Positions 1 through 61,112 of a stretch of DNA of 61,112 nucleotides are shown here, in pieces; the first letter of the stretch is position 1, and every line of letters starts with the position of its first letter. The notes below the pieces were generated by a model. The model was not told the DNA's origin. It ran no database searches and saw only the letters and a program-made list of their open reading frames with translations. Origin of the DNA: a virus (taxonomy: Duplodnaviria; Caudoviricetes); IMG/VR virus record IMGVR_UViG_3300032116_000195, positions 1 to 61,112 of that record. The stretch is one strand, 5' to 3'. The position numbers and the translations under genes are program-made.

Positions 1-127
1 TCGTGAGATTCTTCTTGGTGGTCTGGCTCCAGTTCCAACCAACGAGCGTTCTGTACTCGAAGTACACTACAGCTCTGTACAAGGTTTGGAAATTCTGGAT
101 GCCCAGAACTGCTTCAAGCTGAAGTAA
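1..127 (+). CDS. 3' end of probable major capsid protein (partial)
   Basis: Open frame from base 2: REILLGGLAPVPTNERSVLEVHYSSVQGLEILDAQNCFKLK*. It is followed by a strong hairpin, and its position and C-terminal pattern resemble capsid genes of Bacteroidota podoviruses (inference). Confidence 0.6.
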   Translation, partial: REILLGGLAPVPTNERSVLEVHYSSVQGLEILDAQNCFKLK

Positions 128-134
128 TCAATAT

Positions 135-165
135 AGGGAGGGGAGCAATCCTCTCCCTTCTTTTT
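135..165 (+). terminator. Intrinsic terminator after capsid gene
   Basis: agggagggga-gcaa-tcctctccct stem with a GNRA loop, followed by tcttttt. Confidence 0.75.
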
Positions 166-183
166 ATAAACAAATAAACTAAG

Positions 184-1017
184 ATGAAAAAGACAAAACT
201 ATTCAACAACCTGTCCCCCGAACTGATCGCTAAAACCAAACTCAAGCCGGGAGAACAAGTTGTTTACAGGGTTAGCGGCATTACTCCGCATCCTATGGAC
301 CCTACAAAGTGGGCTATCCCATCAGCAAAGAATGTTCCGCCAATGGATCAAATATGGGACGAAGCTAAAAATGATTACGTAGATATTGCTGCTGTAAGGG
401 CGGTAGATGCTGAGGGCAACCATACGTTCCATGATCTTTATTTCTACGGCAATCAAGGCGGACACTTGGTTTTATATGGTGGCCGTGCAGTGGATCAGGA
501 AATTCACTCATACCTTACTCTGTGCAACTATAATGGCTCTAACCCAAACAGAGATACGTCTAAAGAGATTGTATTTGAACTGGTGGATGAGGCTGTGAAG
601 TCTGAGAAGGAAAGCAAGAAGCGTAACATGAAGAGGGAAGCTCTTAATGCTGCAGCTGACTTAAGCCCAGAAGAGGTACGTAACTACGTTGCTGCTCTTG
701 GGCAAGATGATACAAGAAAGATTGAGATACTCAGGAATTACCTAGAGGAGCTGGCGGACAATGATCCAGCAACATTCCTCGATCTTATCAATAACAAACA
801 AGCCGTTATGAAGGCCACAATCAATAGAGCTATCACCAAGGGTGTTATCAATTTTGATGCTGAGCAATCCAAGTTCTCTTGGCCTAACGGAGAGGCTATC
901 CTTACCACAGCCAGAACAACTGGTGGTGATGCCGTTGACGAGCTACTTAGCTATTGCGTGAGCTCAGCCAAGGGTGAGAAGGTTTACCAAACTATTCAGT
1001 CAAAAGCTAAAAAATAG
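184..1017 (+). CDS. Hypothetical phage protein downstream of capsid gene (possibly virion-associated)
   Basis: 277-aa ORF with an A-rich leader, flanked by terminators. Confidence 0.7.
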   Translation: MKKTKLFNNLSPELIAKTKLKPGEQVVYRVSGITPHPMDPTKWAIPSAKNVPPMDQIWDEAKNDYVDIAAVRAVDAEGNHTFHDLYFYGNQGGHLVLYGGRAVDQEIHSYLTLCNYNGSNPNRDTSKEIVFELVDEAVKSEKESKKRNMKREALNAAADLSPEEVRNYVAALGQDDTRKIEILRNYLEELADNDPATFLDLINNKQAVMKATINRAITKGVINFDAEQSKFSWPNGEAILTTARTTGGDAVDELLSYCVSSAKGEKVYQTIQSKAKK

Positions 1018-1041
1018 TCTCTCTTAGTTTGGTTTGTTTGC

Positions 1042-1068
1042 GGCCCGGGTTTCTACTCGGGCCTTTTT
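1042..1068 (+). terminator. Intrinsic terminator
   Basis: ggcccgggt-ttct-actcgggcc then ttttt. Confidence 0.8.
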
Positions 1069-1121
1069 CATATCCTCTTTTTCCGCCTTCTGCATAAATA
1101 GTTTTGGAACTTTGCGATACT

Positions 1122-4100
1122 ATGCCTAGTGTACCAAGTATATCATTTAATGTCAGGTTCGACCTGACTGGTGCCCCCTCGCTTCTACTTACAGATACTA
1201 CTACATATCCTGTCGGAGCCATCGGCATCTTTACAGTCACACAGCCTGATGGTTACGTAAGAACTGGTAATTTTGCAACTCCTGACGTGACCAGTTCGGG
1301 GGGCACTTTTTCTACTAACCTTAGGCTTAGTTCTACGGGCGGTGTTCAGTGTGGTACATATACGATTCTATACGAGATCAAGACCACAGACGATGTGGTC
1401 AGTACATTCACTAGGAGCTTTGTATTTCAGTATGTTCCTGTCGACTTAGTTCTGACTGAGAACTTTGATGTATTTACCCCGAACCTTTCTTATTCCGACA
1501 GCACCAACTATTCTGTTTCTGGATACAATAACACTGCGCCAACAAGAGCTTGGACTGCGGTAAGTATTCCTACAGGAACCAAGACTAGTACAACTTCAGC
1601 TATTAACCTGCAGCATAGCGGAAACTACTACGATGCTGTCTATACTATTACACTTGCTTCTACGCTGACATATTCACACCAGACCTATGCTTGGCTTAGT
1701 GTTCTGGAGACAATCAGCAAGACCGTTACTGCTGAGGCTTGTACTCCCGAGCCGATCGAGGATCTGATTCCTTTGATTGAGGTTCTCAGGCAGCAGTCTA
1801 TTGAATGCAATGGCGACTTCCCTGACTTCGAGAAGGCTCAGACTTTGTTCAGTCATCTGACTGATATGCTGAGAGTTTTGCTGCTCGGGGGAGTAACTCA
1901 GCAGGGCATTTACGATGTATATGAGGATCTACTTGTTATACTGCGCAATGGCCAGTCTATACCGTGTGTCCATACAAATCAACCAATACCAGCATACGAT
2001 CTTGGAGACTATGCGGTTTCTCAATTTCCTATTGATGCTGCGTACTGCACGACTGTAGGCGATGGCGTAAATACTATATACAGTGTTACACACAACCTGA
2101 ATGACGACTGTGTTCTGGTTCAGGTATACGAGGTTACCAGCGGTGCTCAGGTTCTTACGGATGTGACTATCACGAGTAACAACTCAGTAAATGTATCATT
2201 TGCTACTGCTCCGGCTAGCAACGCCTATAAGGTTGTTGTTCATTCCGGTAATGCAGGAATGGTTGGTCCCGGTGTTGAGGCAGGCGGTACTGTAGGTCAA
2301 TTCCTGAGGAAGCAGTCCACAACCGACTACGACACATATTGGGATACTCTTGATGCTGCGGACATTCCAGATATTAGCGCCACATATTTATCTAAGGCTG
2401 TATACGATATCGACAATGATGGTATTGTTGACGATGCAGAGAAGATTACAATCATAGGAAGAAACAGTACTGGATCTACGATACACAAGGGAAAGATTGT
2501 TTACCTGCAGGGTTCTACAGGCAATAGGCCAAACATTATTTTGGCACAGGCTAATACGGAGGCTTCTTCTAGCAAGACCTTTGGTGTTGTTGTCGATGAT
2601 ATCGCACATAATGCTGATGGTCAGGTAGCTGCTATAGGTACGTTGCACGACTTGGATACAAGATCGGGGGCCCCTAATCCATTTACGACTGACACACTAC
2701 TTGACGGTGATAAGATATGGTTATCTGCAACTAACCCGGGTTATGTAACTAAGACTCCTCCAACACAACCGAACCATACGGTATTCATAGGTTTTGTTGC
2801 TAGGACTAGTCCAACCAATGGCAGGATAATCTATAACATACAAAACGGATTTGAGCTTGATGAGCTTCATAATGTGCTTATAAGTTCTGCAGCCGATAAG
2901 GATATTTTATACTATGATTTGGCTACTGGTCTTTGGAAGAATACTACCAAGGCAGGATGGCTCGGGGGGAGCGCATCACAGTTTGTAAAGGGTGACGGTA
3001 CTCTGGACAGCATTACATATTTAACAACAGAAACAGATCCTGTATTCACAGCGCATCCTGCCTATGGAATCACAGGTACTAAGATATCAAACTGGGATGA
3101 TGCCTATACATGGGTATCCAACTTCCCAACACAAACAGGTAATGCAGGTAAGTTCTTGACTACAGACGGGAATACGCTTTCGTGGGCAAATGTTGTCAGC
3201 GGTGTATCTTCATTCAACTCCCGAACTGGCGCAGTAACACTTACATCTGCTGACGTTACCGGAGCATTAGGATATACTCCTGTTACCAATGCAAGGACTC
3301 TTACTATAAACGGCACTACCTATGATTTAACAGCGGATAGAAGCTGGACAATAGGTGGGGTTGGCACTGTTACCTCCGTTGCTCTAACTGTCCCAACAGG
3401 CTTAGTAATTACAAGTGGCTCACCTATAACAACAAGCGGAACGATAGCCGTAGGGTTGCAAAGTGGTTATTCTATCCCTACAACAATAAAGCAAGGTAAC
3501 TGGGATGATGCTTATACTTTTGTTAGTGGCTTCCCTTCACAGACAGGCAATAGTGGTAAGTATCTTACAACTGATGGAAGTACTTTGTCATGGGGTACTG
3601 TATCAACTGCCAATATCTATAACTCAGACGGTACACTGACGGGGAATAGGACGGTAGGATTAGGTGGGAATAAATTATCTATTGGAACTGCAACAACAAG
3701 TTTTGTTGCAGGTCAGCTTGAATTAGGCGTTAGCAATGCAGGAGGAAGTTTTGTTATTCACAATAGTAATACATTAGGAAGAGGTAGTATTTTTTATGGA
3801 GCAAACTCTAGGTATATGGAAATTGGTATGGCAGGAACATCTCTTGCCTTACCAGTTAATGGTGGAGCATTTATCCATAACCCTTATGCAAATCTATACT
3901 TTACTGGAGGTGGTAGTGCTCAACCAAGTACTTCAGATGTTATAATGACACTGTTCCAGTCCACTAAAAATGTAGTAGTAGGCGGCACAACAGACGCAGG
4001 TTTCAAACTTGATGTGCAGGGGACTGCGAGGGTGAGTGGGGGATTAACAATAACTACTGCATTTGGTTTAAATCTTTCTGCTGCTGCATCGTATTTGTCA

Positions 4101-6482
4101 TTCAACTCTACAACATTACTAATTGGCGATGCAGCTTCTTTAATTGGTGGTGGTACTGCTGGATTAGGACTAAGAGGTGCTGCTCAAGTTTTTGGAGATG
4201 GAGGTACAGGATTTCATTATTTTACGAGTAACTACGCTTTATTTTCAACGCAAAGTGCAGCAGTTAATTTAAGTATTGGCATTCCTGCAAGTGCAGTTCT
4301 TGAGGCTCGTTCCACCACCCGTGGCTTCCTCCAACCTCGGATGACGGGAACGCAGAGAGATGCCATCGTGTCCCCTGCTACTGGTCTCTCCGTATACAAC
4401 ACTACAACTAATACAAGCGACTTCTATAACGGCACATCGTGGGTGAGTCTTGCAGCGGGTAATATATACACTGCTGATGGAACGCTGAATGGAAATAGGA
4501 CTGTGACAAGTGGTGGTTTTAATCTTACATTCACAGGTAGCAATATTGCATCAGGTGCTATTGCGAGAGGATTGAATCTTACTCATACACTTGTTGCTGC
4601 TGCGAATAATGATGTACTTGTAGGACTTGATATTAATCCTACGTTTACTAATGGTGCTTTTACTGGTGTACAAAATATTGGATTAAGATTAAATTCTAAT
4701 TCGTCTGGCACAACAGAAAATCTGCAACTATATAATGCAAACAATGGTGGAGGTAGTGCAACTTCAATAAGATTTAGAAATGGATATACAGGTTCAGGTC
4801 AAGGAGTTATTTGGAGTGCAGTAGATTTTGTTTTTGCAGCAGGAGGTGGTGGAAATTTGTTATTGAAAACCAGTACTGGTTTAGGTGTAGATGCTACGAC
4901 AAAAATGACTATTGGGACAAACTCAATAACATCCAATTCTGTACATTCTTTTTCATCAGGAATATTAGGTGATTTAAATGTTTACGTTGGCTCTCAAGGT
5001 GACCCTGTTGCTGGTACAAGGAAAATAATGACATCAACAGTATCTGGTAGTTTTGCGACTCCAGTTGCATCTTTAGCTATTGGTAATTCTTCAAGTCTTT
5101 CTGCGAATCTTAATGCTTTTGGAGTTTATATAAACAATACTGCAACAGTATCAGGAACTGGGGCAAGGTATAATCTATTCGCAGTTGGTACATCTCTTAA
5201 CTCTTTAGAGGGTAATACAATCATTGGCGGCACGGTTGACTCAGGTTTTAAACTTGATGTGCAGGGCACAGGGCGGTATACGGGTCAAGTAAATATAATA
5301 GATTCATCTGCAACAAGTGTTACTGGATTGTCTATGTTTGGTGGAACTTTTACTATTGCAAATAGTGGAGGTTTTAGAGTATTAAACTTCACCAATGGAG
5401 CAATAACAGTAACAGGAGGAAACCCTTTTGTAATATCAAATAATGCAAGGATAGATATATACTCTACTGCAACAAATTCTCCAGTAAGATTAGGTAGCGG
5501 TACTGCACATATTGAGATTACAAACAATAATTTAGTTGATAAGATAACTTTAAAACCAAGTTTATGGAGGGCTGATACTCCACAATATTTAGATATTGTT
5601 AGTAATGATGCTTCGGCTTCATTTGGACAAAGAAGCGGTAGTATAAGAATATTCACAGGCGAACAAGCATCTACTAATGGGTACGGATATATTGTTCTTG
5701 CTCATAATGGTACTGCACAAAGGGGTACTGTTGCGATAGGAGCAGCTACAACTCATGCATCTGCTATACTTGATGTTGCTTCTACGACTCAAGGCTTCCT
5801 TGCTCCACGAATGACCTCTACTCAACGCTCAGCTATCTCTACCCCAGCTGTTGGTTTAGTGGTCTATCAAACAGATGCTACAGAGGGACTCTATCAGTAC
5901 CTATCAACAGGATGGGCAATCATTGGCGGTTCGGGAGGTGTGACAGACGGAGATAAAGGAGATATTACAGTTAGTGGTAGTGGTGCTACATGGACAATTG
6001 ATAACACTGCTGTCACTTATGCTAAAATTCAGAATGTAGCAGCGAATAGTTTCCTTGCCAATGTTACGGGTAGTGCTGCAACAGTTCAAGAGATAGCTAC
6101 TAATAGGATACCACTTTTCTCATCTGCTATCACAGGTACACCATCGGCTACAACATTCTTGAGAGGTGATGGCAGTTGGGCAACACCATCAGGTAGTGGT
6201 GGAGGAATCACAAGGTCAGTAAACAATATCTCTACTAACACTACGGCAGGTGCTGCTGCGAATACTGACTATGTTTATCTGATTAGTGGAACTACAACTT
6301 TAACTCTTCCGACTGCCGTAGGTAATACAAACAGATACACTTTAAAGAACGTAGGAACAGGAACGGTAACTATCAATACAACATCATCACAAACCATTGA
6401 TGGTAGCACATCCATCACAATGGCAGTAAGATATACTGCTTTGGATGTCATCTCTGATGGTACAAATTGGAATATTATTTAA
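1122..6482 (+). CDS. Large modular tail fibre/structural protein (about 1786 aa)
   Basis: G/T/S-rich beta-type sequence with repeated motifs NIYxxDGTLxGNRTV, GFKLDVQGT, STTxGFLxPRMT and FPxQTGNxGKxLTTDG; ATG at 1122 preferred to TTG at 1104. Confidence 0.8.
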   Translation: MPSVPSISFNVRFDLTGAPSLLLTDTTTYPVGAIGIFTVTQPDGYVRTGNFATPDVTSSGGTFSTNLRLSSTGGVQCGTYTILYEIKTTDDVVSTFTRSFVFQYVPVDLVLTENFDVFTPNLSYSDSTNYSVSGYNNTAPTRAWTAVSIPTGTKTSTTSAINLQHSGNYYDAVYTITLASTLTYSHQTYAWLSVLETISKTVTAEACTPEPIEDLIPLIEVLRQQSIECNGDFPDFEKAQTLFSHLTDMLRVLLLGGVTQQGIYDVYEDLLVILRNGQSIPCVHTNQPIPAYDLGDYAVSQFPIDAAYCTTVGDGVNTIYSVTHNLNDDCVLVQVYEVTSGAQVLTDVTITSNNSVNVSFATAPASNAYKVVVHSGNAGMVGPGVEAGGTVGQFLRKQSTTDYDTYWDTLDAADIPDISATYLSKAVYDIDNDGIVDDAEKITIIGRNSTGSTIHKGKIVYLQGSTGNRPNIILAQANTEASSSKTFGVVVDDIAHNADGQVAAIGTLHDLDTRSGAPNPFTTDTLLDGDKIWLSATNPGYVTKTPPTQPNHTVFIGFVARTSPTNGRIIYNIQNGFELDELHNVLISSAADKDILYYDLATGLWKNTTKAGWLGGSASQFVKGDGTLDSITYLTTETDPVFTAHPAYGITGTKISNWDDAYTWVSNFPTQTGNAGKFLTTDGNTLSWANVVSGVSSFNSRTGAVTLTSADVTGALGYTPVTNARTLTINGTTYDLTADRSWTIGGVGTVTSVALTVPTGLVITSGSPITTSGTIAVGLQSGYSIPTTIKQGNWDDAYTFVSGFPSQTGNSGKYLTTDGSTLSWGTVSTANIYNSDGTLTGNRTVGLGGNKLSIGTATTSFVAGQLELGVSNAGGSFVIHNSNTLGRGSIFYGANSRYMEIGMAGTSLALPVNGGAFIHNPYANLYFTGGGSAQPSTSDVIMTLFQSTKNVVVGGTTDAGFKLDVQGTARVSGGLTITTAFGLNLSAAASYLSFNSTTLLIGDAASLIGGGTAGLGLRGAAQVFGDGGTGFHYFTSNYALFSTQSAAVNLSIGIPASAVLEARSTTRGFLQPRMTGTQRDAIVSPATGLSVYNTTTNTSDFYNGTSWVSLAAGNIYTADGTLNGNRTVTSGGFNLTFTGSNIASGAIARGLNLTHTLVAAANNDVLVGLDINPTFTNGAFTGVQNIGLRLNSNSSGTTENLQLYNANNGGGSATSIRFRNGYTGSGQGVIWSAVDFVFAAGGGGNLLLKTSTGLGVDATTKMTIGTNSITSNSVHSFSSGILGDLNVYVGSQGDPVAGTRKIMTSTVSGSFATPVASLAIGNSSSLSANLNAFGVYINNTATVSGTGARYNLFAVGTSLNSLEGNTIIGGTVDSGFKLDVQGTGRYTGQVNIIDSSATSVTGLSMFGGTFTIANSGGFRVLNFTNGAITVTGGNPFVISNNARIDIYSTATNSPVRLGSGTAHIEITNNNLVDKITLKPSLWRADTPQYLDIVSNDASASFGQRSGSIRIFTGEQASTNGYGYIVLAHNGTAQRGTVAIGAATTHASAILDVASTTQGFLAPRMTSTQRSAISTPAVGLVVYQTDATEGLYQYLSTGWAIIGGSGGVTDGDKGDITVSGSGATWTIDNTAVTYAKIQNVAANSFLANVTGSAATVQEIATNRIPLFSSAITGTPSATTFLRGDGSWATPSGSGGGITRSVNNISTNTTAGAAANTDYVYLISGTTTLTLPTAVGNTNRYTLKNVGTGTVTINTTSSQTIDGSTSITMAVRYTALDVISDGTNWNII

Positions 6483-6499
6483 CAATAAAATTATAAACA

Positions 6500-7564
6500 T
6501 TGGCATACTTCCCGAATAACCCAAATGGACAAGCTACAAGTGCTAACTCAGCTCCTGTAGTTATCGCATCAGACCAAAGTCCAGTACCTATTGCAGATGG
6601 CGGTGGTTCACTTACCGTAGATGGTACGGTAGGAGTGAGTGGTACAGTAACCGTCTCAGGAACAGTAACTGCAAACGCAGGTACTGGTACACAAAACGTA
6701 TCAGTGCAGAATGCTTCAATACCAGTAACTGATAATGGTGGGAGCCTGACTGTTGATGGGTCGGTATCAGTATCCAATTTCCCGACTACTCAAGATGTGA
6801 ACGTAACCAATGCCTCAATACCTGTTACTGATAACGGAGGGTCTTTGACTGTAGATGGAACGGTAGCAGCAACCCAAAACGCAGGAGCAACTTATAATGT
6901 GCAGATAAGTGATGGAGCAAGTACAGTGCCTATTGATGCTGCTCATGCTGATGGTGAAACCAATACTGAGAACCATATAGATATAGGTGCTAAATGTCTT
7001 GTATTCAATGGGACATCATGGGATAGGCAGAGAGGTGATACTACAGGTACTTTTAATGTTGGTAATATTGCCCATGATTTGGCTGATAGTGGTAACCCAT
7101 TAAAAATAGGTTTCAGAGCAGAGGCTGCTCTCCCTACGGCTGTGGCTACAGATGATAGAGTTAATGGTATTGCTGATGTATTCGGTAGGCAGTTGGTTGC
7201 TCATACCGATGCAGGTATGCAAGTATGGAAGAGTGCTAACTATACCACTCAGCAGACGGGAGCATCTATATGGACTCCTTCATCAGGAAAAAAAATAGCA
7301 ATAACTTATTTAGCAGTATCATCTTATGCTACTACGGCTGCAAGGGTTATCATTTGGTTTGGTGCTTCAGCGGATACTACATACACAGCAGGTACTGACC
7401 AACTTGTATGGGCGGGTTCATTTGCTCCATCAGCTAACTCAAGACCCGGTGCTATCATCAGCCTACCCTATGGTATATCAGCGGTAACTGCTGACCATCA
7501 GTTAAGGATAACAACAGATGCAGCTATTTCATTGGACTTAACAATTTACGGATATGAGTTATAA
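6500..7564 (+). CDS. Virion structural protein with internal repeats
   Basis: Repeated IPVTDNGGSLTVDG units; lies in the tail fibre cluster. Confidence 0.65.
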   Translation: MAYFPNNPNGQATSANSAPVVIASDQSPVPIADGGGSLTVDGTVGVSGTVTVSGTVTANAGTGTQNVSVQNASIPVTDNGGSLTVDGSVSVSNFPTTQDVNVTNASIPVTDNGGSLTVDGTVAATQNAGATYNVQISDGASTVPIDAAHADGETNTENHIDIGAKCLVFNGTSWDRQRGDTTGTFNVGNIAHDLADSGNPLKIGFRAEAALPTAVATDDRVNGIADVFGRQLVAHTDAGMQVWKSANYTTQQTGASIWTPSSGKKIAITYLAVSSYATTAARVIIWFGASADTTYTAGTDQLVWAGSFAPSANSRPGAIISLPYGISAVTADHQLRITTDAAISLDLTIYGYEL

Positions 7565-7763
7565 TATAACAAAGGAGATAGTATTGGTTGAGAAGGTAAA
7601 CAACCCAGACGATACAGTTAGTCTGATAGCGGAGTTGAGAGTATTCAAGGATGGAGTATTTGACCATCACGACTCACGCAGTCCTTTCACTTTCGCCAAT
7701 ACAATGACTGACCAAGATATTATAGATTACTTAACGGCTAACGAATATAGCATCTATTTCTAA
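7554..7763 (+). CDS. Small hypothetical protein (tail cluster)
   Basis: 69-aa ORF translationally coupled to its neighbours. Confidence 0.6.
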   Translation: MSYNITKEIVLVEKVNNPDDTVSLIAELRVFKDGVFDHHDSRSPFTFANTMTDQDIIDYLTANEYSIYF

Positions 7764-8500
7764 TGGCATTAGTTGGAACAAATAGAGGTACTGGGGGTAA
7801 TACTACGGCAGCTACATCAATAGCTATAGTGCCACCACAGAACTTTGGAGCTAATACTTTGGCGGTATTGGCATTGGCTTATGATAACTCAGGTGGTGGT
7901 GGTGCTGACCCTTACTCCTCAATAACTGATAATGCAGGTAACACTTGGACATCAAGAGTTAACGTATTGAACGACCCCGGTGCGGCATCAGCAGGTTCTG
8001 TACTTAGGATATTCACCTCATCGGTTAGAACTTTGAACACCACAAGTACTATAACAGTAACCTTTGGTTCATCCACTACTGCTAAGTCTTGGACTCTTAC
8101 AGAGTTCTCTTCTAATACTAGCAATTTTGCTGCTAATTTCTTGAGTGCAGGTGCAACAACAGCAGGAAATACAACAACTGCATCAAGCTCTGCAACTAAC
8201 GTAAATAATGGCGATGCAATATTTGGAGCAATTGCCAATGAAGGTAATGCCACTATAACGGCTGACTCAGATACTACAAATGGCTCTTGGTCAACGCAGC
8301 AAACACAAAACAATGGCACAGGCACATCAGGTATGCAGGTAGCATCACAATATAAAATAGTTAATGCAACGGGCAACCAAACTTATAACGTAACACTATC
8401 TGCCGCAGGTGACTGGGGGCTTGGTACAATAAATATAACAGAGGTAGCACTTGCTACATCTTTTGATCCTTTTGGAATGAACGGATTCTTCGGAATATAA
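7763..8500 (+). CDS. Thr/Ser/Gly-rich beta-domain structural protein
   Basis: 245-aa ORF with composition typical of virion appendage proteins. Confidence 0.6.
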   Translation: MALVGTNRGTGGNTTAATSIAIVPPQNFGANTLAVLALAYDNSGGGGADPYSSITDNAGNTWTSRVNVLNDPGAASAGSVLRIFTSSVRTLNTTSTITVTFGSSTTAKSWTLTEFSSNTSNFAANFLSAGATTAGNTTTASSSATNVNNGDAIFGAIANEGNATITADSDTTNGSWSTQQTQNNGTGTSGMQVASQYKIVNATGNQTYNVTLSAAGDWGLGTINITEVALATSFDPFGMNGFFGI

Positions 8501-8509
8501 AATATACAC

Positions 8510-10417
8510 ATGAAGGTACTATCGGATATACTACATAAGGCTGGGATACTTAAGGATAATGCTGAGGGTTACAGCTCGGGGGGATATTCAGTATTGGTAA
8601 GAAACTCTACGACCCAGAGACTAGAGACAGTATCTTCATCTGTATTTACAAACATATACAACTCTAATGGAACTCTTTCTGGCAACAGGTCAGTAACTCT
8701 TGGCGGAAATAATCTTGACATCGTAGGATCTACTACTACGAGATTTGCATCAAACGGTAATGTTATTATTGGCGGTACTACTGATGCTGGCTTTAAGCTA
8801 GATGTTAATGGAACTGCTAAAATTAATGGGGACTTAACTATAGGATCTATTGGTAACCTTGTGACAACAAATCAGTTTTACGGTAGGGCTACCAATTTTA
8901 CCAACGGAATCTTTGTAGGTTGGGACTCCTTTGCTACATACCTTGGATATCAGATGGGTGCAACGCCTGTACACATAGGTACTGGAGGTACAGGAGAGGT
9001 TTTGTTTAGGAATACTGGAGGCTTAAAGGTTGAGTCTTTTGCAGGTGTTGGATCGAGGATGGTGGTTACCGACAGTACGGGGGCGTTGTCTACGCAGGTT
9101 TTACCTACTAGTACAAATATCTACAACAGCGATGGCACACTGACTGGGAATAGAACAGTGACGCAAAGTGGCAATTATCTAAATTTTGTAGGTGGAAGAG
9201 TATCTGTATATGGAAGTGCTGGAAATGAAGGGTTATTTGAAATAAATTCGTCTATTTCAAATGGGAATGCAAGTTTAAGTTTTTACGAAAATCCGGATGG
9301 AACAAGTAGGCAATATGGTTCAATAATTAGATTCGTTGGTAGTGACAACACATTAAGATTTATATCAAAAGATGTTACAGAAGGAGAATATCACAGACAA
9401 AGTTTTTCTTTATCTACATTTAAATCAAGTTTGGGTGTTGGTTCACTTCACACATTTGGGTCAGCTATTCAAGGGGTTTTTGATGTTTATGGTACACCAG
9501 CAGCGAATGGTATATTGGGTTATTTGCGAAGGTCAGGTGCAGGTGATGTGATGTTAGGTTTTTCGCAATGGGGAGGAGGAGCAGGTTATGCAATAGGTTC
9601 TATAAGCGGTGGAGGTTTTGGATTTTACAATGATAGGTGGACAGGTGGAGCAGGAACAGAGGTTGCAAGGTTTTCCACTTCAAACAATTTTTTAATAGGT
9701 ACTGCATCAGATACTGGCCTATACAAACTTGATGTGCAGGGTACGGGGCGGTTTACGGGAATGATTACTGGAAGGGCTACAATGTCTAATACACAAACCT
9801 CCACTGATTATGCTATACAGCTGAATGGTATTTCAACAACTGATGCTACAACAAGACAATTGATTAGTCTTGGAAGCTTAGGTAGTACTGGAATATTATA
9901 TGGAGCAATAGGAATTACTGCAAACTTGACAGATAATTCTGTTGGTACTTGGATTTTTGCAAATGGTGCTAATACAATAGGGCATGGTGTAGTAGCTGAT
10001 TCTGGAACTGCAACAGTAGATGCTTTTATGGCAAGAACTAATGGTCAAGGTACTGGAGGTTCTATTGGTTATGCATGGAGGGTTGGAAATTCAACACATT
10101 ATAATTTTAATGTTTATAATGATGGTACATATTATAATTTAAGATTATTTAATCGTACTGGAATAATAAGTTACATCAGAGATAGGGATACTACTAACAT
10201 AACATTTGGTTCTAATACATACTATGCGTCTGCACAAGTAGCAATAGATTCCACTACAAAAGGCTTCCTTCCACCACGAATGACAGGAGCACAGGTAGAG
10301 GCTATATCATCTCCAGCTGAAGGGTTGTTGGCTTATGCAACGAACGCTGGTTCGGGGGCTGTAACAAGCTCAGGATGGTGGGGGTACAACGGAACAACAT
10401 GGGTTAAGTTAAATTAA
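8510..10417 (+). CDS. Second modular tail fibre protein
   Basis: Shares NIYNSDGTLTGNRTV, GFKLDVxGT and STTKGFLPPRMT modules with 1122-6482. Confidence 0.8.
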   Translation: MKVLSDILHKAGILKDNAEGYSSGGYSVLVRNSTTQRLETVSSSVFTNIYNSNGTLSGNRSVTLGGNNLDIVGSTTTRFASNGNVIIGGTTDAGFKLDVNGTAKINGDLTIGSIGNLVTTNQFYGRATNFTNGIFVGWDSFATYLGYQMGATPVHIGTGGTGEVLFRNTGGLKVESFAGVGSRMVVTDSTGALSTQVLPTSTNIYNSDGTLTGNRTVTQSGNYLNFVGGRVSVYGSAGNEGLFEINSSISNGNASLSFYENPDGTSRQYGSIIRFVGSDNTLRFISKDVTEGEYHRQSFSLSTFKSSLGVGSLHTFGSAIQGVFDVYGTPAANGILGYLRRSGAGDVMLGFSQWGGGAGYAIGSISGGGFGFYNDRWTGGAGTEVARFSTSNNFLIGTASDTGLYKLDVQGTGRFTGMITGRATMSNTQTSTDYAIQLNGISTTDATTRQLISLGSLGSTGILYGAIGITANLTDNSVGTWIFANGANTIGHGVVADSGTATVDAFMARTNGQGTGGSIGYAWRVGNSTHYNFNVYNDGTYYNLRLFNRTGIISYIRDRDTTNITFGSNTYYASAQVAIDSTTKGFLPPRMTGAQVEAISSPAEGLLAYATNAGSGAVTSSGWWGYNGTTWVKLN

Positions 10418-10429
10418 AAACAATAAACA

Positions 10430-10738
10430 ATGGCACAAATTCAACCAGTATCCGTATGGAAAGACGGACAAGTTAAGACAGCAGAACAGTTCTCTCTCAG
10501 GTCTATCGGTGATGACCTTGAAACTTCTGCACAATTTTATTACGAGATGAAGGAAGCTGACGTAACTACCCAAGATTCTGAGGGTAATGACGTGGTAACT
10601 GCGGGTCAAGTAGTAGCTGTAGGGAATCTGAGCATGGGCGGTCAGGACTACGAAGATTGGGGTACTCAGTCTGGAGTAGACATTAATGCTTGGGCTTATC
10701 AGTGGGCAGCAGGTGAACTAAATGTAGTATTAATATGA
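10430..10738 (+). CDS. Small acidic protein following tail fibre (possible assembly chaperone)
   Basis: 102-aa acidic ORF directly after the fibre gene; function inferred from position. Confidence 0.55.
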   Translation: MAQIQPVSVWKDGQVKTAEQFSLRSIGDDLETSAQFYYEMKEADVTTQDSEGNDVVTAGQVVAVGNLSMGGQDYEDWGTQSGVDINAWAYQWAAGELNVVLI

Positions 10739-10986
10739 GTCACATAAGAGGGTTGATAGGCTTCCTAGTGGGGAGCCTTCTTCCGCTTTCGATTTGGAAG
10801 ACATTCGGGGTTATCTATTGGTGGGTTCCCTTTGTGGCTAGCCCTGTGTTCTCATTGGCGGGTACTTTCTTGATGGTTGGATACGTTGACTTTAAGGAGT
10901 CTATCAAAGGGTCCGCCTTCTGGACGGTGCTAGCTGTTATGCAGCTTTTGGGGATCTTATTATCTCTAGGTGTTGTTCTGGATTAG
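10735..10986 (+). CDS. Small membrane protein
   Basis: About three hydrophobic segments. Confidence 0.55.
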   Translation: MSHIRGLIGFLVGSLLPLSIWKTFGVIYWWVPFVASPVFSLAGTFLMVGYVDFKESIKGSAFWTVLAVMQLLGILLSLGVVLD

Positions 10987-11323
10987 TCTATACACATTAG
11001 TCAATATAGCATTGGCTTATACAGATTACAGGCTCATTTCTGAGGGGGAACGGGTATTTCACGGGATCAATGGGGCGGTTTACCTTATCCTGATTTCGCC
11101 TGCATACTTCCTGACCAATAGTCTATTTGTAGTGGCAGGGCTACTAGTACTGAGGAGGCTAGTATTTGACGTGTCCCTGAATCTTTTCAGGGGGCTGCCA
11201 TATGACTATATTTCTCGTACTACCACTAGCATTATTGACAGACTGCTCTACGATATTCAGGAGGTTCTAGGCCCAGTGTACTATGCCATCCTTATAGTCA
11301 CAGTTATACTTCTGATGAAATAA
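10970..11323 (+). CDS. Membrane protein
   Basis: Several hydrophobic segments; overlaps the upstream gene end. Confidence 0.55.
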   Translation: MLFWISLYTLVNIALAYTDYRLISEGERVFHGINGAVYLILISPAYFLTNSLFVVAGLLVLRRLVFDVSLNLFRGLPYDYISRTTTSIIDRLLYDIQEVLGPVYYAILIVTVILLMK

Positions 11324-11385
11324 TCATGGTGTTTTTTTGGCAATGACTGCTAAGATCCTTAGTATTTTTGCTAAAACTTTTAACT

Positions 11386-11667
11386 ATGTTAGACTTTTCA
11401 AAACAACTGGTCGGACTTGACGGTGCTCCTGTAAAGGACATTGACGACAAGGCGATCACCCTCGGCAAGCTGCTATCTAGCCAGCTGGCCCAATCAAACA
11501 AAGGAGACGCACTCAAGCTGTTTACATGGGCGCAGAAGTGCTACAATGGCGAAACACTTGACTTGGACCCGAGCGATGAGTCAACTCTGAAGGAGTTCAT
11601 TAAGAACAATGAACAACTGACTGTGTTGGCGAAGGCTCAATTGTTGAGCGTTTTCAAAGAAAAATAA
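11386..11667 (+). CDS. Hypothetical phage protein
   Basis: ATG at 11386; a TATTTTTG (TAnnTTTG) promoter-like element lies just upstream at 11363-11370. Confidence 0.6.
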   Translation: MLDFSKQLVGLDGAPVKDIDDKAITLGKLLSSQLAQSNKGDALKLFTWAQKCYNGETLDLDPSDESTLKEFIKNNEQLTVLAKAQLLSVFKEK

Positions 11668-11924
11668 TGGCCGTAACACCCGTTGACAAAGTTAAATCGT
11701 GGCTGACGCCCGGACTGGTTACATGTTTTGGAGTGATACTCTGGAACCTCTTTACTGAGATAAGGACTGATATCAAGACCCTACTTTCTGCTAACGCTGA
11801 AGTACAGGTTCGAATCCAATCCCTTGAAAAAAGGATGGATGGTCTTGAGACCGTGGTTTACGCTCAACGGGTGTTTGCCCTTAAACCTGATGAAGTTGAA
11901 ATACCTAAGCGTAATCGTAATTAG
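11667..11924 (+). CDS. Holin-like protein (one TM helix plus coiled coil)
   Basis: Hydrophobic WLTPGLVTCFGVILW segment followed by a heptad-like region. Confidence 0.45.
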   Translation: MAVTPVDKVKSWLTPGLVTCFGVILWNLFTEIRTDIKTLLSANAEVQVRIQSLEKRMDGLETVVYAQRVFALKPDEVEIPKRNRN

Positions 11925-12441
11925 TCTCCTCCTGATCGGATGCGATCCTGTCAAGCGTGTTCTCAGGGATGAGACCAAGTTTGATGAGGTGGCTCAGGAA
12001 ATGGTAAGGCGTGGATATTGCGTCAACGATACCATCGTTGTAACAAAGGTAAAAGATAGTGTAGTCTATAAGGACTCTATTGTACAGAAACTAGTTAACG
12101 TCCCTTGCAAAGATTTCGATACTACTATTGGAAGGGCACGAATTAAGGTCAGCTCGGGGGTACTCACATACACAGCAGCTGACTCTGTAGTCATACGCAA
12201 GGAAACCATAACCAATACTGTTAGAGACAGAAAGCTTGAGGATATTCTGAAGAAGGATATCTCATCCAGAGACCAGCAGATCGATTCACTGAAGTTGTCT
12301 GTTCGCAGTTCGCAAACTGAGAACAAGGAATTAAAGGCAGATCTAAGATGGTTCCAGATAAAGTTCTGGGCATTGTTTGTAGCGGCTCTGGTAATAATAT
12401 TTCGTAAATCTCTAATAAGATTAGTCGGTGGCTTTATTTAA
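11890..12441 (+). CDS. Lipoprotein with C-terminal TM helix (unimolecular spanin-like)
   Basis: MKLKYLSVIVISLLLIG-C lipobox and C-terminal FWALFVAALVIIF. Confidence 0.55.
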   Translation: MKLKYLSVIVISLLLIGCDPVKRVLRDETKFDEVAQEMVRRGYCVNDTIVVTKVKDSVVYKDSIVQKLVNVPCKDFDTTIGRARIKVSSGVLTYTAADSVVIRKETITNTVRDRKLEDILKKDISSRDQQIDSLKLSVRSSQTENKELKADLRWFQIKFWALFVAALVIIFRKSLIRLVGGFI

Positions 12442-12706
12442 AGTTTTTGCAGCGAAGGACGGTAATCATGCTTGGGCCGCAACTGGGACTAATCCAAAGA
12501 CTGGTCGGGAGATTACTCTTAAAGGCGGGGAGGCTAAGCATCGTGGCAAGTGGGGGACCAAGGGCGGCAAGACTGAAGGTCAGGTTAAGAGCTACTTCGC
12601 AAGACACGCCAAGAACGACAGCCCTAAGGGATATATAAATGATCTTAACTGGAAGTTAGGATCTCGAATTGGCAAAACGGTGAACATACCTAATAATAGA
12701 TTCTGA
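12428..12706 (+). CDS. Small basic phage protein
   Basis: 92-aa K/G-rich ORF coupled to its neighbours. Confidence 0.55.
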   Translation: MALFKVFAAKDGNHAWAATGTNPKTGREITLKGGEAKHRGKWGTKGGKTEGQVKSYFARHAKNDSPKGYINDLNWKLGSRIGKTVNIPNNRF

Positions 12707-13413
12707 TGGACCTCAAAGTAATACACGACACTATACTTTACTACCTCACGAAGGATCAGAATGGTTATGTCTCACATGAGGAGATTGATAGAACCCTCGA
12801 TGCTGCCCAATTAGTTCTATTCAATCAGTATCACACCAATCCTAAGTTACCCGCACAAGTTCAGTCTAGCTTATATGGTGAATCTCAGCGTATAGACGAT
12901 GCGCTAAGTCCATTTAAATCTAAGTATACTTTCACTGGTGGTGGTTCTCCAGTAAACATAACTTCTGGCGGTGTTATCACGCTGCCATCAAACTACATGC
13001 ATCTGATCTCTATGTACACTACGGTGTACAACTCTACTCTTGGTAGGAACGTATACTCAGGTGTTCAGGTTCTTAATGAAGAGGAGCTTATTGAAAGATT
13101 AGAGTCACAGGTTATACCTGTAAGTATAGATGATCCTATTGCGATCATGAACTCTAGCAATCAGATCCAGTTGTTCCCCGAGCAGGCCCAGTCTGGTGGG
13201 GTATACTACTTCAGAAGGCCAGCTGTTCCGGTGTTTGCTTATACACAGTCCGGAAGGACTATAACATATAATCAAGGCGGATCTACACAATTAGAGTGGA
13301 GAGACTATGATGTGTCAAATGTAATATCAATAGCTCTCTCTTACTATGGTCTAAATCTTAGTGCTGCTGATATTATGCAATTTGCTCAAGCTAAAATACA
13401 GGAAGGACAGTAA
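12706..13413 (+). CDS. Putative head-tail adaptor/tail ring protein
   Basis: Helical N-terminus, LPSNYM...YFRRP pattern typical of podovirus adaptor proteins; position upstream of the nozzle. Confidence 0.6.
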   Translation: MDLKVIHDTILYYLTKDQNGYVSHEEIDRTLDAAQLVLFNQYHTNPKLPAQVQSSLYGESQRIDDALSPFKSKYTFTGGGSPVNITSGGVITLPSNYMHLISMYTTVYNSTLGRNVYSGVQVLNEEELIERLESQVIPVSIDDPIAIMNSSNQIQLFPEQAQSGGVYYFRRPAVPVFAYTQSGRTITYNQGGSTQLEWRDYDVSNVISIALSYYGLNLSAADIMQFAQAKIQEGQ

Positions 13414-14045
13414 TGGCAGTAGTGTACACACATACAAGGCTAGATAATAACCAAGTGTTTTATGTGGGTGTTGGTAAACATTCAAGGAGGGCTTATTCAA
13501 AGAATAGCCGAAACAGCCACTGGTACAATATTGTGAATAAGCACGGCTATAAAGTGACAATAACGCATAAAGATATATGTTACGAAGAGGCATTATCTAT
13601 AGAAAAATATTTAGTCGCCTTTTATGGCAGAAAAGACCTTGGTAAAGGTAGTCTTGTAAATAAGACAGAGGGAGGAGATGGTACGCTAGGTGCAATTGTA
13701 AGTGAGGAAACAAGGGCAAAGAAATCGGTATTTTTTAAAGGCAGAAAACATAGTGAAGAAACAAAAGCTATAATGTCTATTGCCCAGTCTAATAGAAGTA
13801 CTGAAACTAGACGTAGGTTGTCAGATGCAAAAAGGGGGAAATTAAGAAGTGAAGAAACGAAAGCAAAAATATCCTTGAGAAAGATGGGCCAAAGATGTAA
13901 TTCTAAAAAAGTAGTAGATATCAATACTGGTATTGTCTATAAGTGCGCAATCGATGCAGCTGATTTCATTGGCGTTAAACCTACTACTCTTAGAGCGTGG
14001 CTTCGTGGTGAGAATAATAATAAAACATCTTTAAGATATTTATAA
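13413..14045 (+). CDS. Free-standing GIY-YIG-like homing endonuclease with NUMOD3 repeats
   Basis: VYTH...FYVGVG N-terminus, LVNKTEGGDG, repeated HSEETKAK-like motifs and a C-terminal HTH-like segment. Confidence 0.8.
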   Translation: MAVVYTHTRLDNNQVFYVGVGKHSRRAYSKNSRNSHWYNIVNKHGYKVTITHKDICYEEALSIEKYLVAFYGRKDLGKGSLVNKTEGGDGTLGAIVSEETRAKKSVFFKGRKHSEETKAIMSIAQSNRSTETRRRLSDAKRGKLRSEETKAKISLRKMGQRCNSKKVVDINTGIVYKCAIDAADFIGVKPTTLRAWLRGENNNKTSLRYL

Positions 14046-14668
14046 TGTCTACTACTAAGAAGAAGATAAGCGAGCAAGTGCAGCGGATGTTGAAAGGCAA
14101 TCCTATCATTTCAGCTCGTGTGCATATAAATGATATTAAGTTATTGATTGAACAGGTTTCAAATCAGTTATTGAAGACGGATTATTTTCAGGTTAATATG
14201 CCTGAAGGTGATACTATTCCTAACAACTGTATGATATACAGCTATGACCAAATTCCCGTTACAACATACAAAACAACAAAGAGTAAGTGTACACTCCCGA
14301 GCATACCGATAAGTCTGCCAAGGAATATGGGTGTATTACATGTATCAAAGACTGACGCCATTGATGAGCCATTCGTTCCGATACCATCTTCACTGTATGG
14401 TATTGTAAAGCCTCAGGATCTTCTTGGCGATATGAGTGGTTTGATTGGTTACGAGGTAATAGGTAAGGATATAATCTTTACAAAGAACCTTCCCGGACTC
14501 AGCATCAACAGTGTATTCATCAGGTTGGTTGGAATGGATATGTCTCAGGTAACTGATTATGACATTCTTCCACTTTCGTCTGACATGGAGGCTCAGGTTG
14601 TTCAGACTGTATATAACATACTTGTTCAAACACCGCCTGCAGATAAGGCTCAAAATATTAATGACTAA
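14045..14668 (+). CDS. Putative tail ring/tubular protein
   Basis: 207-aa ORF in the adaptor cluster, with coupled start/stop. Confidence 0.5.
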   Translation: MSTTKKKISEQVQRMLKGNPIISARVHINDIKLLIEQVSNQLLKTDYFQVNMPEGDTIPNNCMIYSYDQIPVTTYKTTKSKCTLPSIPISLPRNMGVLHVSKTDAIDEPFVPIPSSLYGIVKPQDLLGDMSGLIGYEVIGKDIIFTKNLPGLSINSVFIRLVGMDMSQVTDYDILPLSSDMEAQVVQTVYNILVQTPPADKAQNIND

Positions 14669-15429
14669 TGAAACTGTATACACTAGATAACGTTGTTAGG
14701 TCAGCCCTTGCAGATCGGGGGTACACAATGCACTGGTATTTACAATTTCTGCAGTACGGTGTAGATGCTCTTCGCATGTTGAACTTCGATGTTCTTCAGA
14801 ATGTAAAGAGCGTTAGGCTTCCAGTTAACTCATATAAGGCGGTTACTCTTCCTTGCGATTTCGTTGACTACATAAGAGTAGGAAACGAGGTGGGGCAGTA
14901 TATCTACCCACATGGCGAAAAGAGAGATTCCTTTAACAGGCTCAATAAATTTGACAGCAATGGGAACAAGATCGCCTATGGAGATATCGAAGCGGCTAAC
15001 GGTATATTGCCAAACGACTGGGAAGGTTTTTGGTATACTAATTATCTCAACGACAAGGGAGAGCACCTCGGACGTATCTTCAATAATTTCTCTGGTACTA
15101 GAGACTCATTCGTCATACTCAGAGAGCGTGGCGAAATGCAACTAGATACTAGTTACATAGGCACTGAGATTGTTCTGGACTATATCACTGATGGCTTGAC
15201 TACCTCTGCAAGCAACGCTATTCATCCATATGCTATTGACTGTATTAAATCCTATATACACTATAAAACCAAAGAACATTCTAGGGCGTATAATATGGGT
15301 GAAAGACAGGTAGCAAAAGATGAGTTTTATAACCAACTGAGGTTGCTTAAGGCAAGGATGAACTCTATTGATATCAACGATATCAGAAGAAGTCTTGACA
15401 GAGGCTACGGCCCAACCATAAAGAACTGA
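14668..15429 (+). CDS. Putative tail ring/tubular protein
   Basis: LPCDFVDYIRV motif parallels LPSNYMHLISM of 12706-13413; directly precedes the nozzle. Confidence 0.55.
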   Translation: MKLYTLDNVVRSALADRGYTMHWYLQFLQYGVDALRMLNFDVLQNVKSVRLPVNSYKAVTLPCDFVDYIRVGNEVGQYIYPHGEKRDSFNRLNKFDSNGNKIAYGDIEAANGILPNDWEGFWYTNYLNDKGEHLGRIFNNFSGTRDSFVILRERGEMQLDTSYIGTEIVLDYITDGLTTSASNAIHPYAIDCIKSYIHYKTKEHSRAYNMGERQVAKDEFYNQLRLLKARMNSIDINDIRRSLDRGYGPTIKN

Positions 15430-18400
15430 TGATTAACAAGAAGATATTTCTTAAAGGCGTCAACAATGACGACTCCTATGTTCTGATGGACACGGGTGAA
15501 TACCTGAACGCCCTAAACATTCGTTTTTCTACAAGTGAGAACGGTAAGGTTGGTCAGATATCCAACGTTGAGGGTAACTCCATTAAGAACAACTCGGGGG
15601 CTTTTACTCTTCCATCTGGAACCAATACTACTATTGGTGCATGGGAGGATACCCCGAACCGCAGGGTTTTCTTCTTCAATAAAAACAGTTCTGGATCTCA
15701 TGGCATCTATTGCTACGATGCCGACAACAGTACAGTATATACTGCCCTGCTTTCAACTCAGGTTGTTGGCGGACTTAACTTCTCTAGCCCGATACATTCT
15801 GTCTCGATGGTTGGTAATCTTTTGTACTGGACTGATGGCGTAAATCCTCAGAGAAGGATAAACGTTGAGGCTGGTATAAAGCTAAACCATGTTAGTTATA
15901 CTACAGATGTTAGCCCGTATGTATTGGACCAAGAGTCTAATACCAAGATGTTGGCCTCAGTAATTACACTGATCAGGAATCAGCCAGCTTTCCCACTTAC
16001 GGTAGCTAAAGGAACTGAAGCTGGTTATGCTAGCAACTTCATATCAAACGAAGCTTTTCAATTCGCATACAGATTTGTTTATAGGGACTTTGAGGTGAGT
16101 GTGTTCTCGCCATTGTCTACTCTTATAAACTACCATAACGTTGATGATGTAACTGCAGGATACAATAGAATAGACGTAACCATACCTACAACACAGAAGA
16201 TTCCGCAGGATGTTATTAGGGTTGAGGTAGCTGCCAAGTATGTTATTGGCGGTAAGTACTCTATTGTTAAATCGTTTACAACAGGGTTCTCTGCACACAA
16301 TACGGGAACTGCTTTGACTTTTAAATTCTTTAACGACTCAGTTGGTGTAGGAGTTGACGATCCGACAGCATATAAGCAGTTTGATTCTATACCAATAAGG
16401 TCTGGTACTTTAGAGATAGGGAAGAATAGGTTATTCTTAGGTAATAACTACGATGGATATCAGGCTCCTTCATCTACATCATTGACAGTATCAAAAGAAA
16501 ATTCTGGTGGTGCTGTTACAGGTACTTGGGTCATGTTAACACTTGGAGATCCCCCGAGCCAGATCACTGTGTATCTATTAGATATAACAGGTATTGGGGA
16601 TACTTGGAGTGGATACTATGCGCCCGGCACGTATCCTGCTACAACTTATACGTATAACCAGTCAGACTTTAGAGGCGCTGGTCTATCACAGGTTGCTGTA
16701 TATTATGGATATACAATAGCAGATGTTAGAGGTTTCTCATTCCCGGGCGTAACGGCAACTGTTACAGGTTCTGTTCCTTCCCCGTCTAACGTAGCTAATA
16801 AGTATGTATTTAAAAGTGACTCATCATACAAGCTTGGAGTAGTATTCTTTGATCAGGCTGGAAGAAAATGTGGTACTGTTGTTTCTGACAATACAAAGTT
16901 TGTTACTCAGGACAGATCATACAATAACACTGCCTACACCACTAAAGTAGATTGGCTCTTAGTGAATAATGGAACGCCATCTATACTACAAGCTGAGATA
17001 CCAGACTGGGCGCACTACTATACAGTGGTAATGACAAAGTCTCTGAGGACGAATTTCTTCATGCAGATGAGGGCTACTGATGTTCAGTATGCAATAAAAG
17101 CGAATGACGGCACCTATACATATAGTACAACATATCTAGAAACTAGAACTGGTATTGCTGTTAAGGTTGATGGGCTGAACAAATATGGTATGGGTTACTC
17201 ATATCAGGAAGGCGATGTACTAAAGCTATATGGTAGCGATAATACTGTTAGGTCTTTAAAAGTGAAAGATACTTATGGAGATTATGTAATAGTAGACTTA
17301 GCTAATCTTGGAACTATTGTACAGTACCTGTTTGAAATATATACTCCATATGCACAAAGCGTAAATGAGTTCTATTATGAGAAGGGTGTTATGTATCCAA
17401 TTAACAACCCGGGGTTATCTAATAGGAGCTATTCAACTTTGTCTGGATCATTTACTGGTGATGTAATACTGTTGGACAGAACAGTGTCTTCAACAAACTT
17501 TATTGTTGAGGCTATGTCTCCAATGGATTTAAAGTGGCAGAACTGGAACACTAATATCGGAAGGACTAATATAGTCTCCGATGCAAGGCCAGCCCTCAAG
17601 AAGACTAGTGTATACTGGAGTAATGTCATTGTGCCCGGAACTCAGACCAATGGCATGAGTACGTTTGATGCACTTGATCAAACCAACCTACCTATCGAAT
17701 TAAACTCTATACAAAAGCTTCAGCTCGTAAGTAAGGTAGAGTCAGAGGGTACGGTAATGTTAGCAATTGGAGAACAGGAGACGGCTTCTATATATTTAGG
17801 GGAGGCCCAGATTATTGACAATACTGGCAATTCATTCTTGGCGACCAGCTCGGGGGTTATAGGAAATGTGAATGTAATGAGGGGAAGCTTTGGCACTATC
17901 AACCCTGAGAGTGTTGTAAGGTACATGGGCAATGTATATTGGTTTGACGCCAATAAAGGGTCTGTAGTAAGCTACAGCCCTAACGGTCTATTCCCTATAT
18001 CATCAAACAAGATGATGAAGTACTTCAGGAAGGTTGGTCAGGATGTTATCGGATCTGGATTGAAATTCTATGGCGGCATAGATCCATACCATAATGAAGT
18101 ATTGATGTTTTCGCCAAGGAAGTCAGCCAATCCAGCAGGTGCTAGGCTTACTGATATGGCGTTATCATCTAGTACATATAGCTTTACAACTGTCTCATCT
18201 TCTTCTACTGTGACGGTTGTGGGAGATGCAAGCTATACATATACAGGCAGTCAGATTGGACCTAATCAAGCTACAGTTACAGGTTCAACGGGTGCTGTAA
18301 CATTTACATATAGTGGTACTGGCGGCACAGCCTATGGCCCTTCAAGTGTAAGGCCATCACAGGTTGGTTCATATCAGGTGGTTGCATCGGTAGCTTCAGA

Positions 18401-19019
18401 TGGGATATATGATGCGGCTAGTTCTGCTCCTTTTGCATTTGCTATTGCAACACAGTTTGTGTTTGATGCCGACTACATGCTATTGACATATCAGTTTACC
18501 GATGGCTTTGATCTGGATACAAGGACTAGGATTGTCACTCCTAATGTAGGTCAGGACGCTCAGCCTAAGTATGTAGGATGGGGTGTTTCTGCTATATGGC
18601 CAACATCAGGAACTCCACTTCTTGACTGGGGCGGCGACAATACAGGAACAGGATTTGAGTCTGTACTGATTAATGTGGCACAACTTAAGGCGAGTTACCC
18701 ATCTGCTACAACTCTTGTTGTGGATCTCCGGGCATTCTGGTATAGTACAGTTGGTGTGCAGCCTGTAAATGTAGCAGCTACTCTTTGGAAGGGTGGTTCG
18801 CCAATCGAGCAAGGTCCGGGCGGTAGCCCAGCATTCAGCTTTACTAACCCTACAGCTACTGCAGTATTGAATATTAGTTCAGTGGGTAAACAGATAACAT
18901 CTGACGGTTCACCAACTAAATCTGCCAGTTCGGGGGAAAGGGTGGCAACACTTACATATAACCTGATTACAAACACAGGATCATTCAACTCTAACGACAC
19001 TACAACACCAAGCGTATGA
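15429..19019 (+). CDS. Tail nozzle/muzzle-like protein, N-terminal part, with added Ig/MBG-like C-terminal domains
   Basis: GVNNDD..EYLNALNIR, LLYWTDGVNPQRRIN, NRLFLGNNYDG, YKLGVVFFDQAGR, FGTINPES and GIDPYHNE motifs resemble crAss-like nozzle proteins. Confidence 0.65.
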   Translation: MINKKIFLKGVNNDDSYVLMDTGEYLNALNIRFSTSENGKVGQISNVEGNSIKNNSGAFTLPSGTNTTIGAWEDTPNRRVFFFNKNSSGSHGIYCYDADNSTVYTALLSTQVVGGLNFSSPIHSVSMVGNLLYWTDGVNPQRRINVEAGIKLNHVSYTTDVSPYVLDQESNTKMLASVITLIRNQPAFPLTVAKGTEAGYASNFISNEAFQFAYRFVYRDFEVSVFSPLSTLINYHNVDDVTAGYNRIDVTIPTTQKIPQDVIRVEVAAKYVIGGKYSIVKSFTTGFSAHNTGTALTFKFFNDSVGVGVDDPTAYKQFDSIPIRSGTLEIGKNRLFLGNNYDGYQAPSSTSLTVSKENSGGAVTGTWVMLTLGDPPSQITVYLLDITGIGDTWSGYYAPGTYPATTYTYNQSDFRGAGLSQVAVYYGYTIADVRGFSFPGVTATVTGSVPSPSNVANKYVFKSDSSYKLGVVFFDQAGRKCGTVVSDNTKFVTQDRSYNNTAYTTKVDWLLVNNGTPSILQAEIPDWAHYYTVVMTKSLRTNFFMQMRATDVQYAIKANDGTYTYSTTYLETRTGIAVKVDGLNKYGMGYSYQEGDVLKLYGSDNTVRSLKVKDTYGDYVIVDLANLGTIVQYLFEIYTPYAQSVNEFYYEKGVMYPINNPGLSNRSYSTLSGSFTGDVILLDRTVSSTNFIVEAMSPMDLKWQNWNTNIGRTNIVSDARPALKKTSVYWSNVIVPGTQTNGMSTFDALDQTNLPIELNSIQKLQLVSKVESEGTVMLAIGEQETASIYLGEAQIIDNTGNSFLATSSGVIGNVNVMRGSFGTINPESVVRYMGNVYWFDANKGSVVSYSPNGLFPISSNKMMKYFRKVGQDVIGSGLKFYGGIDPYHNEVLMFSPRKSANPAGARLTDMALSSSTYSFTTVSSSSTVTVVGDASYTYTGSQIGPNQATVTGSTGAVTFTYSGTGGTAYGPSSVRPSQVGSYQVVASVASDGIYDAASSAPFAFAIATQFVFDADYMLLTYQFTDGFDLDTRTRIVTPNVGQDAQPKYVGWGVSAIWPTSGTPLLDWGGDNTGTGFESVLINVAQLKASYPSATTLVVDLRAFWYSTVGVQPVNVAATLWKGGSPIEQGPGGSPAFSFTNPTATAVLNISSVGKQITSDGSPTKSASSGERVATLTYNLITNTGSFNSNDTTTPSV

Positions 19020-19201
19020 TGACGGAAAAGCAGGCGATGAATCTGGTATATAATATACTCGGCAAGGTTGCATTGATTGAGAGGAATGACAGTAAGAATA
19101 TTTACAGTTCTGGTGGGGTGTATATGGTCGCCTTATTAGATGGTGATAGCAGTTCAATTAGTCCTGTATTTCAAACATTAGAAGAAGCTCAATCATGGTA
19201 G
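19016..19201 (+). CDS. Small hypothetical protein
   Basis: 61-aa ORF overlapping both neighbours. Confidence 0.45.
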   Translation: MMTEKQAMNLVYNILGKVALIERNDSKNIYSSGGVYMVALLDGDSSSISPVFQTLEEAQSW

Positions 19202-19941
19202 CAACCGTAAATATATCAGTCATTGAGGGTCGTGAGTATCTGGTGACAGCTCCAGCTGGAGTTACTGTCAGGTATAATGGTGAGATCGTAACCAGTACAT
19301 TCATAGCTGTGTCTAGTGTCAATCAGGTCATCCTAGTAACTCAGAGTGCCCTTAGTGGTCAGATTACCATCACAGAGATCCTAAGGTCATACTATGATGC
19401 ATATGATGCTCAGGGTGCCGTATGGGCATACCAGCCTGCATTAGACAAGTGGGTTTCTCAGTACAGCTTTAGGCCAGATTGGATGAGCATGGTTGGGAAT
19501 AGGTTAGTAACCTTTAAGTCAGGGTATCCATATGTACATGATGGCGCTTTAAATACTTTCTATGGTCAGACGTATGACTCGGTATTAGCATTTGCACATA
19601 GCGATGCTGGTAACGTAACTAAAGTATACCAAGCAGCTGCCTTCGAGGGGGATACCCCCGACCTGCTCCACATCAGAACAGAAGTTCCGAACGTTCAGAG
19701 CTCAGACCTAAGGGCTGCAGATTTTGTATCCAAGGAGGGTGTAAAATATGGTAGCATTTTAAGGGATAGGCTTTCTCCAAATGTTACTGGTACTGCAGAT
19801 GAAAAGCTATACAAGGGCGACAATATGAGGGGAGAGATTGGCTTATTTCAGGGGGTGTTTTTCGGACCTACCGCCAAGAAGATTTGGAACTTTGTAAACA
19901 TATCATTTGTCCCATCTAGAGGACACGAAACTCAACAGTAA
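19195..19941 (+). CDS. Tail nozzle-like protein, C-terminal part
   Basis: WVSQYSFRPDWM..NRLVTFKSG, FYGQ, KEGVKYG and GDNMRG motifs resemble the usual nozzle C-terminus. Confidence 0.55.
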   Translation: MVATVNISVIEGREYLVTAPAGVTVRYNGEIVTSTFIAVSSVNQVILVTQSALSGQITITEILRSYYDAYDAQGAVWAYQPALDKWVSQYSFRPDWMSMVGNRLVTFKSGYPYVHDGALNTFYGQTYDSVLAFAHSDAGNVTKVYQAAAFEGDTPDLLHIRTEVPNVQSSDLRAADFVSKEGVKYGSILRDRLSPNVTGTADEKLYKGDNMRGEIGLFQGVFFGPTAKKIWNFVNISFVPSRGHETQQ

Positions 19942-20615
19942 TGGCAGGATTTCAGTTAGGAAACATGTATGATGCCTTGTCAACCAACAGAGGTGTCCCA
20001 CAGATTATGCAATCTGCTGGGCCTGCTGCTTCGGGTGGCGGTGGAGGTCTCGCTGGTCTACTCGGTAAGGCTAACCCTATTATGGCTGGACTTGGAATAG
20101 CCTCTAGTATTGCTGGCGGTATTTCAGGTCTGTTTGCTGCGAGGGATATGAAGAGGATGTCTAAGCAGGTGCCTCAGTATTCAAGAAGCCAGTTCCCCGG
20201 ACAGATGTTGGGTCAGGCTCAAAGAGAGTTGAACTTCAACCCATTCCAAGCTGCGCAAGCTCGGGGGATTCAGGGCAGGATGACTAATAAGATTGGTGCT
20301 GCTTCTAAAGCGGTTACAGATCCATCACAGATGCTCAATCTCATTGGCGCCTATAGCGGTGCTGCAGCTGATGAATCTCTTAATGCTGATATGGCTAACT
20401 ACGCACAGAGAGGTCAGAGGCTTAACGATGTATACAATGCTCAGATGGCCAACTACCGTGAAGATCAGAACGTATACGACAACTCAATGACTGCATTCAA
20501 CTCAAAGGCAAACTTGCTCAATGCTGCAAATCAGACCAGATCAAATGCTCTTTCAAGTATTGGTGGAAGTCTGTTGGGTGGTTCTCAGGTCTTTAAAGGA
20601 TTTGGCAACAAATAA
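19941..20615 (+). CDS. Internal virion (ejection) protein
   Basis: G/A-rich hydrophobic segment then Q/A/N-rich helices; first gene after the nozzle. Confidence 0.6.
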   Translation: MAGFQLGNMYDALSTNRGVPQIMQSAGPAASGGGGGLAGLLGKANPIMAGLGIASSIAGGISGLFAARDMKRMSKQVPQYSRSQFPGQMLGQAQRELNFNPFQAAQARGIQGRMTNKIGAASKAVTDPSQMLNLIGAYSGAAADESLNADMANYAQRGQRLNDVYNAQMANYREDQNVYDNSMTAFNSKANLLNAANQTRSNALSSIGGSLLGGSQVFKGFGNK

Positions 20616-20618
20616 AAG

Positions 20619-22025
20619 ATGGCTCAAGAAACAAGAATAGCTCCTATTGAATTTGATCGCACGCCAACTCAGGTGATGTTGAATATTGCTGAGCAACAAC
20701 AGCAGGATGCATTAAAGCGCCAGCAGGTTGAGTTTGAAAGGGCTAAGTACATGCGTTCTCTTCAAGACGAAGAGATGAAGCGTAGGTATGAAAACGCTCA
20801 GAACTTTAATTCAATACTACAGAATAGTAACTGGTCTAAAGAGACCAGAGATATGTATTTAAAGCAGTTGCTAGAAACTGGATCAAGAGCAAAGGATATC
20901 GAATCATTTGATTTCAGATCAAAGCTTGGTCAGGATATCGCCAAGATATCCCAGTATGATAAGATGGTCAAGGATGTATACGCCAAGGCTGACCAGTATG
21001 TAAATAGCTTGCCTGCAGAACGCAAGGCTGGATTTTCTCCAGAGGTATTCAAGAATAGATTTATACAGTCTGCACTTACCAAAGATGGTAGGTTTAAAAC
21101 TACCGAAGAGATGCAGGCCGACTACGATGACAACCTAGCTGAGAATGTTTATCAGAAGAACCTGAAGGATCTGTATGATGTGTCTGCTGGTTATAAGCAG
21201 GTATCAGAATTAATTAAGGCGCCTGATAATAGTGATGTTGATCTCGGAGGTAAGACTGTAAAGTTTAACCCTGAGCTACAGGTTCTTGATGCAAAGAGTA
21301 AAGAGGTTAAGTTAAGGACAGACCCATTTGGATACATCGATAATAATGTTTATAAAAAGTTTACAGCATTCCCTGCTGTAGATGCAATGTATACAAGAAA
21401 GGCTGAGGAGTTTATCAATAACTACAATGGCGCCACTAAAGAACAAAGGCTTGCACTGTTAAGAACTAATCCATCTATAGATAAGAATGGCGATGGCATT
21501 CCTGATGAGGTCGAGAAGTTAGACATAGATCTTATTAAAAAGGGATTCATGACTCAAGATCTTAAAAGGGAATTGCCGGATATTATTAATAGACCAAAGA
21601 GTGGTGTTACTATTAATGTTGGGAACAGCGGGCCGGGTCTTGAGAAGGGTAGGATTCCTGCATTTAAGACTCTGGTTTCTACGCTTGAAGGTGGTGAAGA
21701 TCCAATGTCTTCTACAAAGATAGATAACAATATTAAGAATGCTATCCTGACTATTGCAGATGAAAATAGTGTAATGAGGGCGGCTGGTAAAAAGCTGTCA
21801 CCATCAATGATTACTGTTAAGAAATCTGGAGATGGATCTGTTGGAATCTACATGAAAGGTTCTGGCAAACTTATCACATCACTTTCAGAACAGAGTTTTG
21901 ACATGAGAGTTAACGAAGCTCTTAGTGGTAAGGCTGTTAGCGCAGCAGGTGCTCAAGGCAATCCAAGCCCAACTGGACTTACATACAAGGGTATTGGTCC
22001 AGACGGTAAGCCGATTTTCGAATAA
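20619..22025 (+). CDS. Internal virion (ejection) protein
   Basis: 468-aa helical, charged ORF between the small ejection protein and the giant protein. Confidence 0.55.
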   Translation: MAQETRIAPIEFDRTPTQVMLNIAEQQQQDALKRQQVEFERAKYMRSLQDEEMKRRYENAQNFNSILQNSNWSKETRDMYLKQLLETGSRAKDIESFDFRSKLGQDIAKISQYDKMVKDVYAKADQYVNSLPAERKAGFSPEVFKNRFIQSALTKDGRFKTTEEMQADYDDNLAENVYQKNLKDLYDVSAGYKQVSELIKAPDNSDVDLGGKTVKFNPELQVLDAKSKEVKLRTDPFGYIDNNVYKKFTAFPAVDAMYTRKAEEFINNYNGATKEQRLALLRTNPSIDKNGDGIPDEVEKLDIDLIKKGFMTQDLKRELPDIINRPKSGVTINVGNSGPGLEKGRIPAFKTLVSTLEGGEDPMSSTKIDNNIKNAILTIADENSVMRAAGKKLSPSMITVKKSGDGSVGIYMKGSGKLITSLSEQSFDMRVNEALSGKAVSAAGAQGNPSPTGLTYKGIGPDGKPIFE

Positions 22026-22039
22026 CATAAACTATCATA

Positions 22040-25000
22040 ATGCCAGATTTTATACTTGACGACAAGAAGAGATCAGAGCTTGACAGCAACATCAAATCGA
22101 TGTTAAGTATGGGTGCGTCTCAACAAGACGTGATGAAATACGCTGATGATTTCGGCAAGATGTTTGGTAAAAAAAAAGACGTTTCTGGTCCGGCTTCTCA
22201 GTCTTCATACTTACCTTCTCCGTTCGCTTCGGAGACTCCTCAGCAAAAGACCCAGAGGCATAGCAATACAGCTAAGTCTGACGCTAAAGGCTTACTAGAT
22301 AATTACGAGTCTGGCCTTAATCAAGCCTTCCAGAAAAGAGACCAGTTCGGTATGGTTGACATGTTTGGTGTTAATCAATTTGAGCAGTCCCGTGAAGGTA
22401 AGGCTGGTAAAATCGTTAAGCAATTCCAAGAGACTGGCACTGCAAAGAAGGAAGATATAAAGTATCTTAATCAAGTGGCGCCAAAGGCTGCTACACAAAT
22501 TGTATTTGCAGGAACTCCACAGGATATAAAGAACAAGATCCAAAAGACTGGTAAAGTTGACGATGCTGATATAGAGTCGTTTGATGTCAACCATAAGTCT
22601 ATTGTTGGTGATGCAATACTAGAGAACACTGCAAAGTTCTACAGAGATCAGAATCAAAAGCAGATTGCTACACTTAATACAATACCCGGATTTAATCAAC
22701 AGCTAGCATCTGATCCAACATATCTGGATGGTTTCTATAAAAACCTAAATGCACAGAAGGCAAAAGAGCTAAGCGCACTCAATTCAAAATACCCATTAAG
22801 AACTGTACCGTCCGGTGTGGCATCTGTACAATATCGTGAGAATGATAACGAATACAAGGCTGCACTAAAATCTATTAATGATAGATACTCCAAGGCATAT
22901 GATGCTATTGGTCGTGTTGCTGCATCAAAGGTTTCTGGCGCAGATAAAGATCCACTTGAGGTCGGTATGGCTTATCTCAAGTATGCTGACCAAGAAAGGT
23001 ATTCATTGGCTAAACAGGCTGGAAGATCTTCTGCAGATAGGGATATAGCGGACCTAGGCAGTCAGATACAGATAGCCAACGCACCTGATCTTGCATCTAT
23101 TAGGAAGGCTAAAGATACATCAGAAACTCTCGATAATAGATTTCCTGACAAGGTAATAGCGGATACTAGAAGAAGGTTAGGAGCTGAGTTGTATAAGGAC
23201 GATAACTGGTTTGCTAATCTGAAGCCATCTGTAGAAAGATTAGATAAAGCTGCAGAACAATTGCCTCAGGCAAATAGAGAAGCATACTACAAGTATGTGA
23301 GACCGATGGAGCAGAGGATGCTAGGAACAGAGATCCCTCAATCTGGCGCCTTAAACCAGCTTATTTCGGGGGTAATGTCTACCGTTGAAGGGACAAATAA
23401 TTTTTTGTCAAGACTGATAGGCCAAAGAACAGAAGCAGATGTTGCAAGGGCAGCTCTTGATTCTCCAACAAGAACAAGGTTTGAAGCTGTCGGTGCGGGT
23501 CCACAGAAAGCTAGGCTTGATGAATTGAATAATAAGGTTAAAGCTGGTAAGCAATTGACAGCTCAGGAAATGGCTGAGAAGTCTGACCTTGAAACATATA
23601 CAGACGTAAGGTCTACACCTCAAGAAATAATCGATGGTTCCCTTAATCTTGCCGGACAGGTTCTGTTTCAGGCATTAGGAACTAAGGGTGTTGCTTCTGG
23701 TTTAGGAGCAGCTACAAAGGCTGCTGGTTTTCTAAAGAATGCAACCACAGCGGCAATGACTGCAGAAGATATTATTGCGGCAAATGCAGTCAATTCTGGC
23801 ATAACCATGCCACAGATTATGAATGCGGCAGGAGCCATGGTAGCGTATTCTAGCTCATATGATCAGGCGGAACAAGAGGGGATGCAACTGTATCCTAACG
23901 ATCCTATGAAGAGAAAGCTATATGCAAAATCTGTAGCTGGTCTCAATGCACTAACTGAAAGAATATTCAAAGACGAGAAAGTTCTTGATGCATTCAGGAG
24001 AGAGGTAAGTCCAAGCGTGGGCGCTCTGGTAAATCAGATTGCTTCTGGTAGTTTAAAGAGGGAGGCGCTTCAGCCTACTATTAAGAATATCGTAAAGGAT
24101 GGACTGAAGATTGTTGGTTTGTCTCAGATAGAAAACCTTAAGGAAACAACTGAAGAGGTGGCAACCAGTATAGGAACAGATCTAACAAAGATGATCTTGT
24201 CCCCAGAAAAGTTTGATCCAAATCAAATGGCGGACAATGTAGCATCTACAGCTACGACAATGTTTACTGATGGTCAGCTTGTTGCACTGTTTGCCGGAAC
24301 TGGTGCGTTTAGGGCCAATAAGGTTGGTGTTAATATGCTGTCTAAGTTAGGTACCGATAAGGCGTTTACTGCTGATGTAAAGAGTGTTATTAATGCTCAG
24401 GTTATGTCAGGCGAATTAACAAGCGAACAGGGTAGGGAGAAGATGGATGTGGTTAACGCCATTGAATCTGTAAATAGGGTCGACATGCCAAAGGTTAAGG
24501 CTGTCGCAGACTTATCTGATAACGCTAGCAAGAAGTATTCAATCGCATTGGCTAACGAGAAGCTGTTAAAGAAGAAGCTTTTATCTAGCGAAGACGAGGC
24601 TCTTAAGACTAAGATACAAGAAGACATCAAGTCAAGCGAAGAGTTTAGGAAGAGTATACTTGACAAGAAGATATTTATTGATGACAACTTTAATGTAGTT
24701 GCAGAAGGCAACAATCAAAGCAAAGTCCAAGGTACAGGAGCCGATAGCAATATCGGCAGCCAAGGGACAGTAGCTGGTAAGAGGTTGTTTAATGACCCTA
24801 ACCCAGAGGCCGCAGTAATTGAGAATGAGTTTAAGGCATCTAAAGGTATTAACACCCCAGAGCCAGCAAAGATTACAAGGCTTGACGAAGAGAAGTCTAA
24901 GAGAATAGCAGACGCATATGACCAGCTTATTGACAGCCCAGACGATCCTGAAGTTCAGGCCGCATATAAGGCTATGGCTGATGAGACTATGGAGCAGTTT

Positions 25001-28000
25001 AATGCTATTGCAAAGTCTGGAGTAAAGGTGGAGATATGGACTGGTAAAGGTGAGCCTTACAAAAACTCAGAGGAGATGATCAAGGATGTGCGTGACAATA
25101 AGCACATGTACATCTTCTCAACAGAAGAAGGATTTGGAGATACACCAATAACAGATACACAAAGGCAGCAGAACGCTCTTCTTACAGACAGTGGTGTAAA
25201 GGATGTAAATGGTAAGCCACTGTTGATTAACGATATCTTCAGGTTTGTTCATGACTATTTTGGCCATACAAGGTTAGGTAATTCATTTGGCGCCATCGGA
25301 GAAGAGAATGCATGGAATGTACATGCAAGGATGTATTCTCCATTAGCCAGAAGAGCAATGACCACAGAGACAAGGGGCCAAAACTCTTGGGTAAACTTCA
25401 ACAAGTCATTCCGTAATCCTGATGGTACAATGAAGAAGAAGGGTGACGAAGGATATGTTCCTCCGGCACAGAGACCTTTCGCTGACCAGAAGATGGCTTT
25501 ATTACCAGAAGAGTTCTCTAATATAGAGGATTCTTATTCTTTAACGAGAGTTGATAAAGACAAGGTATCACAGAACATAGATCAGATTAAGAATAGTGAA
25601 GGAGAGGCTGGAGTTACAATGAACATCGATGGTAGTGTATATACTGGAGGTGGCCTTGTAGTACCTGCAGCTTCAATTAATACCACTACAGAAGAGATCA
25701 CGCCAGAGATGGTAGATCAGTTTGTAGAGGATAATCGTGACAAGATTGAGGGCAACCAGTTTAAGATTGGTCTGTATAAGTTTCCCGGCAGCAACCGTGT
25801 TTCCATAGATCTTAATATTATTACTCCAAAAGAGAACAGAGATGTTGCTGTGAAGTTTGCAGGAATGGCTGGCCAAGAATCTATCTACGATCTTGACACC
25901 AATGAAAACATAAAGACTGGATCTACTGGCGACAACCCAACCAAGTTTAATAACAGGCAGTTCAGAGAGATTGCAAATGCATTGGCCAATAATAGGATGC
26001 CAAATGTATTTGGCAAAGGTACAGATGTGGTGACCAGAACTTTGGCAGAGTCAATTGATATGGCTTCAAGGGCTTTGAAGAGGGCTGGCATTAAGTTTAA
26101 GATTGTTGACTCAGCAACTGATACTGAAGGGGCTAGGGCTGCTAGGGGTAATCAAGGTCTTTTTATTGCAGCAGATGGAACAATTATCATAGACAAGTCT
26201 AAGCTTGCTAACGACATCGAGGCTGGACTGGTTGTGTGGCACGAGGCTGCACATCCTGTGATGAACATCATAAGGAACACCGACAAGAAGTTGTACGATG
26301 CGGTAGTTCGGGGGCTTAATGGAGCAGCTAAAACCAATGACGGAGTATTCGGTGCTCTTGACTGGGCCAAAGAAAACTACTCAAGAGAGAAGTTATCTCA
26401 AATGTATGGACGTGAGGTTTCTGAAGAAGAGGCCGCAGAGGTTCAGAATGACGAAGCTATTGTAGAAACAATAGGTAGAATTAACTCTGGATTAATTGAT
26501 GTATCCAAGCTGGATACTGGATTGCGCCAGAAGCTTATTGATTTTGTGAACAGTATTGCTAAATTTTTTGGCATTGACCCTATCCTAAACGACACAGATC
26601 TTGCAGCATTCAAAAAGACTGTCAGCCAAGTTGCTGATGCGTTGAAGACTGGTAGAGATATCGCTGAAGTTGTTGGTGAAAGTAATGTAAAAAGATTTGA
26701 AGCATCGACTGAACAATCTAGGATAAGCAATGATGAGAATCCAGTATTCTTTGAGAATATTAAGAACTTTGCAAACCAATCAAGCTTTGCAAACAAAGTT
26801 GATTTTAAAGACGCTGTTCAGGCTAAGCTTAAAAGTTTTATCCCGGAACTTAAAAAGAAGTATGGTAAGGGATTTGACCCAACTGTTTATAACGATAGTA
26901 CCAAAAAGTATCTTTCTGATGTATTAACAAAAGAGGCTGCTAATGCTATATCTGCCCACCCAGAAGCTATAGGATGGTATGATGAAAAGACACAGTCTGC
27001 TCTTGCTGCAATTAGTGCTATACATCCGGAGATAGAGACAGATCAGGAAGCTAGGGGAGCATTCATTTTACCTCTGGCTGTGATGTCAAATGGTAATAAA
27101 GTAGACAAGAACTTTGAGCTTGCTGAGAAGCAGTATCAGATATTTAAGGATACAAAAAGGTTTGATCCAAACGGAGACTTTGGTGCTCAACAGGTTGGTA
27201 TTAAAAAGTCACTTAAGCTTATTAATGGCCTATTAGATAATGGCGTAACGATGGCTGAGATAAATCAGTTCTTGACATCTAAGCATCGTGCTGGCGATCT
27301 CAAGTATCGTAAGCCTGATGGAAAGTTGGGTGATCTAGTTAGTGGAGAGTTGGCTAATGAGGATGTCTATGGAGCTGTAATACTTGGCCCAAAGATTGGA
27401 AATGGATTCTATATGAATCTGTGGGGTGAGTTTGGGCAGCTTACTATGGACCGCTGGTTCATGCGTACATGGGGCCGCCTTACTGGGACTTTGATTGAAC
27501 GTGATAAGGATCTGATATCTAACGGTAAAAAGAGAATAGCATCTTCAATACAAGATATAAAGTCTGACAAAGAGGCTTCTAAGATATTAAAGTCCGTAAT
27601 TGGTTCTGTATCTGGCAGGTCTGTATCGGACATTGCAAATGCAATTGAGAAAGCTTCTGCTAAAAAAGATGTAAGAAATTTATTATCTTCGAATCAGAAA
27701 ACAGATGAGCTTCGTAAGGCTGGTAATGGTCTGGCTAAACTGTTGAGGGGAGAGAAGGAAGCGCCATCTAGCGGAGAGGAAAGGAAGTTTATCAGGGATG
27801 TATTCTCTGATGTGCAGAGAAGGTTAAGCGAAGAGAACGGTGTTGATATCACAATGGCAGATCTTCAAGCTGTAATGTGGTATCCAGAAAAGATACTGTA
27901 TGAATCCTTCAAAGAGGGAGAGTCTTTTGAAGATGCTTCCGAAGGATATACTGAAGATTCTGCACCAGATTATTTTAACGCAGCAAAGAAACTTGCTAAA

Positions 28001-31000
28001 AAATTAGGAGTAACAGATGAAGAAATTAATCAAGCCGTATCAGGCAGACGAGCAAATACTTCCGGAGGTACAAGAGTCGGAGATTCCCTTGCTGGCGAAA
28101 CAGTTGGCAGAAATGATCAAGAAGTCCTCGGTAAAATCAGACAACTCAAAGGCGGAGCAGCAGAGCTCAGTAAAAAATCAAGAGCGCAAGCCTCTGTAGG
28201 CAACCGCAACCTCGCACCTAACGGCAAACCATCCAACCTTAATGACAAACAATACGAACAGGTAAGAACGCCTGAGTTTAAGAATTGGTTTGGCGATTGG
28301 GAGAATGATCCTGCCAATGCATCTAAGGTTGTCGATGAGAATGGAGAGCCGTTGGTTGTTTATCATGGAGGAACATTAAATCCTGAAGACAGAGGTAAGG
28401 ATACATATACAGGAGACTATGGACTATATTTTACTTCTAGTCAAAGCAGAGCAAAGTCCTACACAAAATCTTCAAGCAAAGACTATAGAGATAAGTCTAA
28501 GGTTTTTGATGCTTATCTAAATATAAGAAATCCACTACCAAAAAACATATGGTCAAAGTGGAAGTATGGTGCTGATAGAATATCACAAAAAGAGTTTCAA
28601 TCACTTGAAGAAAATGCGGCTGATGGTATCATAGATAAGGGCATGCTTGGTATGAAATACACTAGCCAGTATGTCGTATTAGATATGGGTCAAATCAAAT
28701 CCGCAACAGATAACTCTGGCGCATTCAGCACTACAGATAACAGGATACAGGCTTCGGTAGGAAACCGTTCAGAAGAAGACCTTCGTGCTCCGGGTAAAGG
28801 CAAAGAAAGGAACAGGGCTTTGTCATCTAAGTTTGGTGATCTCGATCCCGAGACTCAGGCTAAGATTCAAGACGATGCTGTTACATATTTCCAGCGTCCC
28901 AACAAGCAGACATCAGAGGCTGTCAACGAGTTCTTGGATGGACTCAATATAGTGGATGCTGCTGACTATGTTCTAGGCAATCCAGATATTCCAGAAGTTT
29001 CCAAGGTTTGGATGGCTGCAGAGGTAGCTAAAAGACTTGGCACTCAGATGTCAGCAGAGACAGATCCTGCAATCAAGGAAGCTCTGGCCGATAAGCAAGC
29101 TGCCATATACAATGAGTTCGCAAAGAAAGCTACAGACTTAGGTCAGGCGGTTCAGGCATTCATAGCATTTAAGAAAGATCCTAATGCAGTTGAGTTCTTC
29201 CTGCCAAAGATACTTAGAGAACTTAAGAAGAAGGGAGTTGAGAATATTAGTGAGGTGCAGAAGGGAGAGATCGTTGGTATGTTGAAGGATGTTAACAATG
29301 CAAGCGAAGGTTTACCAAAAGACAAGGCAATTATTAAGCTGTCTCACTACTTGGCTGGCATTGCGCCAATGAAACCAATGGACGTATTGCAAGCCTTGTG
29401 GTATGCAAAGATCCTGTCTGGTGTTACAACACAGTCAACCAACTTCTTTGCCAACATATTTAATACTGCGTTCGAATTACCAGCGGTAGCCTTCAGGATT
29501 GCCATGTTGAATGGTTCTCCTATGTCTATGATTGCTGGCGTAAAAGGATTCGGTTCGGGGGTTGCCAAAGGAGCTATAACAGCGGCAGACATCATGAAGT
29601 CTGGCGTTAGGTCTAAAGAGTCAGACAAATACTTCTCTGAGAGTCCACTAGAGTATTTCACTTGGAGTAAGTGGCTAGGTAAGAAAGGTCAGGTTCTGGA
29701 TAAGATACCACCATTAAACTTTGGCGCATGGAAGTATGTAGGTAGAATGCTTGCCGCTACTGACGCACTGTTCTCTACGGCTAACCAAGAAGCTATTGCT
29801 AACATGCTAGCCTATGCTGAAGCTGCTGGCACTCCTGCTGGAAATAATTTCAAGAAGGCCAATCAAATGCTTGGCAACACAAAGGAGAATATATCCAACG
29901 CCAGAAGTCAGGCTACTGCCGAAGGGTTTAAGCCGGGTACTTTGCAGCACAAGAGAAGGGTAATTGAGATAGTTGCACAGGGTAGAAAAGGAACAGCCGA
30001 GGCTGATGCTATTGGTAAGAGGATCACAATGAACTACGATCCAGAGGGTTGGACTAAACCACTGTTTGATGCAACTGTTGCGTTGCAACAGAAGTTCCCA
30101 GCCATTAAGATGGTAGTCCCATTCGCTAGGATCGTTGCTAACCTTACAGAGAACTCTCTTAATTATAGTCCTTTTGGATTGATAAAGGCTGCTACTGGAT
30201 TAAGGAATCCATTTAATGATAGATCTAATAAGCTTACCACAGAAGAGCGTATCGACATGTTCAACAAGTTTGCTATTGGGATGACAGCTCTGTCGATTCT
30301 TGCAAGCAAGGTTGGTGAGGATGACGATGATTGGTTTGAAATTACTGCTGGCGGATCTACTGATATTCAGAAAAGATATGAACTTCAGAAAGGCAAATGG
30401 AGGCCGTATACCATAACACTCAAAGACGGTACTAAGATATCGTATAAAGACTGGCCAATCGCAGGTATTCTTGCTGGCGTTGGTCATATAAGAGACGCCA
30501 AGAAGTACAGCTTTGATGATAACACGCAGCTTCCGCTATATGCATACGGTTTCTTCTTGAATATGTATGACAAGTCCTTGCTGTCTGGACTCCAAGATTT
30601 CTTTGGAATGTTTGACGTTCAGGCTGGTCGTGGGAAGTATGCCCCAGACTCAAAGATGTCTCAAAGAATGGAGAAGTATGTTGCACAGCAGGTTAAGTCT
30701 GTAGCTGTATCCAATCTCGCACAGCAGACTGGTAGATTATATAGTGAGCTTGTTACTGGCGATCCACAGCGTGATGCTAAAACTTTCATGGAGGTTATAT
30801 ACAGAGACCTTCCAATGTTTAACGATCGCATCAGGCCAATCATTGATGTGTTTGGCGAGGAGGTTAAGTATAACACTACAGAGAGATTGACTCCTGTTTC
30901 AAATCCTGAAGGAGACAAGATGATCAAGTGGCTTAACGAGAACAAGTTCTTTGTTGGAGTGCCTAAGAAGATGAACATCATAATGGAGGATGGTACCGAG

Positions 31001-31195
31001 AGGCCAATGAATGATCAGGAATATTATGAGTATAGGAAGCTTGCTGGTCAGGAATCCAAGAAGATGATCCAAGAATTTATGGATGGTATCAAAGAGGATG
31101 ATAGGATGATAAGTGAGTCTATGTTTGATGCTGCACTTGAGACTGCTAGGTCTATAGCATATGTACAGATACTTGAGAAATACGGATTCAAATGA
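22040..31195 (+). CDS. Giant polyvalent internal virion protein (3051 aa)
   Basis: Contains HDYFGH and HEAAH zincin-like motifs, an ART-PolyVal-like segment (TPEFKNWFGDW...VVYHG...YFT...QIKSATDNSGAFS) and a helical LPD38-like C-terminus. Confidence 0.75.
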   Translation: MPDFILDDKKRSELDSNIKSMLSMGASQQDVMKYADDFGKMFGKKKDVSGPASQSSYLPSPFASETPQQKTQRHSNTAKSDAKGLLDNYESGLNQAFQKRDQFGMVDMFGVNQFEQSREGKAGKIVKQFQETGTAKKEDIKYLNQVAPKAATQIVFAGTPQDIKNKIQKTGKVDDADIESFDVNHKSIVGDAILENTAKFYRDQNQKQIATLNTIPGFNQQLASDPTYLDGFYKNLNAQKAKELSALNSKYPLRTVPSGVASVQYRENDNEYKAALKSINDRYSKAYDAIGRVAASKVSGADKDPLEVGMAYLKYADQERYSLAKQAGRSSADRDIADLGSQIQIANAPDLASIRKAKDTSETLDNRFPDKVIADTRRRLGAELYKDDNWFANLKPSVERLDKAAEQLPQANREAYYKYVRPMEQRMLGTEIPQSGALNQLISGVMSTVEGTNNFLSRLIGQRTEADVARAALDSPTRTRFEAVGAGPQKARLDELNNKVKAGKQLTAQEMAEKSDLETYTDVRSTPQEIIDGSLNLAGQVLFQALGTKGVASGLGAATKAAGFLKNATTAAMTAEDIIAANAVNSGITMPQIMNAAGAMVAYSSSYDQAEQEGMQLYPNDPMKRKLYAKSVAGLNALTERIFKDEKVLDAFRREVSPSVGALVNQIASGSLKREALQPTIKNIVKDGLKIVGLSQIENLKETTEEVATSIGTDLTKMILSPEKFDPNQMADNVASTATTMFTDGQLVALFAGTGAFRANKVGVNMLSKLGTDKAFTADVKSVINAQVMSGELTSEQGREKMDVVNAIESVNRVDMPKVKAVADLSDNASKKYSIALANEKLLKKKLLSSEDEALKTKIQEDIKSSEEFRKSILDKKIFIDDNFNVVAEGNNQSKVQGTGADSNIGSQGTVAGKRLFNDPNPEAAVIENEFKASKGINTPEPAKITRLDEEKSKRIADAYDQLIDSPDDPEVQAAYKAMADETMEQFNAIAKSGVKVEIWTGKGEPYKNSEEMIKDVRDNKHMYIFSTEEGFGDTPITDTQRQQNALLTDSGVKDVNGKPLLINDIFRFVHDYFGHTRLGNSFGAIGEENAWNVHARMYSPLARRAMTTETRGQNSWVNFNKSFRNPDGTMKKKGDEGYVPPAQRPFADQKMALLPEEFSNIEDSYSLTRVDKDKVSQNIDQIKNSEGEAGVTMNIDGSVYTGGGLVVPAASINTTTEEITPEMVDQFVEDNRDKIEGNQFKIGLYKFPGSNRVSIDLNIITPKENRDVAVKFAGMAGQESIYDLDTNENIKTGSTGDNPTKFNNRQFREIANALANNRMPNVFGKGTDVVTRTLAESIDMASRALKRAGIKFKIVDSATDTEGARAARGNQGLFIAADGTIIIDKSKLANDIEAGLVVWHEAAHPVMNIIRNTDKKLYDAVVRGLNGAAKTNDGVFGALDWAKENYSREKLSQMYGREVSEEEAAEVQNDEAIVETIGRINSGLIDVSKLDTGLRQKLIDFVNSIAKFFGIDPILNDTDLAAFKKTVSQVADALKTGRDIAEVVGESNVKRFEASTEQSRISNDENPVFFENIKNFANQSSFANKVDFKDAVQAKLKSFIPELKKKYGKGFDPTVYNDSTKKYLSDVLTKEAANAISAHPEAIGWYDEKTQSALAAISAIHPEIETDQEARGAFILPLAVMSNGNKVDKNFELAEKQYQIFKDTKRFDPNGDFGAQQVGIKKSLKLINGLLDNGVTMAEINQFLTSKHRAGDLKYRKPDGKLGDLVSGELANEDVYGAVILGPKIGNGFYMNLWGEFGQLTMDRWFMRTWGRLTGTLIERDKDLISNGKKRIASSIQDIKSDKEASKILKSVIGSVSGRSVSDIANAIEKASAKKDVRNLLSSNQKTDELRKAGNGLAKLLRGEKEAPSSGEERKFIRDVFSDVQRRLSEENGVDITMADLQAVMWYPEKILYESFKEGESFEDASEGYTEDSAPDYFNAAKKLAKKLGVTDEEINQAVSGRRANTSGGTRVGDSLAGETVGRNDQEVLGKIRQLKGGAAELSKKSRAQASVGNRNLAPNGKPSNLNDKQYEQVRTPEFKNWFGDWENDPANASKVVDENGEPLVVYHGGTLNPEDRGKDTYTGDYGLYFTSSQSRAKSYTKSSSKDYRDKSKVFDAYLNIRNPLPKNIWSKWKYGADRISQKEFQSLEENAADGIIDKGMLGMKYTSQYVVLDMGQIKSATDNSGAFSTTDNRIQASVGNRSEEDLRAPGKGKERNRALSSKFGDLDPETQAKIQDDAVTYFQRPNKQTSEAVNEFLDGLNIVDAADYVLGNPDIPEVSKVWMAAEVAKRLGTQMSAETDPAIKEALADKQAAIYNEFAKKATDLGQAVQAFIAFKKDPNAVEFFLPKILRELKKKGVENISEVQKGEIVGMLKDVNNASEGLPKDKAIIKLSHYLAGIAPMKPMDVLQALWYAKILSGVTTQSTNFFANIFNTAFELPAVAFRIAMLNGSPMSMIAGVKGFGSGVAKGAITAADIMKSGVRSKESDKYFSESPLEYFTWSKWLGKKGQVLDKIPPLNFGAWKYVGRMLAATDALFSTANQEAIANMLAYAEAAGTPAGNNFKKANQMLGNTKENISNARSQATAEGFKPGTLQHKRRVIEIVAQGRKGTAEADAIGKRITMNYDPEGWTKPLFDATVALQQKFPAIKMVVPFARIVANLTENSLNYSPFGLIKAATGLRNPFNDRSNKLTTEERIDMFNKFAIGMTALSILASKVGEDDDDWFEITAGGSTDIQKRYELQKGKWRPYTITLKDGTKISYKDWPIAGILAGVGHIRDAKKYSFDDNTQLPLYAYGFFLNMYDKSLLSGLQDFFGMFDVQAGRGKYAPDSKMSQRMEKYVAQQVKSVAVSNLAQQTGRLYSELVTGDPQRDAKTFMEVIYRDLPMFNDRIRPIIDVFGEEVKYNTTERLTPVSNPEGDKMIKWLNENKFFVGVPKKMNIIMEDGTERPMNDQEYYEYRKLAGQESKKMIQEFMDGIKEDDRMISESMFDAALETARSIAYVQILEKYGFK

Positions 31196-31641
31196 ACAAG
31201 GCAGGAACAGATCTGGTGAAATCTTTCGAAGGTCTCAGGCTTGAGGCTTATCGGTGCAGCTCAAATAAGGAAACTATTGGCTACGGCAATACCTTCTATG
31301 AAGATGGAACTAAAGTAAAGATGGGAGATAAGATCACTGTCGATCGTGCAGTCAAGTTGCTAGAGTTTATACTGGATAAATTTGAAGATAGTGTTAATCG
31401 CCTAGTAACCAGCAAGTTAAATGAAAATCAAATGTCAGCGCTGGTAAGCTTCGCATACAACTGCGGTGTAAACAACCTTAAGTCATCTACGCTTCTGAAG
31501 AAAGTTAATGCCAACCCAGACGATCCAACTATTGCAGACGAGTTTAAGAAGTGGACCAGAGCCAATGGCAAGATACTGACTGGACTTGTCAAGAGAAGGA
31601 ACGCAGAATCCACCCTGTATTTTACTAAGCTTAATAATTAA
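31192..31641 (+). CDS. Endolysin, GH24 lysozyme
   Basis: FEGLRLEAY..TIGYG, ALVSFAYNCG and GLVKRRNAE motifs. Confidence 0.9.
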   Translation: MNKAGTDLVKSFEGLRLEAYRCSSNKETIGYGNTFYEDGTKVKMGDKITVDRAVKLLEFILDKFEDSVNRLVTSKLNENQMSALVSFAYNCGVNNLKSSTLLKKVNANPDDPTIADEFKKWTRANGKILTGLVKRRNAESTLYFTKLNN

Positions 31642-31658
31642 CCTTAAATATTTTTGCA

Positions 31659-31898
31659 ATGAGAAAGTTCTTTTCAGACCTATTCAATGACAGTAATTCA
31701 ATCAATGAGAAGAATGTCATTGGAGTATGGGCATTCTTCGTGATGGTAGTTTACTCATTTGTTGACGTAGCTACCGGAGCTTTTGGTAAAGACCTCGCTA
31801 TCAATGAGAGAATATATACATCCTTCGAGACTATTGTCTTGGGGGCATTCATCATATCTGCAGGAGAGAAGATAACTAAGATAATCAATGGCAAGTAG
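31659..31898 (+). CDS. Holin-like membrane protein
   Basis: Two hydrophobic segments; next to the lysozyme. Confidence 0.5.
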   Translation: MRKFFSDLFNDSNSINEKNVIGVWAFFVMVVYSFVDVATGAFGKDLAINERIYTSFETIVLGAFIISAGEKITKIINGK

Positions 31899-32826
31899 AT
31901 ACACAGAAACATTAAGTCCGCCCACACCAGAACCAAAATCTGTTGCCAGTGCTGTCGCTAAAATGAGACAGTACATGAGCAAGGCGGATGAGTTCAACTC
32001 TATTGTAGATAAGGCAAAGTCTAAGGGTGCTGATATTACTATGGCCGCAGATCCAAGAAGTTTTGTTTCAAACAAGATGGTAGCAGAAGCTAGAGAGAGA
32101 AGTAAGAAAGGTAAGGCTGGTGGAATCCCTGTTATAGGCGACCCTCTAAATCAGAATACCTGTGCTGCTGGTGTTTGTACAATAGCTGCTAATGCCGGAG
32201 TGAGCTTTGATAAGATGGCTGGAACTCTGCACACTGGTCTGGCAACAGATGAGAAGGGGAGGAAGATACCTCAGTATAACCCACTGTTTGCGGCACAGCT
32301 AAGTAAGTCTGGGTATACTGAATTGAAGCCAGACGAGAAGCCTATGCCCGGTGATTTGGTGCAGTACTTTGAGGCTAATGATACTGGCGCCATGAACCCA
32401 TATCATCTTGAGTTTGTGACAGGCGACAAGGGTGGTGGGAGATACGAGACTTTTAATAACTACGGTTTGTTTAATGAAGGTAAAGGCGAGTCAGAAGTGG
32501 TAGATGCTAGAGGAACCAATGCCAACCAAAGGGGCAGGGTTAGTACGATGAACAGATTCTACAGGCTAACACCAGAGGCTGCAAGAGCTGCAGCTGGTGA
32601 GGAGAACTCTAAGTATATAGAGCAGGCTAACATATTAAGAAACGAGCTTGGGTCTATTAGGCAGAGTGGATTGGATGGGGAAAGTCAGGACACGTTTGCC
32701 GTAATATTTGGCGGACTAAAGAATAAGCAACCTAAGGAAAAGGTTTTAAAGAATGCCCTGCATTTTGCAAAGAATAAAGAATATGTCAAAGCAGTAATAA
32801 ACGAATTATATGCGGAAGGGAACTGA
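31888..32826 (+). CDS. Protein with CHAP/NlpC-P60-like region
   Basis: TCAAGV...PMPGDLVQ...YHLEFV Cys-His arrangement. Confidence 0.5.
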   Translation: MASRYTETLSPPTPEPKSVASAVAKMRQYMSKADEFNSIVDKAKSKGADITMAADPRSFVSNKMVAEARERSKKGKAGGIPVIGDPLNQNTCAAGVCTIAANAGVSFDKMAGTLHTGLATDEKGRKIPQYNPLFAAQLSKSGYTELKPDEKPMPGDLVQYFEANDTGAMNPYHLEFVTGDKGGGRYETFNNYGLFNEGKGESEVVDARGTNANQRGRVSTMNRFYRLTPEAARAAAGEENSKYIEQANILRNELGSIRQSGLDGESQDTFAVIFGGLKNKQPKEKVLKNALHFAKNKEYVKAVINELYAEGN

Positions 32827-32926
32827 GTCAGTAAAGGTAACCTTCGGAAAGAGAAGGAGAGGTAAGGCCCAGAAAAGAAGGGGTCCAAAAGATAAAAAGA
32901 TTTCTAAATACAGAGGGCAAGGATGA
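32810..32926 (+). CDS. Small basic protein (38 aa, not in ORF track)
   Basis: MRKGTESVKVTFGKRRRGKAQKRRGPKDKKISKYRGQG*; its stop overlaps the next ATG (ATGA). Confidence 0.55.
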   Translation: MRKGTESVKVTFGKRRRGKAQKRRGPKDKKISKYRGQG

Positions 32927-33390
32927 AACTATCAGAACACTTAGACTTATCAGAAGTAGTACGCAGTGAATCAGCAAAGAGGAATGGCATCAGCAATATG
33001 CCAACCCCAGAGCACATTGCCAACTTCAAACTATTGGCGGAGAAAGTATTTGAACCAATCCGTAATCACTTCAGATGCCCAATACACATCTCATCAGGAT
33101 ACAGGAGCAAAGAGTTAAACTCAGCAATCGGTGGTTCCGCCACAAGTCAGCACTGTTCGGGGGAAGCCATCGACATCGACATGGACGGATCTCCAAACGG
33201 AGTGAGCAACGCTGATGTGTTCAATCATATTAAAGATAACTTGGCATTTGACCAGCTTATCTGGGAGTTCGGGAGTGATAACAACCCAGACTGGGTTCAT
33301 GTATCCTATGAGTCTTCAGGCAAACAACGCAAACAAATTCTTAAAGCTAAGAGGGTGAACGGTAAAACTGTATACACCCCATATGAATAA
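32923..33390 (+). CDS. Peptidase M15A family endolysin
   Basis: ISSGYRS, SQHCSGEAIDID and WVHVSY Zn-binding motifs. Confidence 0.9.
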   Translation: MKLSEHLDLSEVVRSESAKRNGISNMPTPEHIANFKLLAEKVFEPIRNHFRCPIHISSGYRSKELNSAIGGSATSQHCSGEAIDIDMDGSPNGVSNADVFNHIKDNLAFDQLIWEFGSDNNPDWVHVSYESSGKQRKQILKAKRVNGKTVYTPYE

Positions 33391-33568
33391 TATAACTAGC
33401 TTCATCGGATCTCTGTTGGTTATGGCGATCGCCATAGTCATCTTCTTTATGCTCATGGAAAAGGAAATGCCGCAGTCTAATAGGGAGCTGCTGATTGCAT
33501 TTGTATCTGTACTCTTTGGCGCAATGGCCACATCAATCAAGAAAATAACTGGTGACGATGGCAAATAG
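33383..33568 (+). CDS. Holin-like two-TM protein
   Basis: Two hydrophobic helices in 61 aa, after the endolysin. Confidence 0.5.
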   Translation: MNNITSFIGSLLVMAIAIVIFFMLMEKEMPQSNRELLIAFVSVLFGAMATSIKKITGDDGK

Positions 33569-33755
33569 AATCATTGCAGTAATAGGTGCTATCTGTCTAT
33601 TGGGATTTACTATCTACATGTACACTCGCACCCCCGAACCAATCCAGCCTGAGATCAGATCGATCGACAGTACCTTTATGAAGGCTGACTCTAGTATGCT
33701 CGTCAGGATCAAGAGGGTAGAACGCAGGGTGAAATCTCTGGAGAATGGAAAGTAA
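33558..33755 (+). CDS. Small membrane-anchored protein
   Basis: N-terminal TM segment and C-terminal coiled coil. Confidence 0.5.
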   Translation: MANRIIAVIGAICLLGFTIYMYTRTPEPIQPEIRSIDSTFMKADSSMLVRIKRVERRVKSLENGK

Positions 33756-34011
33756 AAAGTTCCTATCAGAGAACTGGTCAGTCATCGTTGGTGTACTGAC
33801 CGTTTCGTTTGTAGCTGGGGGAGTCCTGTCTGAGTTTAGATTAATGAGGGCAGAGATTGAGGAGCTAAAGAAAGATACATCTATAAAGCTGCAACAGATA
33901 CAAGACAAGGACGATAGGAAGAAAGACTGGCTTGAGGAGCAGGAGCAAAGGATAGATGATCTGGAGGAGTGGAAGAGCTATGTAGAGGGATCAAAGATTC
34001 TCGACAAGTAG
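33745..34011 (+). CDS. Membrane-anchored coiled-coil protein
   Basis: TM segment then charged heptads. Confidence 0.55.
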   Translation: MESKKFLSENWSVIVGVLTVSFVAGGVLSEFRLMRAEIEELKKDTSIKLQQIQDKDDRKKDWLEEQEQRIDDLEEWKSYVEGSKILDK

Positions 34012-34251
34012 CTTTATCTGCAGCAGAAGATCTACTATCTTGACAGCTCTATCGGTCAAGCAATAGACAACGTGTTCGCCATCTACTTTCCTAATCAGGC
34101 CGTCCCTTTCAAGTTCCTTTAGACTTTTGGTCAGCATATTACCACTGACACCCGGCATAAGCTGCTTAATCTTGTTAAATCTGGCAGGCTTATCTCTCAG
34201 TATCATCAGGATAATAGGTTTCCATTTGCCGCCTATCTTCTTCCTTTGCAA
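33991..34251 (-). CDS. HxlR-family winged-helix transcriptional regulator
   Basis: IGGKWKPIIL..RFNKIK..PGVSGNMLTKSLKELERDGLI..VYCLT; start codon uncertain (TTG). Confidence 0.8.
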   Translation of the reverse strand: MQRKKIGGKWKPIILMILRDKPARFNKIKQLMPGVSGNMLTKSLKELERDGLIRKVDGEHVVYCLTDRAVKIVDLLLQIKLLVENL

Positions 34252-34415
34252 CTCTAGTATTTTTGGATCGATCTTTCTGATGCCAGAAATTAACCAAACA
34301 TGCGTCCTTATTGTATACAGAAACTAAAAACAAGTTAGATTAAACTAACCTAAACAATGTCCATAGCCGCTCGGATATCTCTCTATTATAGATATTTGGT
34401 ACATAACAATTAGCT

Positions 34416-34730
34416 ATGGCAATCAAAAAAACCACCACCAAACTTCCAGTTGGAAGGTCAGTACGTGTTGAGTCGGGCGATGTTTTTATTATCCAGAAAG
34501 ACATACCAATGTCTGGATTCAGGTCTATAGGCGCAAGCCTGAGGTATCCATTCTCTGAGATGGCAGCGGGAGAGTCCTTCGAAATGAAGTCTTCAAAGAC
34601 CGAGATTAGAAGGGCAGTATCCAGAGCCAGTGCTGCCTGTGTAAGCTATGTTAAAAAGAATAACAAGGCTGCTAAGTTTACAGTTAGAAGAACTGGTCCT
34701 GATACACTCCGTGTCTGGAGGGTTAAATGA
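34416..34730 (+). CDS. Small basic putative DNA-binding phage protein
   Basis: YPFSEMAAGESF...FTVRR...LRVWRV pattern common in phage proteins. Confidence 0.6.
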   Translation: MAIKKTTTKLPVGRSVRVESGDVFIIQKDIPMSGFRSIGASLRYPFSEMAAGESFEMKSSKTEIRRAVSRASAACVSYVKKNNKAAKFTVRRTGPDTLRVWRVK

Positions 34731-34980
34731 CTAGATCGTCTATGACGATTCCGTGTTCGCTCAGTATGTCATAGATCCTGTCGTAGATCAGATCGAGAGA
34801 GTCGTATGGTGTGAAGTTCTTATCCTCATCCAAAGCTTTCTCGATCTTTATTTGCATACCTTTCTTGGCGTTATGTATTATCTCCCAAAGAGCCAGTGCC
34901 AAGTCAAGAGATTTCACGCAACGCATGTGCGCAAGGCGATCATCTAAGTCGTTGAGATCAAACTCTAAAACTCCTTTCAT
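34723..34980 (-). CDS. Hypothetical phage protein
   Basis: 85-aa ORF at the end of the minus-strand operon. Confidence 0.6.
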   Translation of the reverse strand: MKGVLEFDLNDLDDRLAHMRCVKSLDLALALWEIIHNAKKGMQIKIEKALDEDKNFTPYDSLDLIYDRIYDILSEHGIVIDDLVI

Positions 34981-35197
34981 AGTAGTCGTTTATAAATTTA
35001 ATTTTCCAATCTCCTGTATGCCCATCTTCATCGAGAGCATACATAATAGCTTCGGCAATATGATTCCTTTCTATTGCTTTTGCTTTATTAACTATGTCTA
35101 TTATATCCTCATGCTGTTTAAATGCCCTTTCATCGTCATAAGAAATATAATTAACTAATTGTTCAAATAACCATTCTACTGCCGTTTGTTGTGCCAT
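34958..35197 (-). CDS. MAQQTAVEWL-family small protein
   Basis: Paralog of 35201-35413 and 44702-44950. Confidence 0.7.
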   Translation of the reverse strand: MAQQTAVEWLFEQLVNYISYDDERAFKQHEDIIDIVNKAKAIERNHIAEAIMYALDEDGHTGDWKIKFINDYYERSFRV

Positions 35198-35200
35198 AGT

Positions 35201-35413
35201 TTATTTGTTATAGGTTTCGTTATAATATTCTTCGTTACTAAAGTGAGGGAGAGTGGGATGATTGATGGGCATCTCCTGACCATCAGCAAAGGCTTTTTTT
35301 ATCTGCTCTTTCTCCATTGCTTTGGCTTGTCTTATTAAATCACCATAAAGCATTCTTGCATTTTCTCCTAATACTTCAAATACCAACCATTCAACTGCCG
35401 TTTGTTGTGCCAT
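35201..35413 (-). CDS. MAQQTAVEWL-family small protein
   Basis: Shares the N-terminus and AKAMEKEQI with its paralogs. Confidence 0.7.
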   Translation of the reverse strand: MAQQTAVEWLVFEVLGENARMLYGDLIRQAKAMEKEQIKKAFADGQEMPINHPTLPHFSNEEYYNETYNK

Positions 35414-35416
35414 AGT

Positions 35417-35665
35417 TTATTTGTTGTATGGTGATTTATTCAGAATCTTTGATTTAACACCTTTAAAAAATGCATCATTGAACTGATAGCTTTCAATTTC
35501 AAGAGCATTATCTATTGCTTCCTGCATATCGCCACTGTGTTCTGTGACGTTATACATCATCCATTTTGCTAAAGTTTCCACTGCTGTTAGAGAATTATAC
35601 AATCCATCTTTAGCATCTGCTTCCATGATTTCTTTTAGCATTTTCTTTTGTTCATTCTTTTCCAT
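35417..35665 (-). CDS. Small protein with internal TAVE-like motif
   Basis: 82 aa, ends YNK like the next gene. Confidence 0.6.
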   Translation of the reverse strand: MEKNEQKKMLKEIMEADAKDGLYNSLTAVETLAKWMMYNVTEHSGDMQEAIDNALEIESYQFNDAFFKGVKSKILNKSPYNK

Positions 35666-35852
35666 CGACTATATTTTTTAATTGGTTCCAAATGCTTTCA
35701 GAATTTTCACCCCAGTAATGGTCGCACTTGTCATCTTTGATCGGGGGGTTGAGAAAGTAGGACTGTCTATAGCTAGGTTCTGCGGTGAACCTGTAGCATG
35801 ATTCTTTTGCTGGGCATCCTTCACCCGAGCACATTGTTATGTCCGGCATCAT
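35652..35852 (-). CDS. Small Cys-rich protein
   Basis: DITMCSGEGCPAKESCYRF...C motif. Confidence 0.65.
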   Translation of the reverse strand: MMPDITMCSGEGCPAKESCYRFTAEPSYRQSYFLNPPIKDDKCDHYWGENSESIWNQLKNIVDGKE

Positions 35853-36057
35853 TAATTAGTTTAGACCAAGCTGGATTGTAACTGTCCAGTGGTATTTGTT
35901 TTTTACGTTTGGGTTTACTAGTAAGGTGGTATGCTCTACAGATAGGGCACTTGTATACACGCTTAGGTTTCCTGTGTTCGCCACCCAAGCTGGTGATCTC
36001 TTTAACCCTCTTGACGGCATCTGCCTTGGTTCGGAATTTAGCTTTGTTGCATTGCAT
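35821..36057 (-). CDS. Small Zn-finger-like protein
   Basis: C..K..F...VYKCPICRAYHLTS. Confidence 0.6.
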   Translation of the reverse strand: MQCNKAKFRTKADAVKRVKEITSLGGEHRKPKRVYKCPICRAYHLTSKPKRKKQIPLDSYNPAWSKLINDAGHNNVLG

Positions 36058-36208
36058 CTCTTTGATCGTTTATCCATAACTGCATTGAGTCAAGGACAGC
36101 TGTCTTATCTTCTTGGCTAAGTAACCAGAAGTCTTCTGATATGTTTACTATAGCCACGTCAAGCCTGCCGTCCTTGCTTACTGAATACCTTGCGCTTATT
36201 TCTCTCAT
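36038..36208 (-). CDS. Small hypothetical protein (56 aa, not in ORF track)
   Basis: MREISARYSVSKDGRLDVAIVNISEDFWLLSQEDKTAVLDSMQLWINDQRDAMQQS*; fills the operon gap with an ATGA overlap. Confidence 0.5.
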   Translation of the reverse strand: MREISARYSVSKDGRLDVAIVNISEDFWLLSQEDKTAVLDSMQLWINDQRDAMQQS

Positions 36209-36516
36209 AGTTTGTTTATAAAGTCTTCTAATTTCTTTTTAGTCTTGGAGTCCATGTGAGTTGCACACCTTAGTAGTTCGTCATAGAACAGATGATCTTT
36301 CTCCCGAGCTTCGCTCCTTCGGTCTGAAGGGATCTTCAATTCAATGGCGGTCTTCAGCCACCTCAGCTTGGTGATTACAGGTGGCATGGTCTCTCTAAAT
36401 GCAACATGCTTTTGCTTTAGCAGATCCTCTGCATACATCAGTGCGTTACATATACTGGCGTGCAACAACTCAAATGACTCTGCCTGTGACTCAGTTAACT
36501 TCATTGATGATCTCAT
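36205..36516 (-). CDS. Hypothetical protein
   Basis: 103-aa ORF in the operon. Confidence 0.55.
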   Translation of the reverse strand: MRSSMKLTESQAESFELLHASICNALMYAEDLLKQKHVAFRETMPPVITKLRWLKTAIELKIPSDRRSEAREKDHLFYDELLRCATHMDSKTKKKLEDFINKL

Positions 36517-36730
36517 TTATTTTTGAAAGAACCTGACCGATGACAATACCAATCTGCAAGTCGTTGCCTTCTTCGATGGCTCGGGAGAGAGATACTGATA
36601 TCCCTTTGAGGTCGTCTAGTATGGGGCTCTTGTCAACGAATACGTTTACATCTTGAGCTATAATGTCAACACTTACCTTGTCTGTTACTAATTTGTATTG
36701 TTCGTTATCCCTTAAGTATATATGTGTCAT
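36491..36730 (-). CDS. Hypothetical protein
   Basis: 79-aa ORF in the operon. Confidence 0.55.
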   Translation of the reverse strand: MTHIYLRDNEQYKLVTDKVSVDIIAQDVNVFVDKSPILDDLKGISVSLSRAIEEGNDLQIGIVIGQVLSKINEIINEVN

Positions 36731-37244
36731 AAAGTATTCTTGTGGTTTCTTTTAAATCTTCCAGTGTTCCATTGTTCTCGATGATGGCGTCAAAGTCCCA
36801 GTCGTTTAGTGCGGTCTCAGATGGGTGATCATTCACTGGACCAAAGCCAGTTCTGTTGACCCTGACTATTATTCCGCCATAGTCTTTGATCTCTTGGGCT
36901 TCGTTAGGGAATCTTACGTCAGTGATAACCCACCTTGAATACTGGCTGTGGTCTGCAAACAAAGCATTGACCCAAGCCTTTTCATGGAGGTTGTTTCTAA
37001 TGGCTTCGGTTCCCAGCCGCTGAAGTAACTCCCGAGCTGTCATGTTCCATCCCGGCAGAACCTTTGTCTTGAAATGCTGGTTCTCGAAGTTGTATGCATC
37101 AAAGCCTGTCAACATACTGGCGATATACTTGAGCTTGCCGGAGAACTTCTTCACCTCAAACGTTGGCATCTGCTGCCTGATGAATCTGGCAACCTCGTCC
37201 TTCCCTGACTTTGCATATCCACTGAGTCCAACTAGTTTAATCAT
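36705..37244 (-). CDS. Deoxynucleoside monophosphate kinase (T4 gp1-like)
   Basis: GLSGYAKSGKD P-loop, RELLQRLGTE, ITDVRFPNE and HPSE. Confidence 0.9.
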   Translation of the reverse strand: MIKLVGLSGYAKSGKDEVARFIRQQMPTFEVKKFSGKLKYIASMLTGFDAYNFENQHFKTKVLPGWNMTARELLQRLGTEAIRNNLHEKAWVNALFADHSQYSRWVITDVRFPNEAQEIKDYGGIIVRVNRTGFGPVNDHPSETALNDWDFDAIIENNGTLEDLKETTRILYDTYILKG

Positions 37245-37510
37245 ATTGATCTGTATGTTTTAACTTCCTTTAATTCTAATCTTCCTTCATATTGTGCCAG
37301 TAGCAGAGCTGTCAGGTACTCAGCTTCGTGGTAGTCCAGTACCAGCTCTTGACCAGCGATCTCGATAGTGATATCATCACCGCTATCCAGAATACCAGCC
37401 AGATACTCTCCATCTTTTTGGTTAATGGTAGTTGTCCTGTCTCCTTTCTCGATGGTATACTCCCAGTGTATTGGTCCTTCGTCTATCTTATGTGATACGT
37501 ATACTTGCAT
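37241..37510 (-). CDS. Hypothetical protein
   Basis: 89-aa ORF coupled to the kinase. Confidence 0.55.
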   Translation of the reverse strand: MQVYVSHKIDEGPIHWEYTIEKGDRTTTINQKDGEYLAGILDSGDDITIEIAGQELVLDYHEAEYLTALLLAQYEGRLELKEVKTYRSI

Positions 37511-37524
37511 TTGGTTTGTTTTAG

Positions 37525-37550
37525 AAAGGGGAGGAGTTACCCTCCCCCTT
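37525..37550 (-). terminator. Hairpin/terminator after SSB-like gene
   Basis: Minus strand aagggggagg-gtaact-cctccccctt followed by a short T run. Confidence 0.55.
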
Positions 37551-37553
37551 AAT

Positions 37554-37769
37554 TTAGAATGGTAAGTCGCTTGCTGCTTTTGCTTTTGGTTCGTAGTTGT
37601 CTTCAGTCAGTCTATAGTCTGGAGACTTCTCACCTTCTTTCTTGAAGCCATTAGGCCACATAGTGTAGCGTTTGTCTCCAATAGTTAGAGAGAGAATTTC
37701 TACTTGTCCTTTAGATGTGTTGATCACCTTGCGCCAAGCTGCGCCTACTGATTGGTTTGCTGTACTCAT
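37554..37769 (-). CDS. Small single-stranded DNA-binding-like protein (DUF736-like)
   Basis: VGAAW...LSL...N..K...SPDYR and an acidic-aromatic DLPF tail. Confidence 0.6.
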   Translation of the reverse strand: MSTANQSVGAAWRKVINTSKGQVEILSLTIGDKRYTMWPNGFKKEGEKSPDYRLTEDNYEPKAKAASDLPF

Positions 37770-37794
37770 TGTACTTGTTTTTGGTTATTAAAAA

Positions 37795-38547
37795 TTATTG
37801 TTTCCATTTCCATACATACCCATATGCAGTTAGATGTCCGGGTTTGTTATTTGCACATAGAGATATACTTGAATGGCTCTTTCCGATTGACCTAGCGGCT
37901 GCACATGCTGACTCATACTCAGCCAATAATTCTCCATCTAGAGAATACATTAGTATTCTCTTAGAGAATCTTTCTGTAAACCTTTGTCTCCCTGATATTG
38001 ACTTCCCAGTATTAATTGATGATTCTATCTCATCCCACTCTGGAGTATCACCGTAGTGACAAAAAGTAATTCCCTTACTATGATATTGCTTCTTGTGTAT
38101 ACATGCATGTACTGCACCTCTATTTACTCCTGTAGCAAAGGATGCTTCTGATATGCTCTCAAAAGATCCAATATGATTTTTTGTACTAACATCATATGCA
38201 TCTATCGCGTATGACATCTTAAGTTTAAATGACCTCGATCTTTTTCTTTTAGAATATTCTGAGTCTATTCTGCCAAACGAACCATCGCCACCAAATGTTA
38301 GGTTCACAAGATGTCCAGAATTATCTATTCTCCTACCATAAATAGATATAAAGAATTTCTCCCACTCTTTTGCATCATCTACAGACTCAAACTCTTTTAC
38401 TATATCTATCGTGTATGAAGTTTTACCTACTATGTTTTTCCAAAATTTATTACGAGAAGTCTTTTCGTTCGGCCTGTACTTATCTCCTATACCTACATAA
38501 AATACTTGACCATTATCATCCCTAATATGTTGATATAAGTAGTACAT
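37795..38547 (-). CDS. Free-standing GIY-YIG-like homing endonuclease with NUMOD1-type repeats
   Basis: YLYQHIR..VFYVGIG, LVNLTFGGDG and two F.S..EA HTH repeats ending AYGYVWKW. Confidence 0.8.
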   Translation of the reverse strand: MYYLYQHIRDDNGQVFYVGIGDKYRPNEKTSRNKFWKNIVGKTSYTIDIVKEFESVDDAKEWEKFFISIYGRRIDNSGHLVNLTFGGDGSFGRIDSEYSKRKRSRSFKLKMSYAIDAYDVSTKNHIGSFESISEASFATGVNRGAVHACIHKKQYHSKGITFCHYGDTPEWDEIESSINTGKSISGRQRFTERFSKRILMYSLDGELLAEYESACAAARSIGKSHSSISLCANNKPGHLTAYGYVWKWKQ

Positions 38548-38548
38548 A

Positions 38549-38637
38549 CAAAAACAAAAGCCCCGTCCAGATGCGAGCTGAAACGGGGCGGATTATTACT
38601 AACCCTTAGTCGGCTCGCATTTCGCCTAAGGATTAAT
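38549..38637 (-). promoter_or_regulatory. Double-hairpin kissing-loop leader with terminator-like second hairpin
   Basis: Two stems whose loops (ATGCGAGC and GCTCGCAT) are exact complements; the second stem is followed by a U-tract just before the ATG. Confidence 0.65.
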
Positions 38638-38686
38638 GCAAAGCTCAAAAGATATCTCTGCACATCTCCTTAAAACAGGGGGTGAA

Positions 38687-38830
38687 TTATTTCTTCAGGT
38701 TTATGGTTAAGAAATAATTGAACAGGTAAGCTCCGATCTCAAGGCGTTTGTCTTCCGGATCGTAGAGAAAAGTGAATGTGGGGATGATCATGTATACATC
38801 GATCTCGCCAGCGTCAATAACTAGTTTCAT
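38687..38830 (-). CDS. Small hypothetical protein (47 aa, not in ORF track)
   Basis: MKLVIDAGEIDVYMIIPTFTFLYDPEDKRLEIGAYLFNYFLTINLKK* with an A-rich leader. Confidence 0.5.
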   Translation of the reverse strand: MKLVIDAGEIDVYMIIPTFTFLYDPEDKRLEIGAYLFNYFLTINLKK

Positions 38831-38842
38831 GGTTTGATGATT

Positions 38843-39058
38843 TTATATTCCGAGGTTTAATTGCTTTTCTTTTTTCTTTTTGAATACTGTTACTACCGCA
38901 TCACCGTGCCTTACACTACCTTCCGACAGCCATCCCTCTTCAAGCAGGTCGGCAATAGTCTCTTTTAGCTCCTCAATGCTTCCGCCAGTTATCATGTGTA
39001 ATCCTTCGAGAGACGACTGAGGGTGGTTCGTTAGTATCCTCTTTACTAGTTCTTTCAT
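38843..39058 (-). CDS. Small winged-helix-like protein
   Basis: Helix pattern then LLEEGWL and a beta hairpin. Confidence 0.5.
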   Translation of the reverse strand: MKELVKRILTNHPQSSLEGLHMITGGSIEELKETIADLLEEGWLSEGSVRHGDAVVTVFKKKKEKQLNLGI

Positions 39059-39405
39059 GGTTTAATAATTTGGTTTGTAATTAGTGATTGTATTATCTCT
39101 CTGAAGTCTTCTATATCCATCGCAACTATAGTACCCTTCCTATTCTTTTTATGTAGCACTATATTCCAATTTGTATCCTTTGGCATACTATCAAGAATAT
39201 CATGCATGCTTCCGAGCTTTTCTACAGCTTTGCACTGAACTGATAATGGGTCTGTGTTTGTTAGATCTATACCTTGATCATCCTTCATCTTGGATTCAAA
39301 CCTTGATGTGTTACACTTTTCGAACCCTAGATCACGAAAGAACTTTACCATATCTCTTTCGAATGAATGACCTTTGACTCTTGCTGACTTTCCTTTCGTT
39401 GCCAT
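39055..39405 (-). CDS. Holliday junction resolvase-like PD-(D/E)XK nuclease
   Basis: KGHSFER...GID...VQCK. Confidence 0.7.
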   Translation of the reverse strand: MATKGKSARVKGHSFERDMVKFFRDLGFEKCNTSRFESKMKDDQGIDLTNTDPLSVQCKAVEKLGSMHDILDSMPKDTNWNIVLHKKNRKGTIVAMDIEDFREIIQSLITNQIIKP

Positions 39406-39710
39406 ATTCTTCCTGTTTTATGTAGCTCTTCAATCGTTGACCAGCTTACAGATTCATGAAAGACTGTAGGGTGGAACTCATTCTTTCTGTATACCTGCTG
39501 CATGTAGTATGTCTTGTTGGGTTGTATATCTTCTAGCTTTGTTGGTTCTAGAAGGTTCTCCCCCGAACTGTCCTCCACATACTCAAGCCATTGACCTCCG
39601 TTATTGAACGTCCTCCAGTTCTCCTTAAAGAGAATCTGCAAGTGAGGCGAAACCTTGGATGTCTTTGTTCGTGATCGGCTGGCCGATGAACTTCGTCTTG
39701 TCGCTGCCAT
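39345..39710 (-). CDS. Hypothetical protein (true start probably downstream of 39625)
   Basis: Fills the gap between helicase and resolvase. Confidence 0.4.
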   Translation of the reverse strand: MAATRRSSSASRSRTKTSKVSPHLQILFKENWRTFNNGGQWLEYVEDSSGENLLEPTKLEDIQPNKTYYMQQVYRKNEFHPTVFHESVSWSTIEELHKTGRIWQRKESQQESKVIHSKEIW

Positions 39711-41355
39711 CGTTTAGTTTTTCTACTGGGTGATATCTGCTGTTGTTGATATTGAATTGGAAGTAGTTGACTCCAACCTGACCTGAGTACTTAAACCTTA
39801 CCTTCCATCTGTGTAGTTCAGTCTGCTTGGTCTCGAGGTTTCTGTAGACAGTCATACCATTGTCAGGTAGGTTGAACCAGTGTGACGAGTCTCCAACATC
39901 GTATCCGTTAGGGACTCTGTAGATGCCACTCTTGATCTCAGTCATCTTCTTTGGGTGCGCCACAAGAAATACATGGACACCAAAGTTTCTGGCGAACCTT
40001 GACACATCGTTCATCATGTTCTTTATCTGGTGGTGTCTAGTATCGGTCTGGTTACTCATACTCTTCTCGACAGTACTCATGTTGTCGATGACCATGATGT
40101 TCACGCCAAACCTCTTGACCATGTCTTTGGCCTTCTCAAGGATACCCTCAATAGATAGGTCGTTATCTGACAACCGATAGTACTTGAAGTGTTCGTTCAT
40201 GAATGGCGTCCACTCCTCAATTTCATCACGGGTGATCCTGCTGCTGTAGTCAGACTTGAAGAAGGACTTTCCTATGCCAATCTGATACATATCAGATAAT
40301 GCAAAGGCTGTGTTGGCCTCCTCGGCTGAGTAGATGAATGACTTCAGTCCGTGCATCTCCGCCAGCTTAAAGATGACGTTCTTGATGAAGGTGGACTTGC
40401 CGTGTCCCGGTATGCCAGTCACGAGAGTAACCTGACCGGGATGCCAGATGAAGTCCATACCAATGTCAAAGCCTTGAGGAGTACCCTCGTCATATAGACT
40501 GAGAACCTCATGCTTTACAGATAGTGCATCGTCAATACCTTCTACAGGAAACGGACTGGCTGAGTTGTAACACTCGACCAATCCTGCTGTTCCGCTGTTG
40601 ATCAGGGTATCGTTGGCGTCCTTGTATGGGAGTTCAATGATCCAGCAGTTGGATTTGCCCAGCCTTCTGGCTAACTCGTTTCTCAGAGCTATGCCAGCCT
40701 CGTCCATGTCTGTAGCTAAGCAGATCCTCTTGCCATCAAAGATGTGGTACACCTCGTCAAGCCATTCCAGCTTCTGTGATCCTTTGCTTGCTCCGTTGGG
40801 TACAGAGATTACGTTCTTGATGCCAGCCTCGTAAAACGAGAGCGCATCCATTTCGCCTTCGACAATAACCAGTTCAGTGTCAGAATTGTCAATTGCAACG
40901 TCAATCCCGTAAGGAATAAGCTGAGCACCAGAAACCATTTTAAAATGCTTATCACTAGTCCTGTACTTGATGTTGATGAGTTCGCCATTGTAGTAGTAGT
41001 TGAAGTGAATGGTGTTTCTCTGTTCGCTAACCTGAGGCATGTATTCCAGCCCCTCTGATATCTTATATCTAATGAGAGTCTGATTGGATATCCCCCGATC
41101 TGCAAACCATTTGACTACGCCATCACTTAAGGTCTTGAGTTCTGTCATCGGCCTGAAGTATTCCTTCTTTGGCGTCTTGATAGATCCCTTCCAACCACAG
41201 TTATGGCAGTTCCATATACCTTCAGCCACATCAACGCTGAGGCAAGGATCGCTCTTATGCTTCCTGCTGTCAGAGCACTTTGGACAGACAACCTTGACGT
41301 TGCCTCTCTGTCCATCTCTGACATTAATGCCCAATGATCTGAGTTGCTGAATCAT
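39625..41355 (-). CDS. Bifunctional primase-helicase (T7 gp4/Twinkle-like)
   Basis: CPKC..CHNC zinc finger, TOPRIM motifs VEGEMD and DMDEAG, Walker A GIPGHGKS, VFLVAHP. Confidence 0.92.
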   Translation of the reverse strand: MIQQLRSLGINVRDGQRGNVKVVCPKCSDSRKHKSDPCLSVDVAEGIWNCHNCGWKGSIKTPKKEYFRPMTELKTLSDGVVKWFADRGISNQTLIRYKISEGLEYMPQVSEQRNTIHFNYYYNGELINIKYRTSDKHFKMVSGAQLIPYGIDVAIDNSDTELVIVEGEMDALSFYEAGIKNVISVPNGASKGSQKLEWLDEVYHIFDGKRICLATDMDEAGIALRNELARRLGKSNCWIIELPYKDANDTLINSGTAGLVECYNSASPFPVEGIDDALSVKHEVLSLYDEGTPQGFDIGMDFIWHPGQVTLVTGIPGHGKSTFIKNVIFKLAEMHGLKSFIYSAEEANTAFALSDMYQIGIGKSFFKSDYSSRITRDEIEEWTPFMNEHFKYYRLSDNDLSIEGILEKAKDMVKRFGVNIMVIDNMSTVEKSMSNQTDTRHHQIKNMMNDVSRFARNFGVHVFLVAHPKKMTEIKSGIYRVPNGYDVGDSSHWFNLPDNGMTVYRNLETKQTELHRWKVRFKYSGQVGVNYFQFNINNSRYHPVEKLNDGSDKTKFIGQPITNKDIQGFASLADSL

Positions 41356-41908
41356 GTTTCTGTTTGTTTAGCCAGTAGTGGTTGGCGTCATCTAAATATT
41401 TGAGGAACTTGCCGGAGAATAGAGTTGATGGTCTGTTGTACTCCTTCATCTTATCGTCATCGCCCCAGCTTTCTTTCTTGTGGACGATCACACTTCTGAA
41501 GTGATCGAGTGTCAGCTTGCTGTTCTGCTTCAAGATCTTCTTGACGAGTTCGATGTTGGAGTGGAGCTGATACTTAGTACCGTTGACCTCATTGAAGTAT
41601 TGCACAACCTGCTTAGCTAAATCATCGTGGGCTGTGGTTGTGACAACCTCTTCACCTTCATGCGCCAGATACCATTTGTTGGAAGGGTAGTAGTATCCAT
41701 TCTCTAACTTTTCTATCAGGCCCATTTCAATCAGAGTCTTCATCGACTGACTGATAGTACCAGAACTCAGACCGAGCAACTCAGATAGGTAGATAACCCC
41801 AGTTCCCTTCATCAAGGGACGGAGTTGAGCACATGCATGGCATACCATGTACGTGACGGGCGTGAGATTTAACTTCGCCCGAACTGAGTGATCGATTACT
41901 GATATCAT
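41324..41908 (-). CDS. Replication initiator-like protein (N-terminal HTH, Phg_2220_C-like C-terminus)
   Basis: HTH-like segment plus YNRPSTLFSGKFLKYL. Confidence 0.75.
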   Translation of the reverse strand: MISVIDHSVRAKLNLTPVTYMVCHACAQLRPLMKGTGVIYLSELLGLSSGTISQSMKTLIEMGLIEKLENGYYYPSNKWYLAHEGEEVVTTTAHDDLAKQVVQYFNEVNGTKYQLHSNIELVKKILKQNSKLTLDHFRSVIVHKKESWGDDDKMKEYNRPSTLFSGKFLKYLDDANHYWLNKQKHDSATQIIGH

Positions 41909-42288
41909 AGATAGTCTTCAAGTTTGATGTATGGGTTTCGCTTGGTGTGGAACTTGATGGCATTGAGACAGAGGCAGGTCTTGACGTACAGCTTGTTGAC
42001 CGAGTCATCAAACTGCCTGAGCGTACCATTATCTTCTCTATTCTTACCCTCTTTGTAGTATTCCCTGAAGACGGACACCTTGTGTCGGAACGAATCGTAT
42101 CCGCAGTCGATGTACTCCATGATGTCGGTGGTATCGAAGCCGTACATATCCGCCAGTCCAACAAATACCGTTCGTGCCAGCTCCTTGTTTCCTTCATACT
42201 CCTCTGAAACCTGCATTGGCTTTAGACCTTCTCTGTCCCAGACAAAGTTTGGTCTCATCACCTTTTCAATCTCATTTAGCTTTATCAT
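41905..42288 (-). CDS. Hypothetical protein
   Basis: Likely ATG at 42288 within ORF 41905-42354. Confidence 0.55.
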   Translation of the reverse strand: MIKLNEIEKVMRPNFVWDREGLKPMQVSEEYEGNKELARTVFVGLADMYGFDTTDIMEYIDCGYDSFRHKVSVFREYYKEGKNREDNGTLRQFDDSVNKLYVKTCLCLNAIKFHTKRNPYIKLEDYL

Positions 42289-42310
42289 TGCTTTTACATT
42301 TGTTATTTTA

Positions 42311-43294
42311 TCACAATCTGACCTGAAACTGTTTTCTCCATGTGATCTTTCCACTCGGAAGGTTCATAATCGTTGCACCCTCTTTCTCCATCACCTGCTT
42401 GAGTCTGTTCTGGTAGAGCTGCTTGTCACTCTCGAGTGCTTTGATGTCTGAGTTCAGCTTGGTGTATGTGTATGCCCACTGCTCATGCTCATCTGATCCC
42501 TGCATGGCGATCTCATTCTCCCGAGCCTTATGCTTTTCAGAAACAAAGTCATTGAATGCCTGAGAGCTGTCAGCCTCTGGTTCAAAGTGTGATGCTATTT
42601 GCAACGCCTCATCTATCGGTGCACCACTGATAGCCTTCCTTGCCTCTGATACACGCCTATTGAAATTGATGGCGGCATCCAGTATCGCCATTTGAATCTC
42701 AGCATCTGCCTCGAACGTCACGCAACCCAGATCTCTTCCGTCCTTGAGGTAGCAGATCTCAGCGTAGTTCCATTCAGTAACAAGCATGTAGTGCTGCACT
42801 TGAAGGAGATAGCTCGGGGGTAGTCCAGCCTCATAGGAGTCAGCAGAGTAGCCGGAGATCGTCTTGATCTCCAGCACTCCTGACTTTTTCCCGTAGCTTG
42901 GATGTTTGGTTATCTTGGCATCGATGTTGGCGAAAAGAAAAGGGTACTTAGGATTCTCGATGATGGCTTTAACCTTCCTAAACTTCTTAATCTTATTGTC
43001 GGATAGGGTGTTAGTGATCCAGCCTTCTTCAGTGCCGTCATAATACTGCCAGCACTTGGCGACATAATCTTCTAATTGTTTGCCGTGAAGAATAGCCGAA
43101 TTGATTTTAGTTGGTAAGTTGGACAGTCCTATAGCTTGGTAGAATAAATTAATAGCACTCTTATATTTATTCAAACCCAACAGAGTACCAGCATCTGATC
43201 CCCCGATCATGCCCCTATTTACAAAAGACTGGCGCAGGGTTTGCCATTCGGCCTCGCTGAGCTTAGCCGTTGGAGTTAGTTTCAAGTGCTTCAT
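42311..43294 (-). CDS. YqaJ-like (lambda exonuclease family) recombination nuclease
   Basis: IGGSDAG..LG..Y, GKQLE, ANID, LEIKT and YLLQVQHYM. Confidence 0.9.
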   Translation of the reverse strand: MKHLKLTPTAKLSEAEWQTLRQSFVNRGMIGGSDAGTLLGLNKYKSAINLFYQAIGLSNLPTKINSAILHGKQLEDYVAKCWQYYDGTEEGWITNTLSDNKIKKFRKVKAIIENPKYPFLFANIDAKITKHPSYGKKSGVLEIKTISGYSADSYEAGLPPSYLLQVQHYMLVTEWNYAEICYLKDGRDLGCVTFEADAEIQMAILDAAINFNRRVSEARKAISGAPIDEALQIASHFEPEADSSQAFNDFVSEKHKARENEIAMQGSDEHEQWAYTYTKLNSDIKALESDKQLYQNRLKQVMEKEGATIMNLPSGKITWRKQFQVRL

Positions 43295-43965
43295 TTCTTA
43301 ACTGATTTGGTTATTGCTTCCGCCTTAGATTGATTGATCATGGTAGTCAGCAGCTTCTTCTGTGACTCATTGAGAGAGTACTTCTTGATGGCGGACTCAA
43401 CCTCTTTGATCTTGCCATCAGCAATGAACTTTACCATAGCATCGTACTTGTCTTGAGGTAGGGGAGGAAGATCAGAAGTGGGTGTGCTCGGGGGTGTAGC
43501 TCTAGTAACAGAAGGATTGTAATTAGGTGAGAATGTAACCATATTAGCTCCCTGATTAAGAACTCCAGTACCTCCAGCGAATCCATTTACACTAACGGTA
43601 TTCGCATCATCATCTTCATCAGCGATGATCAGGTTAAGCAGACCAGTCAAGCTGTACCTCTTTGCATAGGATACCGCAGACCCATAGTCTTGTGCTGTAG
43701 ACTTTCCGGCAACCACCGGGAAGACAGACTTGATACATTTCTCAGTATCAATATGCCATACAGTAGACTCAACATAGGGTAGACCCTCAATAACTACATT
43801 GGCCTGAGTTACAACCAGTCCAGACTTAATCAGATAGGGTTTGATGTGCTTTTGTATGTCATCGAAAGACGCATACTTAGACTTAAAGAATGGGTTGTTA
43901 GACGCCCGAACGATCGGGGGGCAAATATCTTGGAACTTGCTGAGCGATTGCAGTAATGTATTCAT
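43291..43965 (-). CDS. ERF-family single-strand annealing protein
   Basis: NPFFKSKYA and QDYGSAVSYAKRYSL..L....EDDD. Confidence 0.9.
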   Translation of the reverse strand: MNTLLQSLSKFQDICPPIVRASNNPFFKSKYASFDDIQKHIKPYLIKSGLVVTQANVVIEGLPYVESTVWHIDTEKCIKSVFPVVAGKSTAQDYGSAVSYAKRYSLTGLLNLIIADEDDDANTVSVNGFAGGTGVLNQGANMVTFSPNYNPSVTRATPPSTPTSDLPPLPQDKYDAMVKFIADGKIKEVESAIKKYSLNESQKKLLTTMINQSKAEAITKSVKK

Positions 43966-44182
43966 CGATGTATTGATTTAGAAATAGATATTCCTCAGCT
44001 TTGAGGAAAATGGTTTGCCAGTCGTAGGTAAACTTGGTTCTGTCGCCAACCCTTATAGCCTTTATAAAGTGACCGGAGCAGAGCTGTTCGTAGTTCTGTA
44101 TCAACCAAATACGATAGGGATGAAGCTCATAGGACGCCCCGTTAAATGTTAAAGTATCATCTAAAAAGTTATATTTTGTCAC
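43898..44182 (-). CDS. Hypothetical protein, first gene of the operon divergent from the repressor
   Basis: 94-aa ORF with a GTG start. Confidence 0.5.
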   Translation of the reverse strand: MTKYNFLDDTLTFNGASYELHPYRIWLIQNYEQLCSGHFIKAIRVGDRTKFTYDWQTIFLKAEEYLFLNQYIDEYITAIAQQVPRYLPPDRSGV

Positions 44183-44255
44183 TATATCAAAGTTCTTTAA
44201 ACTATTTTAGATAGTGAATTAAACAAATGATTAGTTTTACTATGTTTTTTCAACA

Positions 44256-44263
44256 TAAATTTG
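44256..44263 (+). promoter_or_regulatory. Bacteroidota -7 promoter element for the repressor
   Basis: TAAATTTG matches TAnnTTTG about 20 nt upstream of the ATG. Confidence 0.55.
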
Positions 44264-44282
44264 TTTAGACAATTTTTTAAAT

Positions 44283-44573
44283 ATGAAAACAGTAGGGCAG
44301 AGATTAAAAGATATAAGGCTTGATGCTAGGATGACACAAAAAGAACTGGGAAAACTTGTGGGTCTCAGTCCCGGTTCAATTGGTGCAATGGAGAATGATC
44401 TTTATACACCGAACTTTGATGTTATGCGTGTTTTAAAGAAGAGGCTAAACGCATCATATGATTATATCATAGATGGTGTTAAATCTAATAGTATTGATCT
44501 ACAGAAAGAAAATGAAAGGCTAAAGAGTGAAATAGAGAGACTCACTAGAATAGTTGACAAATTACTGAAATAG
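44283..44573 (+). CDS. XRE-family HTH repressor
   Basis: GQRLKDIR...MTQKELGKLVGLS..SIGAMEN...P; divergent from the recombination/replication operon. Confidence 0.88.
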   Translation: MKTVGQRLKDIRLDARMTQKELGKLVGLSPGSIGAMENDLYTPNFDVMRVLKKRLNASYDYIIDGVKSNSIDLQKENERLKSEIERLTRIVDKLLK

Positions 44574-44721
44574 CATCTCTCTTTTTTAGCTTGTTATTTC
44601 TAGACTTAGCTGCTCGACATGGCTTACAATAAATGGATCTGTTCTGACTCATGCGGTGGTCTATACCGAACTGGTCGAGCGGCTTAGTTTCCCCACAGAC
44701 TTTACACTTTTTTACTTTCAT
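44545..44721 (-). CDS. Small Zn-finger protein (58 aa, not in ORF track)
   Basis: MKVKKCKVCGETKPLDQF...YCKPCR. Confidence 0.55.
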   Translation of the reverse strand: MKVKKCKVCGETKPLDQFGIDHRMSQNRSIYCKPCRAAKSRNNKLKKRDAISVICQLF

Positions 44722-44950
44722 GGTTTACATATTTTTCGTTATAGTATTGCTCGGCATCTCCTTCAAACATGGGGTGGAGGTCGTGCCTATAGGCATCCAT
44801 GATCTGCTCTTTTTCCATTGCTTTGGCTTGTTCTAAAAACTTATCTCTCCATTCATCAGCTGTACCTGCTGATATTTCATCTCTGTTTCGCATCCAAGTG
44901 ATATAGTTATATCTCTCAGCCAACCATTCAACCGCTGTTTGTTGTGCCAT
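44702..44950 (-). CDS. MAQQTAVEWL-family small protein
   Basis: Paralog of 34958-35197 and 35201-35413. Confidence 0.7.
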   Translation of the reverse strand: MAQQTAVEWLAERYNYITWMRNRDEISAGTADEWRDKFLEQAKAMEKEQIMDAYRHDLHPMFEGDAEQYYNEKYVNHESKKV

Positions 44951-44963
44951 CGTTTAATAATTT

Positions 44964-44991
44964 AAAAACCCCGATCCGAAGACCGAGGGTT
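44964..44991 (-). terminator. Intrinsic terminator with UUCG tetraloop
   Basis: Minus strand aaccctcggtc-ttcg-gatcggggtt then a T run. Confidence 0.75.
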
Positions 44992-44996
44992 AGTTT

Positions 44997-45257
44997 TTAG
45001 TTGGTGAATATATCTTCGCAGTATTCATCTGCTGTAGGCCAGTCATCATTCAGCATCAATCCGATCATGACAAAGTCAACAGCATCTTGATACGTTTTCC
45101 TGATCATTTCCACCTCATCATCCAGCATCATTTCAATTTCCGTGATCAGCTCATCGTTGTTCATCTGCTTGGCTATATCGAGTAGCCTTCTGAGTGGAGT
45201 TTCAGTTAAACATCTTTCCATAGTAGTCATTGATTTCAGATTTGTAATACTTTTCAA
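44997..45257 (-). CDS. Hypothetical protein (likely start 45221 or 45230)
   Basis: ORF downstream of the integrase. Confidence 0.55.
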   Translation of the reverse strand: MKSITNLKSMTTMERCLTETPLRRLLDIAKQMNNDELITEIEMMLDDEVEMIRKTYQDAVDFVMIGLMLNDDWPTADEYCEDIFTN

Positions 45258-46488
45258 CGTGTCCTACGTACCGCTCAAAGGCGGTGGAATTGGTGCTGTG
45301 TCCACTGGCGAACTTGATGAACCTCTCAGGTACTTTGTTATAGATCATCGTGGTGATGGCGGTCTTCCTGAGCAAGTGAGGGTGGACCCATTCCCATAAT
45401 GGCTTGGAAACAATGAACTCTTTTCCCCGAACATCTACATCTGCAACAGATACGATCTCGTGAAGGTCATCGTACATCCGGAAAAAGTCTTTCATTCCCT
45501 TATAGACAACCTCTCTGTCAGGCTGGATGGAATAGATCCGCCCGTGCCTTGTCAGGTTCTCCCGATAGATGTCGGAAAGGAACTTAGGCAGTGGCATCTC
45601 CGAGTACACACCAGTCTTCTCATTCTTTTTGCGGAGGTAGACAATATCCTTAGTCAAGATCAGATCTTTTTCTGTCAGACTCATGGCGTCTCCGATCCTC
45701 AAGGTTGTGATCAGAATGGTGGCGCTGATCTCCCACAAAAATTTCTGCTCGGGGGACAGCTTATTGTACATACGATCATCATCATTGAGAAACTTACGAA
45801 CAAACTGGTGATCGAATACCACGATGGCTTTCTGATGGCTGTCCAGTCTCTGTATTTTAGGGATAGAGAAGAACAAGCGATCTGCCCAGTACTTGGTAAT
45901 GATACCAGTCATGTTCATGATCTCGGATCTGCTCTTGATGGCCAGTCCACGATCGATCAGATAGTCCTCGTACTTTTTCCAGTAGTTGGCGAAATCATCA
46001 GCCACTTGTCGTTTCTTTTGGGCATCCCAGTTTGGATCGATGTGGTAGTCTCTGATATCCATTGGCTTGTAAAAGTGGGAGTACTCGTTGAGTAGGTTTG
46101 CCACGTACCTATAGATATCAATCGATGCCTTAGAGTAATGCTTCTTGCCATTAGACTTTACCTCGCCAGTTACCATGTACTTGATGTAGCGCATGAATAG
46201 ATCATTGAGGATATAAGTCTCAGTCTCCGGCAGTTCGGGGGGCTTTTCTTCAAACAGCTCACGTACCTTTTTAAAGTCTCTATGTTCGAGATAAAGTTCT
46301 GTGAGTCTTATTCTTGTTCTTGACAGATCAGCATTCAGTTGGGCAACCTCTGCTGTCCTGCCCTTAAACTCGCCATTAAAGCGAAGGTGAGGGTAGATTG
46401 TGATGCCAGTTGATATCCTATAGGATTCACTCCCATCCGATATTCTTGCTTGTACAACCCGACCTCTTGCATAAAACGTAATCTTCAT
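45202..46488 (-). CDS. int: Tyrosine recombinase/integrase
   Basis: Catalytic R (TLRIGD), K (EKTG), HLLR, SGH and Y; N-terminal arm-binding-like ISTGI segment. Confidence 0.9.
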   Translation of the reverse strand: MKITFYARGRVVQARISDGSESYRISTGITIYPHLRFNGEFKGRTAEVAQLNADLSRTRIRLTELYLEHRDFKKVRELFEEKPPELPETETYILNDLFMRYIKYMVTGEVKSNGKKHYSKASIDIYRYVANLLNEYSHFYKPMDIRDYHIDPNWDAQKKRQVADDFANYWKKYEDYLIDRGLAIKSRSEIMNMTGIITKYWADRLFFSIPKIQRLDSHQKAIVVFDHQFVRKFLNDDDRMYNKLSPEQKFLWEISATILITTLRIGDAMSLTEKDLILTKDIVYLRKKNEKTGVYSEMPLPKFLSDIYRENLTRHGRIYSIQPDREVVYKGMKDFFRMYDDLHEIVSVADVDVRGKEFIVSKPLWEWVHPHLLRKTAITTMIYNKVPERFIKFASGHSTNSTAFERYVGHVEKYYKSEINDYYGKMFN

Positions 46489-46529
46489 AATAGAGGGTTT
46501 AAATTGTTATTAGAGTGCAATATATCTAA

Positions 46530-46760
46530 AATAGTGACACAATTTCCACCTCATGAAGACCAGTGTGCATAACAATATTATCAGGCTTTGGCGAATGGTT
46601 TTGCTCATTTCAGCACACCAAATCAGCACACCTTTACGTAATTAGTTGATTTTCAATTACTATCTACTTAACATAATATACGGTGCGTGCCGTTGGGTAT
46701 TGCAAAGTAGTTGATTCTATTGACTTTGCAAAGTTATCCTCAGAATTATCATCACACTTT
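46530..46760. other. Putative attP region with dif-like core
   Basis: TCAGCACACC direct repeats (46610, 46623), an IHF-consensus match (46639-46651, minus) and a XerD-like arm TTATGTTAAGT (46666-46676, minus) directly upstream of int. Confidence 0.6.
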
Positions 46761-47101
46761 TACACTACCATAACAGACCTCATCATCGTTAAAATTTTCT
46801 CTGTGCTGAGTAGTTCTGATGAGTCAACAATGCGTTTACAGAGGTGATCATAAAGATCGGCATAATCATCGATATCTCGATATCTATTTGGATGATCTTT
46901 GAGGTGGTGAATAATTGTCGTATGGTGAAGGTTCAGTAAACCCCCGATCTGAGTGATAGTTCGGGAGTGATACCTTCTCATGACGTTAACAATGGCGCAC
47001 TTGATGTTGATGATCTCCCGTCTGCGAGATCTTGTGTAGGTAATGTCAAGACCAGTAAAATCTTTTGCCAGTTCAACAAGTTCTTTAAATTTTTGATCCA
47101 T
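46760..47101 (-). CDS. DnaA domain IV-like HTH protein
   Basis: RSRRREI...TITQIG..LN.HHTTIIH resembles the DnaA C-terminal DNA-binding signature. Confidence 0.7.
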   Translation of the reverse strand: MDQKFKELVELAKDFTGLDITYTRSRRREIINIKCAIVNVMRRYHSRTITQIGGLLNLHHTTIIHHLKDHPNRYRDIDDYADLYDHLCKRIVDSSELLSTEKILTMMRSVMVV

Positions 47102-47145
47102 TTTTATTTTTTAAAAGGTCAATAACTAAGTCGCACATTTCTTCA

Positions 47146-47328
47146 TTAATCCTTCTCAGGGACTCTATAGTTATCCTTCGTTCTTGTACGGACATTGAGT
47201 CTAACTTCGAGAGAGCATCGTTTATCTGTCTGAATATTTGCATTACTTCCTTGTTCATATAGTTTTAGTTTTTCTTCAGGGTATCCGAGTTGTCGGTGGA
47301 TATGAATCATCCATTCATTGAAGGTCAT
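47146..47328 (-). CDS. Small hypothetical protein
   Basis: 60-aa ORF with coupled start/stop. Confidence 0.45.
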   Translation of the reverse strand: MTFNEWMIHIHRQLGYPEEKLKLYEQGSNANIQTDKRCSLEVRLNVRTRTKDNYRVPEKD

Positions 47329-47561
47329 TAGTAATAAATTTTAACGTAATCTCCGACCACTTCAAAGGTGATCCGAAGGTTCTCGAAATAGAGACATCTA
47401 CCCATGTACTGCTGGGTATAGAAACCGATCTTGGGTTCTTCATCTCTTTGGCAGATGAGTTGCAGTTCCCCCGATGGTTCGGGAGAACTGAACCCATCCA
47501 GTCCCCAAGAGAATGACACTCCATCTTCGATTCTACTCATAATCTGTCGAAACTTTGTCAT
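47328..47561 (-). CDS. Hypothetical protein
   Basis: 77-aa ORF in the operon. Confidence 0.5.
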   Translation of the reverse strand: MTKFRQIMSRIEDGVSFSWGLDGFSSPEPSGELQLICQRDEEPKIGFYTQQYMGRCLYFENLRITFEVVGDYVKIYY

Positions 47562-47769
47562 TCAATACTGCTTTTGCTATGTTAATAATCTCATCAGCCA
47601 GTTCAGTCTCAGCCAGTAATCCTGACTGACCCTCCTCAAAGTGAAGGATTTCTACCGACCTAAATCTTGCTGACAATTTATGGATGTCGTAATGTTCTCC
47701 ATCCATGTCTGCGTCAACGAAGATCTCTATGTCTTCGCCATTGACTGGGTATTCAAATCGTACTTTCAT
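47533..47769 (-). CDS. Hypothetical protein
   Basis: ATG at 47769 overlaps the upstream stop. Confidence 0.55.
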   Translation of the reverse strand: MKVRFEYPVNGEDIEIFVDADMDGEHYDIHKLSARFRSVEILHFEEGQSGLLAETELADEIINIAKAVLNDKVSTDYE

Positions 47770-48041
47770 AAGTTTACTTCTATGGTTTTGAGGTAGCCGT
47801 TTCCTTTGTTGAGGATGGCTTCTTCCCGTGAATTGAATGCTTCGCTGGTTACGATCTTGCCTGCCCATCTTTTTACGTTCACGTAGATGGTGTTGACAAG
47901 GTCGTTCTTGGATCTGTACTTGCTGGCGTAATTCCCTTTACGATTCCAAGTCAGTTTCTTGCCATCTACCTCTCCAACGTAGCAGTTGAGTTCCTTTACG
48001 AACGTGAGGTTCTTTACTGGTCTTCCTTCTCTTGTGTGCAT
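47766..48041 (-). CDS. Hypothetical phage protein
   Basis: TREGRPV...W...G....NDL pattern. Confidence 0.6.
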   Translation of the reverse strand: MHTREGRPVKNLTFVKELNCYVGEVDGKKLTWNRKGNYASKYRSKNDLVNTIYVNVKRWAGKIVTSEAFNSREEAILNKGNGYLKTIEVNL

Positions 48042-48160
48042 GGTTTTGTATGTTCGGATATTCCCCCGAACTGGGTTAAAAGTTGCCTTACCTTTTCCCC
48101 TAATTCCATATTGTTAGGGGTGTCTAAGATTAGTTGTACTGGGACAGCGATATAGTCCAT
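48014..48160 (-). CDS. Small hypothetical protein (48 aa, not in ORF track)
   Basis: MDYIAVPVQLILDTPNNMELGEKVRQLL...; starts just after the tRNA-like gene. Confidence 0.45.
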   Translation of the reverse strand: MDYIAVPVQLILDTPNNMELGEKVRQLLTQFGGISEHTKPCTQEKEDQ

Positions 48161-48173
48161 GATTAAATTTTAG

Positions 48174-48244
48174 CACCCATCCGAGGATTCGAACCTCGAC
48201 CTCTGCCTTTGGACGGCATTATTCTACCATTAAAATAGACGGGG
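48174..48244 (-). tRNA. Degenerate tRNA-Trp(CCA)-like gene
   Basis: Cloverleaf with T arm cgagg-TTCGAAT-cctcg, D loop AATGGTA and anticodon loop gtCCAaa; mismatches at 1:72, 10:25 and 27:43. Confidence 0.65.
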
Positions 48245-48254
48245 AGGATAGCGT

Positions 48255-48560
48255 CCTATCCTATATGCGATCGGATATAGTTAGTACCGATTTGGCTTTT
48301 TTATATGCGATGGGGTATAGTATTGCACTATTGACAAGAATAATCTGAATTGCATATAAATATTTACCATAATGTGCGACATAATGCACAGTAACACAAA
48401 TTATGTTAGTGTGCAGATTTTAGTTTATTTAATGGGTAAATTGTATATCACAATTCTTCGAAAATGAATGACAAATGTCAAGTTTTTTGTGCAATTTACT
48501 GGACAAATCTGCCAGTTTCACTACCTAACTATGTCACAAATTTTTGCTGTTTTTGTGACA
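48255..48560. repeat. Array of short palindromes/inverted repeats
   Basis: CTATATGCGATCGGATATAG and a variant copy, TGCACA..TAACA/TGTTA..TGTGCA, and TGTCACAAA-N11-TTTGTGACA. Confidence 0.65.
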
Positions 48561-48594
48561 AAAAAACCCCTTCAACGTAGACACGTTCGGGGGT
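48560..48594 (-). terminator. Intrinsic terminator ending the early small-gene operon
   Basis: Minus strand acccccgaacgt-gtct-acgttgaaggggt then T7. Confidence 0.75.
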
Positions 48595-48606
48595 GGAAAA
48601 CACACA

Positions 48607-48921
48607 CTAAAACGAAGACATCAAAAATTCCTTTCGCCACTCATCCTTAATGCACGGCTCAATGTCTTCCCACAAATAATCTCTCATCAGTTCTTTTATC
48701 TCTCTTTCTTCCCGATCGCCTCGTTCCCAAGTACTATGGACATCCGATCTTCGGTACTCAAAGTTGTGGCTGTGGATCAGTTCGATCAGCCTACTAAATT
48801 TTTCATCTTCCATATTTCTCATGACTTTTATTTCGGTATGGTAGTCTAACATTAAGGACTGGATGTGTTCTATTTCCACCTTGGTTAACACTATCCCAAG
48901 GTCAACGCATTTACTTATCAT
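48607..48921 (-). CDS. Hypothetical early protein
   Basis: 104-aa ORF coupled to the upstream gene. Confidence 0.6.
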   Translation of the reverse strand: MISKCVDLGIVLTKVEIEHIQSLMLDYHTEIKVMRNMEDEKFSRLIELIHSHNFEYRRSDVHSTWERGDREEREIKELMRDYLWEDIEPCIKDEWRKEFLMSSF

Positions 48922-49100
48922 TGTTCAACTGGTTTCATTCCATGATATTCATCTCCAGTCAACCTCTTTTTTTCTCCGTCAAAGAAGGTGACATCGTAAA
49001 CGATGTTCTGACCACCCAAGTAGACTTGCTCTACCTTGGCGACCTTGCCTCTTCCGCTGTAAAATCTAACGTCAAATGTTTTGGTAATTGTCTCTCTCAT
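48918..49100 (-). CDS. Small early protein (SH3-like beta pattern)
   Basis: AC-rich leader before the ATG. Confidence 0.6.
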   Translation of the reverse strand: MRETITKTFDVRFYSGRGKVAKVEQVYLGGQNIVYDVTFFDGEKKRLTGDEYHGMKPVEQ

Positions 49101-49120
49101 TGGTGTGTGGTTTAGTGAGG

Positions 49121-49164
49121 AACTGGCGGTGATATCGCTTCACCTTCGGCCTTTCCTGCCAGTT
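49121..49164 (-). ncRNA. Anticodon-less tRNA-like element A
   Basis: aactggc/gccagtt 7-bp stem plus ggtga-agcgata-tcacc 5-bp arm. Confidence 0.7.
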
Positions 49165-49173
49165 CGGGGGTAA

Positions 49174-49305
49174 TTAATCTTCCCAAGCAGTGATGATCTT
49201 CTCCCCAGTAGAATCATCCAAGTAAATAGTCCAATCTCCAATCGTTACATAGAGGGACTCATCGGATCGAATATCGATCGTGATGCCATTAATAATCATT
49301 TCCAT
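49174..49305 (-). CDS. Small early protein (43 aa, not in ORF track)
   Basis: MEMIINGITIDIRSDESLYVTIGDWTIYLDDSTGEKIITAWED* with aaaaccacacact leader. Confidence 0.6.
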   Translation of the reverse strand: MEMIINGITIDIRSDESLYVTIGDWTIYLDDSTGEKIITAWED

Positions 49306-49567
49306 AGTGTGTGGTTTTATAGTAATTAACTGAATATTGAAATGAACCTTTAGTGCCTTTCTTTACTTCATGTCGGGATGGAACATAGTTTCCATAGTAG
49401 TCTTTATGCCCCATTGCAGAAAGCATACAAGCCCCACATTCGATCAGATGCATAGCCTCCCTTCCGATTGACCCTTCCATCCTCCATGCCATACCCGTGT
49501 CGATTAGGTGTTGGATGTAGTCATAGCCTCGCTCAATTTGGAGTCTTTTGATTGTTTGGTAGTTCAT
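49289..49567 (-). CDS. Hypothetical early protein
   Basis: 92 aa with AC-rich leader. Confidence 0.7.
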   Translation of the reverse strand: MNYQTIKRLQIERGYDYIQHLIDTGMAWRMEGSIGREAMHLIECGACMLSAMGHKDYYGNYVPSRHEVKKGTKGSFQYSVNYYKTTHYGNDY

Positions 49568-49586
49568 GTGTGTGTGTTTTGATGAG

Positions 49587-49634
49587 GACTGCCTCGCCTA
49601 ACGAGGGCGAATGATAGCGGTCTATCGGGCAGTT
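49587..49634 (-). ncRNA. Anticodon-less tRNA-like element B
   Basis: actgcc/ggcagt stem, gatag-accg-ctatc hairpin and tcgcc-ctcgtta-ggcga arm. Confidence 0.7.
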
Positions 49635-49642
49635 CGGGGGTA

Positions 49643-49825
49643 TTATCTACTAACAAATACTCCGTTTTTTGTATACTCTACCTTGTATCCATTTTTTATC
49701 AGTTCAGCATAGTATTCAGACTTCGGCATGATATAACCATCTGCCCTTCGGAATCCGCATCTGCATTTTCCGGTGGATGTCTTCAACTTAATTGTGGACT
49801 TTTTAGTTAGTGCGTTGTCGTTCAT
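49643..49825 (-). CDS. Small early protein
   Basis: 60-aa ORF with an ATGA overlap. Confidence 0.55.
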   Translation of the reverse strand: MNDNALTKKSTIKLKTSTGKCRCGFRRADGYIMPKSEYYAELIKNGYKVEYTKNGVFVSR

Positions 49826-49905
49826 TTTTTCAGTTTTTTGTGGTAAAGTGATGCAAAGATGATGTTCGCAAGTGCGAAGGCGGTGATGGTTGAGATGATT
49901 ACCAT
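49822..49905 (-). CDS. 27-aa membrane peptide
   Basis: MVIISTITAFALANIIFASLYHKKLKK*; coupled on both sides. Confidence 0.5.
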   Translation of the reverse strand: MVIISTITAFALANIIFASLYHKKLKK

Positions 49906-50036
49906 GTTATTCCGAGGATTTGTTTTCCAATGGTGGTTACTTGGCGGTCCATGCCCATCATGTAGAGGGTAATGAATCCGATCTGAATTGTCAAGGCAAG
50001 GGTGACGATGGCGGTCATTGCTTTTAGAACTTTCAT
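49899..50036 (-). CDS. 45-aa membrane peptide (not in ORF track)
   Basis: MKVLKAMTAIVTLALTIQIGFITLYMMGMDRQVTTIGKQILGITW* with AC-rich leader. Confidence 0.6.
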   Translation of the reverse strand: MKVLKAMTAIVTLALTIQIGFITLYMMGMDRQVTTIGKQILGITW

Positions 50037-50056
50037 GTGTGTGTGTTTTGATGAGG

Positions 50057-50098
50057 AACTGAGGGCAGTATCGCTCTGCCTTATCCACTCTCTCAGTT
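50057..50098 (-). ncRNA. Anticodon-less tRNA-like element C
   Basis: aactgag/ctcagtt stem, D-loop-like gagtgg and ggcag-agcgata-ctgcc arm. Confidence 0.7.
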
Positions 50099-50105
50099 CG
50101 GGGGA

Positions 50106-50345
50106 TTACTTTGAAATTTCAGCATCCATTAAGTAATCGTGAATGCAGTCCAATTCAGACTTGTTTAAATCGTTGTAGTCACTTACAAGGAAGGATTCGT
50201 ACATCTTGATGGCATCTGCCCATAGGTAGTCAAGTTCCCTCTCGTTTCGGTCAGGCAGTGACATTGCCATGCAGAAGACCCCGTAACTATTCATGTAGCT
50301 CCTGTGCATTGCTTGGTCAAAATCGGTTGTGTCAATTTTATACAT
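50106..50345 (-). CDS. Hypothetical early protein
   Basis: ATG at 50345 after the AC-rich leader. Confidence 0.65.
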   Translation of the reverse strand: MYKIDTTDFDQAMHRSYMNSYGVFCMAMSLPDRNERELDYLWADAIKMYESFLVSDYNDLNKSELDCIHDYLMDAEISK

Positions 50346-50365
50346 TTTTGTGTGGTTTTGATGAG

Positions 50366-50411
50366 GACTGCCTCCTGTCACGAACAGGATGCCATCAGAA
50401 TGGGGGCAGTT
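50366..50411 (-). ncRNA. Anticodon-less tRNA-like element D
   Basis: actgcc/ggcagt stem, ccat-tctg-atgg hairpin and tcctg-ttcgtga-cagga arm. Confidence 0.7.
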
Positions 50412-50418
50412 CGGGGGA

Positions 50419-50499
50419 TTACATATTCCCTGCTAAGACAAGACCAAAGGCAAGGACGACCAATACGATCATCAAGTAAGTAAAGTCTCTATTTTTCAT
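50419..50499 (-). CDS. 26-aa membrane peptide (not in ORF track)
   Basis: MKNRDFTYLMIVLVVLAFGLVLAGNM*; ATGA overlap, stop abuts element D. Confidence 0.55.
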   Translation of the reverse strand: MKNRDFTYLMIVLVVLAFGLVLAGNM

Positions 50500-50666
50500 G
50501 CATAAAGGTTTGGGTTATTCAATTGCATCCTCAGTAGAAAGGTGCGGTACATTTGTCTCGCCTCCCTTATTGAAATGCCATACAATTCGACATATTGGCG
50601 GACTATCTTGTCATCGATAGTGAAGGTCTTTCTGACCTTGTTTTTTCTGCTAAATACGGGTCTCAT
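50496..50666 (-). CDS. Small basic protein (56 aa, not in ORF track)
   Basis: MRPVFSRKNKVRKTFTIDDKIVRQYVELYGISIREARQMYRTF... with AC-rich leader. Confidence 0.6.
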   Translation of the reverse strand: MRPVFSRKNKVRKTFTIDDKIVRQYVELYGISIREARQMYRTFLLRMQLNNPNLYA

Positions 50667-50677
50667 TGGTGTGTGGT

Positions 50678-50860
50678 TTAAATAGTTACAAATTCGGGTT
50701 CTAACTTGCTTGGCGATGGGTAGATGTAGAAGAATAAGTTCGGGAACTTCTCCTTCAATGCATTAGCCTTTTGTTCGGCATCTTTTCGTTTGTCATAAAA
50801 TCCATGAGTTCCGATTTCATTGTAGTTACCTTCTTCAATTACGTGGTAGTATACTTTCAT
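50678..50860 (-). CDS. Small early protein
   Basis: 60 aa with AC-rich leader. Confidence 0.6.
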   Translation of the reverse strand: MKVYYHVIEEGNYNEIGTHGFYDKRKDAEQKANALKEKFPNLFFYIYPSPSKLEPEFVTI

Positions 50861-50876
50861 CGTGTGTGGTTTTGAT

Positions 50877-50921
50877 TGGGAACTGAGCAGGGAATCGAAC
50901 CCTGCTTACAACCATTCAGTT
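50877..50921 (-). ncRNA. Anticodon-less tRNA-like element E (canonical T loop, encoded CCA)
   Basis: aactga/tcagtt stem, atggtt D-loop-like segment, gcaggg-TTCGATT-ccctgc, then C-CCA. Confidence 0.75.
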
Positions 50922-50928
50922 CGGGGAC

Positions 50929-51108
50929 TTATTCGTTAGGATATATGGTATAATCCTCACCATCTACATTCATCTGCTCCAACTCTTGGTCATACGCAGT
51001 TCCATTGTCTACCATTTCGAGGTACTTTGCTTCTGCCTCTGCCTGAGAACTGGCTTCAATAGTCAACCATGTGGTGTACGTTCTTTGTTGTTTGATTTGA
51101 TACTTCAT
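50929..51108 (-). CDS. Small acidic early protein (59 aa, not in ORF track)
   Basis: MKYQIKQQRTYTTWLTIEASSQAEAEAKYLEMVDNGTAYDQELEQMNVDGEDYTIYPNE*. Confidence 0.65.
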   Translation of the reverse strand: MKYQIKQQRTYTTWLTIEASSQAEAEAKYLEMVDNGTAYDQELEQMNVDGEDYTIYPNE

Positions 51109-51121
51109 TGTGTGTGTGTTT

Positions 51122-51174
51122 GGTTAAGACCACCTTGCGGTGGTTTCGGCTACTCTAAGCCTCATCAGTTAACC
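51122..51174 (-). ncRNA. Hammerhead ribozyme, type I
   Basis: ggttaa CTGATGA ggct-tagagt-agcc GAAA ccacc-gcaa-ggtgg TC ttaacc: complete core and three perfect stems. Confidence 0.93.
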
Positions 51175-51630
51175 TTGCAGTTCGGGAATTTCAATCGTCT
51201 GCTCTTCCAACTTCGATAGTGGTAGCTTATTTGAGAATACCCAACCGAATTCATTGGACATTTTCGCCATCCATTCACGACCTTGTGGGTTATTGGCTAC
51301 ATACCCATCAGCGAAAGGCTTCTCAGTACGTATTGAATTGTCGTAGTATTGGACACGAACAAAAGGGGAGTTGACCATGCTTCCGGAATAGGATACTTCG
51401 TTGATCAACTTTATGCCTTCCGGTATCGTATAAATGGCGAAAAGTTCGGGGTAGTCATTGATGGAATTGAACCTCTCAAGGAATACCACATCATTGTACT
51501 TTTTGTAGCGGTTGACTACCCTTACCCATTCGCTTTGATTGTAGTCACTTTTGGAGTGGTTCAGTACTTCATCGAACGTTAACTCTCTAACTTCCATGAT
51601 AGGAAGCGGTGTGGTGAATGTCAGTTTCAT
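51169..51630 (-). CDS. Hypothetical early protein flanked by two hammerheads
   Basis: 153 aa; the stop codon lies in stem I of the downstream ribozyme. Confidence 0.7.
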   Translation of the reverse strand: MKLTFTTPLPIMEVRELTFDEVLNHSKSDYNQSEWVRVVNRYKKYNDVVFLERFNSINDYPELFAIYTIPEGIKLINEVSYSGSMVNSPFVRVQYYDNSIRTEKPFADGYVANNPQGREWMAKMSNEFGWVFSNKLPLSKLEEQTIEIPELQG

Positions 51631-51643
51631 GTGTGTGTGATTT

Positions 51644-51700
51644 AGTGTGTTTCGCCATTCTGTGGCTCATCAGTTCGGGAGAAATACCCGAAGACACACT
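51644..51700 (-). ncRNA. Hammerhead ribozyme, type III
   Basis: agtgtg TC ttcggg-tatttct-cccgaa CTGATGA gcca-cagaa-tggc GAAA cacact. Confidence 0.93.
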
Positions 51701-51940
51701 CTCATCAGTCACCCTCACGGGTACGCTTTCTGCCGAAGCAGAGACATTGGATACCCAAACGATAAATCAGATTGGGTAGCGGCTGATGGGTTACTTTCGA
51801 TGTGACGTGCCTTGTCGTGGTGGATGTCAGTGCATTGATGGGATTGATTACCCATTGTTGACTCTCCGATTGTGGGTTGCCATGGGGCAGAGCCGATGTC
51901 CCGATTTCGGTTAACACATTCAGTCGATTTCACTCCAATA
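51701..51940 (-). ncRNA. Structured leader RNA of the early operon
   Basis: tctgc-TTCG-gcaga, accc-GTGA-gggt and tacccaa/ttgggta hairpins closed by catcag/ctgatg. Confidence 0.55.
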
Positions 51941-52291
51941 AACAAAGAACTTTTTTGTACTTAGAAATTTTGCACTTACACTCTACACCTCATCCGATAT
52001 TTTCCCTTGCGGTGGTTTCGTTATGTGGTTGCATTTAGACTATTGCACTCAGGCAGTCGCACCATTACTTCAGAGCGGTTGTAAGCGGAAACTTCAAAGA
52101 ACTAAAGTAGTGACTAACTCTCTACTTTCGAGAGTAAAATTGCAAGGAAAATATTTATCCGCAAAATGTGGACTAAGTATTGACAACGAAAAAGAGAATT
52201 TAAAATCTCTACAAATCAGTCATATCAACAACGAAAACGTTTTCGTAAGTTTTAGTAAAAAAGTTTAAAAGTACTTTCTAAAAACTCTCGA

Positions 52292-52495
52292 TTATAGCGT
52301 GTTGAGGTGATTATTCAACCTTGATTGGTCTATAAAAAACATATGGCAGAGTGCGACAACTTCGGGGTCTTCTTCGTTCTTATACTGCATCAGAAGACGG
52401 AGGAATTCGACCTCACTTTTGCCCTCAATTTCTATTATTAATTGCTTCAAGTCTTTAAGTACTTCTGCTTTGGCGGATTCAAAATACGTGTTCAT
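52292..52495 (-). CDS. Hypothetical protein
   Basis: ATG at 52495 after aaccac leader. Confidence 0.5.
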   Translation of the reverse strand: MNTYFESAKAEVLKDLKQLIIEIEGKSEVEFLRLLMQYKNEEDPEVVALCHMFFIDQSRLNNHLNTL

Positions 52496-52585
52496 GTGGT
52501 TAGATTTGGGAGGCGGAAAATACATTACAAAATACTCCCATGATTACGTGATTTCCCGTAATGAAAGTGGGGCAGTTCGGGGGCA

Positions 52586-52909
52586 TCAAAGCCTCTTATT
52601 AAGTAGATACCTACGTATAGCAGACAAGTACTCCCGACCAAGAGGAGCAAGAGAAAGTTTATAGTCTTGTATATGTATAAGAGAGAGGGAAGAGAGAGTA
52701 TTAACCGAATTGTATAACGCCCCAACACTAATTGGATGTCCCATTCGTTTGGCATGGCGTTGAACTCCAGACTGACGGATGCCTTCGGGAAGGTATGCAA
52801 TGGAGTATAGGACAAAGATATCACTGGCCGAAAGTTCTGGAAGGTCGAACCTTCGAGATACTTTGATAATGGCAGAGGGCATGAGAAAAATATACTTATT
52901 CAACTTCAT
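52586..52909 (-). CDS. MarR-like winged-helix protein
   Basis: LSASDIFVLYSI...ALYNSVNTLSSLSLI...LSLAPLGREYL. Confidence 0.55.
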   Translation of the reverse strand: MKLNKYIFLMPSAIIKVSRRFDLPELSASDIFVLYSIAYLPEGIRQSGVQRHAKRMGHPISVGALYNSVNTLSSLSLIHIQDYKLSLAPLGREYLSAIRRYLLNKRL

Positions 52910-53411
52910 GGGTCGGAAAGGATGAAAAGAAGGGGCGGCAATTGTAACATGACGTTCACCGCCACCTTGTGTGGTTTTTCAGTACTATCGTTGATGTTTT
53001 TTATCGTTTGTCTGCATCCATTTTCCCCTTCCGATTTGCATCCCTTCGGACTCATTGCATCCACTCGCATGATGCACATGATTAAGGCACAACCGATTAG
53101 CATTTTGGATACACTAATGGTGCATTAATTTTGTGTGCCGAAAACCGATTTCGGGATGCCCAAATTGACCCCCACCCGATGCGCAAATCCGACTCCGCAA
53201 CCGCACGCCACACCCACCATTTATATGCATTACCCCCACAATTCATCCACACAAATCCTATTTCTCCAACCAGATCCTACCAACCACAGAACCCACGACT
53301 TTTTGAATGGGCCTGTGAGGTCATTACAGGCGATTCTAGGCGGTCTCTATGTTTAATCAGCAGAGATATTGCGGCAATAACAACCGCCATATTCTTGGTT
53401 TATTAAACCTG

Positions 53412-53503
53412 TAGAACAGGCAGGATTCGAACCTGCAAAGGCAGCTACAACCCTATTCACTTTGTAAGGGGAGCACATCCTACGTACCATACGCCACTGT
53501 TCT
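53412..53503 (-). ncRNA. tRNA-like RNA with expanded, irregular anticodon region
   Basis: agaacag/ctgttct acceptor, gcgt-atggt-acgt D arm and gcagg-TTCGAAT-cctgc T arm; no assignable anticodon. Confidence 0.65.
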
Positions 53504-53573
53504 ATGTCCCAAGCTTCACTTGATGCGTCCAGCAAGGAGCGGCTTGGTAATCCACCATAACTTATGCCTTTGG

Positions 53574-53980
53574 CTATTCGTTTGCGTGGAAACAAGACCA
53601 CTGAAGTGTGCTTCGCAATCCTATTCGATACTATCTCAAGGCAATTGGAGAGGCATCGTGGTACTGTTGATGCGAAGATAAACGGCTAACTCTCGATATT
53701 ATTGTTTTATGAACATCTGAGGATAACTCGTAAACGATAATAGAGAGTGAAGTAATTTCGCCATTCTGGTTCTACCTGCTAGGGTAGGGGTCCAGTCAAA
53801 ACCCCAAGCTAGGTTTATCCGAGGACGGAATGTTTAAGCTGATAGCAGGAGCGACAGAGATCAGACTCTCTGACCGAAAGGTAGCTATGACCCGGGACGT
53901 GGGTTCTCAATGGTGATAGTTTTAACGAATAGGGTTACTTCCTTTTAAGCGAAGCTTTACCCGAACATGAATAACTCATG
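53574..53980 (+). ncRNA. Candidate large structured non-coding RNA
   Basis: Nested long-range helices and many hairpins in an ORF-free 400-nt region. Confidence 0.5.
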
Positions 53981-54006
53981 GTGATAGTTACTTATAAATA
54001 CTAGTT

Positions 54007-54144
54007 ATGAAGAATAAGTTAGGTGTTAAGAATAGCTTAGTGAATAACATTAATGCCAAGAAGAAGGCAGGAACCTCTAAGCCTAAGAGTAAGTCTACAG
54101 TAAGTAAAGAAGCCTACGACAAGATGAAGAAGGGCTGGAAGTGA
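54007..54144 (+). CDS. Small basic protein (45 aa, not in ORF track)
   Basis: MKNKLGVKNSLVNNINAKKKAGTSKPKSKSTVSKEAYDKMKKGWK*; GTGA overlap with the next gene. Confidence 0.6.
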   Translation: MKNKLGVKNSLVNNINAKKKAGTSKPKSKSTVSKEAYDKMKKGWK

Positions 54145-54392
54145 AAAGGCACGTCAAGATTTACTTGGATTACTATGGCTATACTGGCGATGAGTTTATT
54201 AGCTGTGAGGTCTGTGGCTCCCGAGCTGTTGACATTCATCATATTGATTGCAGGGGTATGGGCGGCAGCAAATCTAAAGACAAGATCGAGAATTTAATGG
54301 CCCTTTGTAGATCCTGCCATCTTGAGTATGGCGACAAAAAACATTACATTGAGTTTCTTACTGATATTCACAAAAAAGTAGTACAAAAGTAG
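54141..54392 (+). CDS. HNH endonuclease
   Basis: CEVC..DIHHI...NLMALCRSCH. Confidence 0.85.
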   Translation: MKRHVKIYLDYYGYTGDEFISCEVCGSRAVDIHHIDCRGMGGSKSKDKIENLMALCRSCHLEYGDKKHYIEFLTDIHKKVVQK

Positions 54393-54442
54393 TTTGATAT
54401 TCATTAACATTTATTTAGTGAATAACTCTCTATTTTAGCGGT

Positions 54443-55087
54443 ATGATTACACTACTTCTCGTTTTGATTGGTTCTATACCAACGCCAGCAGGATACACTA
54501 GGGTTAAGACAGATGACTTTGGTACTCACATCAGGAACTACAGACTTAAAGAAGACAAGACAGTCTATTTATATAATGGACAAAAAAAGGTAAACCAGAC
54601 TGCCCAGTATGCTGTACTTGACATTCCGGTTGGAATCATGGACTTGCAGCAGTGTGCTGACGCTGTCATGAGGATCAGGTCTGAGTATCTTTTCAGAAAT
54701 AAATTACCGATTTGCTTCTACGATAATAACAGAAAGCCATTCCATTTTAGCGGAACAACTCTGGGTCACCTCGACAAATATCTTGAGGTAGTCTTCAGTA
54801 GGTGCAACTCCGCTAGTCTGGAGAAGCAGATGGTCAGGAAGAACATCAGGGATATGCAGATCGGTGACGTCTTGATCAAGGGTGGATTCCCGGGTCATGT
54901 AGTTATAGTCGTTGACATGGCGGTAAATGCTAAGGGAGAGAAAGTTTATATGTTAGCACAGAGCTATATGCCAGCTCAGGATATACATATTCTTAATGGC
55001 GAGAACGGTCCTTGGTATACACTGAAAGAGGGTATTATAGACACCCCAGAATACACGTTCTATTCTAATCAGCTTATGGGTTGGTGA
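54443..55087 (+). CDS. DUF4846-family protein (NlpC/P60-like)
   Basis: DLQQCADAVMRIRSEYL, GGFPGHVVIVVD and LAQSYMPAQDIHIL. Confidence 0.75.
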   Translation: MITLLLVLIGSIPTPAGYTRVKTDDFGTHIRNYRLKEDKTVYLYNGQKKVNQTAQYAVLDIPVGIMDLQQCADAVMRIRSEYLFRNKLPICFYDNNRKPFHFSGTTLGHLDKYLEVVFSRCNSASLEKQMVRKNIRDMQIGDVLIKGGFPGHVVIVVDMAVNAKGEKVYMLAQSYMPAQDIHILNGENGPWYTLKEGIIDTPEYTFYSNQLMGW

Positions 55088-55144
55088 GGATAACTAATAG
55101 TATAACTCCTCTCTATTATAGAGAATGCTAAGTAATTTAGCATT

Positions 55145-55696
55145 ATGGTTTCTCCAACTAAGATTCTTATCAAGGTTAAGAAGCGATTTCAAGATGAGGT
55201 CGACTTCAATGGCGGTAAGATGTATATAGATCCGAGCTACCGTCCAGAGTGGAATGCATTCCCTTACGGAGAAGTCCACTCAGTTCCTTTACGCAATCCT
55301 TTTATCTCGGACGACTTCCATTGTAATGTTCAGGTTGGCGACAGGCTTTACGTCAACTATGTGGTCCTGACGGACGACTCCAATCATGTTGATGGCGACA
55401 TCTGGTGTGTTGACTATTATATGGCACTGGCTGCTGTTCGGGGGGATAAAGTTATTCCTGTTGGAGAACACATATTGATTGAGCCGATAGTAGAGGAGAA
55501 GAAGAGTACGATAGAAATACCAGAGATGTCCAAGAAAATTGTGGTGAATAGGGGTAAGGTATTCTCATCCAACGATCCGGAAATTCCGAACGGTTCAACT
55601 GTAAGCTTTGAGCATGTTGGGATGTTTGAAAATGAGATTGAGGGTAAGAAGCTCTTTGTAATGTATAACTCAAACATACTCTGCATACATGAATAA
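55145..55696 (+). CDS. GroES-like co-chaperonin (tandem domains)
   Basis: VQVGDRLY and IPVGEHILIEP...EIEGKKLFVM pattern. Confidence 0.6.
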   Translation: MVSPTKILIKVKKRFQDEVDFNGGKMYIDPSYRPEWNAFPYGEVHSVPLRNPFISDDFHCNVQVGDRLYVNYVVLTDDSNHVDGDIWCVDYYMALAAVRGDKVIPVGEHILIEPIVEEKKSTIEIPEMSKKIVVNRGKVFSSNDPEIPNGSTVSFEHVGMFENEIEGKKLFVMYNSNILCIHE

Positions 55697-56096
55697 GAAG
55701 GACGTAAAGTATATCAAGCAGATAGCTGATAGGCTTCCAGTGGTATTTGACCAGACTGTCTCTGGGTACTACGAGGATTATAATGAAGAGGGCGAGATGC
55801 AGGTGTTTCCAAACATAGTAAACCATCCGGTTAATCATGTTCGCAGGATGAGGAAGGCTTACGAGAGTCTGGGCATGGATGGGATTAGGACTTACTTGGA
55901 AATGATTCATAAACTTCAAATACAAAGAAATGAGAATTTTCGACAGCAAGAACTATCGGTGGTACCTGAAGATCTACGAACCGACACTGGATCTCTGGAT
56001 TCTGGAATTGACTCTGAGAATACCGTACTGGATAAAACGGGAGAGTCTGGAGTTGGTAAGAGAAAGAGAAGAAAGAACAATAAGGGAGATAACTGA
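55689..56096 (+). CDS. Hypothetical protein
   Basis: 135 aa, VNHVRRMRKAY..G..G. Confidence 0.55.
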   Translation: MNKKDVKYIKQIADRLPVVFDQTVSGYYEDYNEEGEMQVFPNIVNHPVNHVRRMRKAYESLGMDGIRTYLEMIHKLQIQRNENFRQQELSVVPEDLRTDTGSLDSGIDSENTVLDKTGESGVGKRKRRKNNKGDN

Positions 56097-56104
56097 GTTC
56101 TTTG

Positions 56105-56608
56105 ATGCTAGACTGCCAGACACCAAACGGAAAAAAGTTCATAAGTCACCAGCTAAGGACACAAAGGCTCCTAGAAAAAAAGGGGTATAAGTTCTTTAAC
56201 ATGTCATCAGACTCGTCAAAGGCTGATGTCCTGATAGCCAAGGAAGTTGAAGGAATGTTTGTACTGTGTGGAGTTGCCGAGATTAAGAGCCGTGAGATGG
56301 CTGGTAGTGTACCGCTGACTGTAGAATATCTCAGATCCAATGGCGGATATCTAATAACAAACGACAAGCTACTGTACGGATCTGATGCAAGTCAACTCTT
56401 TGGTGTACCATTTTTTATAATTGTCAACTTATTAATTGACAAAAAGATCCTGATCTGGAAAGTTACTGACGATCAGGGTCTTTATCTGTTTGACTTTGAG
56501 ACTAAGAATACGTCAACGCAGATGACCTGCAATGGCGGAACGATAACCAGACCAAACTCCTTCCTGCCTGTAGACAAGGCGACTATAATTGAGTACGAAG
56601 AATACTAA
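56105..56608 (+). CDS. PD-(D/E)XK-like nuclease
   Basis: ADVLIA...AEIKSR. Confidence 0.55.
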   Translation: MLDCQTPNGKKFISHQLRTQRLLEKKGYKFFNMSSDSSKADVLIAKEVEGMFVLCGVAEIKSREMAGSVPLTVEYLRSNGGYLITNDKLLYGSDASQLFGVPFFIIVNLLIDKKILIWKVTDDQGLYLFDFETKNTSTQMTCNGGTITRPNSFLPVDKATIIEYEEY

Positions 56609-56963
56609 CAGGATAGGGGATACCGCTGAGTTCCTGTTTGATGCCAGAGCGGTACAGAGGGGTTTTGTCGTTAACAGGCCAATACATTCTGGTACTATAT
56701 ACGACAGGGTTATTGAAAGTGGCGGTAAGTTCTTTAAGGTTCAGATCAAGTGTCTAACTAAGAATCATCACCGTGGTGGTGTTATAGTAAATCTAGTCAG
56801 AAAGAACAATGACAGCTACCCTACAGATAAGGTTGACGTCATAGCTGTTTACCTTCTTCACAGAGATAAGTGGCACTTCTTTAAAAACACAGGAAGTAGA
56901 AGTATATATATAGGTAGGAAGGATAAACAAGAAAACTGGGACATATTCTATGAGGAGGTTTAA
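56589..56963 (+). CDS. PD-(D/E)XK endonuclease (PDDEXK_5-like)
   Basis: IGDTAE...YDRVI...KVQIK...Y...VDVIAVY. Confidence 0.7.
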   Translation: MSTKNTNRIGDTAEFLFDARAVQRGFVVNRPIHSGTIYDRVIESGGKFFKVQIKCLTKNHHRGGVIVNLVRKNNDSYPTDKVDVIAVYLLHRDKWHFFKNTGSRSIYIGRKDKQENWDIFYEEV

Positions 56964-57219
56964 AATAACATACAAGCGTTTTAAGAAGGTCTGGGGATAT
57001 GCAGACCTTACTAAGAACGAAATCTCCATTGATGACCGTGCCAAGGGTAAGAAACATTTAGAGATTCTGATACATGAGACCGTACACCTTCTTTGGCCAG
57101 ACGCCAGCGAAGAGGAGGTTGTCAAGAAAAGCATCATCCTCACCAATACTCTGTGGCACGAAATGTACCGCAGGGTTGACGATAGAAATAATATACCACT
57201 TCAAGACGGAACAATATGA
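56950..57219 (+). CDS. Minimal zincin-like metallopeptidase
   Basis: ILIHETVH HExxH motif with a downstream E. Confidence 0.6.
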   Translation: MRRFKITYKRFKKVWGYADLTKNEISIDDRAKGKKHLEILIHETVHLLWPDASEEEVVKKSIILTNTLWHEMYRRVDDRNNIPLQDGTI

Positions 57220-57449
57220 AAGAGAGATTTACAAAACTTCCAGCATACTTCTACGAGGACGGTAGGATATGGTTCCATGACCTATGGATGAACCTGTTTC
57301 AGGTAGAAGGATTTATTGAGACAGACATTGAGTACAAGTCTCCTGAAGGAGATGAGGTTACTACCAACGGGACAAAGGTGTTCTGTAAGTCTGGTATGGA
57401 GTACGATGTATATATGCCTGTAGAGGAGTTCTTGGAGTTGATGTCATAA
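57216..57449 (+). CDS. Hypothetical protein
   Basis: 77-aa coupled ORF. Confidence 0.55.
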   Translation: MKERFTKLPAYFYEDGRIWFHDLWMNLFQVEGFIETDIEYKSPEGDEVTTNGTKVFCKSGMEYDVYMPVEEFLELMS

Positions 57450-57489
57450 TTCACCCCCTGTTTTCCACACCCCCGAACTTGGCCCATTC

Positions 57490-57497
57490 TAACTTTG
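57490..57497 (+). promoter_or_regulatory. Bacteroidota -7 promoter element
   Basis: TAACTTTG upstream of the glycosyltransferase-terminase cluster. Confidence 0.55.
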
Positions 57498-57504
57498 CTA
57501 TTGC

Positions 57505-58491
57505 ATGAAAGTGTTGTCCTACATCAAGGGGAACGATGGTTCCTCATATCATAGGGTAACCATGCCAAACCGAACTATCGATGCAGAGATCAGAGAGGTG
57601 GCAGAACTAACAGAGCCAGACTTGGCTTGGTGTGATATTCTACACTTCAGTAGGCACACAATAGTAGCTGCAAGATTTCTGGACGAACTAAAGAGGAAGC
57701 ATGGTTTTAAAGTCATTCTAGACAATGATGACTGGTGGGAGGTACATCCTGACCATCCGAAGTATTATCTATGGACCAAGAGTAATACTGCACTTCAGGT
57801 CAGGTCACACATGATGTATTCTGATGCAGTCACTTGTACGCACGAGCGGATGGCTGATGCGATCAGGGTTTACAACCCTAACGTGTACGTGATACCTAAC
57901 GCCTTAGATTATGGCAAGGGTCAGTTCAGGTACAAGAAACAAAAGACTAGTGATAAGGTTAGGTTGTTATACGCCAGCACTATCATGAACTATAGCAACA
58001 CGGCAATCATTGCCGGGGCGATGAAAAAGCTTAAACATCTCAACATTGAGATTGTGATAGCTGGTCATCACGACAGTCCGCTCTTTGACATACTGGTTAA
58101 GAACTTAACTGCAGACGGTGAGATACCTCACAGGTTTACGAAGTGGTCTAGTCCTGATAATTATATGTCAGGATACGAGGGCGATATCGGAATACTTCCG
58201 AGTAAGCCCACAAAATTTAACAGCTATAAGAGTAACCTGAAGGTATTAGAGTATGGAGCCCTAAAGATTCCAGCAGTGGTATCCGAATGTGATCCTTACT
58301 TAGGTATGGATGTCAACTATTTCAATGGCGAAAATTCTTTTGTCGAACATGTGACTCGCTTGGTTGAAGATCCTTTATATAGGGTTAAAAGAGGGGAGGA
58401 TTTATACAAATTCTGTAAGCATAATTATAACCTAGCTGACTACGCAGACCGTAGGCTATCGATATATAAAGAAGTATATGGACTACACTAA
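57505..58491 (+). CDS. Glycosyltransferase (GT-B, GT4-like)
   Basis: ILDNDD, DAVTCT, VIPNAL and DIGILP..FN..KSNLKVLEYGAL.IPAVVS. Confidence 0.8.
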   Translation: MKVLSYIKGNDGSSYHRVTMPNRTIDAEIREVAELTEPDLAWCDILHFSRHTIVAARFLDELKRKHGFKVILDNDDWWEVHPDHPKYYLWTKSNTALQVRSHMMYSDAVTCTHERMADAIRVYNPNVYVIPNALDYGKGQFRYKKQKTSDKVRLLYASTIMNYSNTAIIAGAMKKLKHLNIEIVIAGHHDSPLFDILVKNLTADGEIPHRFTKWSSPDNYMSGYEGDIGILPSKPTKFNSYKSNLKVLEYGALKIPAVVSECDPYLGMDVNYFNGENSFVEHVTRLVEDPLYRVKRGEDLYKFCKHNYNLADYADRRLSIYKEVYGLH

Positions 58492-59053
58492 GATGGAATT
58501 TGACCCAACTGTCAAGAAATCCTTGACAACTGTATATCCTAAACTTAAGGATATCGTTGGTTCGGGGGATGACAAGATGTTGAGATATGTATTATTAATG
58601 TACGATGTCAACAGTCCACTACGTCAAAACTATCCTGAGCTTGGTAAAAGAAAACAGTTTGCTGCATCGATGGCCGGATATGATTTGGCTAAGGATGATG
58701 TAACTGCTCTGTTTGATTTTAAGATCAATGAAGAGCCATACGAGGAATTGCTAGATATGATCATCAATTACCTAAAGTACCAGAACAACTGGGTTTGGGC
58801 GATGATCGTCAGCAATGAGCAGGCATTCTTTGAATACAATAGGAGGGTAATGATGCCAGTTGAAGGTAATAGGGATAAGGATATCCTTCAGGCCATCAGC
58901 ATCAAGACACAGATCATGAACTCACAAGACGAGATATATCAGCGCCTACTGAAATACTATCGAGACCTGAGCGGTGGAGACGCATCGCTTGAGGAGTCAA
59001 TCACCACAAGAAAAAGGTTAAGACCGGAATCAATAGCAAATGGAGTTGTATAA
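58478..59053 (+). CDS. Putative terminase small subunit
   Basis: Helical 191-aa protein in the position upstream of terL; function inferred. Confidence 0.4.
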   Translation: MDYTKMEFDPTVKKSLTTVYPKLKDIVGSGDDKMLRYVLLMYDVNSPLRQNYPELGKRKQFAASMAGYDLAKDDVTALFDFKINEEPYEELLDMIINYLKYQNNWVWAMIVSNEQAFFEYNRRVMMPVEGNRDKDILQAISIKTQIMNSQDEIYQRLLKYYRDLSGGDASLEESITTRKRLRPESIANGVV

Positions 59054-59654
59054 AAAATGTTCGACCTGTAAAGTGACTTTTAGTATTACCGATTTTAATA
59101 AAGATCGTAGAACTAAAGATGGCCATACGCCTCAGTGTAGGTATTGTAGGATAAAGGCAAAAAAGTTACACTACGATTCAAACAGGGAGAGAATATTGGC
59201 TGACAAAAAGAAAGAGTATAAAAAAACAGCTGATAAACAGAGAGCTAGAAGCATCAAATACTACTACGATAATAAAGATTCAGTAAGGAAAAGGCAAGCT
59301 AAATACCTGAAAGAATACAGATCTAGGGATGAGAATAGAATAATTCATAATGTAAGATCGAGGGTAAGATTTGTTTGTAAGGGTATTGAGTTACCCAAGA
59401 CAAAAATGAAATATCTAGGATGTACTGGTAGTGAGTTAAAGGCATACTTAGAAAGTCAGTTTATAGAAGGAATGACTTGGGATAATTATGGTACTGTTTG
59501 GCATGTTGATCATAAACTACCTCTGTCTTGGATAGATGTATATCATGAAGGAGATAGGTCGTTTGCGTTTTCATACAAGAATTTGCAGCCAATGTTTGCT
59601 GTGGATAATATTAGAAAAGGAGGAAGAAGGGCAGATGTTCAATCCAATAGATAA
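59040..59654 (+). CDS. HNH homing endonuclease (Zn finger plus endonuclease VII-like domain)
   Basis: CSTC..CRYC and WHVDHKLPLS...NLQPMFAVDNIRKG. Confidence 0.8.
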   Translation: MELYKKCSTCKVTFSITDFNKDRRTKDGHTPQCRYCRIKAKKLHYDSNRERILADKKKEYKKTADKQRARSIKYYYDNKDSVRKRQAKYLKEYRSRDENRIIHNVRSRVRFVCKGIELPKTKMKYLGCTGSELKAYLESQFIEGMTWDNYGTVWHVDHKLPLSWIDVYHEGDRSFAFSYKNLQPMFAVDNIRKGGRRADVQSNR

Positions 59655-61112
59655 CGGATCTACAGAAGAGATTCAGGGTCTTGTCTGTAACCTTCCGCCA
59701 GCCGGAAAGGTTTACAATGTTTTGACTGGACAGGTTGAACCAAGGCTGATACTATCAAGATCTCCCAAAGCAAAAGAACAATACTGGGAAACAGTTAAGC
59801 TCCCTAAAGATTATGTGAAGCTAAGAGAAAAGGAGACTGCCAGACAGATGGAAGATAAAGAGTTCTTCGATCCTGTACTAGAGCAGTTTAGAACTGAAGA
59901 GTGGGACAGGAGACTAAATGGAGTCTGGTTCTATAACAATGGCGTTCCAACCTATCTAACAGGCTTACACTACTTCTACTTAAACTATTGGAATCTAGAT
60001 ACTGGCGTACCAAAGTACAGGGATACAGACAGGAAGTACTTCTACTTCTTGCAGTACTGTATAGAAGACCCTGAGTGTTTTGGTATGGTAGAGATTACTA
60101 AACGTAGGCAGGGTAAGACATTCAGGGGTGGAGTATTCCTCTACGAATATACCTCTAGGACTAAGAATGCAAGAGCAGGTGTACAGTCCAAAACTGGCTC
60201 GGACGCCAAGGAGGTTTTTCGTAAAGCAATAATCCAACCATTTAAGAAACTACCCGACTTCTTTGTTCCGGTGTACGATCAGTCAAAGGGATTGACTCCA
60301 ACATCAGAGCTTAGGTTTTTTAATACGGTAGTAAAAGGTAAGAAGGCTGCCAGCATTTTGGACGAGGATGAGCTGGAAAGTATGATCGACTGGAAGTCAT
60401 CAGATGCTATATCGTATGACGGTCAGAAGTTGCAAAGATACTTAGGTGATGAGGTTGGTAAGACGGCAGAGATAAATGTGTGGGAAAGATATCTGGTGAC
60501 TAGGTATTGTCACTTGGATGATGAAGGTAAGATCATAGGTAAGTGTCTTCTGACAACAACAGTCGAAGACATGGAACAGGGTGGTGCGCCTTTTAAGAAG
60601 ATCTGGGATAACTCGGATCATACCAAGAAGACTGGCAAGAGGACTCCTTCAGGATTGTATAGGTACTTCTGTCCATCGGATCATACTAGGTACTACGATC
60701 AGTATGGACTGGCGGATAGAGACAAAGCTCTGGAGGAGATACTGGACGAGAGGAAGCTACTGACAAATGACCCCCGAGCTCTCAGCGCTGTGATCCGTAA
60801 GGAGCCACTAAGTTGGGAGGAGGCGTTCAGGATAGACGGATCTAAATGTCTGTACAACGCCATGAAGCTGAATGAAAGGCTTGACAGGTTAAGCTGGAAA
60901 GAGAACCTAACAACAAGGGGAAACTTTGTTTGGCAGAATGGGGAGAGAGATACCAGAGTAATCTGGGAACCAAACAGGCAAGGACGATGGGAGATTGTAA
61001 AGCTCTTTGATACTGACGAAGAAAGTAACAGGTATGTTAAAAAGGGTGAAAGCTACTACCCGAACAACAGTGGATTTGTAATGGGTGTTGACCCTATCGA
61101 CCACAACCAAAC
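59635..61112 (+). CDS. terL: Terminase large subunit (partial, runs off window; not in ORF track)
   Basis: ATG at 59635; YLTGLHYFYLN, Walker A KRRQGKT, Walker B DEVGK, and nuclease start GVDPIDH at the window end. Confidence 0.9.
   Translation, partial: MFNPIDNGSTEEIQGLVCNLPPAGKVYNVLTGQVEPRLILSRSPKAKEQYWETVKLPKDYVKLREKETARQMEDKEFFDPVLEQFRTEEWDRRLNGVWFYNNGVPTYLTGLHYFYLNYWNLDTGVPKYRDTDRKYFYFLQYCIEDPECFGMVEITKRRQGKTFRGGVFLYEYTSRTKNARAGVQSKTGSDAKEVFRKAIIQPFKKLPDFFVPVYDQSKGLTPTSELRFFNTVVKGKKAASILDEDELESMIDWKSSDAISYDGQKLQRYLGDEVGKTAEINVWERYLVTRYCHLDDEGKIIGKCLLTTTVEDMEQGGAPFKKIWDNSDHTKKTGKRTPSGLYRYFCPSDHTRYYDQYGLADRDKALEEILDERKLLTNDPRALSAVIRKEPLSWEEAFRIDGSKCLYNAMKLNERLDRLSWKENLTTRGNFVWQNGERDTRVIWEPNRQGRWEIVKLFDTDEESNRYVKKGESYYPNNSGFVMGVDPIDHNQ

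Follow-up and report, generated by a model that had tools for sequence, protein, structure and literature searches.

The window, by which we mean the whole 61,112-nucleotide stretch analysed here (IMG/VR record IMGVR_UViG_3300032116_000195), comes from an uncultured lake phage. Its late genes are read on the plus strand, as are TerL, a 3051-aa gene and an endolysin, and the early genes on the opposite strand. A RecE-like exonuclease, an Erf-like annealing protein and RusA make up its recombination module. Throughout the window we found the short asymmetric word GNTCGGGRG, whose sites are listed in Table 1 together with the RNA elements built around it and the phage proteins that are candidates for reading it.

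Table 1. Word sites, RNA elements and candidate readers in the window. Sense and antisense refer to the gene holding the site.
Feature	Position	Strand	Context
GTTCGGGGG (11-mer CAGTTCGGGGG)	215..223	-	antisense in ORF 184-1017
GTTCGGGGG, full 11-mer	1294..1302	+	sense in ORF 1104-6482
GCTCGGGAG	1744..1752	-	antisense in ORF 1104-6482
GCTCGGGGG	1883..1891	+	sense
GATCGGGGG	2662..2670	+	sense
GCTCGGGGG	2960..2968	+	sense
GTTCGGGAG, full 11-mer	3218..3226	-	antisense
GTTCGGGAG	5929..5937	+	sense
GCTCGGGGG, full 11-mer	8574..8582	+	sense in ORF 8510-10417
GTTCGGGGG	10350..10358	+	sense
GCTCGGGGG, full 11-mer	12152..12160	+	sense; kept in 4/4 aligned relatives
GGTCGGGAG	12503..12511	+	sense
GCTCGGGAG	14294..14302	-	antisense
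GATCGGGGG	14713..14721	+	sense
TCGGGGG without G at -2 (7-mer only)	15594..15600	+	
GCTCGGGGG	16551..16559	-	antisense in ORF 15429-19019
GCTCGGGGG, full 11-mer	17848..17856	+	sense
GTTCGGGGG, full 11-mer	18928..18936	+	sense
GGTCGGGGG	19655..19663	-	antisense
GCTCGGGGG	20259..20267	+	sense
TCGGGGG without G at -2 (7-mer only)	23366..23372	+	in 3051-aa gene
GTTCGGGGG	26306..26314	+	sense in 3051-aa gene
GTTCGGGGG	29553..29561	+	sense in 3051-aa gene
GTTCGGGGG	33155..33163	+	sense in endolysin ORF 32923-33390
GTTCGGGAG	33267..33275	+	sense
GTTCGGGGG	33631..33639	-	sense in ORF 33597-33908 (-)
GATCGGGGG	35739..35747	+	antisense in early ORF
GCTCGGGAG	36301..36309	-	sense in early ORF
GCTCGGGAG	36579..36587	+	intergenic
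GCTCGGGAG, full 11-mer	37029..37037	-	sense in dNMP kinase ORF; relatives have AGG for the word's CGG
GTTCGGGGG, full 11-mer	39560..39568	-	intergenic
Candidate reader: T7 gp4-type primase-helicase, 576 aa	39625..41355	-	putative role
GATCGGGGG	41092..41100	-	sense in primase-helicase
GCTCGGGAG	42518..42526	-	sense in RecE-like exonuclease
GCTCGGGGG	42812..42820	+	antisense in RecE-like exonuclease
GATCGGGGG	43200..43208	-	sense in RecE-like exonuclease
GCTCGGGGG	43486..43494	+	antisense in Erf-like ORF
GATCGGGGG	43912..43920	+	antisense in Erf-like ORF
GCTCGGGGG	45747..45755	+	antisense in tyrosine-recombinase ORF
GTTCGGGGG, full 11-mer	46233..46241	+	antisense in tyrosine-recombinase ORF
Candidate reader: stand-alone DnaA-domain-IV-like DNA-binding protein, 113 aa	46760..47101	-	putative role
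GATCGGGGG	46941..46949	-	sense in DnaA-IV-like ORF; opposite-strand site 18 bases away
GTTCGGGAG	46959..46967	+	antisense in DnaA-IV-like ORF
TCGGGGG without G at -2 (7-mer only)	47468..47474	-	
GTTCGGGAG	47477..47485	+	antisense
GTTCGGGGG, full 11-mer	48063..48071	-	sense in small ORF
GTTCGGGGG	48585..48593	+	intergenic; early-sense strand reads CCCCCGAAC, then GGGG and a T run (terminator-like)
tRNA-like minihelix, ~55 nt, between early genes	49116..49170	-	word at 49162-49170 (+)
Looser structured spacer element, same build, approximate ends	49583..49640	-	word at 49632-49640 (+)
tRNA-like minihelix	50052..50104	-	word at 50096-50104 (+)
Looser structured spacer element, approximate ends	50362..50417	-	word at 50409-50417 (+)
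tRNA-like minihelix, GGTTCGATTCC T-arm	50876..50926	-	leader of only four C, not the full word
Type III hammerhead ribozyme match	51644..51700	-	44.4 bits, E 2.6e-7; below the Rfam gathering score of 48.5
GTTCGGGGG, full 11-mer	52575..52583	+	intergenic
GGTCGGGAG	52631..52639	-	sense in ORF 52586-52909
Candidate reader: clade-conserved small HNH endonuclease, 83 aa	54141..54392	+	first late-block gene; putative role
GCTCGGGAG, full 11-mer	54218..54226	-	antisense in HNH ORF
GTTCGGGGG	55436..55444	+	sense; relatives keep Val-Arg-Gly with AGG/AGA for CGG
Candidate reader: clade-conserved PD-(D/E)XK endonuclease, 124 aa	56589..56963	+	putative role
GTTCGGGGG	57470..57478	-	intergenic
GTTCGGGGG	58560..58568	+	sense
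GCTCGGGGG	60771..60779	-	antisense in TerL

Form of the word and its excess over null models

An earlier, sequence-only reading had put TCGGGGG and its complement CCCCCGA at about 40 exact copies on both strands, where composition predicts 2-3. We counted 42 (30 on the plus strand, 12 on the minus), among them all 19 for which it had given coordinates, and dinucleotide-preserving shuffles (n = 100) yielded a mean of 2.40 (sd 1.62, maximum 7), with 0 of 100 reaching 42. Under Markov models of orders 1 to 3 the top over-represented words were TCGGGGG (42 against 1.5-3.3 expected) and the 9-mer GTTCGGGGG (20 against 0.1-0.23); GNTCGGGGG occurred 39 times in the window and its reversal once. The greater density claimed for the early region was borne out, whereas the gap claimed at 3000-8500 was true of the 7-mer but not of the word, two GNTCGGGAG variants being present at 3218 (-) and 5929 (+).

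A G stood two bases 5' of the T in 39 of the 42 copies, and among one-letter variants of TCGGGGG only TCGGGAG was also common (16 copies, all others six or fewer). We therefore took the word to be GNTCGGGRG, with 54 sites in the window. Its fuller form is cAGyTCGGGrG followed by A or T, giving a 9-11 letter word, (CA)GNTCGGGRG; CAGTTCGGGGG itself occurred 11 times.

The codons that make up the word are the rarest ones (TCG, 6% of Ser; GGG, 10% of Gly; CGG, 5% of Arg). As the sequence-only reading had held, copies fell in coding and non-coding DNA alike, the 7-mer occupying every reading frame in either orientation, with eight copies intergenic. Synonymous-codon shuffling of the whole window reduced the 54 sites to 12.6, about 10 of which were unshuffled intergenic sites. 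A dicodon (codon-pair Markov) null, under which, by that reading, an excess due only to codon usage would disappear, predicted 6.6 sense and 1.9 antisense sites in the window's coding DNA (maxima of 16 and 6 in 100 simulations), against 28 and 16 observed. In none of the six genomes of the clade described below did a synonymous, codon or dicodon null account for the excess. We concluded that GNTCGGGRG is a DNA-level site under selection and no codon or peptide artefact, a conclusion that is well supported.

Conservation, turnover and strand polarity in the clade

The word is shared by a clade of roughly 61-69 kb freshwater phages, whose hosts are probably Bacteroidota. It was present in all 23 loci with a primase 60-75% identical, at 3.4-11.5 sites per 10 kb, whereas 56 of 57 loci with a primase about 40% identical lacked it and the other held a single site. 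Site counts in five whole relatives were 55, 44, 28, 46 and 43, where the reversed control gave 0-3, and the six genomes had about one copy in every 1.1-2.4 kb. A 17-base hairpin version of the word is common to twelve unrelated viral contigs, each of which had only 1-4 sites. Only 38 of 134 orthologous positions kept the word, which indicates that sites turn over while their number is maintained; several arose through a synonymous AGG/AGA to CGG change. Density rose from 0.08 per kb where no relative aligns to 1.31-1.55 per kb where four or five align, and the word is thus concentrated in clade-core DNA.

Over the six genomes the 270 sites were divided 193:77 between the strands, and the full 11-mer 65:16. 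Late genes held 124 sense and 28 antisense sites. Early genes, on the opposite strand, held 40 and 39, though the coding null would give about 3.5 sense sites for each antisense one. Intergenic sites, about three times as dense as those in late-gene DNA, were split 30 to 9. Polarity therefore belongs to the absolute DNA strand, not to the direction of the gene or message, and around two circularly assembled genomes no polarity switch was found. This disregard of gene direction goes beyond the sequence-only reading, as do the clade-wide sharing of the word and its R at position 8. TGGCG, a weak second word, is biased between the strands in the same way, a point against the docking-site reading below.

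A proposed directional docking site and its competitors

We searched 401 Bacteroidota species spread evenly over the phylum. The 11-mer reached at most 35 dispersed copies in 5.5 Mb (6.4 per Mb), against 132-295 per Mb in the phages, and the largest ratio of the 9-mer to its reversed control was about 5. In G207, which had the most 9-mers among the high-ratio genomes, the degenerate positions differed in make-up (first 100 of 449 sites). Because none of the sampled genomes held the word at Chi-like or uptake-like density, a phage-encoded reader is favoured, and a host-determined Chi-like or uptake signal is weakened, for these 401 species; other host lineages may carry the word.

Over-representation, DNA-level selection, clade conservation, turnover, polarity and low density in the sampled Bacteroidota are observed. 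The one-strand bias and the use of the word against codon habits point to a direction-sensitive protein, probably the phage's own. We put at roughly 0.55 the probability that the word is a clade-private selected signal, most likely the asymmetric docking site of a directionally acting phage-encoded protein. Selection would hold it at the observed density and favour one absolute strand; a sequence-specific phage protein would dock asymmetrically and act directionally on the genome. In the leading version, which we offer tentatively, a monomeric DNA-binding protein binds without cleaving, and the bound complex would work one way, acting on machines that move along the DNA either as a polar barrier or as the mark at which they load. 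Nicking and priming, taken up below, are the other versions in which a phage protein reads the word; of the rivals, nicking and a Chi-like role stay in contention. A plain binding site does not alone account for a strand bias of 2-3 to 1. The selected DNA site of the sequence-only reading stands. Among the several functions that it listed without preference, phage-protein binding is the best fit, and a Chi-like or uptake signal set by the host found no support in the 401 genomes.

The best candidate reader is the DnaA-domain-IV-like protein, since recognition of an asymmetric 9-bp word is what this fold is classically known for. Its family matched Pfam Bac_DnaA_C below cut-off (E 3.4e-4), with the match present in 15 of 50 homologues, and the best four matches of a profile-to-PDB search were all DnaA (E 0.02-0.28). 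With the AlphaFold model (pLDDT 82.4), the best ten Foldseek matches were all DnaA, as DNA-binding domain or whole protein, the best three being the isolated domain (target TM 0.80-0.81, rmsd about 2 A). Homologues also occurred in 6 of the 57 motif-free loci, and the protein keeps a His-Thr-Thr...His pattern that we take to be the DnaA base contacts, so it may read ordinary host DnaA boxes instead. Replication-module genes other than the primase were all equally clade-private, and gene content therefore singles out no reader.

It is possible, but unlikely, that the word marks nick sites of the phage tf, T5 or phiKMV type, at which a late phage nuclease cuts one strand inside the word and leaves packaged DNA interrupted at each top-strand site. 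Phage tf, whose 46-kb genome has two sets of genes that converge, carries 14 nicks inside a 9-nt asymmetric consensus, TACT/RTGMC, with two degenerate positions; every nick is in the top strand, and sites are shared by relatives (PMC3517423). Our word has this format and is clade-private and strand-biased, and the HNH and PD-(D/E)XK nucleases occur in the late block of all six genomes. However, 25-30% of our sites lie on the other strand, at about eight times the number expected from the coding null (in the window's coding DNA, 16 where 1.9 are predicted), and positions turn over, whereas tf consensus sites are all on one strand and tf-group sites keep their place (PMC3517423). Pairs of opposite-strand sites are separated by 18 bases in the window (46941/46959) and by 12 in the relative G002 (23752/23764), where two cuts would break the duplex. 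Contig ends from four of 24 public runs, assessed as contigs, showed no pile-ups. With 28-55 sites per genome, the clade has, to our knowledge, several times more than any described nicked phage. The minor-strand excess suggests that both orientations are wanted, a pattern that fits a binding site better than it fits cutting of one strand.

Rather doubtful is a Chi-like signal for a host AddAB/RecBCD-type helicase-nuclease, copies facing one end turning degradation of linear or rolling-circle DNA into recombination. Counts, polarity and clustering towards one presumed genome end closely resemble those of Chi-rich phages: LLS carries 23 Chi sites (one per 1.86 kb), of which 20 share an orientation and half fall in the end 22% of the genome, and P1 and MD8 have 50 and 32 (PMC12315714). 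Here the most over-represented word lies 71-80% on one strand. With the map opened at the start of the late block, 37 major-strand sites fall in the final tenth and 10-26 in each of the other nine; the genome ends are presumed positions. In the terminase and the late genes the sense strand is the G-rich one, a relation that active Chi in lambda also has, and the word fits the G-N-T-x-G-x-G-G format of Haemophilus Chi (GNTGGTGG). Yet a host Chi must abound in the host chromosome, which the Bacteroidota counts and the make-up of the G207 sites speak against. The clade's GC range of 36-47% suggests several host genera, but the word is identical throughout. The phage moreover has its own recombination module, which in lambdoid phages goes with few Chi sites, and the known Chi sequences have 5-8 bases; we know of none with 9-11 specified.

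Start sites for the T7 gp4-type primase-helicase, more numerous on the strand that is the lagging template in one-way concatemer synthesis, seem improbable. Among the enzymes encoded by every clade member, the primase-helicase is the only one known, from T7, for reading short words on one strand repeatedly; mean major-strand spacing (1.5-2.6 kb) is about Okazaki-fragment size, and the model predicts sites that are enriched on both strands and moderately biased towards one. Spacing was slightly more even than random in the six genomes (CV 0.69-0.91 against 0.95, single-genome P 0.04-0.37), a weak effect in related and hence not independent genomes, and gaps of 6-8 kb are tolerated. Known primase words, however, have 3-5 nt and need no enrichment. 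The word lacks GTC, and the CAG/CTG that flanks it is conserved least (two positions at 58% each), the opposite of a start triplet. No equivalent word was seen in the distant relatives, whose primase is 40% identical.

We consider a sequence-specific modification target, or else a host DNA-uptake sequence, very improbable. A dNMP kinase conserved in 5/5 relatives and a glycosyltransferase in 4/5 hint at modified bases, but neither enrichment nor polarity would follow from a modification target. About one copy per kb, in all frames and in terminator stems, recalls the USS/DUS of Pasteurellaceae and Neisseriaceae, yet uptake sequences are frequent in the host genome, unlike the word in the 401 sampled, and are not strand-polar.

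RNA elements built around the word

The sequence-only reading had placed the motif at the 5' flank of tRNA mimics, and this was confirmed at the minihelices in early-gene spacers. In the one at 49116..49170 the word gives the C5 leader and the first four bases of the acceptor-like stem. We give almost no credence to a by-product of codon or peptide usage or to an RNA-level element, both unsupported on testing: Ser-Gly in frame 0 accounts for 13 of 34 coding 7-mers and the word's complement is part of RNA structure in early spacers, but the frames, orientations, rare codons and nulls speak against these readings, as do late and early messages that carry opposite strands of the word and a total of only 14 strict minihelices to 270 sites in six genomes. 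The RNA contexts differ in kind, from minihelix leaders to terminator stems and the hammerhead match, where a variant of the word (51673-51681, +) forms one strand of a stem.

The word and its selection in DNA

The 7-mer TCGGGGG occurred 42 times in the window (30 copies on the + strand and 12 on the −) against an expectation of 2.40, and none of 100 shuffles matched this count. It was the most over-represented 7-mer in the window under Markov orders 1 to 3, and the leading 9-mers under the same orders were GTTCGGGGG (20 copies; 0.1–0.23 expected) and GCTCGGGGG (11 copies; 0.06–0.11 expected). A G stood two bases upstream of TCGGGGG in 39 of the 42 copies, and TCGGGAG was the only frequent one-letter variant (16 copies, with 6 or fewer of every other). 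We therefore defined the word as GNTCGGGRG, of which the window holds 54 sites. The logo built from the 270 sites of six genomes (the window and five whole relatives) read C (58%), A (58%; purine 84%), G, Y (77%), T, C, G, G, G, R (G 72%), G, with three A/T-rich positions downstream of the final G; we write this full 11-mer as cAGyTCGGGrG. Four 9-mers, searched for as whole words, appeared in none of 8.1 million PMC papers and 0.36 million preprints. The sequence GGYCTCAG was not enriched in the window, with 0–4 copies per strand.

We considered whether codon, peptide or RNA usage could produce such a word. The 42 7-mers comprised 24 in sense orientation within genes (13, 6 and 5 in frames 0, 1 and 2), 10 in antisense orientation (4, 4 and 2) and 8 in intergenic DNA. 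The codons that the word demands are the rarest of their families, TCG making up 6% of Ser codons, GGG 10% of Gly and CGG 5% of Arg; on the Pro side, CCC and CCG make up 11% and 14% of Pro codons. When synonymous codons were shuffled within genes, the window’s count fell from 54 to 12.6 (200 shuffles, largest value 17), about 10 of these being intergenic sites that were not shuffled, and the five relatives gave a similar result. A codon-pair Markov null, which is conservative because it was trained on motif-bearing genes, predicted 6.6 sense and 1.9 antisense coding sites in the window, compared with 28 and 16 observed; the gaps were similar across all six genomes. These results uphold the sequence-only reading, which had counted about 40 copies where 2–3 were expected and had named codon usage, in the form of an enrichment lost under a dicodon-preserving null, as the explanation that would overturn it. 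The enrichment persisted under both nulls, and the copies were spread over all three frames, both orientations and intergenic DNA. We concluded that the word is selected in DNA, and not in proteins or messages; an artefact of codons, peptides or RNA is scarcely credible.

Results showed a consistent strand preference. The favoured strand was the late-gene sense strand in all six genomes (35:19, 43:12, 28:16, 24:4, 32:14 and 31:12), which sums to 193:77 for the 9-mer, and the full 11-mer was more polar (65:16). Summed over the six genomes, late genes carried 124 sense and 28 antisense sites (0.56 sites per kb), early genes, which lie on the other strand, carried 40 and 39 (0.84 per kb), and intergenic DNA held 30:9 toward the late-sense strand (1.67 per kb). 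The coding null favours the sense orientation by about 3.5 to 1; the even split in early genes therefore indicates a pull toward one absolute DNA strand that opposes the coding pull. Minor-strand sites (77 of 270) were likewise well above the null. A polarity switch was sought around the two circular assemblies and none was found. On a map beginning where the late block begins, the final tenth, at the far end of the early region, held 37 major-strand sites, compared with 10–26 in each other tenth. Spacing on the major strand was slightly more even than random (CV 0.69–0.91 versus 0.95), a weak effect seen in genomes that are related to one another.

Distribution of the word in phages and host genomes

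A search with the primase-helicase returned 80 viral loci, 23 at 60–75% identity (the clade) and 57 at about 40% identity. The 23 clade loci (GC 36–47%) carried 3.4–11.5 sites per 10 kb, and in most of them the word was again the top 7-mer; 56 of the 57 distant loci had zero sites and the remaining one had a single site. The five whole relatives held 55, 44, 28, 46 and 43 sites, versus 0–3 for the reversed word. At positions orthologous to the window’s coding sites, the word was kept in 38 of 134 aligned positions of the relatives, and for several sites the sole difference from the orthologues was a synonymous AGG/AGA to CGG change in a conserved Val-Arg-Gly. It follows that individual sites are gained and lost while their number is maintained. 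Coding DNA of the window that had no aligned relative (12.4 kb, 1 site) held 0.08 sites per kb, compared with 1.31–1.55 per kb where four or five relatives aligned. Conservation in related phages, a check suggested with the sequence-only reading, was thus evident in the 23 clade loci and the five whole relatives, and the gap first noticed over the variable tail-fibre genes arises because the word is sparse where no relative aligns. We concluded that the word is genuine, is under selection as DNA, extends across the whole clade and is polar. In metagenomes it can serve as a diagnostic signature of the clade, and it distinguishes core DNA of long residence from modules acquired recently.

The window and relatives G001–G004 also contain a weaker second word, TGGCG (as ATGGCG, TTGGCG, TGGCGA and TGGCGG). 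The 7-mer AATGGCG had 26 copies versus about 3.6 expected. TGGCG lay 2–2.7 times above synonymous-codon shuffles in both orientations, with a lean of about 1.5 to 2 : 1 toward the main word’s favoured strand.

The window, at 61,112 bases, comprises an entire IMG/VR virus record. From position 1 to about 35 kb the genes point rightward and encode virion proteins, among them ORFs of 1792, 1196 and 3051 aa, and two endolysins. A leftward block at about 35–53.4 kb contains small early genes and a replication/recombination module (dNMP kinase, RusA, T7 gp4-type primase-helicase, initiator, RecE-like exonuclease, Erf-like annealing protein and tyrosine recombinase), and from 54.1 kb onward the genes run rightward again, up to the large terminase at the contig end. 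The relatives are 61–69 kb in size and two of them assemble as circles, with end overlaps of 89 and 127 bases; the window is therefore near a full genome.

A tblastn search with the large terminase matched 87 phage records, of which 86 were phages of Flavobacteriia. Only 3 of 87 ORFs had a Shine-Dalgarno-like core and the upstream regions were A-rich, which is a Bacteroidota habit, and the same DNA was present in freshwater or lake sequencing runs from 18 studies. From these three observations, the host is probably a freshwater member of the Bacteroidota. A megablast search of 12 kb of the window against 50,697 phage records gave zero matches, and 185,579 species genomes yielded no close relative; at 28–45% identity, the seven primase matches among them provided neither a prophage nor a host link. 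A 17-base piece of the tRNA-like element had at least 120 single matches in genome contigs of unrelated taxa, which is about chance level and gave no pointer to the host. All 24 sequencing runs consist of assembled contigs; those examined, from four runs, matched the window exactly or were short pieces of relatives, and their ends showed no pile-ups, which contigs would in any case not reveal.

A signal of the Chi or uptake type would have to be common in the host chromosome, at about one copy per 5 kb and skewed for Chi, and at about one per kb for uptake. The search covered 401 species sampled evenly from the Bacteroidota, a set to which the actual host need not belong. In these genomes the 9-mer, which has a high background, peaked at about 5 times the count of its reversed control, a ratio of about 2 being common, and the 11-mer reached a maximum of 35 copies versus 6 in 5.5 Mb (6.4 per Mb); in the phages, the 11-mer occurred at 132–295 per Mb. 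The copies in the genome with the most 11-mers (G345) were dispersed and thus reveal no hidden prophage. The top 9-mer count among genomes with high ratios was 449 versus 94 (G207), and the first 100 of these 449 sites had a different make-up at the two degenerate positions and no strand runs. The hairpin form of the word, GCCCCCGAACTGGGGGC, was found in 19 stretches among viral contigs, 7 of them clade members, and the 12 unrelated contigs held only 1–4 sites each. The GC span of the clade suggests several host genera. Rarity in the sampled genomes, and an identical word across this GC span, tilt the odds toward a phage-encoded reader, that is, a phage protein that recognises the word. As far as could be tested, the word is private to the phage within the genomes searched.

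Candidate readers and comparison with known systems

Among the genes shared by all five relatives are those for the primase-helicase (39625-41355), the initiator (41324-41908), the tyrosine recombinase and two endonucleases: an HNH of 83 aa (54141-54392), with which the late block opens, and a PD-(D/E)XK of 124 aa (56589-56963). A winged-helix protein (52586-52909) also belongs to the clade core. Several small proteins are shared as well, one of which resembles domain IV of DnaA (see the table for its position). Its Pfam match to Bac_DnaA_C (E 3.4e-4) is below the cut-off, and it has a conserved HHTT.IHH motif. The family has at least 50 members of 92–124 aa on phage-sized contigs (≤67 kb), 15 of 50 with a Bac_DnaA_C match. 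The four best matches in a profile search against PDB were all DnaA (E 0.02–0.28). An AlphaFold model of the protein (pLDDT 82.4) was compared by Foldseek, and the ten best matches were all DnaA (DNA-binding domain or whole protein), the best three being the isolated DNA-binding domain (target TM 0.80–0.81, rmsd about 2 Å). This protein is an attractive candidate because the domain IV fold, acting as a monomer, recognises an asymmetric word of 9 bp; the phage word is likewise 9 bp, asymmetric and of a kind suited to a single helix-turn-helix domain. In contrast to a DnaA box, the word is not TTATCCACA, and binding by the candidate is a prediction from its modelled fold. Canonical DnaA boxes were at chance level in the window (21 versus 20.2). 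Gene-content profiling for a reader singled out no gene, because all replication-module genes but the primase are clade-private and the DnaA-IV-like gene also has homologues in 6 of the 57 motif-free loci.

Two homing-type endonucleases were ruled out as the reader, as they are not conserved in the relatives. One of the two genes is inserted directly before the large terminase gene.

To our knowledge, dispersed, oriented genome words are confined to a few phage systems: Chi in RecBCD-dependent phages, the nicks of T5, tf and phiKMV, and stoperators. Our main reading is that a phage protein reads the word, and for all versions of it together we estimate a probability of about 0.55–0.6. The likeliest of these versions, in which a protein binds the word in a polar manner without cleaving it, is possible, though well short of probable. 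Related cases are the stoperators of mycobacteriophage L5 (gp71) and the P1 C1 operators, which comprise tens of asymmetric 13–17 bp sites genome-wide, read by a monomeric phage DNA-binding protein with orientation-dependent action. Stoperators occupy short gaps between genes and are oriented with the transcription of each arm, whereas here most sites are within genes and the polarity ignores transcription direction.

Tentatively, and at clearly less than even odds, we propose that the clade runs a private “genome word” system, in which a phage-encoded reader would bind cAGyTCGGGrG at every occurrence and thereby place a one-way mark on the phage’s own DNA. A possible reader is the stand-alone DnaA-domain-IV-like protein; alternatively, a nuclease or the primase could recognise this word. 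The mark might act as a polar barrier to polymerases or nucleases coming from the early-gene end, or as a reloading or priming mark. Own and host DNA would be told apart by sequence and not by modification, and the early-gene spacers, with their tRNA-like processing elements, terminators and ribozyme, would be built around the word. A whole clade of abundant lake phages keeps 28–55 copies, selected on DNA and at a cost in codon choice, of a sharply defined word that host-type genomes seem to lack. If it is indeed read by a phage protein, a virus would here be marking and handling its own DNA on the basis of sequence, and the case would be a tractable one: the word is clear, the candidate readers are few and natural variants are many.

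A phage-read version in which the word is a nicking site of the tf/T5 type is unlikely. Phage tf, with 14 nicks in a 9-nt consensus TACT/RTGMC, all on one strand, is the closest phage-private precedent; tf, T5/BF23 and phiKMV-like phages have 4–14 single-strand interruptions, on one strand and at conserved positions (PMC3517423). As in those systems, the word is phage-private, 9 nt long, asymmetric, degenerate at some positions, dispersed, strand-biased and common to relatives. The conserved small HNH and PD-(D/E)XK nucleases would be candidates for a nicking function. However, each genome here has 28–55 sites, and their positions turn over; a quarter of the sites occupy the other strand, where they too are selected, and some opposed sites are separated by 12–18 bases. 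The function of the nick sites in T5, tf and phiKMV is still a puzzle after decades.

That the word is a Chi-like signal read by the host we consider distinctly unlikely, although Chi-rich phages are the closest of the known systems in their statistics. These phages include coliphage LLS, P1 and Pseudomonas phage MD8 (Zheng et al. 2025, PMC12315714). LLS has 23 Chi sites, one per 1.86 kb, 20 of the 23 in one orientation and clustered at one end, and P1 and MD8 have 50 and 32 sites (PMC12315714). There as here, a short asymmetric G-rich word is the genome’s top over-represented oligomer, at a density of about one per 1–2 kb, with most copies one-way and denser toward one presumed end, and the total is maintained although individual sites turn over. 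In contrast, their word is the Chi of the host and abundant in the host chromosome, whereas none of the 401 sampled Bacteroidota genomes had the present word at such density. Chi-rich lambdoid phages are without a recombination module, but the present phage has its own, which is conserved (RecE-like exonuclease, Erf-like annealing protein and RusA). The word, at 9–11 nt, is also longer than known Chi sequences, which have 5–8 nt.

Primase sites, stoperators and uptake sequences each resemble the word in some features and differ in others. Priming at the word by the phage’s own primase is improbable: T7 primase sites have a conserved start triplet GTC with a cryptic 3' base, whereas the word holds no GTC and its flanking triplet is the least conserved part. 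Very improbable is a modification target or an uptake signal. Uptake sequences (USS of Pasteurellaceae, DUS of Neisseriaceae) have a core of 9–12 nt and occur about once per kb, in all frames and also in terminator hairpins, and the word is like them in length, approximate per-kb density, all-frame spread and place in terminator hairpins. They are, however, an uptake-driven property of host genomes and are not known to be strongly strand-polar, whereas the word is polar and no such density was seen in the sampled Bacteroidota genomes. The rest of the probability falls to something that we have not considered.

RNA elements around the word and other features

In early-gene spacers, the complement of the word forms a C5 leader and opens an acceptor-like stem of 7 bp, to which it contributes the initial four bases (GAAC). 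A linker of 10–12 nt comes next, then a 7-nt loop on a 5-bp stem (T-arm, often GGTTCGANTCC), and after it the closing strand CAGTTC, CUCA, UCAAAAC and the next start codon (AUG). Under strict criteria the six genomes contain 14 such minihelices, of which the window accounts for three. The word had been described at first as a 5' flank of tRNA mimics, and its complement does supply their C5 leader. The minihelices look like RNase P or RNase Z processing points in a polycistronic early message. In relatives G003 and G004, the word forms a terminator stem, GCCCCCGAACTGGGGGC, followed by a T run, and in the window it also lies in the stem of a hammerhead ribozyme match. At Rfam gathering scores, the window contained two tRNAs and nothing else. 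Fitting of unrelated RNA devices to the same word, together with coding copies on both strands, suggests that the DNA word came first, and argues that the RNA elements were built around a pre-existing DNA word.

Features of the window discussed in the text (positions in the 61,112-nt record)
Feature	Position	Strand	Remarks
Polyvalent protein, 3051 aa	22040-31195	+	ART-PolyVal domain (ADP-ribosyltransferase, E 2.7e-15)
dNMP kinase	36705-37244	-	kept in 5 of 5 relatives
Homing-type endonuclease (HNH/EndoVII-like)	37795-38547	-	absent from relatives
DnaA-domain-IV-like candidate reader, 113 aa	46760-47101	-	stand-alone; conserved in five relatives
tRNA-like minihelix	49116-49170	-	between early genes; strict criteria
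Looser minihelix copy	about 49583-49640	-	between early genes
tRNA-like minihelix	50052-50104	-	between early genes; strict criteria
Looser minihelix copy	about 50362-50417	-	between early genes
tRNA-like minihelix	50876-50926	-	between early genes; strict criteria
Spacer	perhaps 51109-51168	-	CTGATGAG...CGAAAC...GTC by eye; Rfam match absent
Type III hammerhead ribozyme match	51644-51700	-	44.4 bits, E 2.6e-7, below Rfam gathering score; word in stem
tRNA-Gly(CCC) prediction	53412-53503	-	92-93 bases, 31.8 bits
Clade-conserved protein, 183 aa	55145-55696	+	C-terminal half GroES-like (Cpn10), E 4.2e-6
Glycosyltransferase	57505-58491	+	kept in 4 of 5 relatives
Homing-type endonuclease (HNH/EndoVII-like)	59040-59654	+	absent from relatives

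The tRNA-like minihelices were also present in relatives G001–G003 and G005, and the genes beside them differ among relatives, as if exchanged as cassettes. Only 7–26% of the polyvalent protein was aligned by the relatives, and copies of the word in it are few. The dNMP kinase and glycosyltransferase hint at possible modified or glycosylated bases in the phage DNA. The predicted tRNA-Gly(CCC) has a 36-base insert in the anticodon/variable region and may be an intron-bearing or degenerate tRNA.

What the first reader, a model, noticed from the sequence alone, without database searches (positions are those of the whole stretch)
48560..52110. Early operon punctuated by self-cleaving ribozymes and tRNA mimics: candidate mRNA-dicing system
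Seen: on the minus strand about 13 tiny ORFs run from a structured leader to one terminator (48560-48594). Each longer spacer holds either a complete hammerhead (51644-51700, 51122-51174) or an anticodon-less tRNA-like fold (five copies). Each element downstream of a gene starts at or within a few bases of its stop codon, and all seven end about 13-21 nt before the next ATG with the same AC-rich leader. All seven have CCCGAACTG in or just before them. Established: hammerheads self-cleave; RNase P and RNase Z recognise the acceptor/T-arm helix; T7 processes its early mRNA at RNase III sites. Inference: two chemically different cutters fill the same slot and split one transcript into units of 1-3 genes with defined ends, possibly also releasing small RNAs. 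I do not know of a described phage operon with this mixed arrangement.
Basis: partly seen in the sequence, partly recalled or inferred. Interest (0 to 1): 0.93.

Follow-up and report, generated by a model that had tools for sequence, protein, structure and literature searches.

The report
Phage operon cut by ribozymes, tRNA mimics
A phage operon of tiny genes has its gene-to-gene spacers filled either by self-cutting hammerhead RNAs or by miniature tRNA look-alikes that the host's tRNA-trimming enzymes probably cut, which suggests that the long-puzzling phage ribozymes simply chop a long message into pieces.

Summary
On the minus strand, 52110 to 48560, 13-14 small ORFs are separated by two complete hammerheads and five anticodon-less acceptor/T-arm folds (TLEs).

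A covariance model of the TLE finds exactly these five in the 61-kb phage. It finds 58 distinct copies in about 20 related phage contigs, always on the operon strand and in one early cluster. Covariation is strong, and spacing is fixed: stop codon, 5-8 nt, TLE, about 18 nt, ATG.

Relatives fill the same slots with type I or type III hammerheads, twister ribozymes or TLEs. An orthologous gene (79% identity) has a hammerhead upstream here and a TLE upstream in a relative.

- CCCGAACTG is not element-specific. It belongs to a genome-wide, strand-biased motif, CCCCCGA[AGT]C, and 11 TLEs in relatives lack it.
- The leader is not unusually stable.
- Clustered hammerheads dicing phage transcripts were proposed in 2011.

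Cleavage of the TLEs by RNase P or RNase Z is inferred, not shown. The RNA data available were uninformative. I found no description of the TLE family or of its interchangeability with ribozymes, so I rate this a new variant of a known kind.

The parts
52291..52318 (-). sigma-70-like promoter match (TTGAAT-16-TATAAT); candidate start of the transcription unit
   Evidence: consensus match only (8 such matches in the region against 13 expected from shuffles)
51701..52284 (-). long 5' leader. It is not unusually stable. It contains a block, about 51985-52103, that is conserved with relative G003.
   Evidence: fold z = +0.13; alignment A6; contigs of other organisms match 52028-52086
51715..51855 (-). 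orf0, 46 aa, doubtful ORF inside the leader
51644..51700 (-). HH1, type III hammerhead. Predicted self-cleavage after C51693, so the ribozyme body stays on the 5' end of the downstream mRNA. It ends 13 nt before the ATG.
   Evidence: Rfam RF00008 44.4 bits, E 1.3e-7; fold; 5-sequence alignment with 10 of 15 pairs compensated; coordinates
51169..51630 (-). orf1, 153 aa, no family match. Its stop codon lies inside stem I of HH2.
51122..51174 (-). HH2, type I hammerhead. Predicted cleavage after C51128, which leaves a 19-nt A/C-rich leader with a 5'-OH end on orf2.
   Evidence: core read from the sequence; fold; 4-sequence alignment with 5 of 16 pairs compensated; weak Rfam RAGATH-1-hammerhead match
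50929..51108 (-). orf2, 59 aa. Its orthologue in L088 (79% identity) has a tRNA-like element upstream instead of a hammerhead.
50879..50922 (-). TLE1, type A tRNA-like element: 7-bp acceptor stem, AUGGU linker, T-arm with a UUCGAUU loop, discriminator C
   Evidence: R1 51.9 bits; fold; weak mascRNA-menRNA match at 18.3 bits; coordinates
50678..50860 (-). orf3, 60 aa
50496..50666 (-). orf4, 56 aa, preceded only by an 11-nt A/C leader; orthologues in L004 and L089
50419..50499 (-). orf5, 26 aa, hydrophobic peptide
50365..50412 (-). TLE2, three-way-junction variant (linker hairpin plus a hairpin with loop UUCGUGA)
   Evidence: R1 44.9 bits; fold
50106..50345 (-). orf6, 79 aa. Its orthologue in L004 is preceded by a type A TLE.
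50055..50099 (-). TLE3, type B (GAGAGUGG linker, AGCGAUA loop)
   Evidence: R1 64.4 bits; fold
49899..50036 (-). orf7, 45 aa, hydrophobic
49822..49905 (-). orf8, 27 aa, hydrophobic
49643..49825 (-). orf9, 60 aa
49586..49635 (-). TLE4, three-way-junction variant
   Evidence: R1 32.4 bits; fold z -3.4
49289..49567 (-). orf10, 92 aa. Its orthologue in L004 is preceded by a type A TLE.
49174..49305 (-). orf11, 43 aa
49119..49165 (-). TLE5, type B' (..CCGAAG linker, AGCGAUA loop)
   Evidence: R1 56.4 bits; fold
48918..49100 (-). orf12, 60 aa
48607..48921 (-). orf13, 104 aa
48560..48594 (-). terminator-like hairpin that contains CCCCCGAAC and is followed by U7
   Evidence: fold -12 kcal/mol, z -1.3; not listed by the simple scan

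Best explanation
This is the early operon of a roughly 61-kb phage. Its nearest cultured relatives are Flavobacteriaceae phages, at only 33-34% identity. Its intercistronic spacers carry interchangeable RNA-cutting modules.

Two modules are hammerheads that cut themselves. HH1 (type III) severs the long leader and stays on the 5' end of the first mRNA. HH2 (type I) stays on the 3' end of orf1 and leaves orf2 with a 19-nt leader.

Five modules are minimal tRNA 'top halves': a 7-bp acceptor stem stacked on a T-arm, with no anticodon arm. These offer the features that host RNase P and a 3' tRNA endonuclease such as RNase Z recognise. RNase P would cut before G+1. RNase Z would cut after the discriminator C.

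Cutting would split the transcript into units of 1-3 genes. Each unit would keep its stop codon and would begin with a uniform A/C-rich leader of about 18 nt. Cutting would also release tRNA-like RNAs of 44-50 nt.

Shown here: the elements exist, the folds are under selection, the slot geometry is fixed, and the element classes swap at equivalent junctions. Inferred: that RNase P and RNase Z are the cutters, and what the processing is for.
For: Hammerheads
- Both have complete catalytic cores.
- In relatives the cores are invariant and the stems change in a compensatory way. Type III: 10 of 15 pairs in 5 sequences. Type I: 5 of 16 pairs in 4 sequences.

tRNA-like elements (TLEs)
- Model R1 finds exactly 5 strong hits in the window, all in the operon and all on its strand.
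- 58 distinct copies were found in relatives, all on the operon strand. There were none in 16 distant loci.
- Whole records hold 1-7 copies, each set in a single cluster.
- 93.4% of cells are paired, 9 of 12 pairs carry double changes, and 0 of 500 shuffles reach the observed score. Slid controls give 25-48% paired.
- The change GAAC to GAGC is compensated four times.
- tRNA hallmarks: 23 of 58 have a UUCGAnU loop, 47 of 58 have a G:C pair closing the loop, and 56 of 56 have discriminator C.
- A scan that used structure alone found 11 further type A elements whose acceptor stems have entirely different sequences but are still paired.

Slot geometry
- 37 of 46 TLEs lie 5-8 nt after an ORF stop. 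48 of 58 end 13-20 nt before an ATG, with a mode of 18.
- Type I hammerhead cleavage leaves 19-22 nt.

Slot swapping
- Hammerhead and TLE swap upstream of orthologous orf2.
- TLE subtypes swap upstream of orf6 and orf10 orthologues.
- Twister-P1 and type III hammerheads alternate as the first element after the leader.

Established knowledge, recalled rather than tested here
- Acceptor/T-arm minihelices are substrates of bacterial RNase P and of RNase Z.
- Plant mitochondrial t-elements (PMC1920247; abstract seen in the listing) and mascRNA are processed in this way.
Against: - There is no direct evidence of cleavage. The one RNA library that holds the phage gave two short contigs inside orf1 only.
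- No TLE reaches any Rfam threshold. The tRNA model does not match, and mascRNA matches at 18.3 bits against a threshold of 42.5.
- Only 23 of 58 TLEs have a canonical T-loop. The other subtypes (AGCGAUA or CUCGUGA loops, three-way junctions) are less tRNA-like.
- The stacked helix is 13 bp in many copies, not 12.
- The invariant C-run before G+1 and the near-invariant GAACUG have no role in RNase P recognition. They belong to a genome-wide motif that is unexplained.
- The host is unknown, so its RNase P and RNase Z could not be examined.
- The phage encodes no recognisable RNA-processing enzyme among the ORFs I scanned. Only part of the roughly 76 ORFs were scanned.
- Model R1 was trained on motif-bearing copies, so the counts of motif conservation lean towards the motif.
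Confidence: 0.55

Rival explanations
1. The tRNA-like elements are not cut. They act as uncleaved structural modules: insulators that stop upstream coding sequence from pairing with the next initiation region, barriers against exonucleases, or ribosome standby or tRNA-mimic sites that aid initiation on leaders without a Shine-Dalgarno sequence.
For: The element-to-ATG spacing is fixed at 13-20 nt in 48 of 58 copies, and the leaders are uniform and A/C-rich. The same leader also occurs with no element before it, as at orf4 and orf11. Type III hammerheads and twisters stay attached upstream of the leader after they cut, so a 5' structure next to the leader is common to all classes.
Against: The same slots hold ribozymes whose catalytic nucleotides are invariant. 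Cutting itself therefore appears to be selected in this slot. A plain hairpin would serve as an insulator, yet 23 of 58 copies keep the tRNA T-loop consensus and an AUGGU linker.
Confidence: 0.2
2. The main product is the released small RNA. The 44-50-nt tRNA top halves, possibly after CCA addition, would act as decoys or sponges for host factors that read the acceptor/T-arm, such as defence toxins or tRNA enzymes that act on the acceptor end. mRNA dicing would then be a side effect.
For: The acceptor sequence and the discriminator C (56 of 56) are far more conserved than processing alone would need. There are 5-7 copies per genome in the earliest transcript. Early operon proteins have no known families, as is typical of host-takeover genes.
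Against: 11 type A copies have unrelated acceptor sequences. Hammerheads and twisters replace TLEs at equivalent slots, and they release no tRNA-like RNA. There is no evidence that such RNAs exist.
Confidence: 0.12
3. The elements work at the DNA level. They would be conserved linkers or attC-like folded sites at which gene cassettes are shuffled by the phage recombination functions (ERF annealing protein, RecE-like exonuclease, tyrosine recombinase).
For: The layout is cassette-like. Orthologous ORFs have different neighbours and different elements on either side. Identical TLE copies occur within one genome: L004 123-179 and 1075-1131, and L089 3582-3638 and 3940-3996. The element ends are an inverted GAAC...GTTC. 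ERF, a RecE-like exonuclease and a tyrosine recombinase are encoded.
Against: Recombination through homology does not need covarying helices, yet the T-stem covaries in 5 of 5 pairs. The T-loop consensus is asymmetric, and every copy lies on the transcribed strand. The recombinase has only a generic match (30 bits against a cut-off of 220), with no integron-integrase match. G:U cells (20) outnumber A:C cells (10), which is only weak evidence.
Confidence: 0.08
4. Chance hairpins, or ordinary terminators and attenuators.
For: Individual fold z-scores are modest, -1.5 to -3.4.
Against: 58 covarying copies sit in fixed slots. No U-run follows them. Model R1 separates them from everything else in 61 kb by at least 15 bits.
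Confidence: 0.01

Closest known systems
Clustered hammerhead ribozymes in prophage and phage polycistronic transcripts (Perreault et al. 2011, PMC3088659; passages read)
   Same: Several hammerheads flank single genes or short gene blocks. The authors proposed that they process long phage RNAs into gene- or operon-length mRNAs, and ~2-kb fragments were cleaved in vitro. In haloviruses HF1 and HF2 a hammerhead lies 13 nt upstream of the first early ORF, the same distance as HH1 here.
   Different: That work involves ribozymes only. Here most slots hold tRNA-like elements that cannot cut themselves, and these swap with hammerheads at orthologous junctions.
Co-location of different self-cleaving ribozyme classes near phage-type genes (stated in PMC5737381 and in PMC6765202 section 13; passages read; Weinberg 2015 itself was not held)
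   Same: Type I hammerheads, type III hammerheads and twisters occur together in one gene neighbourhood of relatives.
   Different: That literature leaves the function open. The tRNA-like family is not in Rfam 15: a search at E up to 10 gave only a mascRNA match at 18.3 bits.
Plant mitochondrial t-elements and the mitochondrial tRNA punctuation model (PMC1920247, abstract seen in the listing; the rest recalled)
   Same: Acceptor-stem plus T-arm mimics without an anticodon arm sit at mRNA ends and are cut by RNase P and RNase Z to define mRNA termini.
   Different: Those are organellar. This is a phage of a bacterium, the elements are mixed with ribozymes, and processing has not been shown.
mascRNA / MEN-beta tRNA-like elements (Rfam RF01684)
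   Same: A tRNA-like fold embedded in a long transcript, cut by RNase P and RNase Z, which releases a small tRNA-like RNA. It is the only Rfam model to touch TLE1.
   Different: Those are eukaryotic nuclear lncRNAs and have a cloverleaf-like fold. The match is far below threshold (18.3 against 42.5 bits), so this is a functional analogy and not membership.
Engineered polycistronic tRNA-gRNA and ribozyme-flanked arrays, and RiboJ insulators (recalled, not searched)
   Same: Engineers use tRNAs and hammerheads interchangeably to cut one transcript into defined units with uniform 5' ends.
   Different: Those are synthetic. This would be a natural counterpart.

Membership tests
Hammerhead ribozyme, type III (HH1) | Conserved core CUGANGA ... 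GAAA and an NUH cleavage triplet | tested here: met
   CUGAUGA, GAAA and GUC are all present and are invariant in 5 homologues.
Hammerhead ribozyme, type III (HH1) | Three stems around the core, with stems I and II closed and stem III open | tested here: met
   MFE fold; 10 of 15 pairs show compensatory changes.
Hammerhead ribozyme, type III (HH1) | Rfam RF00008 gathering score | tested here: not met
   44.4 bits against 48.5; E 1.3e-7 in a 4.1-kb search.
Hammerhead ribozyme, type III (HH1) | Self-cleavage activity | not testable with these tools
   No informative RNA data.
Hammerhead ribozyme, type I (HH2) | Core, GUC triplet, stems II and III closed, stem I open | tested here: met
   Sequence; fold; 4 homologues with the core invariant apart from the variable position 7, and 5 of 16 pairs compensated.
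Hammerhead ribozyme, type I (HH2) | An Rfam model at its gathering score | tested here: not met
   Only RAGATH-1-hammerhead, at 22.4 against 56.3 bits.
tRNA | Cloverleaf with D-arm and anticodon arm | tested here: not met
   ARAGORN and the Rfam tRNA model find only the two tRNA genes at 48173-48244 and 53411-53503. The TLE linker is 10-20 nt.
tRNA-like processing element (t-element or mascRNA type) | 7-bp acceptor stem stacked directly on a T-arm | tested here: met
   Folds; 12 pairs, 93.4% paired, with covariation.
tRNA-like processing element (t-element or mascRNA type) | T-loop consensus (UUCRANY closed by G:C) | tested here: inconclusive
   Met by TLE1 and by 23 of 58 family members. The other four window copies have AGCGAUA, UUCGUGA or CUCGUUA loops.
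tRNA-like processing element (t-element or mascRNA type) | Cleavage by RNase P at the 5' side and RNase Z at the 3' side | not testable with these tools
   Needs enzyme assays or 5'-end mapping.
Twister ribozyme | Match to a twister model in the window | tested here: not met
   None at E up to 10 in 48300-52400. Relatives L091 and L092 have twister-P1 at 47.5 and 47.9 bits, below the gathering score of 67.2.
Integron gene-cassette array (attC sites) | Integron-type integrase next to the array | tested here: not met
   The tyrosine recombinase at 45202-46488 has only generic matches.
Intrinsic terminator | GC-rich hairpin followed by a U-run | tested here: not met
   TLEs are followed by CUCAUCAAAAC, not by U-runs. 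Only 48560-48594 has U7.

The most novel reading that the evidence does not exclude
A phage 'punctuation code': host tRNA-processing enzymes and at least three kinds of self-cleaving ribozyme serve as interchangeable cutters at gene boundaries.

Beyond that, the tRNA top halves released may be functional small RNAs. The genome-wide, strand-biased motif CCCCCGA[AGT]CUG, which is identical to the 5' flank plus the 5' acceptor strand, may mark further sites. These could be read in trans, for example by a TLE 3' half acting as a natural external guide sequence for RNase P on other phage RNAs. Alternatively the motif may be a DNA-level self-marker of this phage clade.
Probability: 0.1. Interest if true: 0.92.

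Novelty: new variant of a known kind. Interest (0 to 1): 0.76.

Why it matters
What the many self-cleaving ribozymes in bacteria and phages are for is still an open question (PMC6765202 section 13).

If a host-enzyme substrate such as a tRNA mimic can replace a hammerhead or a twister at the same gene junction, the selected function is probably just a cut at that place. It would not be something peculiar to ribozyme chemistry. That turns the question into a direct experiment.

The finding would also add a phage case to the tRNA-punctuation principle, known so far from organelles. It would define a new structured-RNA family that is absent from Rfam 15. It would be a natural counterpart of the tRNA- and ribozyme-processed arrays used in engineering.

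The genome-wide motif is a second, separate puzzle.

Tried and rejected
- **RNA evidence.** One search for runs and one laying. RNA run X20 gave only two short contigs inside orf1 (51173-51421 and 51445-51595) plus one piece from a relative. X24 gave nothing. Logan contigs cannot show RNA ends. No conclusion on cleavage either way.
- **Host.**
  - blastn of the operon against cultured phages: no match.
  - Primase/helicase against genome contigs: 7 distant loci, best 45% identity, in a Flavobacteriaceae MAG contig.
  - R1 against 151 genomes of that family: none found in those searched.
  - tblastn: nearest cultured phages are Tenacibaculum phage JQ and Flavobacterium elemoviruses, at 33-34%.
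  - The host remains unknown.
- **orf1 relatives.** None in IMG/VR.
- **Structured leader.** z = +0.13, rejected.
- **Twister or another known ribozyme in the window leader.** None at E up to 10.
- **TLE as a new self-cleaving class.** Rejected as unlikely, because the interior differs completely between subtypes and there is no shared junction core.
- **Peptide-level origin of the motif.** Rejected: it occurs in all three codon phases and in both orientations.
- **Motif as a feature of the host genome.** Not enriched in MAG G006, 3 against 7 for the control.
- **IMG/VR pattern scan.** Most hits were chance. Only 7 of the 69 new loci searched (6 contigs) hold real TLEs.
- **Phage-encoded RNase, ligase or CCA enzyme.** None among the 34 ORFs scanned. 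About 40 ORFs were not scanned.
- **Literature.** Seven searches found no description of a phage operon that mixes ribozymes with tRNA-like elements. Supplements are closed, so the supplementary motif lists of PMC5737381 and the alignments of PMC3088659 could hold such elements unseen. Weinberg 2015 was not held.
- **The search of earlier findings.** Closed.

Full report
**What the window is.** The 61,112-base window is the whole record, a single phage contig. It encodes a large terminase, a primase/helicase, an ERF annealing protein, a RecE-like exonuclease, a tyrosine recombinase, a dNMP kinase, a NUMOD/I-HmuI-like endonuclease and giant structural proteins. Late genes lie on the plus strand (1-33.4 kb). 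Early and replication genes lie on the minus strand (34-53 kb). The nearest cultured phages are Tenacibaculum phage JQ and the Flavobacterium elemoviruses, at only 33-34% amino-acid identity in the primase/helicase. Elemovirus elemoA shares the layout: an operon of tiny ORFs, then ERF, an exonuclease, a tRNA and the primase/helicase. The host is not established.

**Checking the observation.**
- On the minus strand, 13-14 ORFs of 25-153 aa run from about 51855 to 48607.
- HH1 (51644-51700) is a complete type III hammerhead. Rfam scores it 44.4 bits, E 1.3e-7, just under the gathering score of 48.5.
- HH2 (51122-51174) is a complete type I hammerhead: GGUUAA, CUGAUGA, stem II, GAAA, stem III, GUC, UUAACC. 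Rfam sees it only weakly.
- The five further spacers each fold into a 6-8-bp closing stem. The 3' strand of that stem abuts a 5-6-bp hairpin with a 7-nt loop.
- Exact limits are G+1 to discriminator: 50922-50879, 50412-50365, 50099-50055, 49635-49586 and 49165-49119.
- Stop codons lie 6-8 nt upstream of G+1. The next ATG lies 18-19 nt after the discriminator. Both hammerheads end 13 nt before their ATG.

**Are the tRNA-like elements (TLEs) real?** The primase/helicase found 23 related IMG/VR loci at 60-75% identity. I aligned 32 elements (A1) and built covariance model R1.
- With filters off, R1 finds exactly the five window copies at 32.4-64.4 bits. The next hit in 61 kb, both strands, scores 17.6 bits.
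- Across relatives R1 finds 58 distinct copies. All copies with E below 1e-3 lie on the primase/operon strand. There are none in 16 distant loci at about 40% identity.
- In five whole records there are 1, 2, 6, 7 and 7 copies, each set in a single cluster of a few kilobases on one strand.
- 93.4% of cells are paired. 9 of 12 pairs carry changes on both sides (134 cells). 0 of 500 shuffles reach the observed covariation score. Sliding the partner gives only 25-48% paired. This alignment was fitted to the model, but the MAFFT alignment A1 gives the same picture: 90.7% paired, 8 of 12 pairs, 0 of 500.
- Where the 5' strand reads GAGC instead of GAAC, the 3' strand reads GCUC, four times.

**How tRNA-like are they?**
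- 23 of 58 have the UUCGAnU T-loop with an (A/U)UGG(U/A) linker in place of the D and anticodon arms. 47 of 58 close the loop with G:C. All 56 scorable copies have discriminator C.
- A scan that asked only for a T-arm next to any paired acceptor found 44 distinct elements:
  - 24 with the C-run/GAAC motif;
  - 2 with GAAC but no C-run;
  - 7 that are parts of true tRNA genes or tRNA-like genes;
  - 11 type A elements with entirely different, still complementary acceptor stems, for example GAGAGCG/CGCUCUC in L092 (fold).
- The fold, and not the shared 9-mer, is therefore what is kept.
- No copy is a tRNA by ARAGORN or Rfam. The only Rfam contact is the mascRNA model, at 18.3 bits.
- The other subtypes (GAGAGUGG or ..CCGAAG linkers with AGCGAUA-type loops, and three-way junctions) are less tRNA-like.

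**The slot.**
- Of the 58 TLEs, 46 have an ORF of at least 25 aa ending just upstream. In 37 of those 46 the gap from stop codon to G+1 is 5-8 nt.
- 48 of 58 end 13-20 nt before an ATG that opens an ORF of at least 25 aa (mode 18, n = 21). Six more have 33-35 nt. The five at 35 nt carry a short AAUGC..GCAG segment that looks able to form an extra small hairpin, which I did not fold.
- Type I hammerhead cleavage leaves 19-22 nt.
- The twisters of L091 and L092 end about 19-20 nt before the next ATG.
- Every predicted cut leaves the upstream stop codon intact.

**Hammerheads and twisters in relatives.**
- Five type III hammerheads (window, L001, L018, L088, L090) keep the core invariant, except that L088 reads CUGACGA at the variable position 7. 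10 of 15 pairs change in a compensatory way.
- Four type I hammerheads (window, L001, L010, L014) keep the core invariant apart from the variable position 7, and 5 of 16 pairs change in a compensatory way.
- L091 and L092 carry twister-P1 matches at 47.5 and 47.9 bits (E about 1e-7, below the gathering score of 67.2) as the first element after the leader. The window, L088 and L090 have a type III hammerhead in that position.
- The cultured elemoA phage has a weaker hammerhead-III-like match (36.3 bits, E 6e-5) just before its first early ORF, and no TLE. Its stem III looks short, so I do not count it as established.

- Window orf2, preceded by HH2, is 79% identical to an ORF in L088 that is preceded by a type A TLE. 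A third member of that orthologue cluster, in L089, also has a type A TLE upstream.
- Orthologues of orf6 and orf10 have a type A TLE in L004 where the window has other subtypes.
- Several orthologue groups have a TLE in one phage and only a short leader in another.
- The same upstream ORF is followed by different TLE subtypes in L088 and L090.
- The elements are thus modules independent of both neighbouring genes.

**The shared 9-mer.**
- CCCGAACTG is present at all seven window elements, but it is not specific to them. It occurs 16 times against 0.2 expected.
- It is part of a wider motif, CCCCCGA[AGT]C(TG). CCCCCGA occurs 42 times against about 3 expected. CCCCCGAAC occurs 20 times, CCCCCGAGC 11 and CCCCCGATC 7.
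- Of 51 CCCCGA sites, 34 are on the operon strand and 17 on the other. In the late region, 17 are antisense to the genes and 7 are sense.
- Inside genes the motif falls in all three codon phases and encodes unrelated peptides. It is therefore a signal at the nucleotide level.
- Relatives share both the enrichment and the strand bias: 18 to 5, 11 to 3 and 7 to 4, against controls of 0-2. A distant phage and a Flavobacteriaceae MAG do not.
- One antisense site in the primase gene is kept in 13 of 17 genomes, through the codon choice CGG-GGN.
- In relatives the motif also forms terminators of the form GCCCCCGAACUGGGGGC followed by a U-run. It also directly follows the stop codon of the gene upstream of the operon's promoter region (52573-52582).
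- Among hammerheads of relatives, the exact 9-mer sits in stem I of only 1 of 5 type III copies, the window's own HH1. A motif copy lies just upstream of 2 of 4 type I copies: the 9-mer in the window and the CCCCCGAGC variant in L001.
- I cannot explain the motif. It accounts for the invariant 5' strand of most TLEs without being needed for the fold.

**Mechanism.**
- Shown: the elements, their selection as folds on the transcribed strand, the slot geometry, and the swapping between classes.
- Established elsewhere (recalled): acceptor/T-arm minihelices are RNase P and RNase Z substrates. Plant mitochondrial t-elements and mascRNA work this way.
- Inferred: host RNase P cuts before G+1. A 3' endonuclease cuts after the discriminator; none of the five window copies is followed by CCA, which would block RNase Z. 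The result would be 1-3-gene mRNAs with uniform leaders of about 18 nt, plus small tRNA-like RNAs.
- The hammerheads would give 5'-OH ends. HH1 would remove the roughly 580-nt leader, measured from a consensus promoter match.
- The purpose is open. It could be independent stability or translation of the cistrons, removal of the triphosphate leader, or insulation from upstream sequence.

**What is against this reading.**
- There is no cleavage evidence.
- Most subtypes are only loosely tRNA-like.
- The stacked helix is often 13 bp.
- The C-run is unexplained.
- The host is unknown.

The rival readings are uncut insulators, functional decoy RNAs, and DNA-level recombination linkers. They are weighed in their own sections. 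The last is weakened by helix covariation, by strand specificity and by the lack of an integron-type integrase.

**Prior art and novelty.**
- Perreault 2011 (PMC3088659, passages read) already described clustered hammerheads flanking genes in prophages. It proposed processing into gene- or operon-length mRNAs, showed in vitro cleavage, and noted a halovirus hammerhead 13 nt before the first early ORF.
- Reviews still call the function unresolved (PMC6765202 section 13).
- Seven full-text searches found no description of tRNA-like elements sharing these slots. Supplements could not be read.
- I rate it a new variant of a known kind: a new RNA family, plus the new point that a host-enzyme substrate and ribozymes are interchangeable.

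Noticed in passing
whole window, e.g. 216, 1301, 18935, 26313, 39561, 46240, 52582, 57471: Genome-wide motif CCCCCGA[AGT]C(TG). There are 51 CCCCGA sites, 34 on the operon strand and 17 on the other. It occurs inside genes in all codon phases and both orientations, and is shared with related phages but not with distant ones. Its function is unknown: it could be a DNA-level marker, a nick or modification site, or an RNA signal on early-strand transcripts.
   Followed up: partly
window 53411-53503 (-): A tRNA-like gene, called tRNA-Gly(CCC) by ARAGORN and scoring 31.8 bits on the Rfam tRNA model. It has a normal acceptor stem and T-arm but about 36 extra nt in the anticodon region. The T-arm scan picked up two possibly similar stretches in L091.
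   Followed up: partly
window 48173-48244 (-) and 48453-48481 (-): A tRNA-Trp(CCA) gene lies about 320 nt downstream of the operon terminator, behind its own promoter-like match.
   Followed up: no
window about 51985-52103 (-): A block in the operon leader is conserved with relative G003, with at least one compensated stem (GACU/AGUC against GCCU/AGGC). It is matched at about 90% identity by much more abundant contigs of other organisms in DNA run X6 and RNA run X20 (52028-52086). It is a candidate structured RNA with no Rfam match.
   Followed up: partly
L091 2585-2649 (-); L092 2451-2512 (+): Twister-P1 ribozyme matches (47.5 and 47.9 bits, below the gathering score) at the head of the early operon in two related phages. 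The window has a type III hammerhead in that position.
   Followed up: partly
window 51701-51708 (-): A second CUGAUGAG lies immediately 5' of HH1, overlapping nothing that I could fold into a second ribozyme.
   Followed up: no
L001 1540-1574, L002 310-344, L004 482-514, L089 (after the TLE at 1830-1887): Some TLEs are followed by a short AAUGC..GCAG segment that looks able to form an extra small hairpin, lengthening the leader to 33-35 nt. I did not fold it.
   Followed up: no
L004 123-179 and 1075-1131; L089 3582-3638 and 3940-3996: Identical or nearly identical TLE copies within one genome, which suggests recent duplication or gene conversion between elements.
   Followed up: no
L007 6404, L010 16361, L011 3442, L020 16647, L022 6538: Terminators built from the motif itself: GCCCCCGAACUGGGGGC followed by a U-run.
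   Followed up: no
L209 10302-10358 (+), GenBank MT497075.1: The cultured Flavobacterium phage elemoA has a hammerhead-III-like match (36.3 bits, E 6e-5) 13 nt before its first early ORF. Stem III looks short. It is a possible culturable test system.
   Followed up: partly
window 37795-38547 (-): A free-standing endonuclease-like gene with NUMOD1 and I-HmuI-like domains. Any link to the genome-wide motif is pure speculation.
   Followed up: no

What the first reader, a model, noticed from the sequence alone, without database searches (positions are those of the whole stretch)
49121..50921. Family of five anticodon-less mini-tRNA elements with covarying stems
Seen (minus strand): A aactggc..ggtga[agcgata]tcacc-gccagtt; B aactgcc..tcgcc[ctcgtta]ggcga-ggcagtc; C aactgag..ggcag[agcgata]ctgcc-ctcagtt; D aactgcc..tcctg[ttcgtga]cagga-ggcagtc; E aactga..gcaggg[ttcgatt]ccctgc-tcagtt-C-CCA. 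The stem sequences differ but pairing is kept. Each has a 7-nt loop with CG at loop positions 3-4 and a 12-position acceptor+T helix (7+5 or 6+6; B and D have a terminal A-C mismatch). The connector is a short hairpin or a GG-containing D-loop-like segment. Inference: mascRNA/tmRNA-TLD-like processing signals, or decoys for tRNA-targeting host defences.
Basis: partly seen in the sequence, partly recalled or inferred. Interest (0 to 1): 0.86.

Follow-up and report, generated by a model that had tools for sequence, protein, structure and literature searches.

The report
Phage tRNA-like intergenic RNA punctuation elements
Between the small early genes of an uncultured freshwater phage sit five miniature tRNA look-alikes (acceptor stem plus T-arm, no anticodon) that occupy the same slots as self-cleaving ribozymes, so they most likely mark where a long early messenger RNA is cut into single-gene pieces.

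Summary
The five elements exist exactly as described. They belong to a family of 77 distinct copies in 18 sources, the window plus 17 related phage loci.

**Structure.** The fold is a 7-8 bp closing helix stacked on a 5-6 bp hairpin with a 7-nt loop. It pairs in 97% of cells and shows compensatory changes in 10 of 12 pairs. Rfam 15 holds no such family.

**Position.** Each copy starts 5-10 nt after a stop codon and ends about 19 nt before the next ATG.

**New here.** The same slots in the window hold two hammerhead ribozymes. Relatives carry more hammerheads and a twister. Two orthologous genes, 79% and 92% identical, have a hammerhead upstream in one phage and a tRNA-like element in another.

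**Reading.** The best explanation is RNA punctuation of a polycistronic early transcript by host tRNA-processing nucleases (RNase P and/or RNase Z). This is inferred, not shown.

**Unexplained.**
- The 5' motif CCCCCGAACTG is nearly invariant.
- It also occurs alone, mostly on the strand of the early array, including antisense inside late genes.
- CCA is not a family feature.
- The decoy idea has no support.

The parts
49120..49170 (-). tRNA-like element A: C5 tract, 8-bp closing helix, GG..CC mini-hairpin connector, 5-bp hairpin with loop AGCGATA
   Evidence: R1 67.8 bits; MFE fold z -3.24; sequence; coordinates
49586..49640 (-). tRNA-like element B: C5 tract, closing helix with an A.C mismatch at pair 2, 5-bp connector hairpin, 5-bp hairpin with loop CTCGTTA
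   Evidence: R1 53.9 bits; fold z -3.18
50056..50104 (-). tRNA-like element C: C5 tract, 8-bp closing helix, unstructured GG-containing connector, 5-bp hairpin with loop AGCGATA
   Evidence: R1 66.1 bits; fold z -3.11; coordinates
50365..50417 (-). tRNA-like element D: C5 tract, closing helix with an A.C mismatch at pair 2, 4-bp connector hairpin, 5-bp hairpin with loop TTCGTGA
   Evidence: R1 61.8 bits; fold z -1.91
50880..50926 (-). tRNA-like element E: C4 tract, 7-bp closing helix, D-loop-like ATGGT connector, 6-bp hairpin with canonical T-loop GGTTCGATTCC; followed by CCA
   Evidence: R1 54.1 bits; fold z -3.80; weak mascRNA-menRNA match 18.3 bits, E 6.4
51122..51174 (-). Hammerhead ribozyme, type I, in the next intergenic slot. 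The upstream ORF's stop codon TAA lies in stem I. Predicted cut after GUC between 51128 and 51127, 19 nt before the ATG at 51108
   Evidence: Core CUGAUGA / stem II / GAAA / stem III / GUC read. MFE gives the three-stem fold. Rfam RAGATH-1-hammerhead only 22.4 bits, E 3.1. Coordinates
51644..51700 (-). Hammerhead ribozyme, type III, at the 3' end of a ~660-nt non-coding stretch. CCCGAACUG forms part of stem I and the core. Predicted cut between 51693 and 51692
   Evidence: Rfam RF00008 44.4 bits, E 2.2e-7, below gathering 48.5; fold; coordinates
52573..52583 (-). Solo CCCCCGAACTG, 2 nt after the stop of ORF 52586-52909, at the head of the array; followed by a different hairpin, no closing CAGTTC
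48560..48593 (-). Intrinsic-terminator-like hairpin at the end of the array. A variant motif CCCCCGAACGT forms the 5' arm, followed by a T7 run
   Evidence: Read; coordinates. Not listed by the simple terminator scan, probably because of its internal loop
1251..1303 (-). Weak family-like hairpin (motif plus an 8-bp GAACTGGT/ACCAGTTC helix, no T-like arm), antisense inside the 1792-aa late ORF
   Evidence: R1 21.5 bits, E 0.003
18926..18936 (-). Solo CCCCCGAACTG, antisense inside the late ORF 15429-19019 (read as Ser-Ser-Gly)
46231..46241 (-). Solo CCCCCGAACTG, sense inside the tyrosine-recombinase-like ORF 45202-46488
215..225 (+). Solo CCCCCGAACTG on the opposite strand to the array, sense inside late ORF 184-1017
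39560..39570 (+). Solo CCCCCGAACTG on the opposite strand to the array, with a distal CAGTTC 46 nt on
   Evidence: R1 16 bits
48063..48073 (+). Solo CCCCCGAACTG on the opposite strand to the array, about 100 nt from tRNA-Trp

Best explanation
The five elements are RNA signals that punctuate a polycistronic early transcript of a podophage. The phage probably infects Bacteroidota.

Each element folds into the acceptor-stem/T-arm half of a tRNA: a 13-bp coaxial stack, a 7-nt loop with C-G at positions 3-4, and a short connector in place of the D and anticodon arms.

I infer that the host's tRNA-processing endonucleases recognise this shape. RNase P would cut at the 5' edge (after the C tract). 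RNase Z would cut at the 3' edge (after the C that follows the helix, before the conserved U).

The cuts would turn the long transcript into single-gene mRNAs. Each would have a short (~18-19 nt) unstructured A/C-rich leader, and the structured element would be left on one of the ends.

Hammerhead (types I and III) and twister ribozymes do the same job by self-cleavage in other slots of the same arrays. The modules are exchanged between phages by recombination at the conserved flanks.

Shown: the sequences, the fold and its covariation, the strand, the register to stop and start codons, the slot equivalence with ribozymes, and the absence from Rfam.

Inferred: transcription as one unit, the cleavage, the enzymes, and the consequences.
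For: 1. Fold. 77 distinct copies pair in 97.4% of cells. 10 of 12 pairs show compensatory changes, 0 of 500 shuffles reach the score, and slid controls give 24-47% (that alignment is fitted to the model). The independent MAFFT alignment gives 97.8%. The connector mini-hairpins also change in a compensatory way (GGT/ACC, GGA/TCC, GCA/TGC, CCAT/ATGG, GATAG/CTATC).

2. tRNA likeness.
- GGTTCRANYCC is present in 21 of 77 copies.
- An AATGGT connector like the D-loop of the phage's own tRNA-Trp occurs in one subtype.
- blastn of one such copy hits only tRNA genes of unrelated phages.
- The stack length stays at 13 bp whether the connector enters after pair 7 or pair 8: (7,6) in 21 copies and (8,5) in 16, out of 56 parsed.

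3. Register. The stop codon lies 5-10 nt before the helix in 70 of 77 copies. The distance from helix end to ATG is 14-21 nt in 72 of 77, median 19.

4. Same slots hold ribozymes.
- Window: hammerhead III (44.4 bits, E 2e-7) and hammerhead I.
- Relatives: 18 regex core matches, 16 after removing two duplicated loci. I accept 13 by eye, and 11 of those lie just upstream of an ATG.
- Rfam hammerhead III in L028, L020 and L010, and twister-P1 in L009 at 47.5 bits, E 2e-7.
- The type I cut sites lie 19-21 nt before the ATG, the same distance as the tRNA-like helix end.

5. Swaps. The window's 59-aa ORF has hammerhead I upstream, and its 79%-identical orthologue in L023 has a tRNA-like element. A 253-aa ORF has hammerhead III in L010 and tRNA-like elements in L019, L023 and L031, at 92% identity.

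6. No per-gene promoter or terminator.
- There is no TAnnTTTG box on the array strand between 46737 and 52819 (the motif is recalled).
- No T-run terminator lies at the five elements.
- Real tRNA genes lie in the same arrays, so tRNA-processing enzymes must act on these transcripts anyway.

7. A precedent exists. Plant mitochondrial t-elements are tRNA-like structures at mRNA ends, proposed as RNase P/Z signals (PMC1920247, passages read).
Against: - No RNA ends have been seen. The only RNA run that holds the locus gives two low-depth contigs inside one gene.
- RNase P or RNase Z would not need the nearly invariant GAACUG/CAGUUC helix or the C5 tract.
- 56 of 77 loops are not canonical T-loops.
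- The stack is 13 bp, not 12 bp.
- CCA is absent in 75 of 77 copies.
- G.U pairs (14) do not clearly outnumber A.C cells: 8 were counted, plus the A.C at pair 2 in the CAGTCC copies that the alignment hides as a gap. Pair types therefore do not prove which strand folds.
- CCCCCGAACTG also occurs without any fold, on a preferred strand, inside late genes. This points to a second function, possibly at the DNA level.
- The host and its enzymes are unknown. Bacteroidota is inferred from about 30%-identical TerL and primase-helicase hits.
Confidence: 0.5

Rival explanations
1. Mobile regulatory or recombination cassettes. The conserved flanks (CCCCCGAACTG and CAGTTCCTCATCAAAAC) serve mainly as short homology arms, or as core sites for the phage's tyrosine recombinase. 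They would let small early genes be swapped between co-infecting phages, as PeSL cassettes do in T4-type phages. The fold would be secondary. This is not exclusive of the best explanation.
For: - DNA contigs of other samples match up to the element and then diverge: loose ends at 50045, 50080, 50102, 50107, 51143 and 51177.
- The same downstream gene carries different element subtypes in different phages.
- A tyrosine-recombinase-like ORF lies at 45202-46488 on the same strand.
- PeSL papers exist (PMC2839356, PMC4122927; search listing and start of abstracts only).
Against: - Homology arms do not explain the covarying stems, the constant 13-bp stack, the T-loop motif or the fixed distance to the ATG.
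- Direct repeats of an active recombination site inside essential late genes would delete them.
- No Bacteroidota-type promoter box lies on the array strand between 46737 and 52819, and PeSLs include a promoter.
Confidence: 0.15
2. A protein-recognised polar signal. CCCCCGAACTG (as DNA or RNA) binds a phage factor that acts on early-direction transcription or on its RNA. The factor could be a one-way transcription roadblock or terminator, an antitermination site of the nut type (linear box plus hairpin), a sequence-specific RNase, or a strand-specific nick site as in T5. The tRNA-like fold would be an accessory.
For: - The 11-mer occurs 11 times in the window against 0 for its control.
- Of 15 solo copies in the three genomes read in full, 12 lie on the array strand.
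- 9 of the 10 solos inside late ORFs are antisense to them, mostly placed in one reading phase as Ser-Ser-Gly.
- The motif also precedes hammerheads (window 51178-51186; L010) and heads the arrays without a fold.
- A variant forms the 5' arm of the terminator-like hairpin at 48560-48593.
Against: - Two relatives, estimated 91% and 92% complete, have no copy outside the array.
- Divergent family members change the motif and compensate in the helix, so pairing matters more than the letters.
- No candidate factor was identified.
- Some hammerhead slots lack the motif.
Confidence: 0.12
3. Translation elements. The tRNA-like elbow, held about 19 nt upstream of each start codon, docks on the ribosome or otherwise helps initiation on Shine-Dalgarno-less mRNAs. 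Alternatively it brings the stop and start codons together for re-initiation. Ribozymes would serve the same end by creating a 5' end near the ATG.
For: - The spacing to the ATG is tight: 14-21 nt in 72 of 77 copies.
- The stop codon lies 5-10 nt before the helix, so stop and start are adjacent in space.
- The leaders are A/C-rich.
- Self-cleavage promotes cap-independent translation in some eukaryotic RNA viruses (PMC13725137, abstract read).
Against: - No test was possible.
- Most loops are not T-loops.
- A relative (MW202828.1) uses a plain 6-bp hairpin in the same layout.
- The hammerhead III body ends 12-13 nt before the ATG, not 19 nt.
Confidence: 0.08
4. A new class of self-cleaving ribozyme, suspected because the motif shares its neighbourhood with hammerhead and twister ribozymes.
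For: - It shares slots with three known self-cleaving types.
- Its size of 43-50 nt is like pistol or hatchet ribozymes (recalled).
- The flanks and loop C-G are conserved.
Against: - The conserved letters sit in a Watson-Crick helix that covaries in divergent copies.
- The connector, where a catalytic core would be, differs completely between subtypes in both sequence and structure.
- No pseudoknot is evident.
Confidence: 0.05
5. tRNA-mimic decoys, or hairpin promoters for an unrecognised phage RNA polymerase.
For: - The shape is an acceptor/T-arm, and there are many copies.
- N4 virion RNA polymerase uses hairpin promoters (recalled).
- A 3051-aa virion-type protein is encoded at 22040-31195.
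Against: - The register between stop and start codons argues for a cis role.
- No PF00940 match in 5 genomes, though the control set did not ring either.
- No DFDxD motif in any of the six frames and no T7-type motif B in the giant protein.
- No PDB relative by sequence.
- Pfam matches only an ART-PolyVal domain (E 2.7e-15) in the giant protein.
Confidence: 0.05

Closest known systems
Plant mitochondrial t-elements (PMC1920247; passages read)
   Same: tRNA-like structures that are not tRNAs, embedded in mRNA untranslated regions. Their ends coincide with mRNA ends, they are proposed as signals for RNase P and RNase Z, and they were found by the GGTTCRANYCC T-arm motif.
   Different: - Here the elements are in a bacteriophage, in tandem arrays between nearly every early gene.
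- They have invariant flanks and a fixed register to stop and start codons.
- Only 21 of 77 carry the T-arm motif.
- They are interchangeable with self-cleaving ribozymes.
- No ends have been mapped.
MALAT1 mascRNA / MEN-beta tRNA-like (Rfam RF01684)
   Same: An anticodon-less tRNA-like fold whose RNase P cleavage makes the 3' end of the upstream RNA (recalled).
   Different: It is eukaryotic and occurs as one copy per transcript. The Rfam score here is 18.3 bits against a gathering score of 42.5, for element E only. The other four elements do not match.
Mitochondrial tRNA punctuation; T7 early-mRNA RNase III sites (both recalled)
   Same: A host nuclease cuts a polycistronic transcript at structured signals between cistrons.
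   Different: Animal mitochondria use real tRNAs. T7 uses long RNase III hairpins. Here the signals are 43-50-nt half-tRNAs mixed with ribozymes.
Hammerhead and twister ribozymes near phage genes (review PMC6765202; passages read)
   Same: They lie in intergenic positions in phage operons, and a role in processing polycistronic mRNA has been suggested.
   Different: The review calls the biological purpose undefined. Here ribozymes and a host-enzyme substrate replace each other upstream of orthologous genes, which gives that suggestion a direct comparative test.
PeSL promoter-early stem-loop cassettes of T4-type phages (PMC2839356, PMC4122927; listing and start of abstracts only)
   Same: Repeated composite motifs flank small variable early genes and mark mosaic boundaries.
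   Different: PeSLs are promoter plus terminator. Here no promoter box and no T-run were found, and the fold is tRNA-like.
REP elements of enterobacterial operons (recalled)
   Same: Repeated intergenic hairpins that can stabilise the upstream cistron.
   Different: REPs are simple palindromes without tRNA geometry or a fixed distance to the next start codon.

Membership tests
tRNA (Rfam RF00005 / ARAGORN) | Cloverleaf with D arm and anticodon arm; score at or above gathering | tested here: not met
   ARAGORN and Rfam report only tRNA-Trp (48173-48244) and a 93-nt tRNA-Gly-like gene (53411-53503) in the window. None of the five elements is reported.
Plant mitochondrial t-elements (functional class) | Acceptor stem stacked on a T-arm carrying GGTTCRANYCC | tested here: inconclusive
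   The acceptor plus stacked hairpin is present in all five. The motif is present in element E only, and in 21 of 77 family copies.
Plant mitochondrial t-elements (functional class) | Element borders coincide with mapped mRNA 5'/3' ends; cut by RNase P / RNase Z | not testable with these tools
   Only assembled contigs of public runs could be laid. There is no end information.
mascRNA-menRNA (RF01684) | Covariance-model score at or above 42.5 bits | tested here: not met
   18.3 bits, E 6.4, element E only.
tmRNA tRNA-like domain | tmRNA gene with tag reading frame; acceptor ending in CCA | tested here: not met
   ARAGORN finds no tmRNA. CCA follows the helix in 2 of 77 copies.
Hammerhead ribozyme (the two neighbouring elements, not the five) | CUGAUGA and GAAA core, three stems, NUH cleavage triplet | tested here: met
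   Both cores, the stems and GUC were read, and the MFE gives three-stem folds. Rfam scores are below gathering: 44.4 of 48.5 for type III, and 22.4 of 56.3 for the RAGATH-1 model of type I. Self-cleavage was not tested.
Intrinsic (rho-independent) terminator | GC-rich hairpin followed by a T run | tested here: not met
   None of the five is listed by the scan. They are followed by CCTCATCAAAAC.
PeSL cassettes | Early promoter consensus next to a stem-loop | tested here: not met
   No sigma-70-like excess: 17 found against 17.0 expected. No TAnnTTTG on the array strand between 46737 and 52819.
PeSL cassettes | Located at mosaic boundaries of variable early genes | tested here: met
   Contigs of other samples diverge at the elements. 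Element subtypes differ upstream of orthologous genes.
N4-type hairpin promoter | A phage-encoded (virion) T7-like RNA polymerase is present | tested here: inconclusive
   No PF00940 match in 5 genomes, but the control set did not ring. No motif B or DFDxD. No PDB relative of the 3051-aa protein.
Any described RNA family (Rfam 15) | Match at E up to 10 over the five elements | tested here: not met
   Only the weak mascRNA match to E. There is nothing for A-D, and nothing for the family copies in 8 related loci at E up to 0.5.

The most novel reading that the evidence does not exclude
A group of uncultured phages runs a modular RNA punctuation code. Half-tRNA substrates of host RNase P/Z and self-cleaving ribozymes (hammerhead I, hammerhead III, twister) would be freely exchangeable cassettes that each deliver a cut at a fixed distance (~19 nt) from the next start codon. 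This would give the long-sought biological role of phage hammerhead and twister ribozymes. It would also be the first tRNA-punctuation system outside organelles and eukaryotic nuclei. On top of it, the 11-nt word CCCCCGAACTG would be a separate strand-polar genome-wide signal read by an unknown factor.
Probability: 0.35. Interest if true: 0.85.

Novelty: new variant of a known kind. Interest (0 to 1): 0.74.

Why it matters
tRNA-like processing signals are known from plant mitochondria and from MALAT1. I found no description of them as a repeated punctuation system in a bacteriophage. Four full-text searches and Rfam 15 gave nothing that fits.

The review I read states that the purpose of most bacterial and phage hammerhead and twister ribozymes is still undefined (PMC6765202).

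Here nature has done the swap experiment. Orthologous genes carry either a ribozyme or a half-tRNA at the same place. If the half-tRNAs are cut by RNase P/Z, the shared function is mRNA cleavage at a defined distance from the start codon.

This is testable with simple in-vitro assays. It would also supply compact natural insulator parts for Bacteroidota-type expression systems.

Tried and rejected
**Cultured-phage relatives.** blastn of 5 kb of the array and of two single elements against 50,697 phage records found no family member. The only matches were T-arm hits to tRNA genes.

**Bacterial genomes.**
- Model R1 finds only 2 weak hits (29-30 bits) in those 80. I take the rest as chance matches in 596 Gb.
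- The 40 or more stretches not returned were not examined.

**First viral scan.** Three loci (L017, L018, L026) are chance matches with no R1 hit.

**Second viral scan.**
- It gave 45 stretches, 23 of them new loci.
- R1 at E up to 1e-4 hits 8 of the 23: L161, L162, L163, L169, L170, L172, L173 and L175.
- L162 is the same contig as L012.
- These new copies were not added to the alignments.

**RNA evidence.**
- One metatranscriptome run held a small share of the stretch.
- Its two contigs (51173-51421 and 51445-51595) lie between the two predicted hammerhead cut sites.
- They have depth about 3, may be DNA, and show no ends.
- I draw nothing from this. A second RNA run laid nothing.

**Phage RNA polymerase.** I looked for one to test a promoter reading and found none. 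For the crAss-like phage phi14:2, the authors found no common motif upstream of early transcripts (bioRxiv 10.1101/2020.03.07.982082, passages read).

**G.U versus A.C counting.** I used it to decide which strand folds. It was inconclusive.

**Stack-length parser.** It failed on 21 of 77 copies, mainly the CAGTCC copies cut short by an alignment gap and a subtype with a 6-nt loop. Those 21 are left out of the 13-bp count.

**MW202828.1.** Model R1 does not score the possible tRNA-like fold in this record, so that fold is by eye only.

**Integron attC idea.** Recalled R''/R' core consensus. I rejected it because the T-loop motif and the stacked geometry are unexplained by it and the core does not fit.

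**16S rRNA idea.** I recalled from memory a possible complementarity of the motif to 16S rRNA. It was not tested, and I make no claim.

**Not consulted or not available.**
- Supplementary files of papers were not consulted. The promoter tables of the phi14:2 paper might bear on early promoters in related phages.

Full report
**What the window is.**
- The window is a 61,112-bp IMG/VR virus record.
- The large terminase and the primase-helicase find only about 30-34%-identical relatives, in podophages of Flavobacterium, Cellulophaga and Tenacibaculum, and in an uncultured 'Manatee Spring' phage.
- A crAss-type muzzle-protein homologue and a 3051-aa protein with an ART-PolyVal domain are encoded on the plus strand.
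- Public runs that hold the locus are labelled freshwater, lake water or 'fungus metagenome'.
- Late genes run on the plus strand from 1 to about 33 kb and again from about 53 kb. Replication and early-type genes run on the minus strand from about 33.6 to 52.9 kb.
- The finding lies in a minus-strand array of ORFs of about 25-150 codons between 52.6 and 48.6 kb.

- Each has the layout: stop codon, 1-3 nt, C4-5, GAACTG + 1-2 nt, a connector of 10-18 nt, a 5-6 bp hairpin with a 7-nt loop, the complement of the first strand ending CAGT(T/C)C, then CTCATCAAAAC(A/C)n and ATG.
- RNAfold returns this fold as the minimum-energy structure for all five (z -1.9 to -3.8).
- The 11-mer CCCCCGAACTG occurs 11 times in the window. 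Its reversed control occurs 0 times.

**A large family.**
- A gapped pattern found 23 IMG/VR stretches. Three are chance matches.
- A looser pattern added 23 loci, 8 of which carry real copies.
- A MAFFT alignment of 58 distinct copies supports two stacked helices. 97.8% of cells pair, all five hairpin pairs and the innermost acceptor pair covary, 0 of 500 shuffles reach the score, and slid controls give 23-47%.
- A covariance model built from this alignment finds exactly the five window copies at 54-68 bits. Their complementary strands score 7-9 bits.
- The same model finds 102 copies, 77 of them distinct, in 29 sources.
- In that larger set, divergent copies change the otherwise invariant GAACTG/CAGTTC helix in a compensatory way (GAGCTG/CAGCTC, GAACCG/CGGTTC, GAACTA/TAGTTC, AACCTG/CAGGTT). 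As a result 10 of 12 pairs show double changes. This alignment is fitted to the model and leans towards it.
- Several subtypes differ only in the connector:
  - an unstructured AATGGT-type segment with a canonical T-loop;
  - a 3-bp mini-hairpin followed by GAA, with loop AGCGAnA;
  - a 4-5-bp hairpin with loops (T/C)TCG(T/C)(G/T)A;
  - a short form with a 6-nt loop.
- The stack is 13 bp in 41 of the 56 copies I could parse, whether split 7+6 or 8+5.

**How tRNA-like are they?**
- GGTTCRANYCC, the motif used to find plant t-elements, is present in 21 of 77 copies, and in the window only in E.
- Loop positions 3-4 are C-G in 70 of 77 copies.
- 67 of 77 connectors offer either a GG in an unstructured segment or a mini-hairpin loop ending in G. 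This is compatible with a D-loop/T-loop type contact but does not prove one.
- No copy is called a tRNA or tmRNA.
- The only Rfam echo is mascRNA-menRNA at 18.3 bits for E.
- CCA follows the helix in 2 of 77 copies.
- After the helix the consensus is C, U, C/A, A. From memory, a U after the discriminator and the absence of CCA suit RNase Z. I could not check this here.

**Register.**
- The upstream stop codon ends 5-10 nt before the helix in 70 of 77 copies.
- The helix ends 14-21 nt before the ATG of the next ORF in 72 of 77 copies, median 19.

**The key new observation: ribozymes in the same slots.**
- In the window, the slot above element E holds a type I hammerhead (51122-51174). It has a full core, three stems and a GUC triplet. 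The upstream ORF's stop codon lies in stem I, and the cut site is 19 nt before the ATG.
- The next slot holds a type III hammerhead (51644-51700; Rfam 44.4 bits, E 2e-7, just under gathering).
- A core search in the related loci gave 18 matches. I accept 13 by eye, and 11 of those lie directly upstream of an ATG.
- Rfam confirms three type III copies and a twister-P1 (47.5 bits, E 2e-7). The 3' end of the twister lies 19 nt before an ATG.
- Clustering the downstream ORFs shows two orthologous genes with different upstream modules:
  - the window's 59-aa ORF has hammerhead I, while L023 has a tRNA-like element (79% identity);
  - a 253-aa ORF has hammerhead III in L010 and tRNA-like elements in L019, L023 and L031 (92% identity).
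- Real tRNA genes also sit in these arrays.

**Mechanism.**
- I find no per-gene promoter and no terminator at the elements.
- A terminator-like hairpin with a T7 run closes the array at 48560-48593.
- I therefore read the array as one or a few long transcripts that are cut at each slot.
  - The ribozymes would do it themselves.
  - The half-tRNAs would recruit RNase P at the 5' border and/or RNase Z at the 3' border.
  - An RNase Z-type cut would leave an 18-nt leader, matching the 19-21-nt leader left by hammerhead I.
  - An RNase P-type cut would leave the element on the 5' end of the downstream mRNA, as hammerhead III does.
- All of this is inference. No RNA ends are available.

**What this does not explain.**
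- CCCCCGAACTG is far more conserved than a shape-reading nuclease would need.
- It also occurs without the fold: at the head of arrays, upstream of hammerheads, and inside ORFs.
- In the three genomes read in full, 12 of 15 solo copies lie on the strand of the early array.
- 9 of the 10 solos inside late ORFs are antisense to them, mostly as AGT TCG GGG (Ser-Ser-Gly).
- Two other near-complete relatives have no copy outside the array.
- This suggests a second, strand-polar signal of unknown nature (see the rival explanations).
- Contigs from other samples diverge exactly at the elements, so they are also mosaic boundaries, as PeSLs are in T4-type phages.

**Wider context.**
- The GenBank phage MW202828.1 has the same layout (stop, hairpin, ~20-nt A/C-rich leader, ATG) in 8 slots. 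It uses an unrelated 16-nt palindromic hairpin.
- One of its slots holds a possible 8+5 tRNA-like fold of different sequence. My model does not score that fold.
- The principle of a structured module between early cistrons thus seems older than this particular family.

**Verdict.**
- The processing-signal reading is the best supported, at about 0.5.
- Membership in mascRNA, tmRNA or tRNA families fails.
- The family is undescribed in Rfam 15 and in the papers I could search.
- It is a new variant of a known kind (tRNA-like processing signals).
- Its unusual value is that it is interchangeable with hammerhead and twister ribozymes.

Noticed in passing
window 51701-52291 (-): About 600 nt without an ORF of note lie between the first small ORF of the array and the type III hammerhead. 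The stretch is AT-rich at its start and may hold the early promoter(s) and a long structured leader. Rfam reports nothing there at E up to 10.
   Followed up: partly
window 53411-53503 (-): A 93-nt tRNA-Gly(CCC)-like gene with a 36-nt insertion or long arm in the anticodon/variable region (ARAGORN; Rfam tRNA 31.8 bits). Its acceptor stem AGAACAG/CTGTTCT resembles the elements' GAACTG/CAGTTC.
   Followed up: no
window 48560-48593 (-): A terminator-like hairpin whose 5' arm is a variant of the family motif (CCCCCGAACGT), followed by T7. It lies at the end of the array, just before an AT-rich non-coding stretch and tRNA-Trp.
   Followed up: partly
window 215-225 (+), 1292-1302 (-), 18926-18936 (-), 39560-39570 (+), 46231-46241 (-), 48063-48073 (+), 52573-52583 (-); G002 and G003 (L032-L039): Solo copies of CCCCCGAACTG without the fold. 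They are strongly over-represented and mostly on the strand of the early array. 9 of the 10 inside late ORFs are antisense, usually read as Ser-Ser-Gly.
   Followed up: partly
L009 7657-7721 (-): A type-P1 twister ribozyme match (47.5 bits, E 1.9e-7, below gathering 67.2) in the 5' leader of the first array gene of a related phage. A type I hammerhead follows, and its core TGA is the stop codon of that gene.
   Followed up: partly
L183 (MW202828.1) 43804-49906 (+): A related GenBank phage repeats a 16-nt perfect palindrome (6-bp stem, TTAA loop) in 8 intergenic slots with the same stop / hairpin / A/C-rich leader / ATG layout. Slot 44476-44572 also holds a larger fold that may be an 8+5 tRNA-like element of unrelated sequence.
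   Followed up: partly
window 50045-50107 and 51143-51177: DNA contigs from other samples match up to these points and then continue with unrelated sequence. One continues into the 5' half of a different element subtype. This indicates cassette exchange and recombination at or inside the elements.
   Followed up: no
window 22040-31195 (+), 15429-19019 (+), 45202-46488 (-), 37795-38547 (-): A 3051-aa protein with an ART-PolyVal ADP-ribosyltransferase domain. A crAss-type muzzle-protein homologue. A tyrosine-recombinase-like ORF in a phage with no other sign of lysogeny. A NUMOD/I-HmuI-like endonuclease.
   Followed up: no
window 57473-57497 (+): CCCCCGAACTT lies 9 nt upstream of a TAACTTTG box and 25 nt upstream of the ATG at 57505. 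This is the only place where a motif variant sits beside a Bacteroidota-type -7 box.
   Followed up: no
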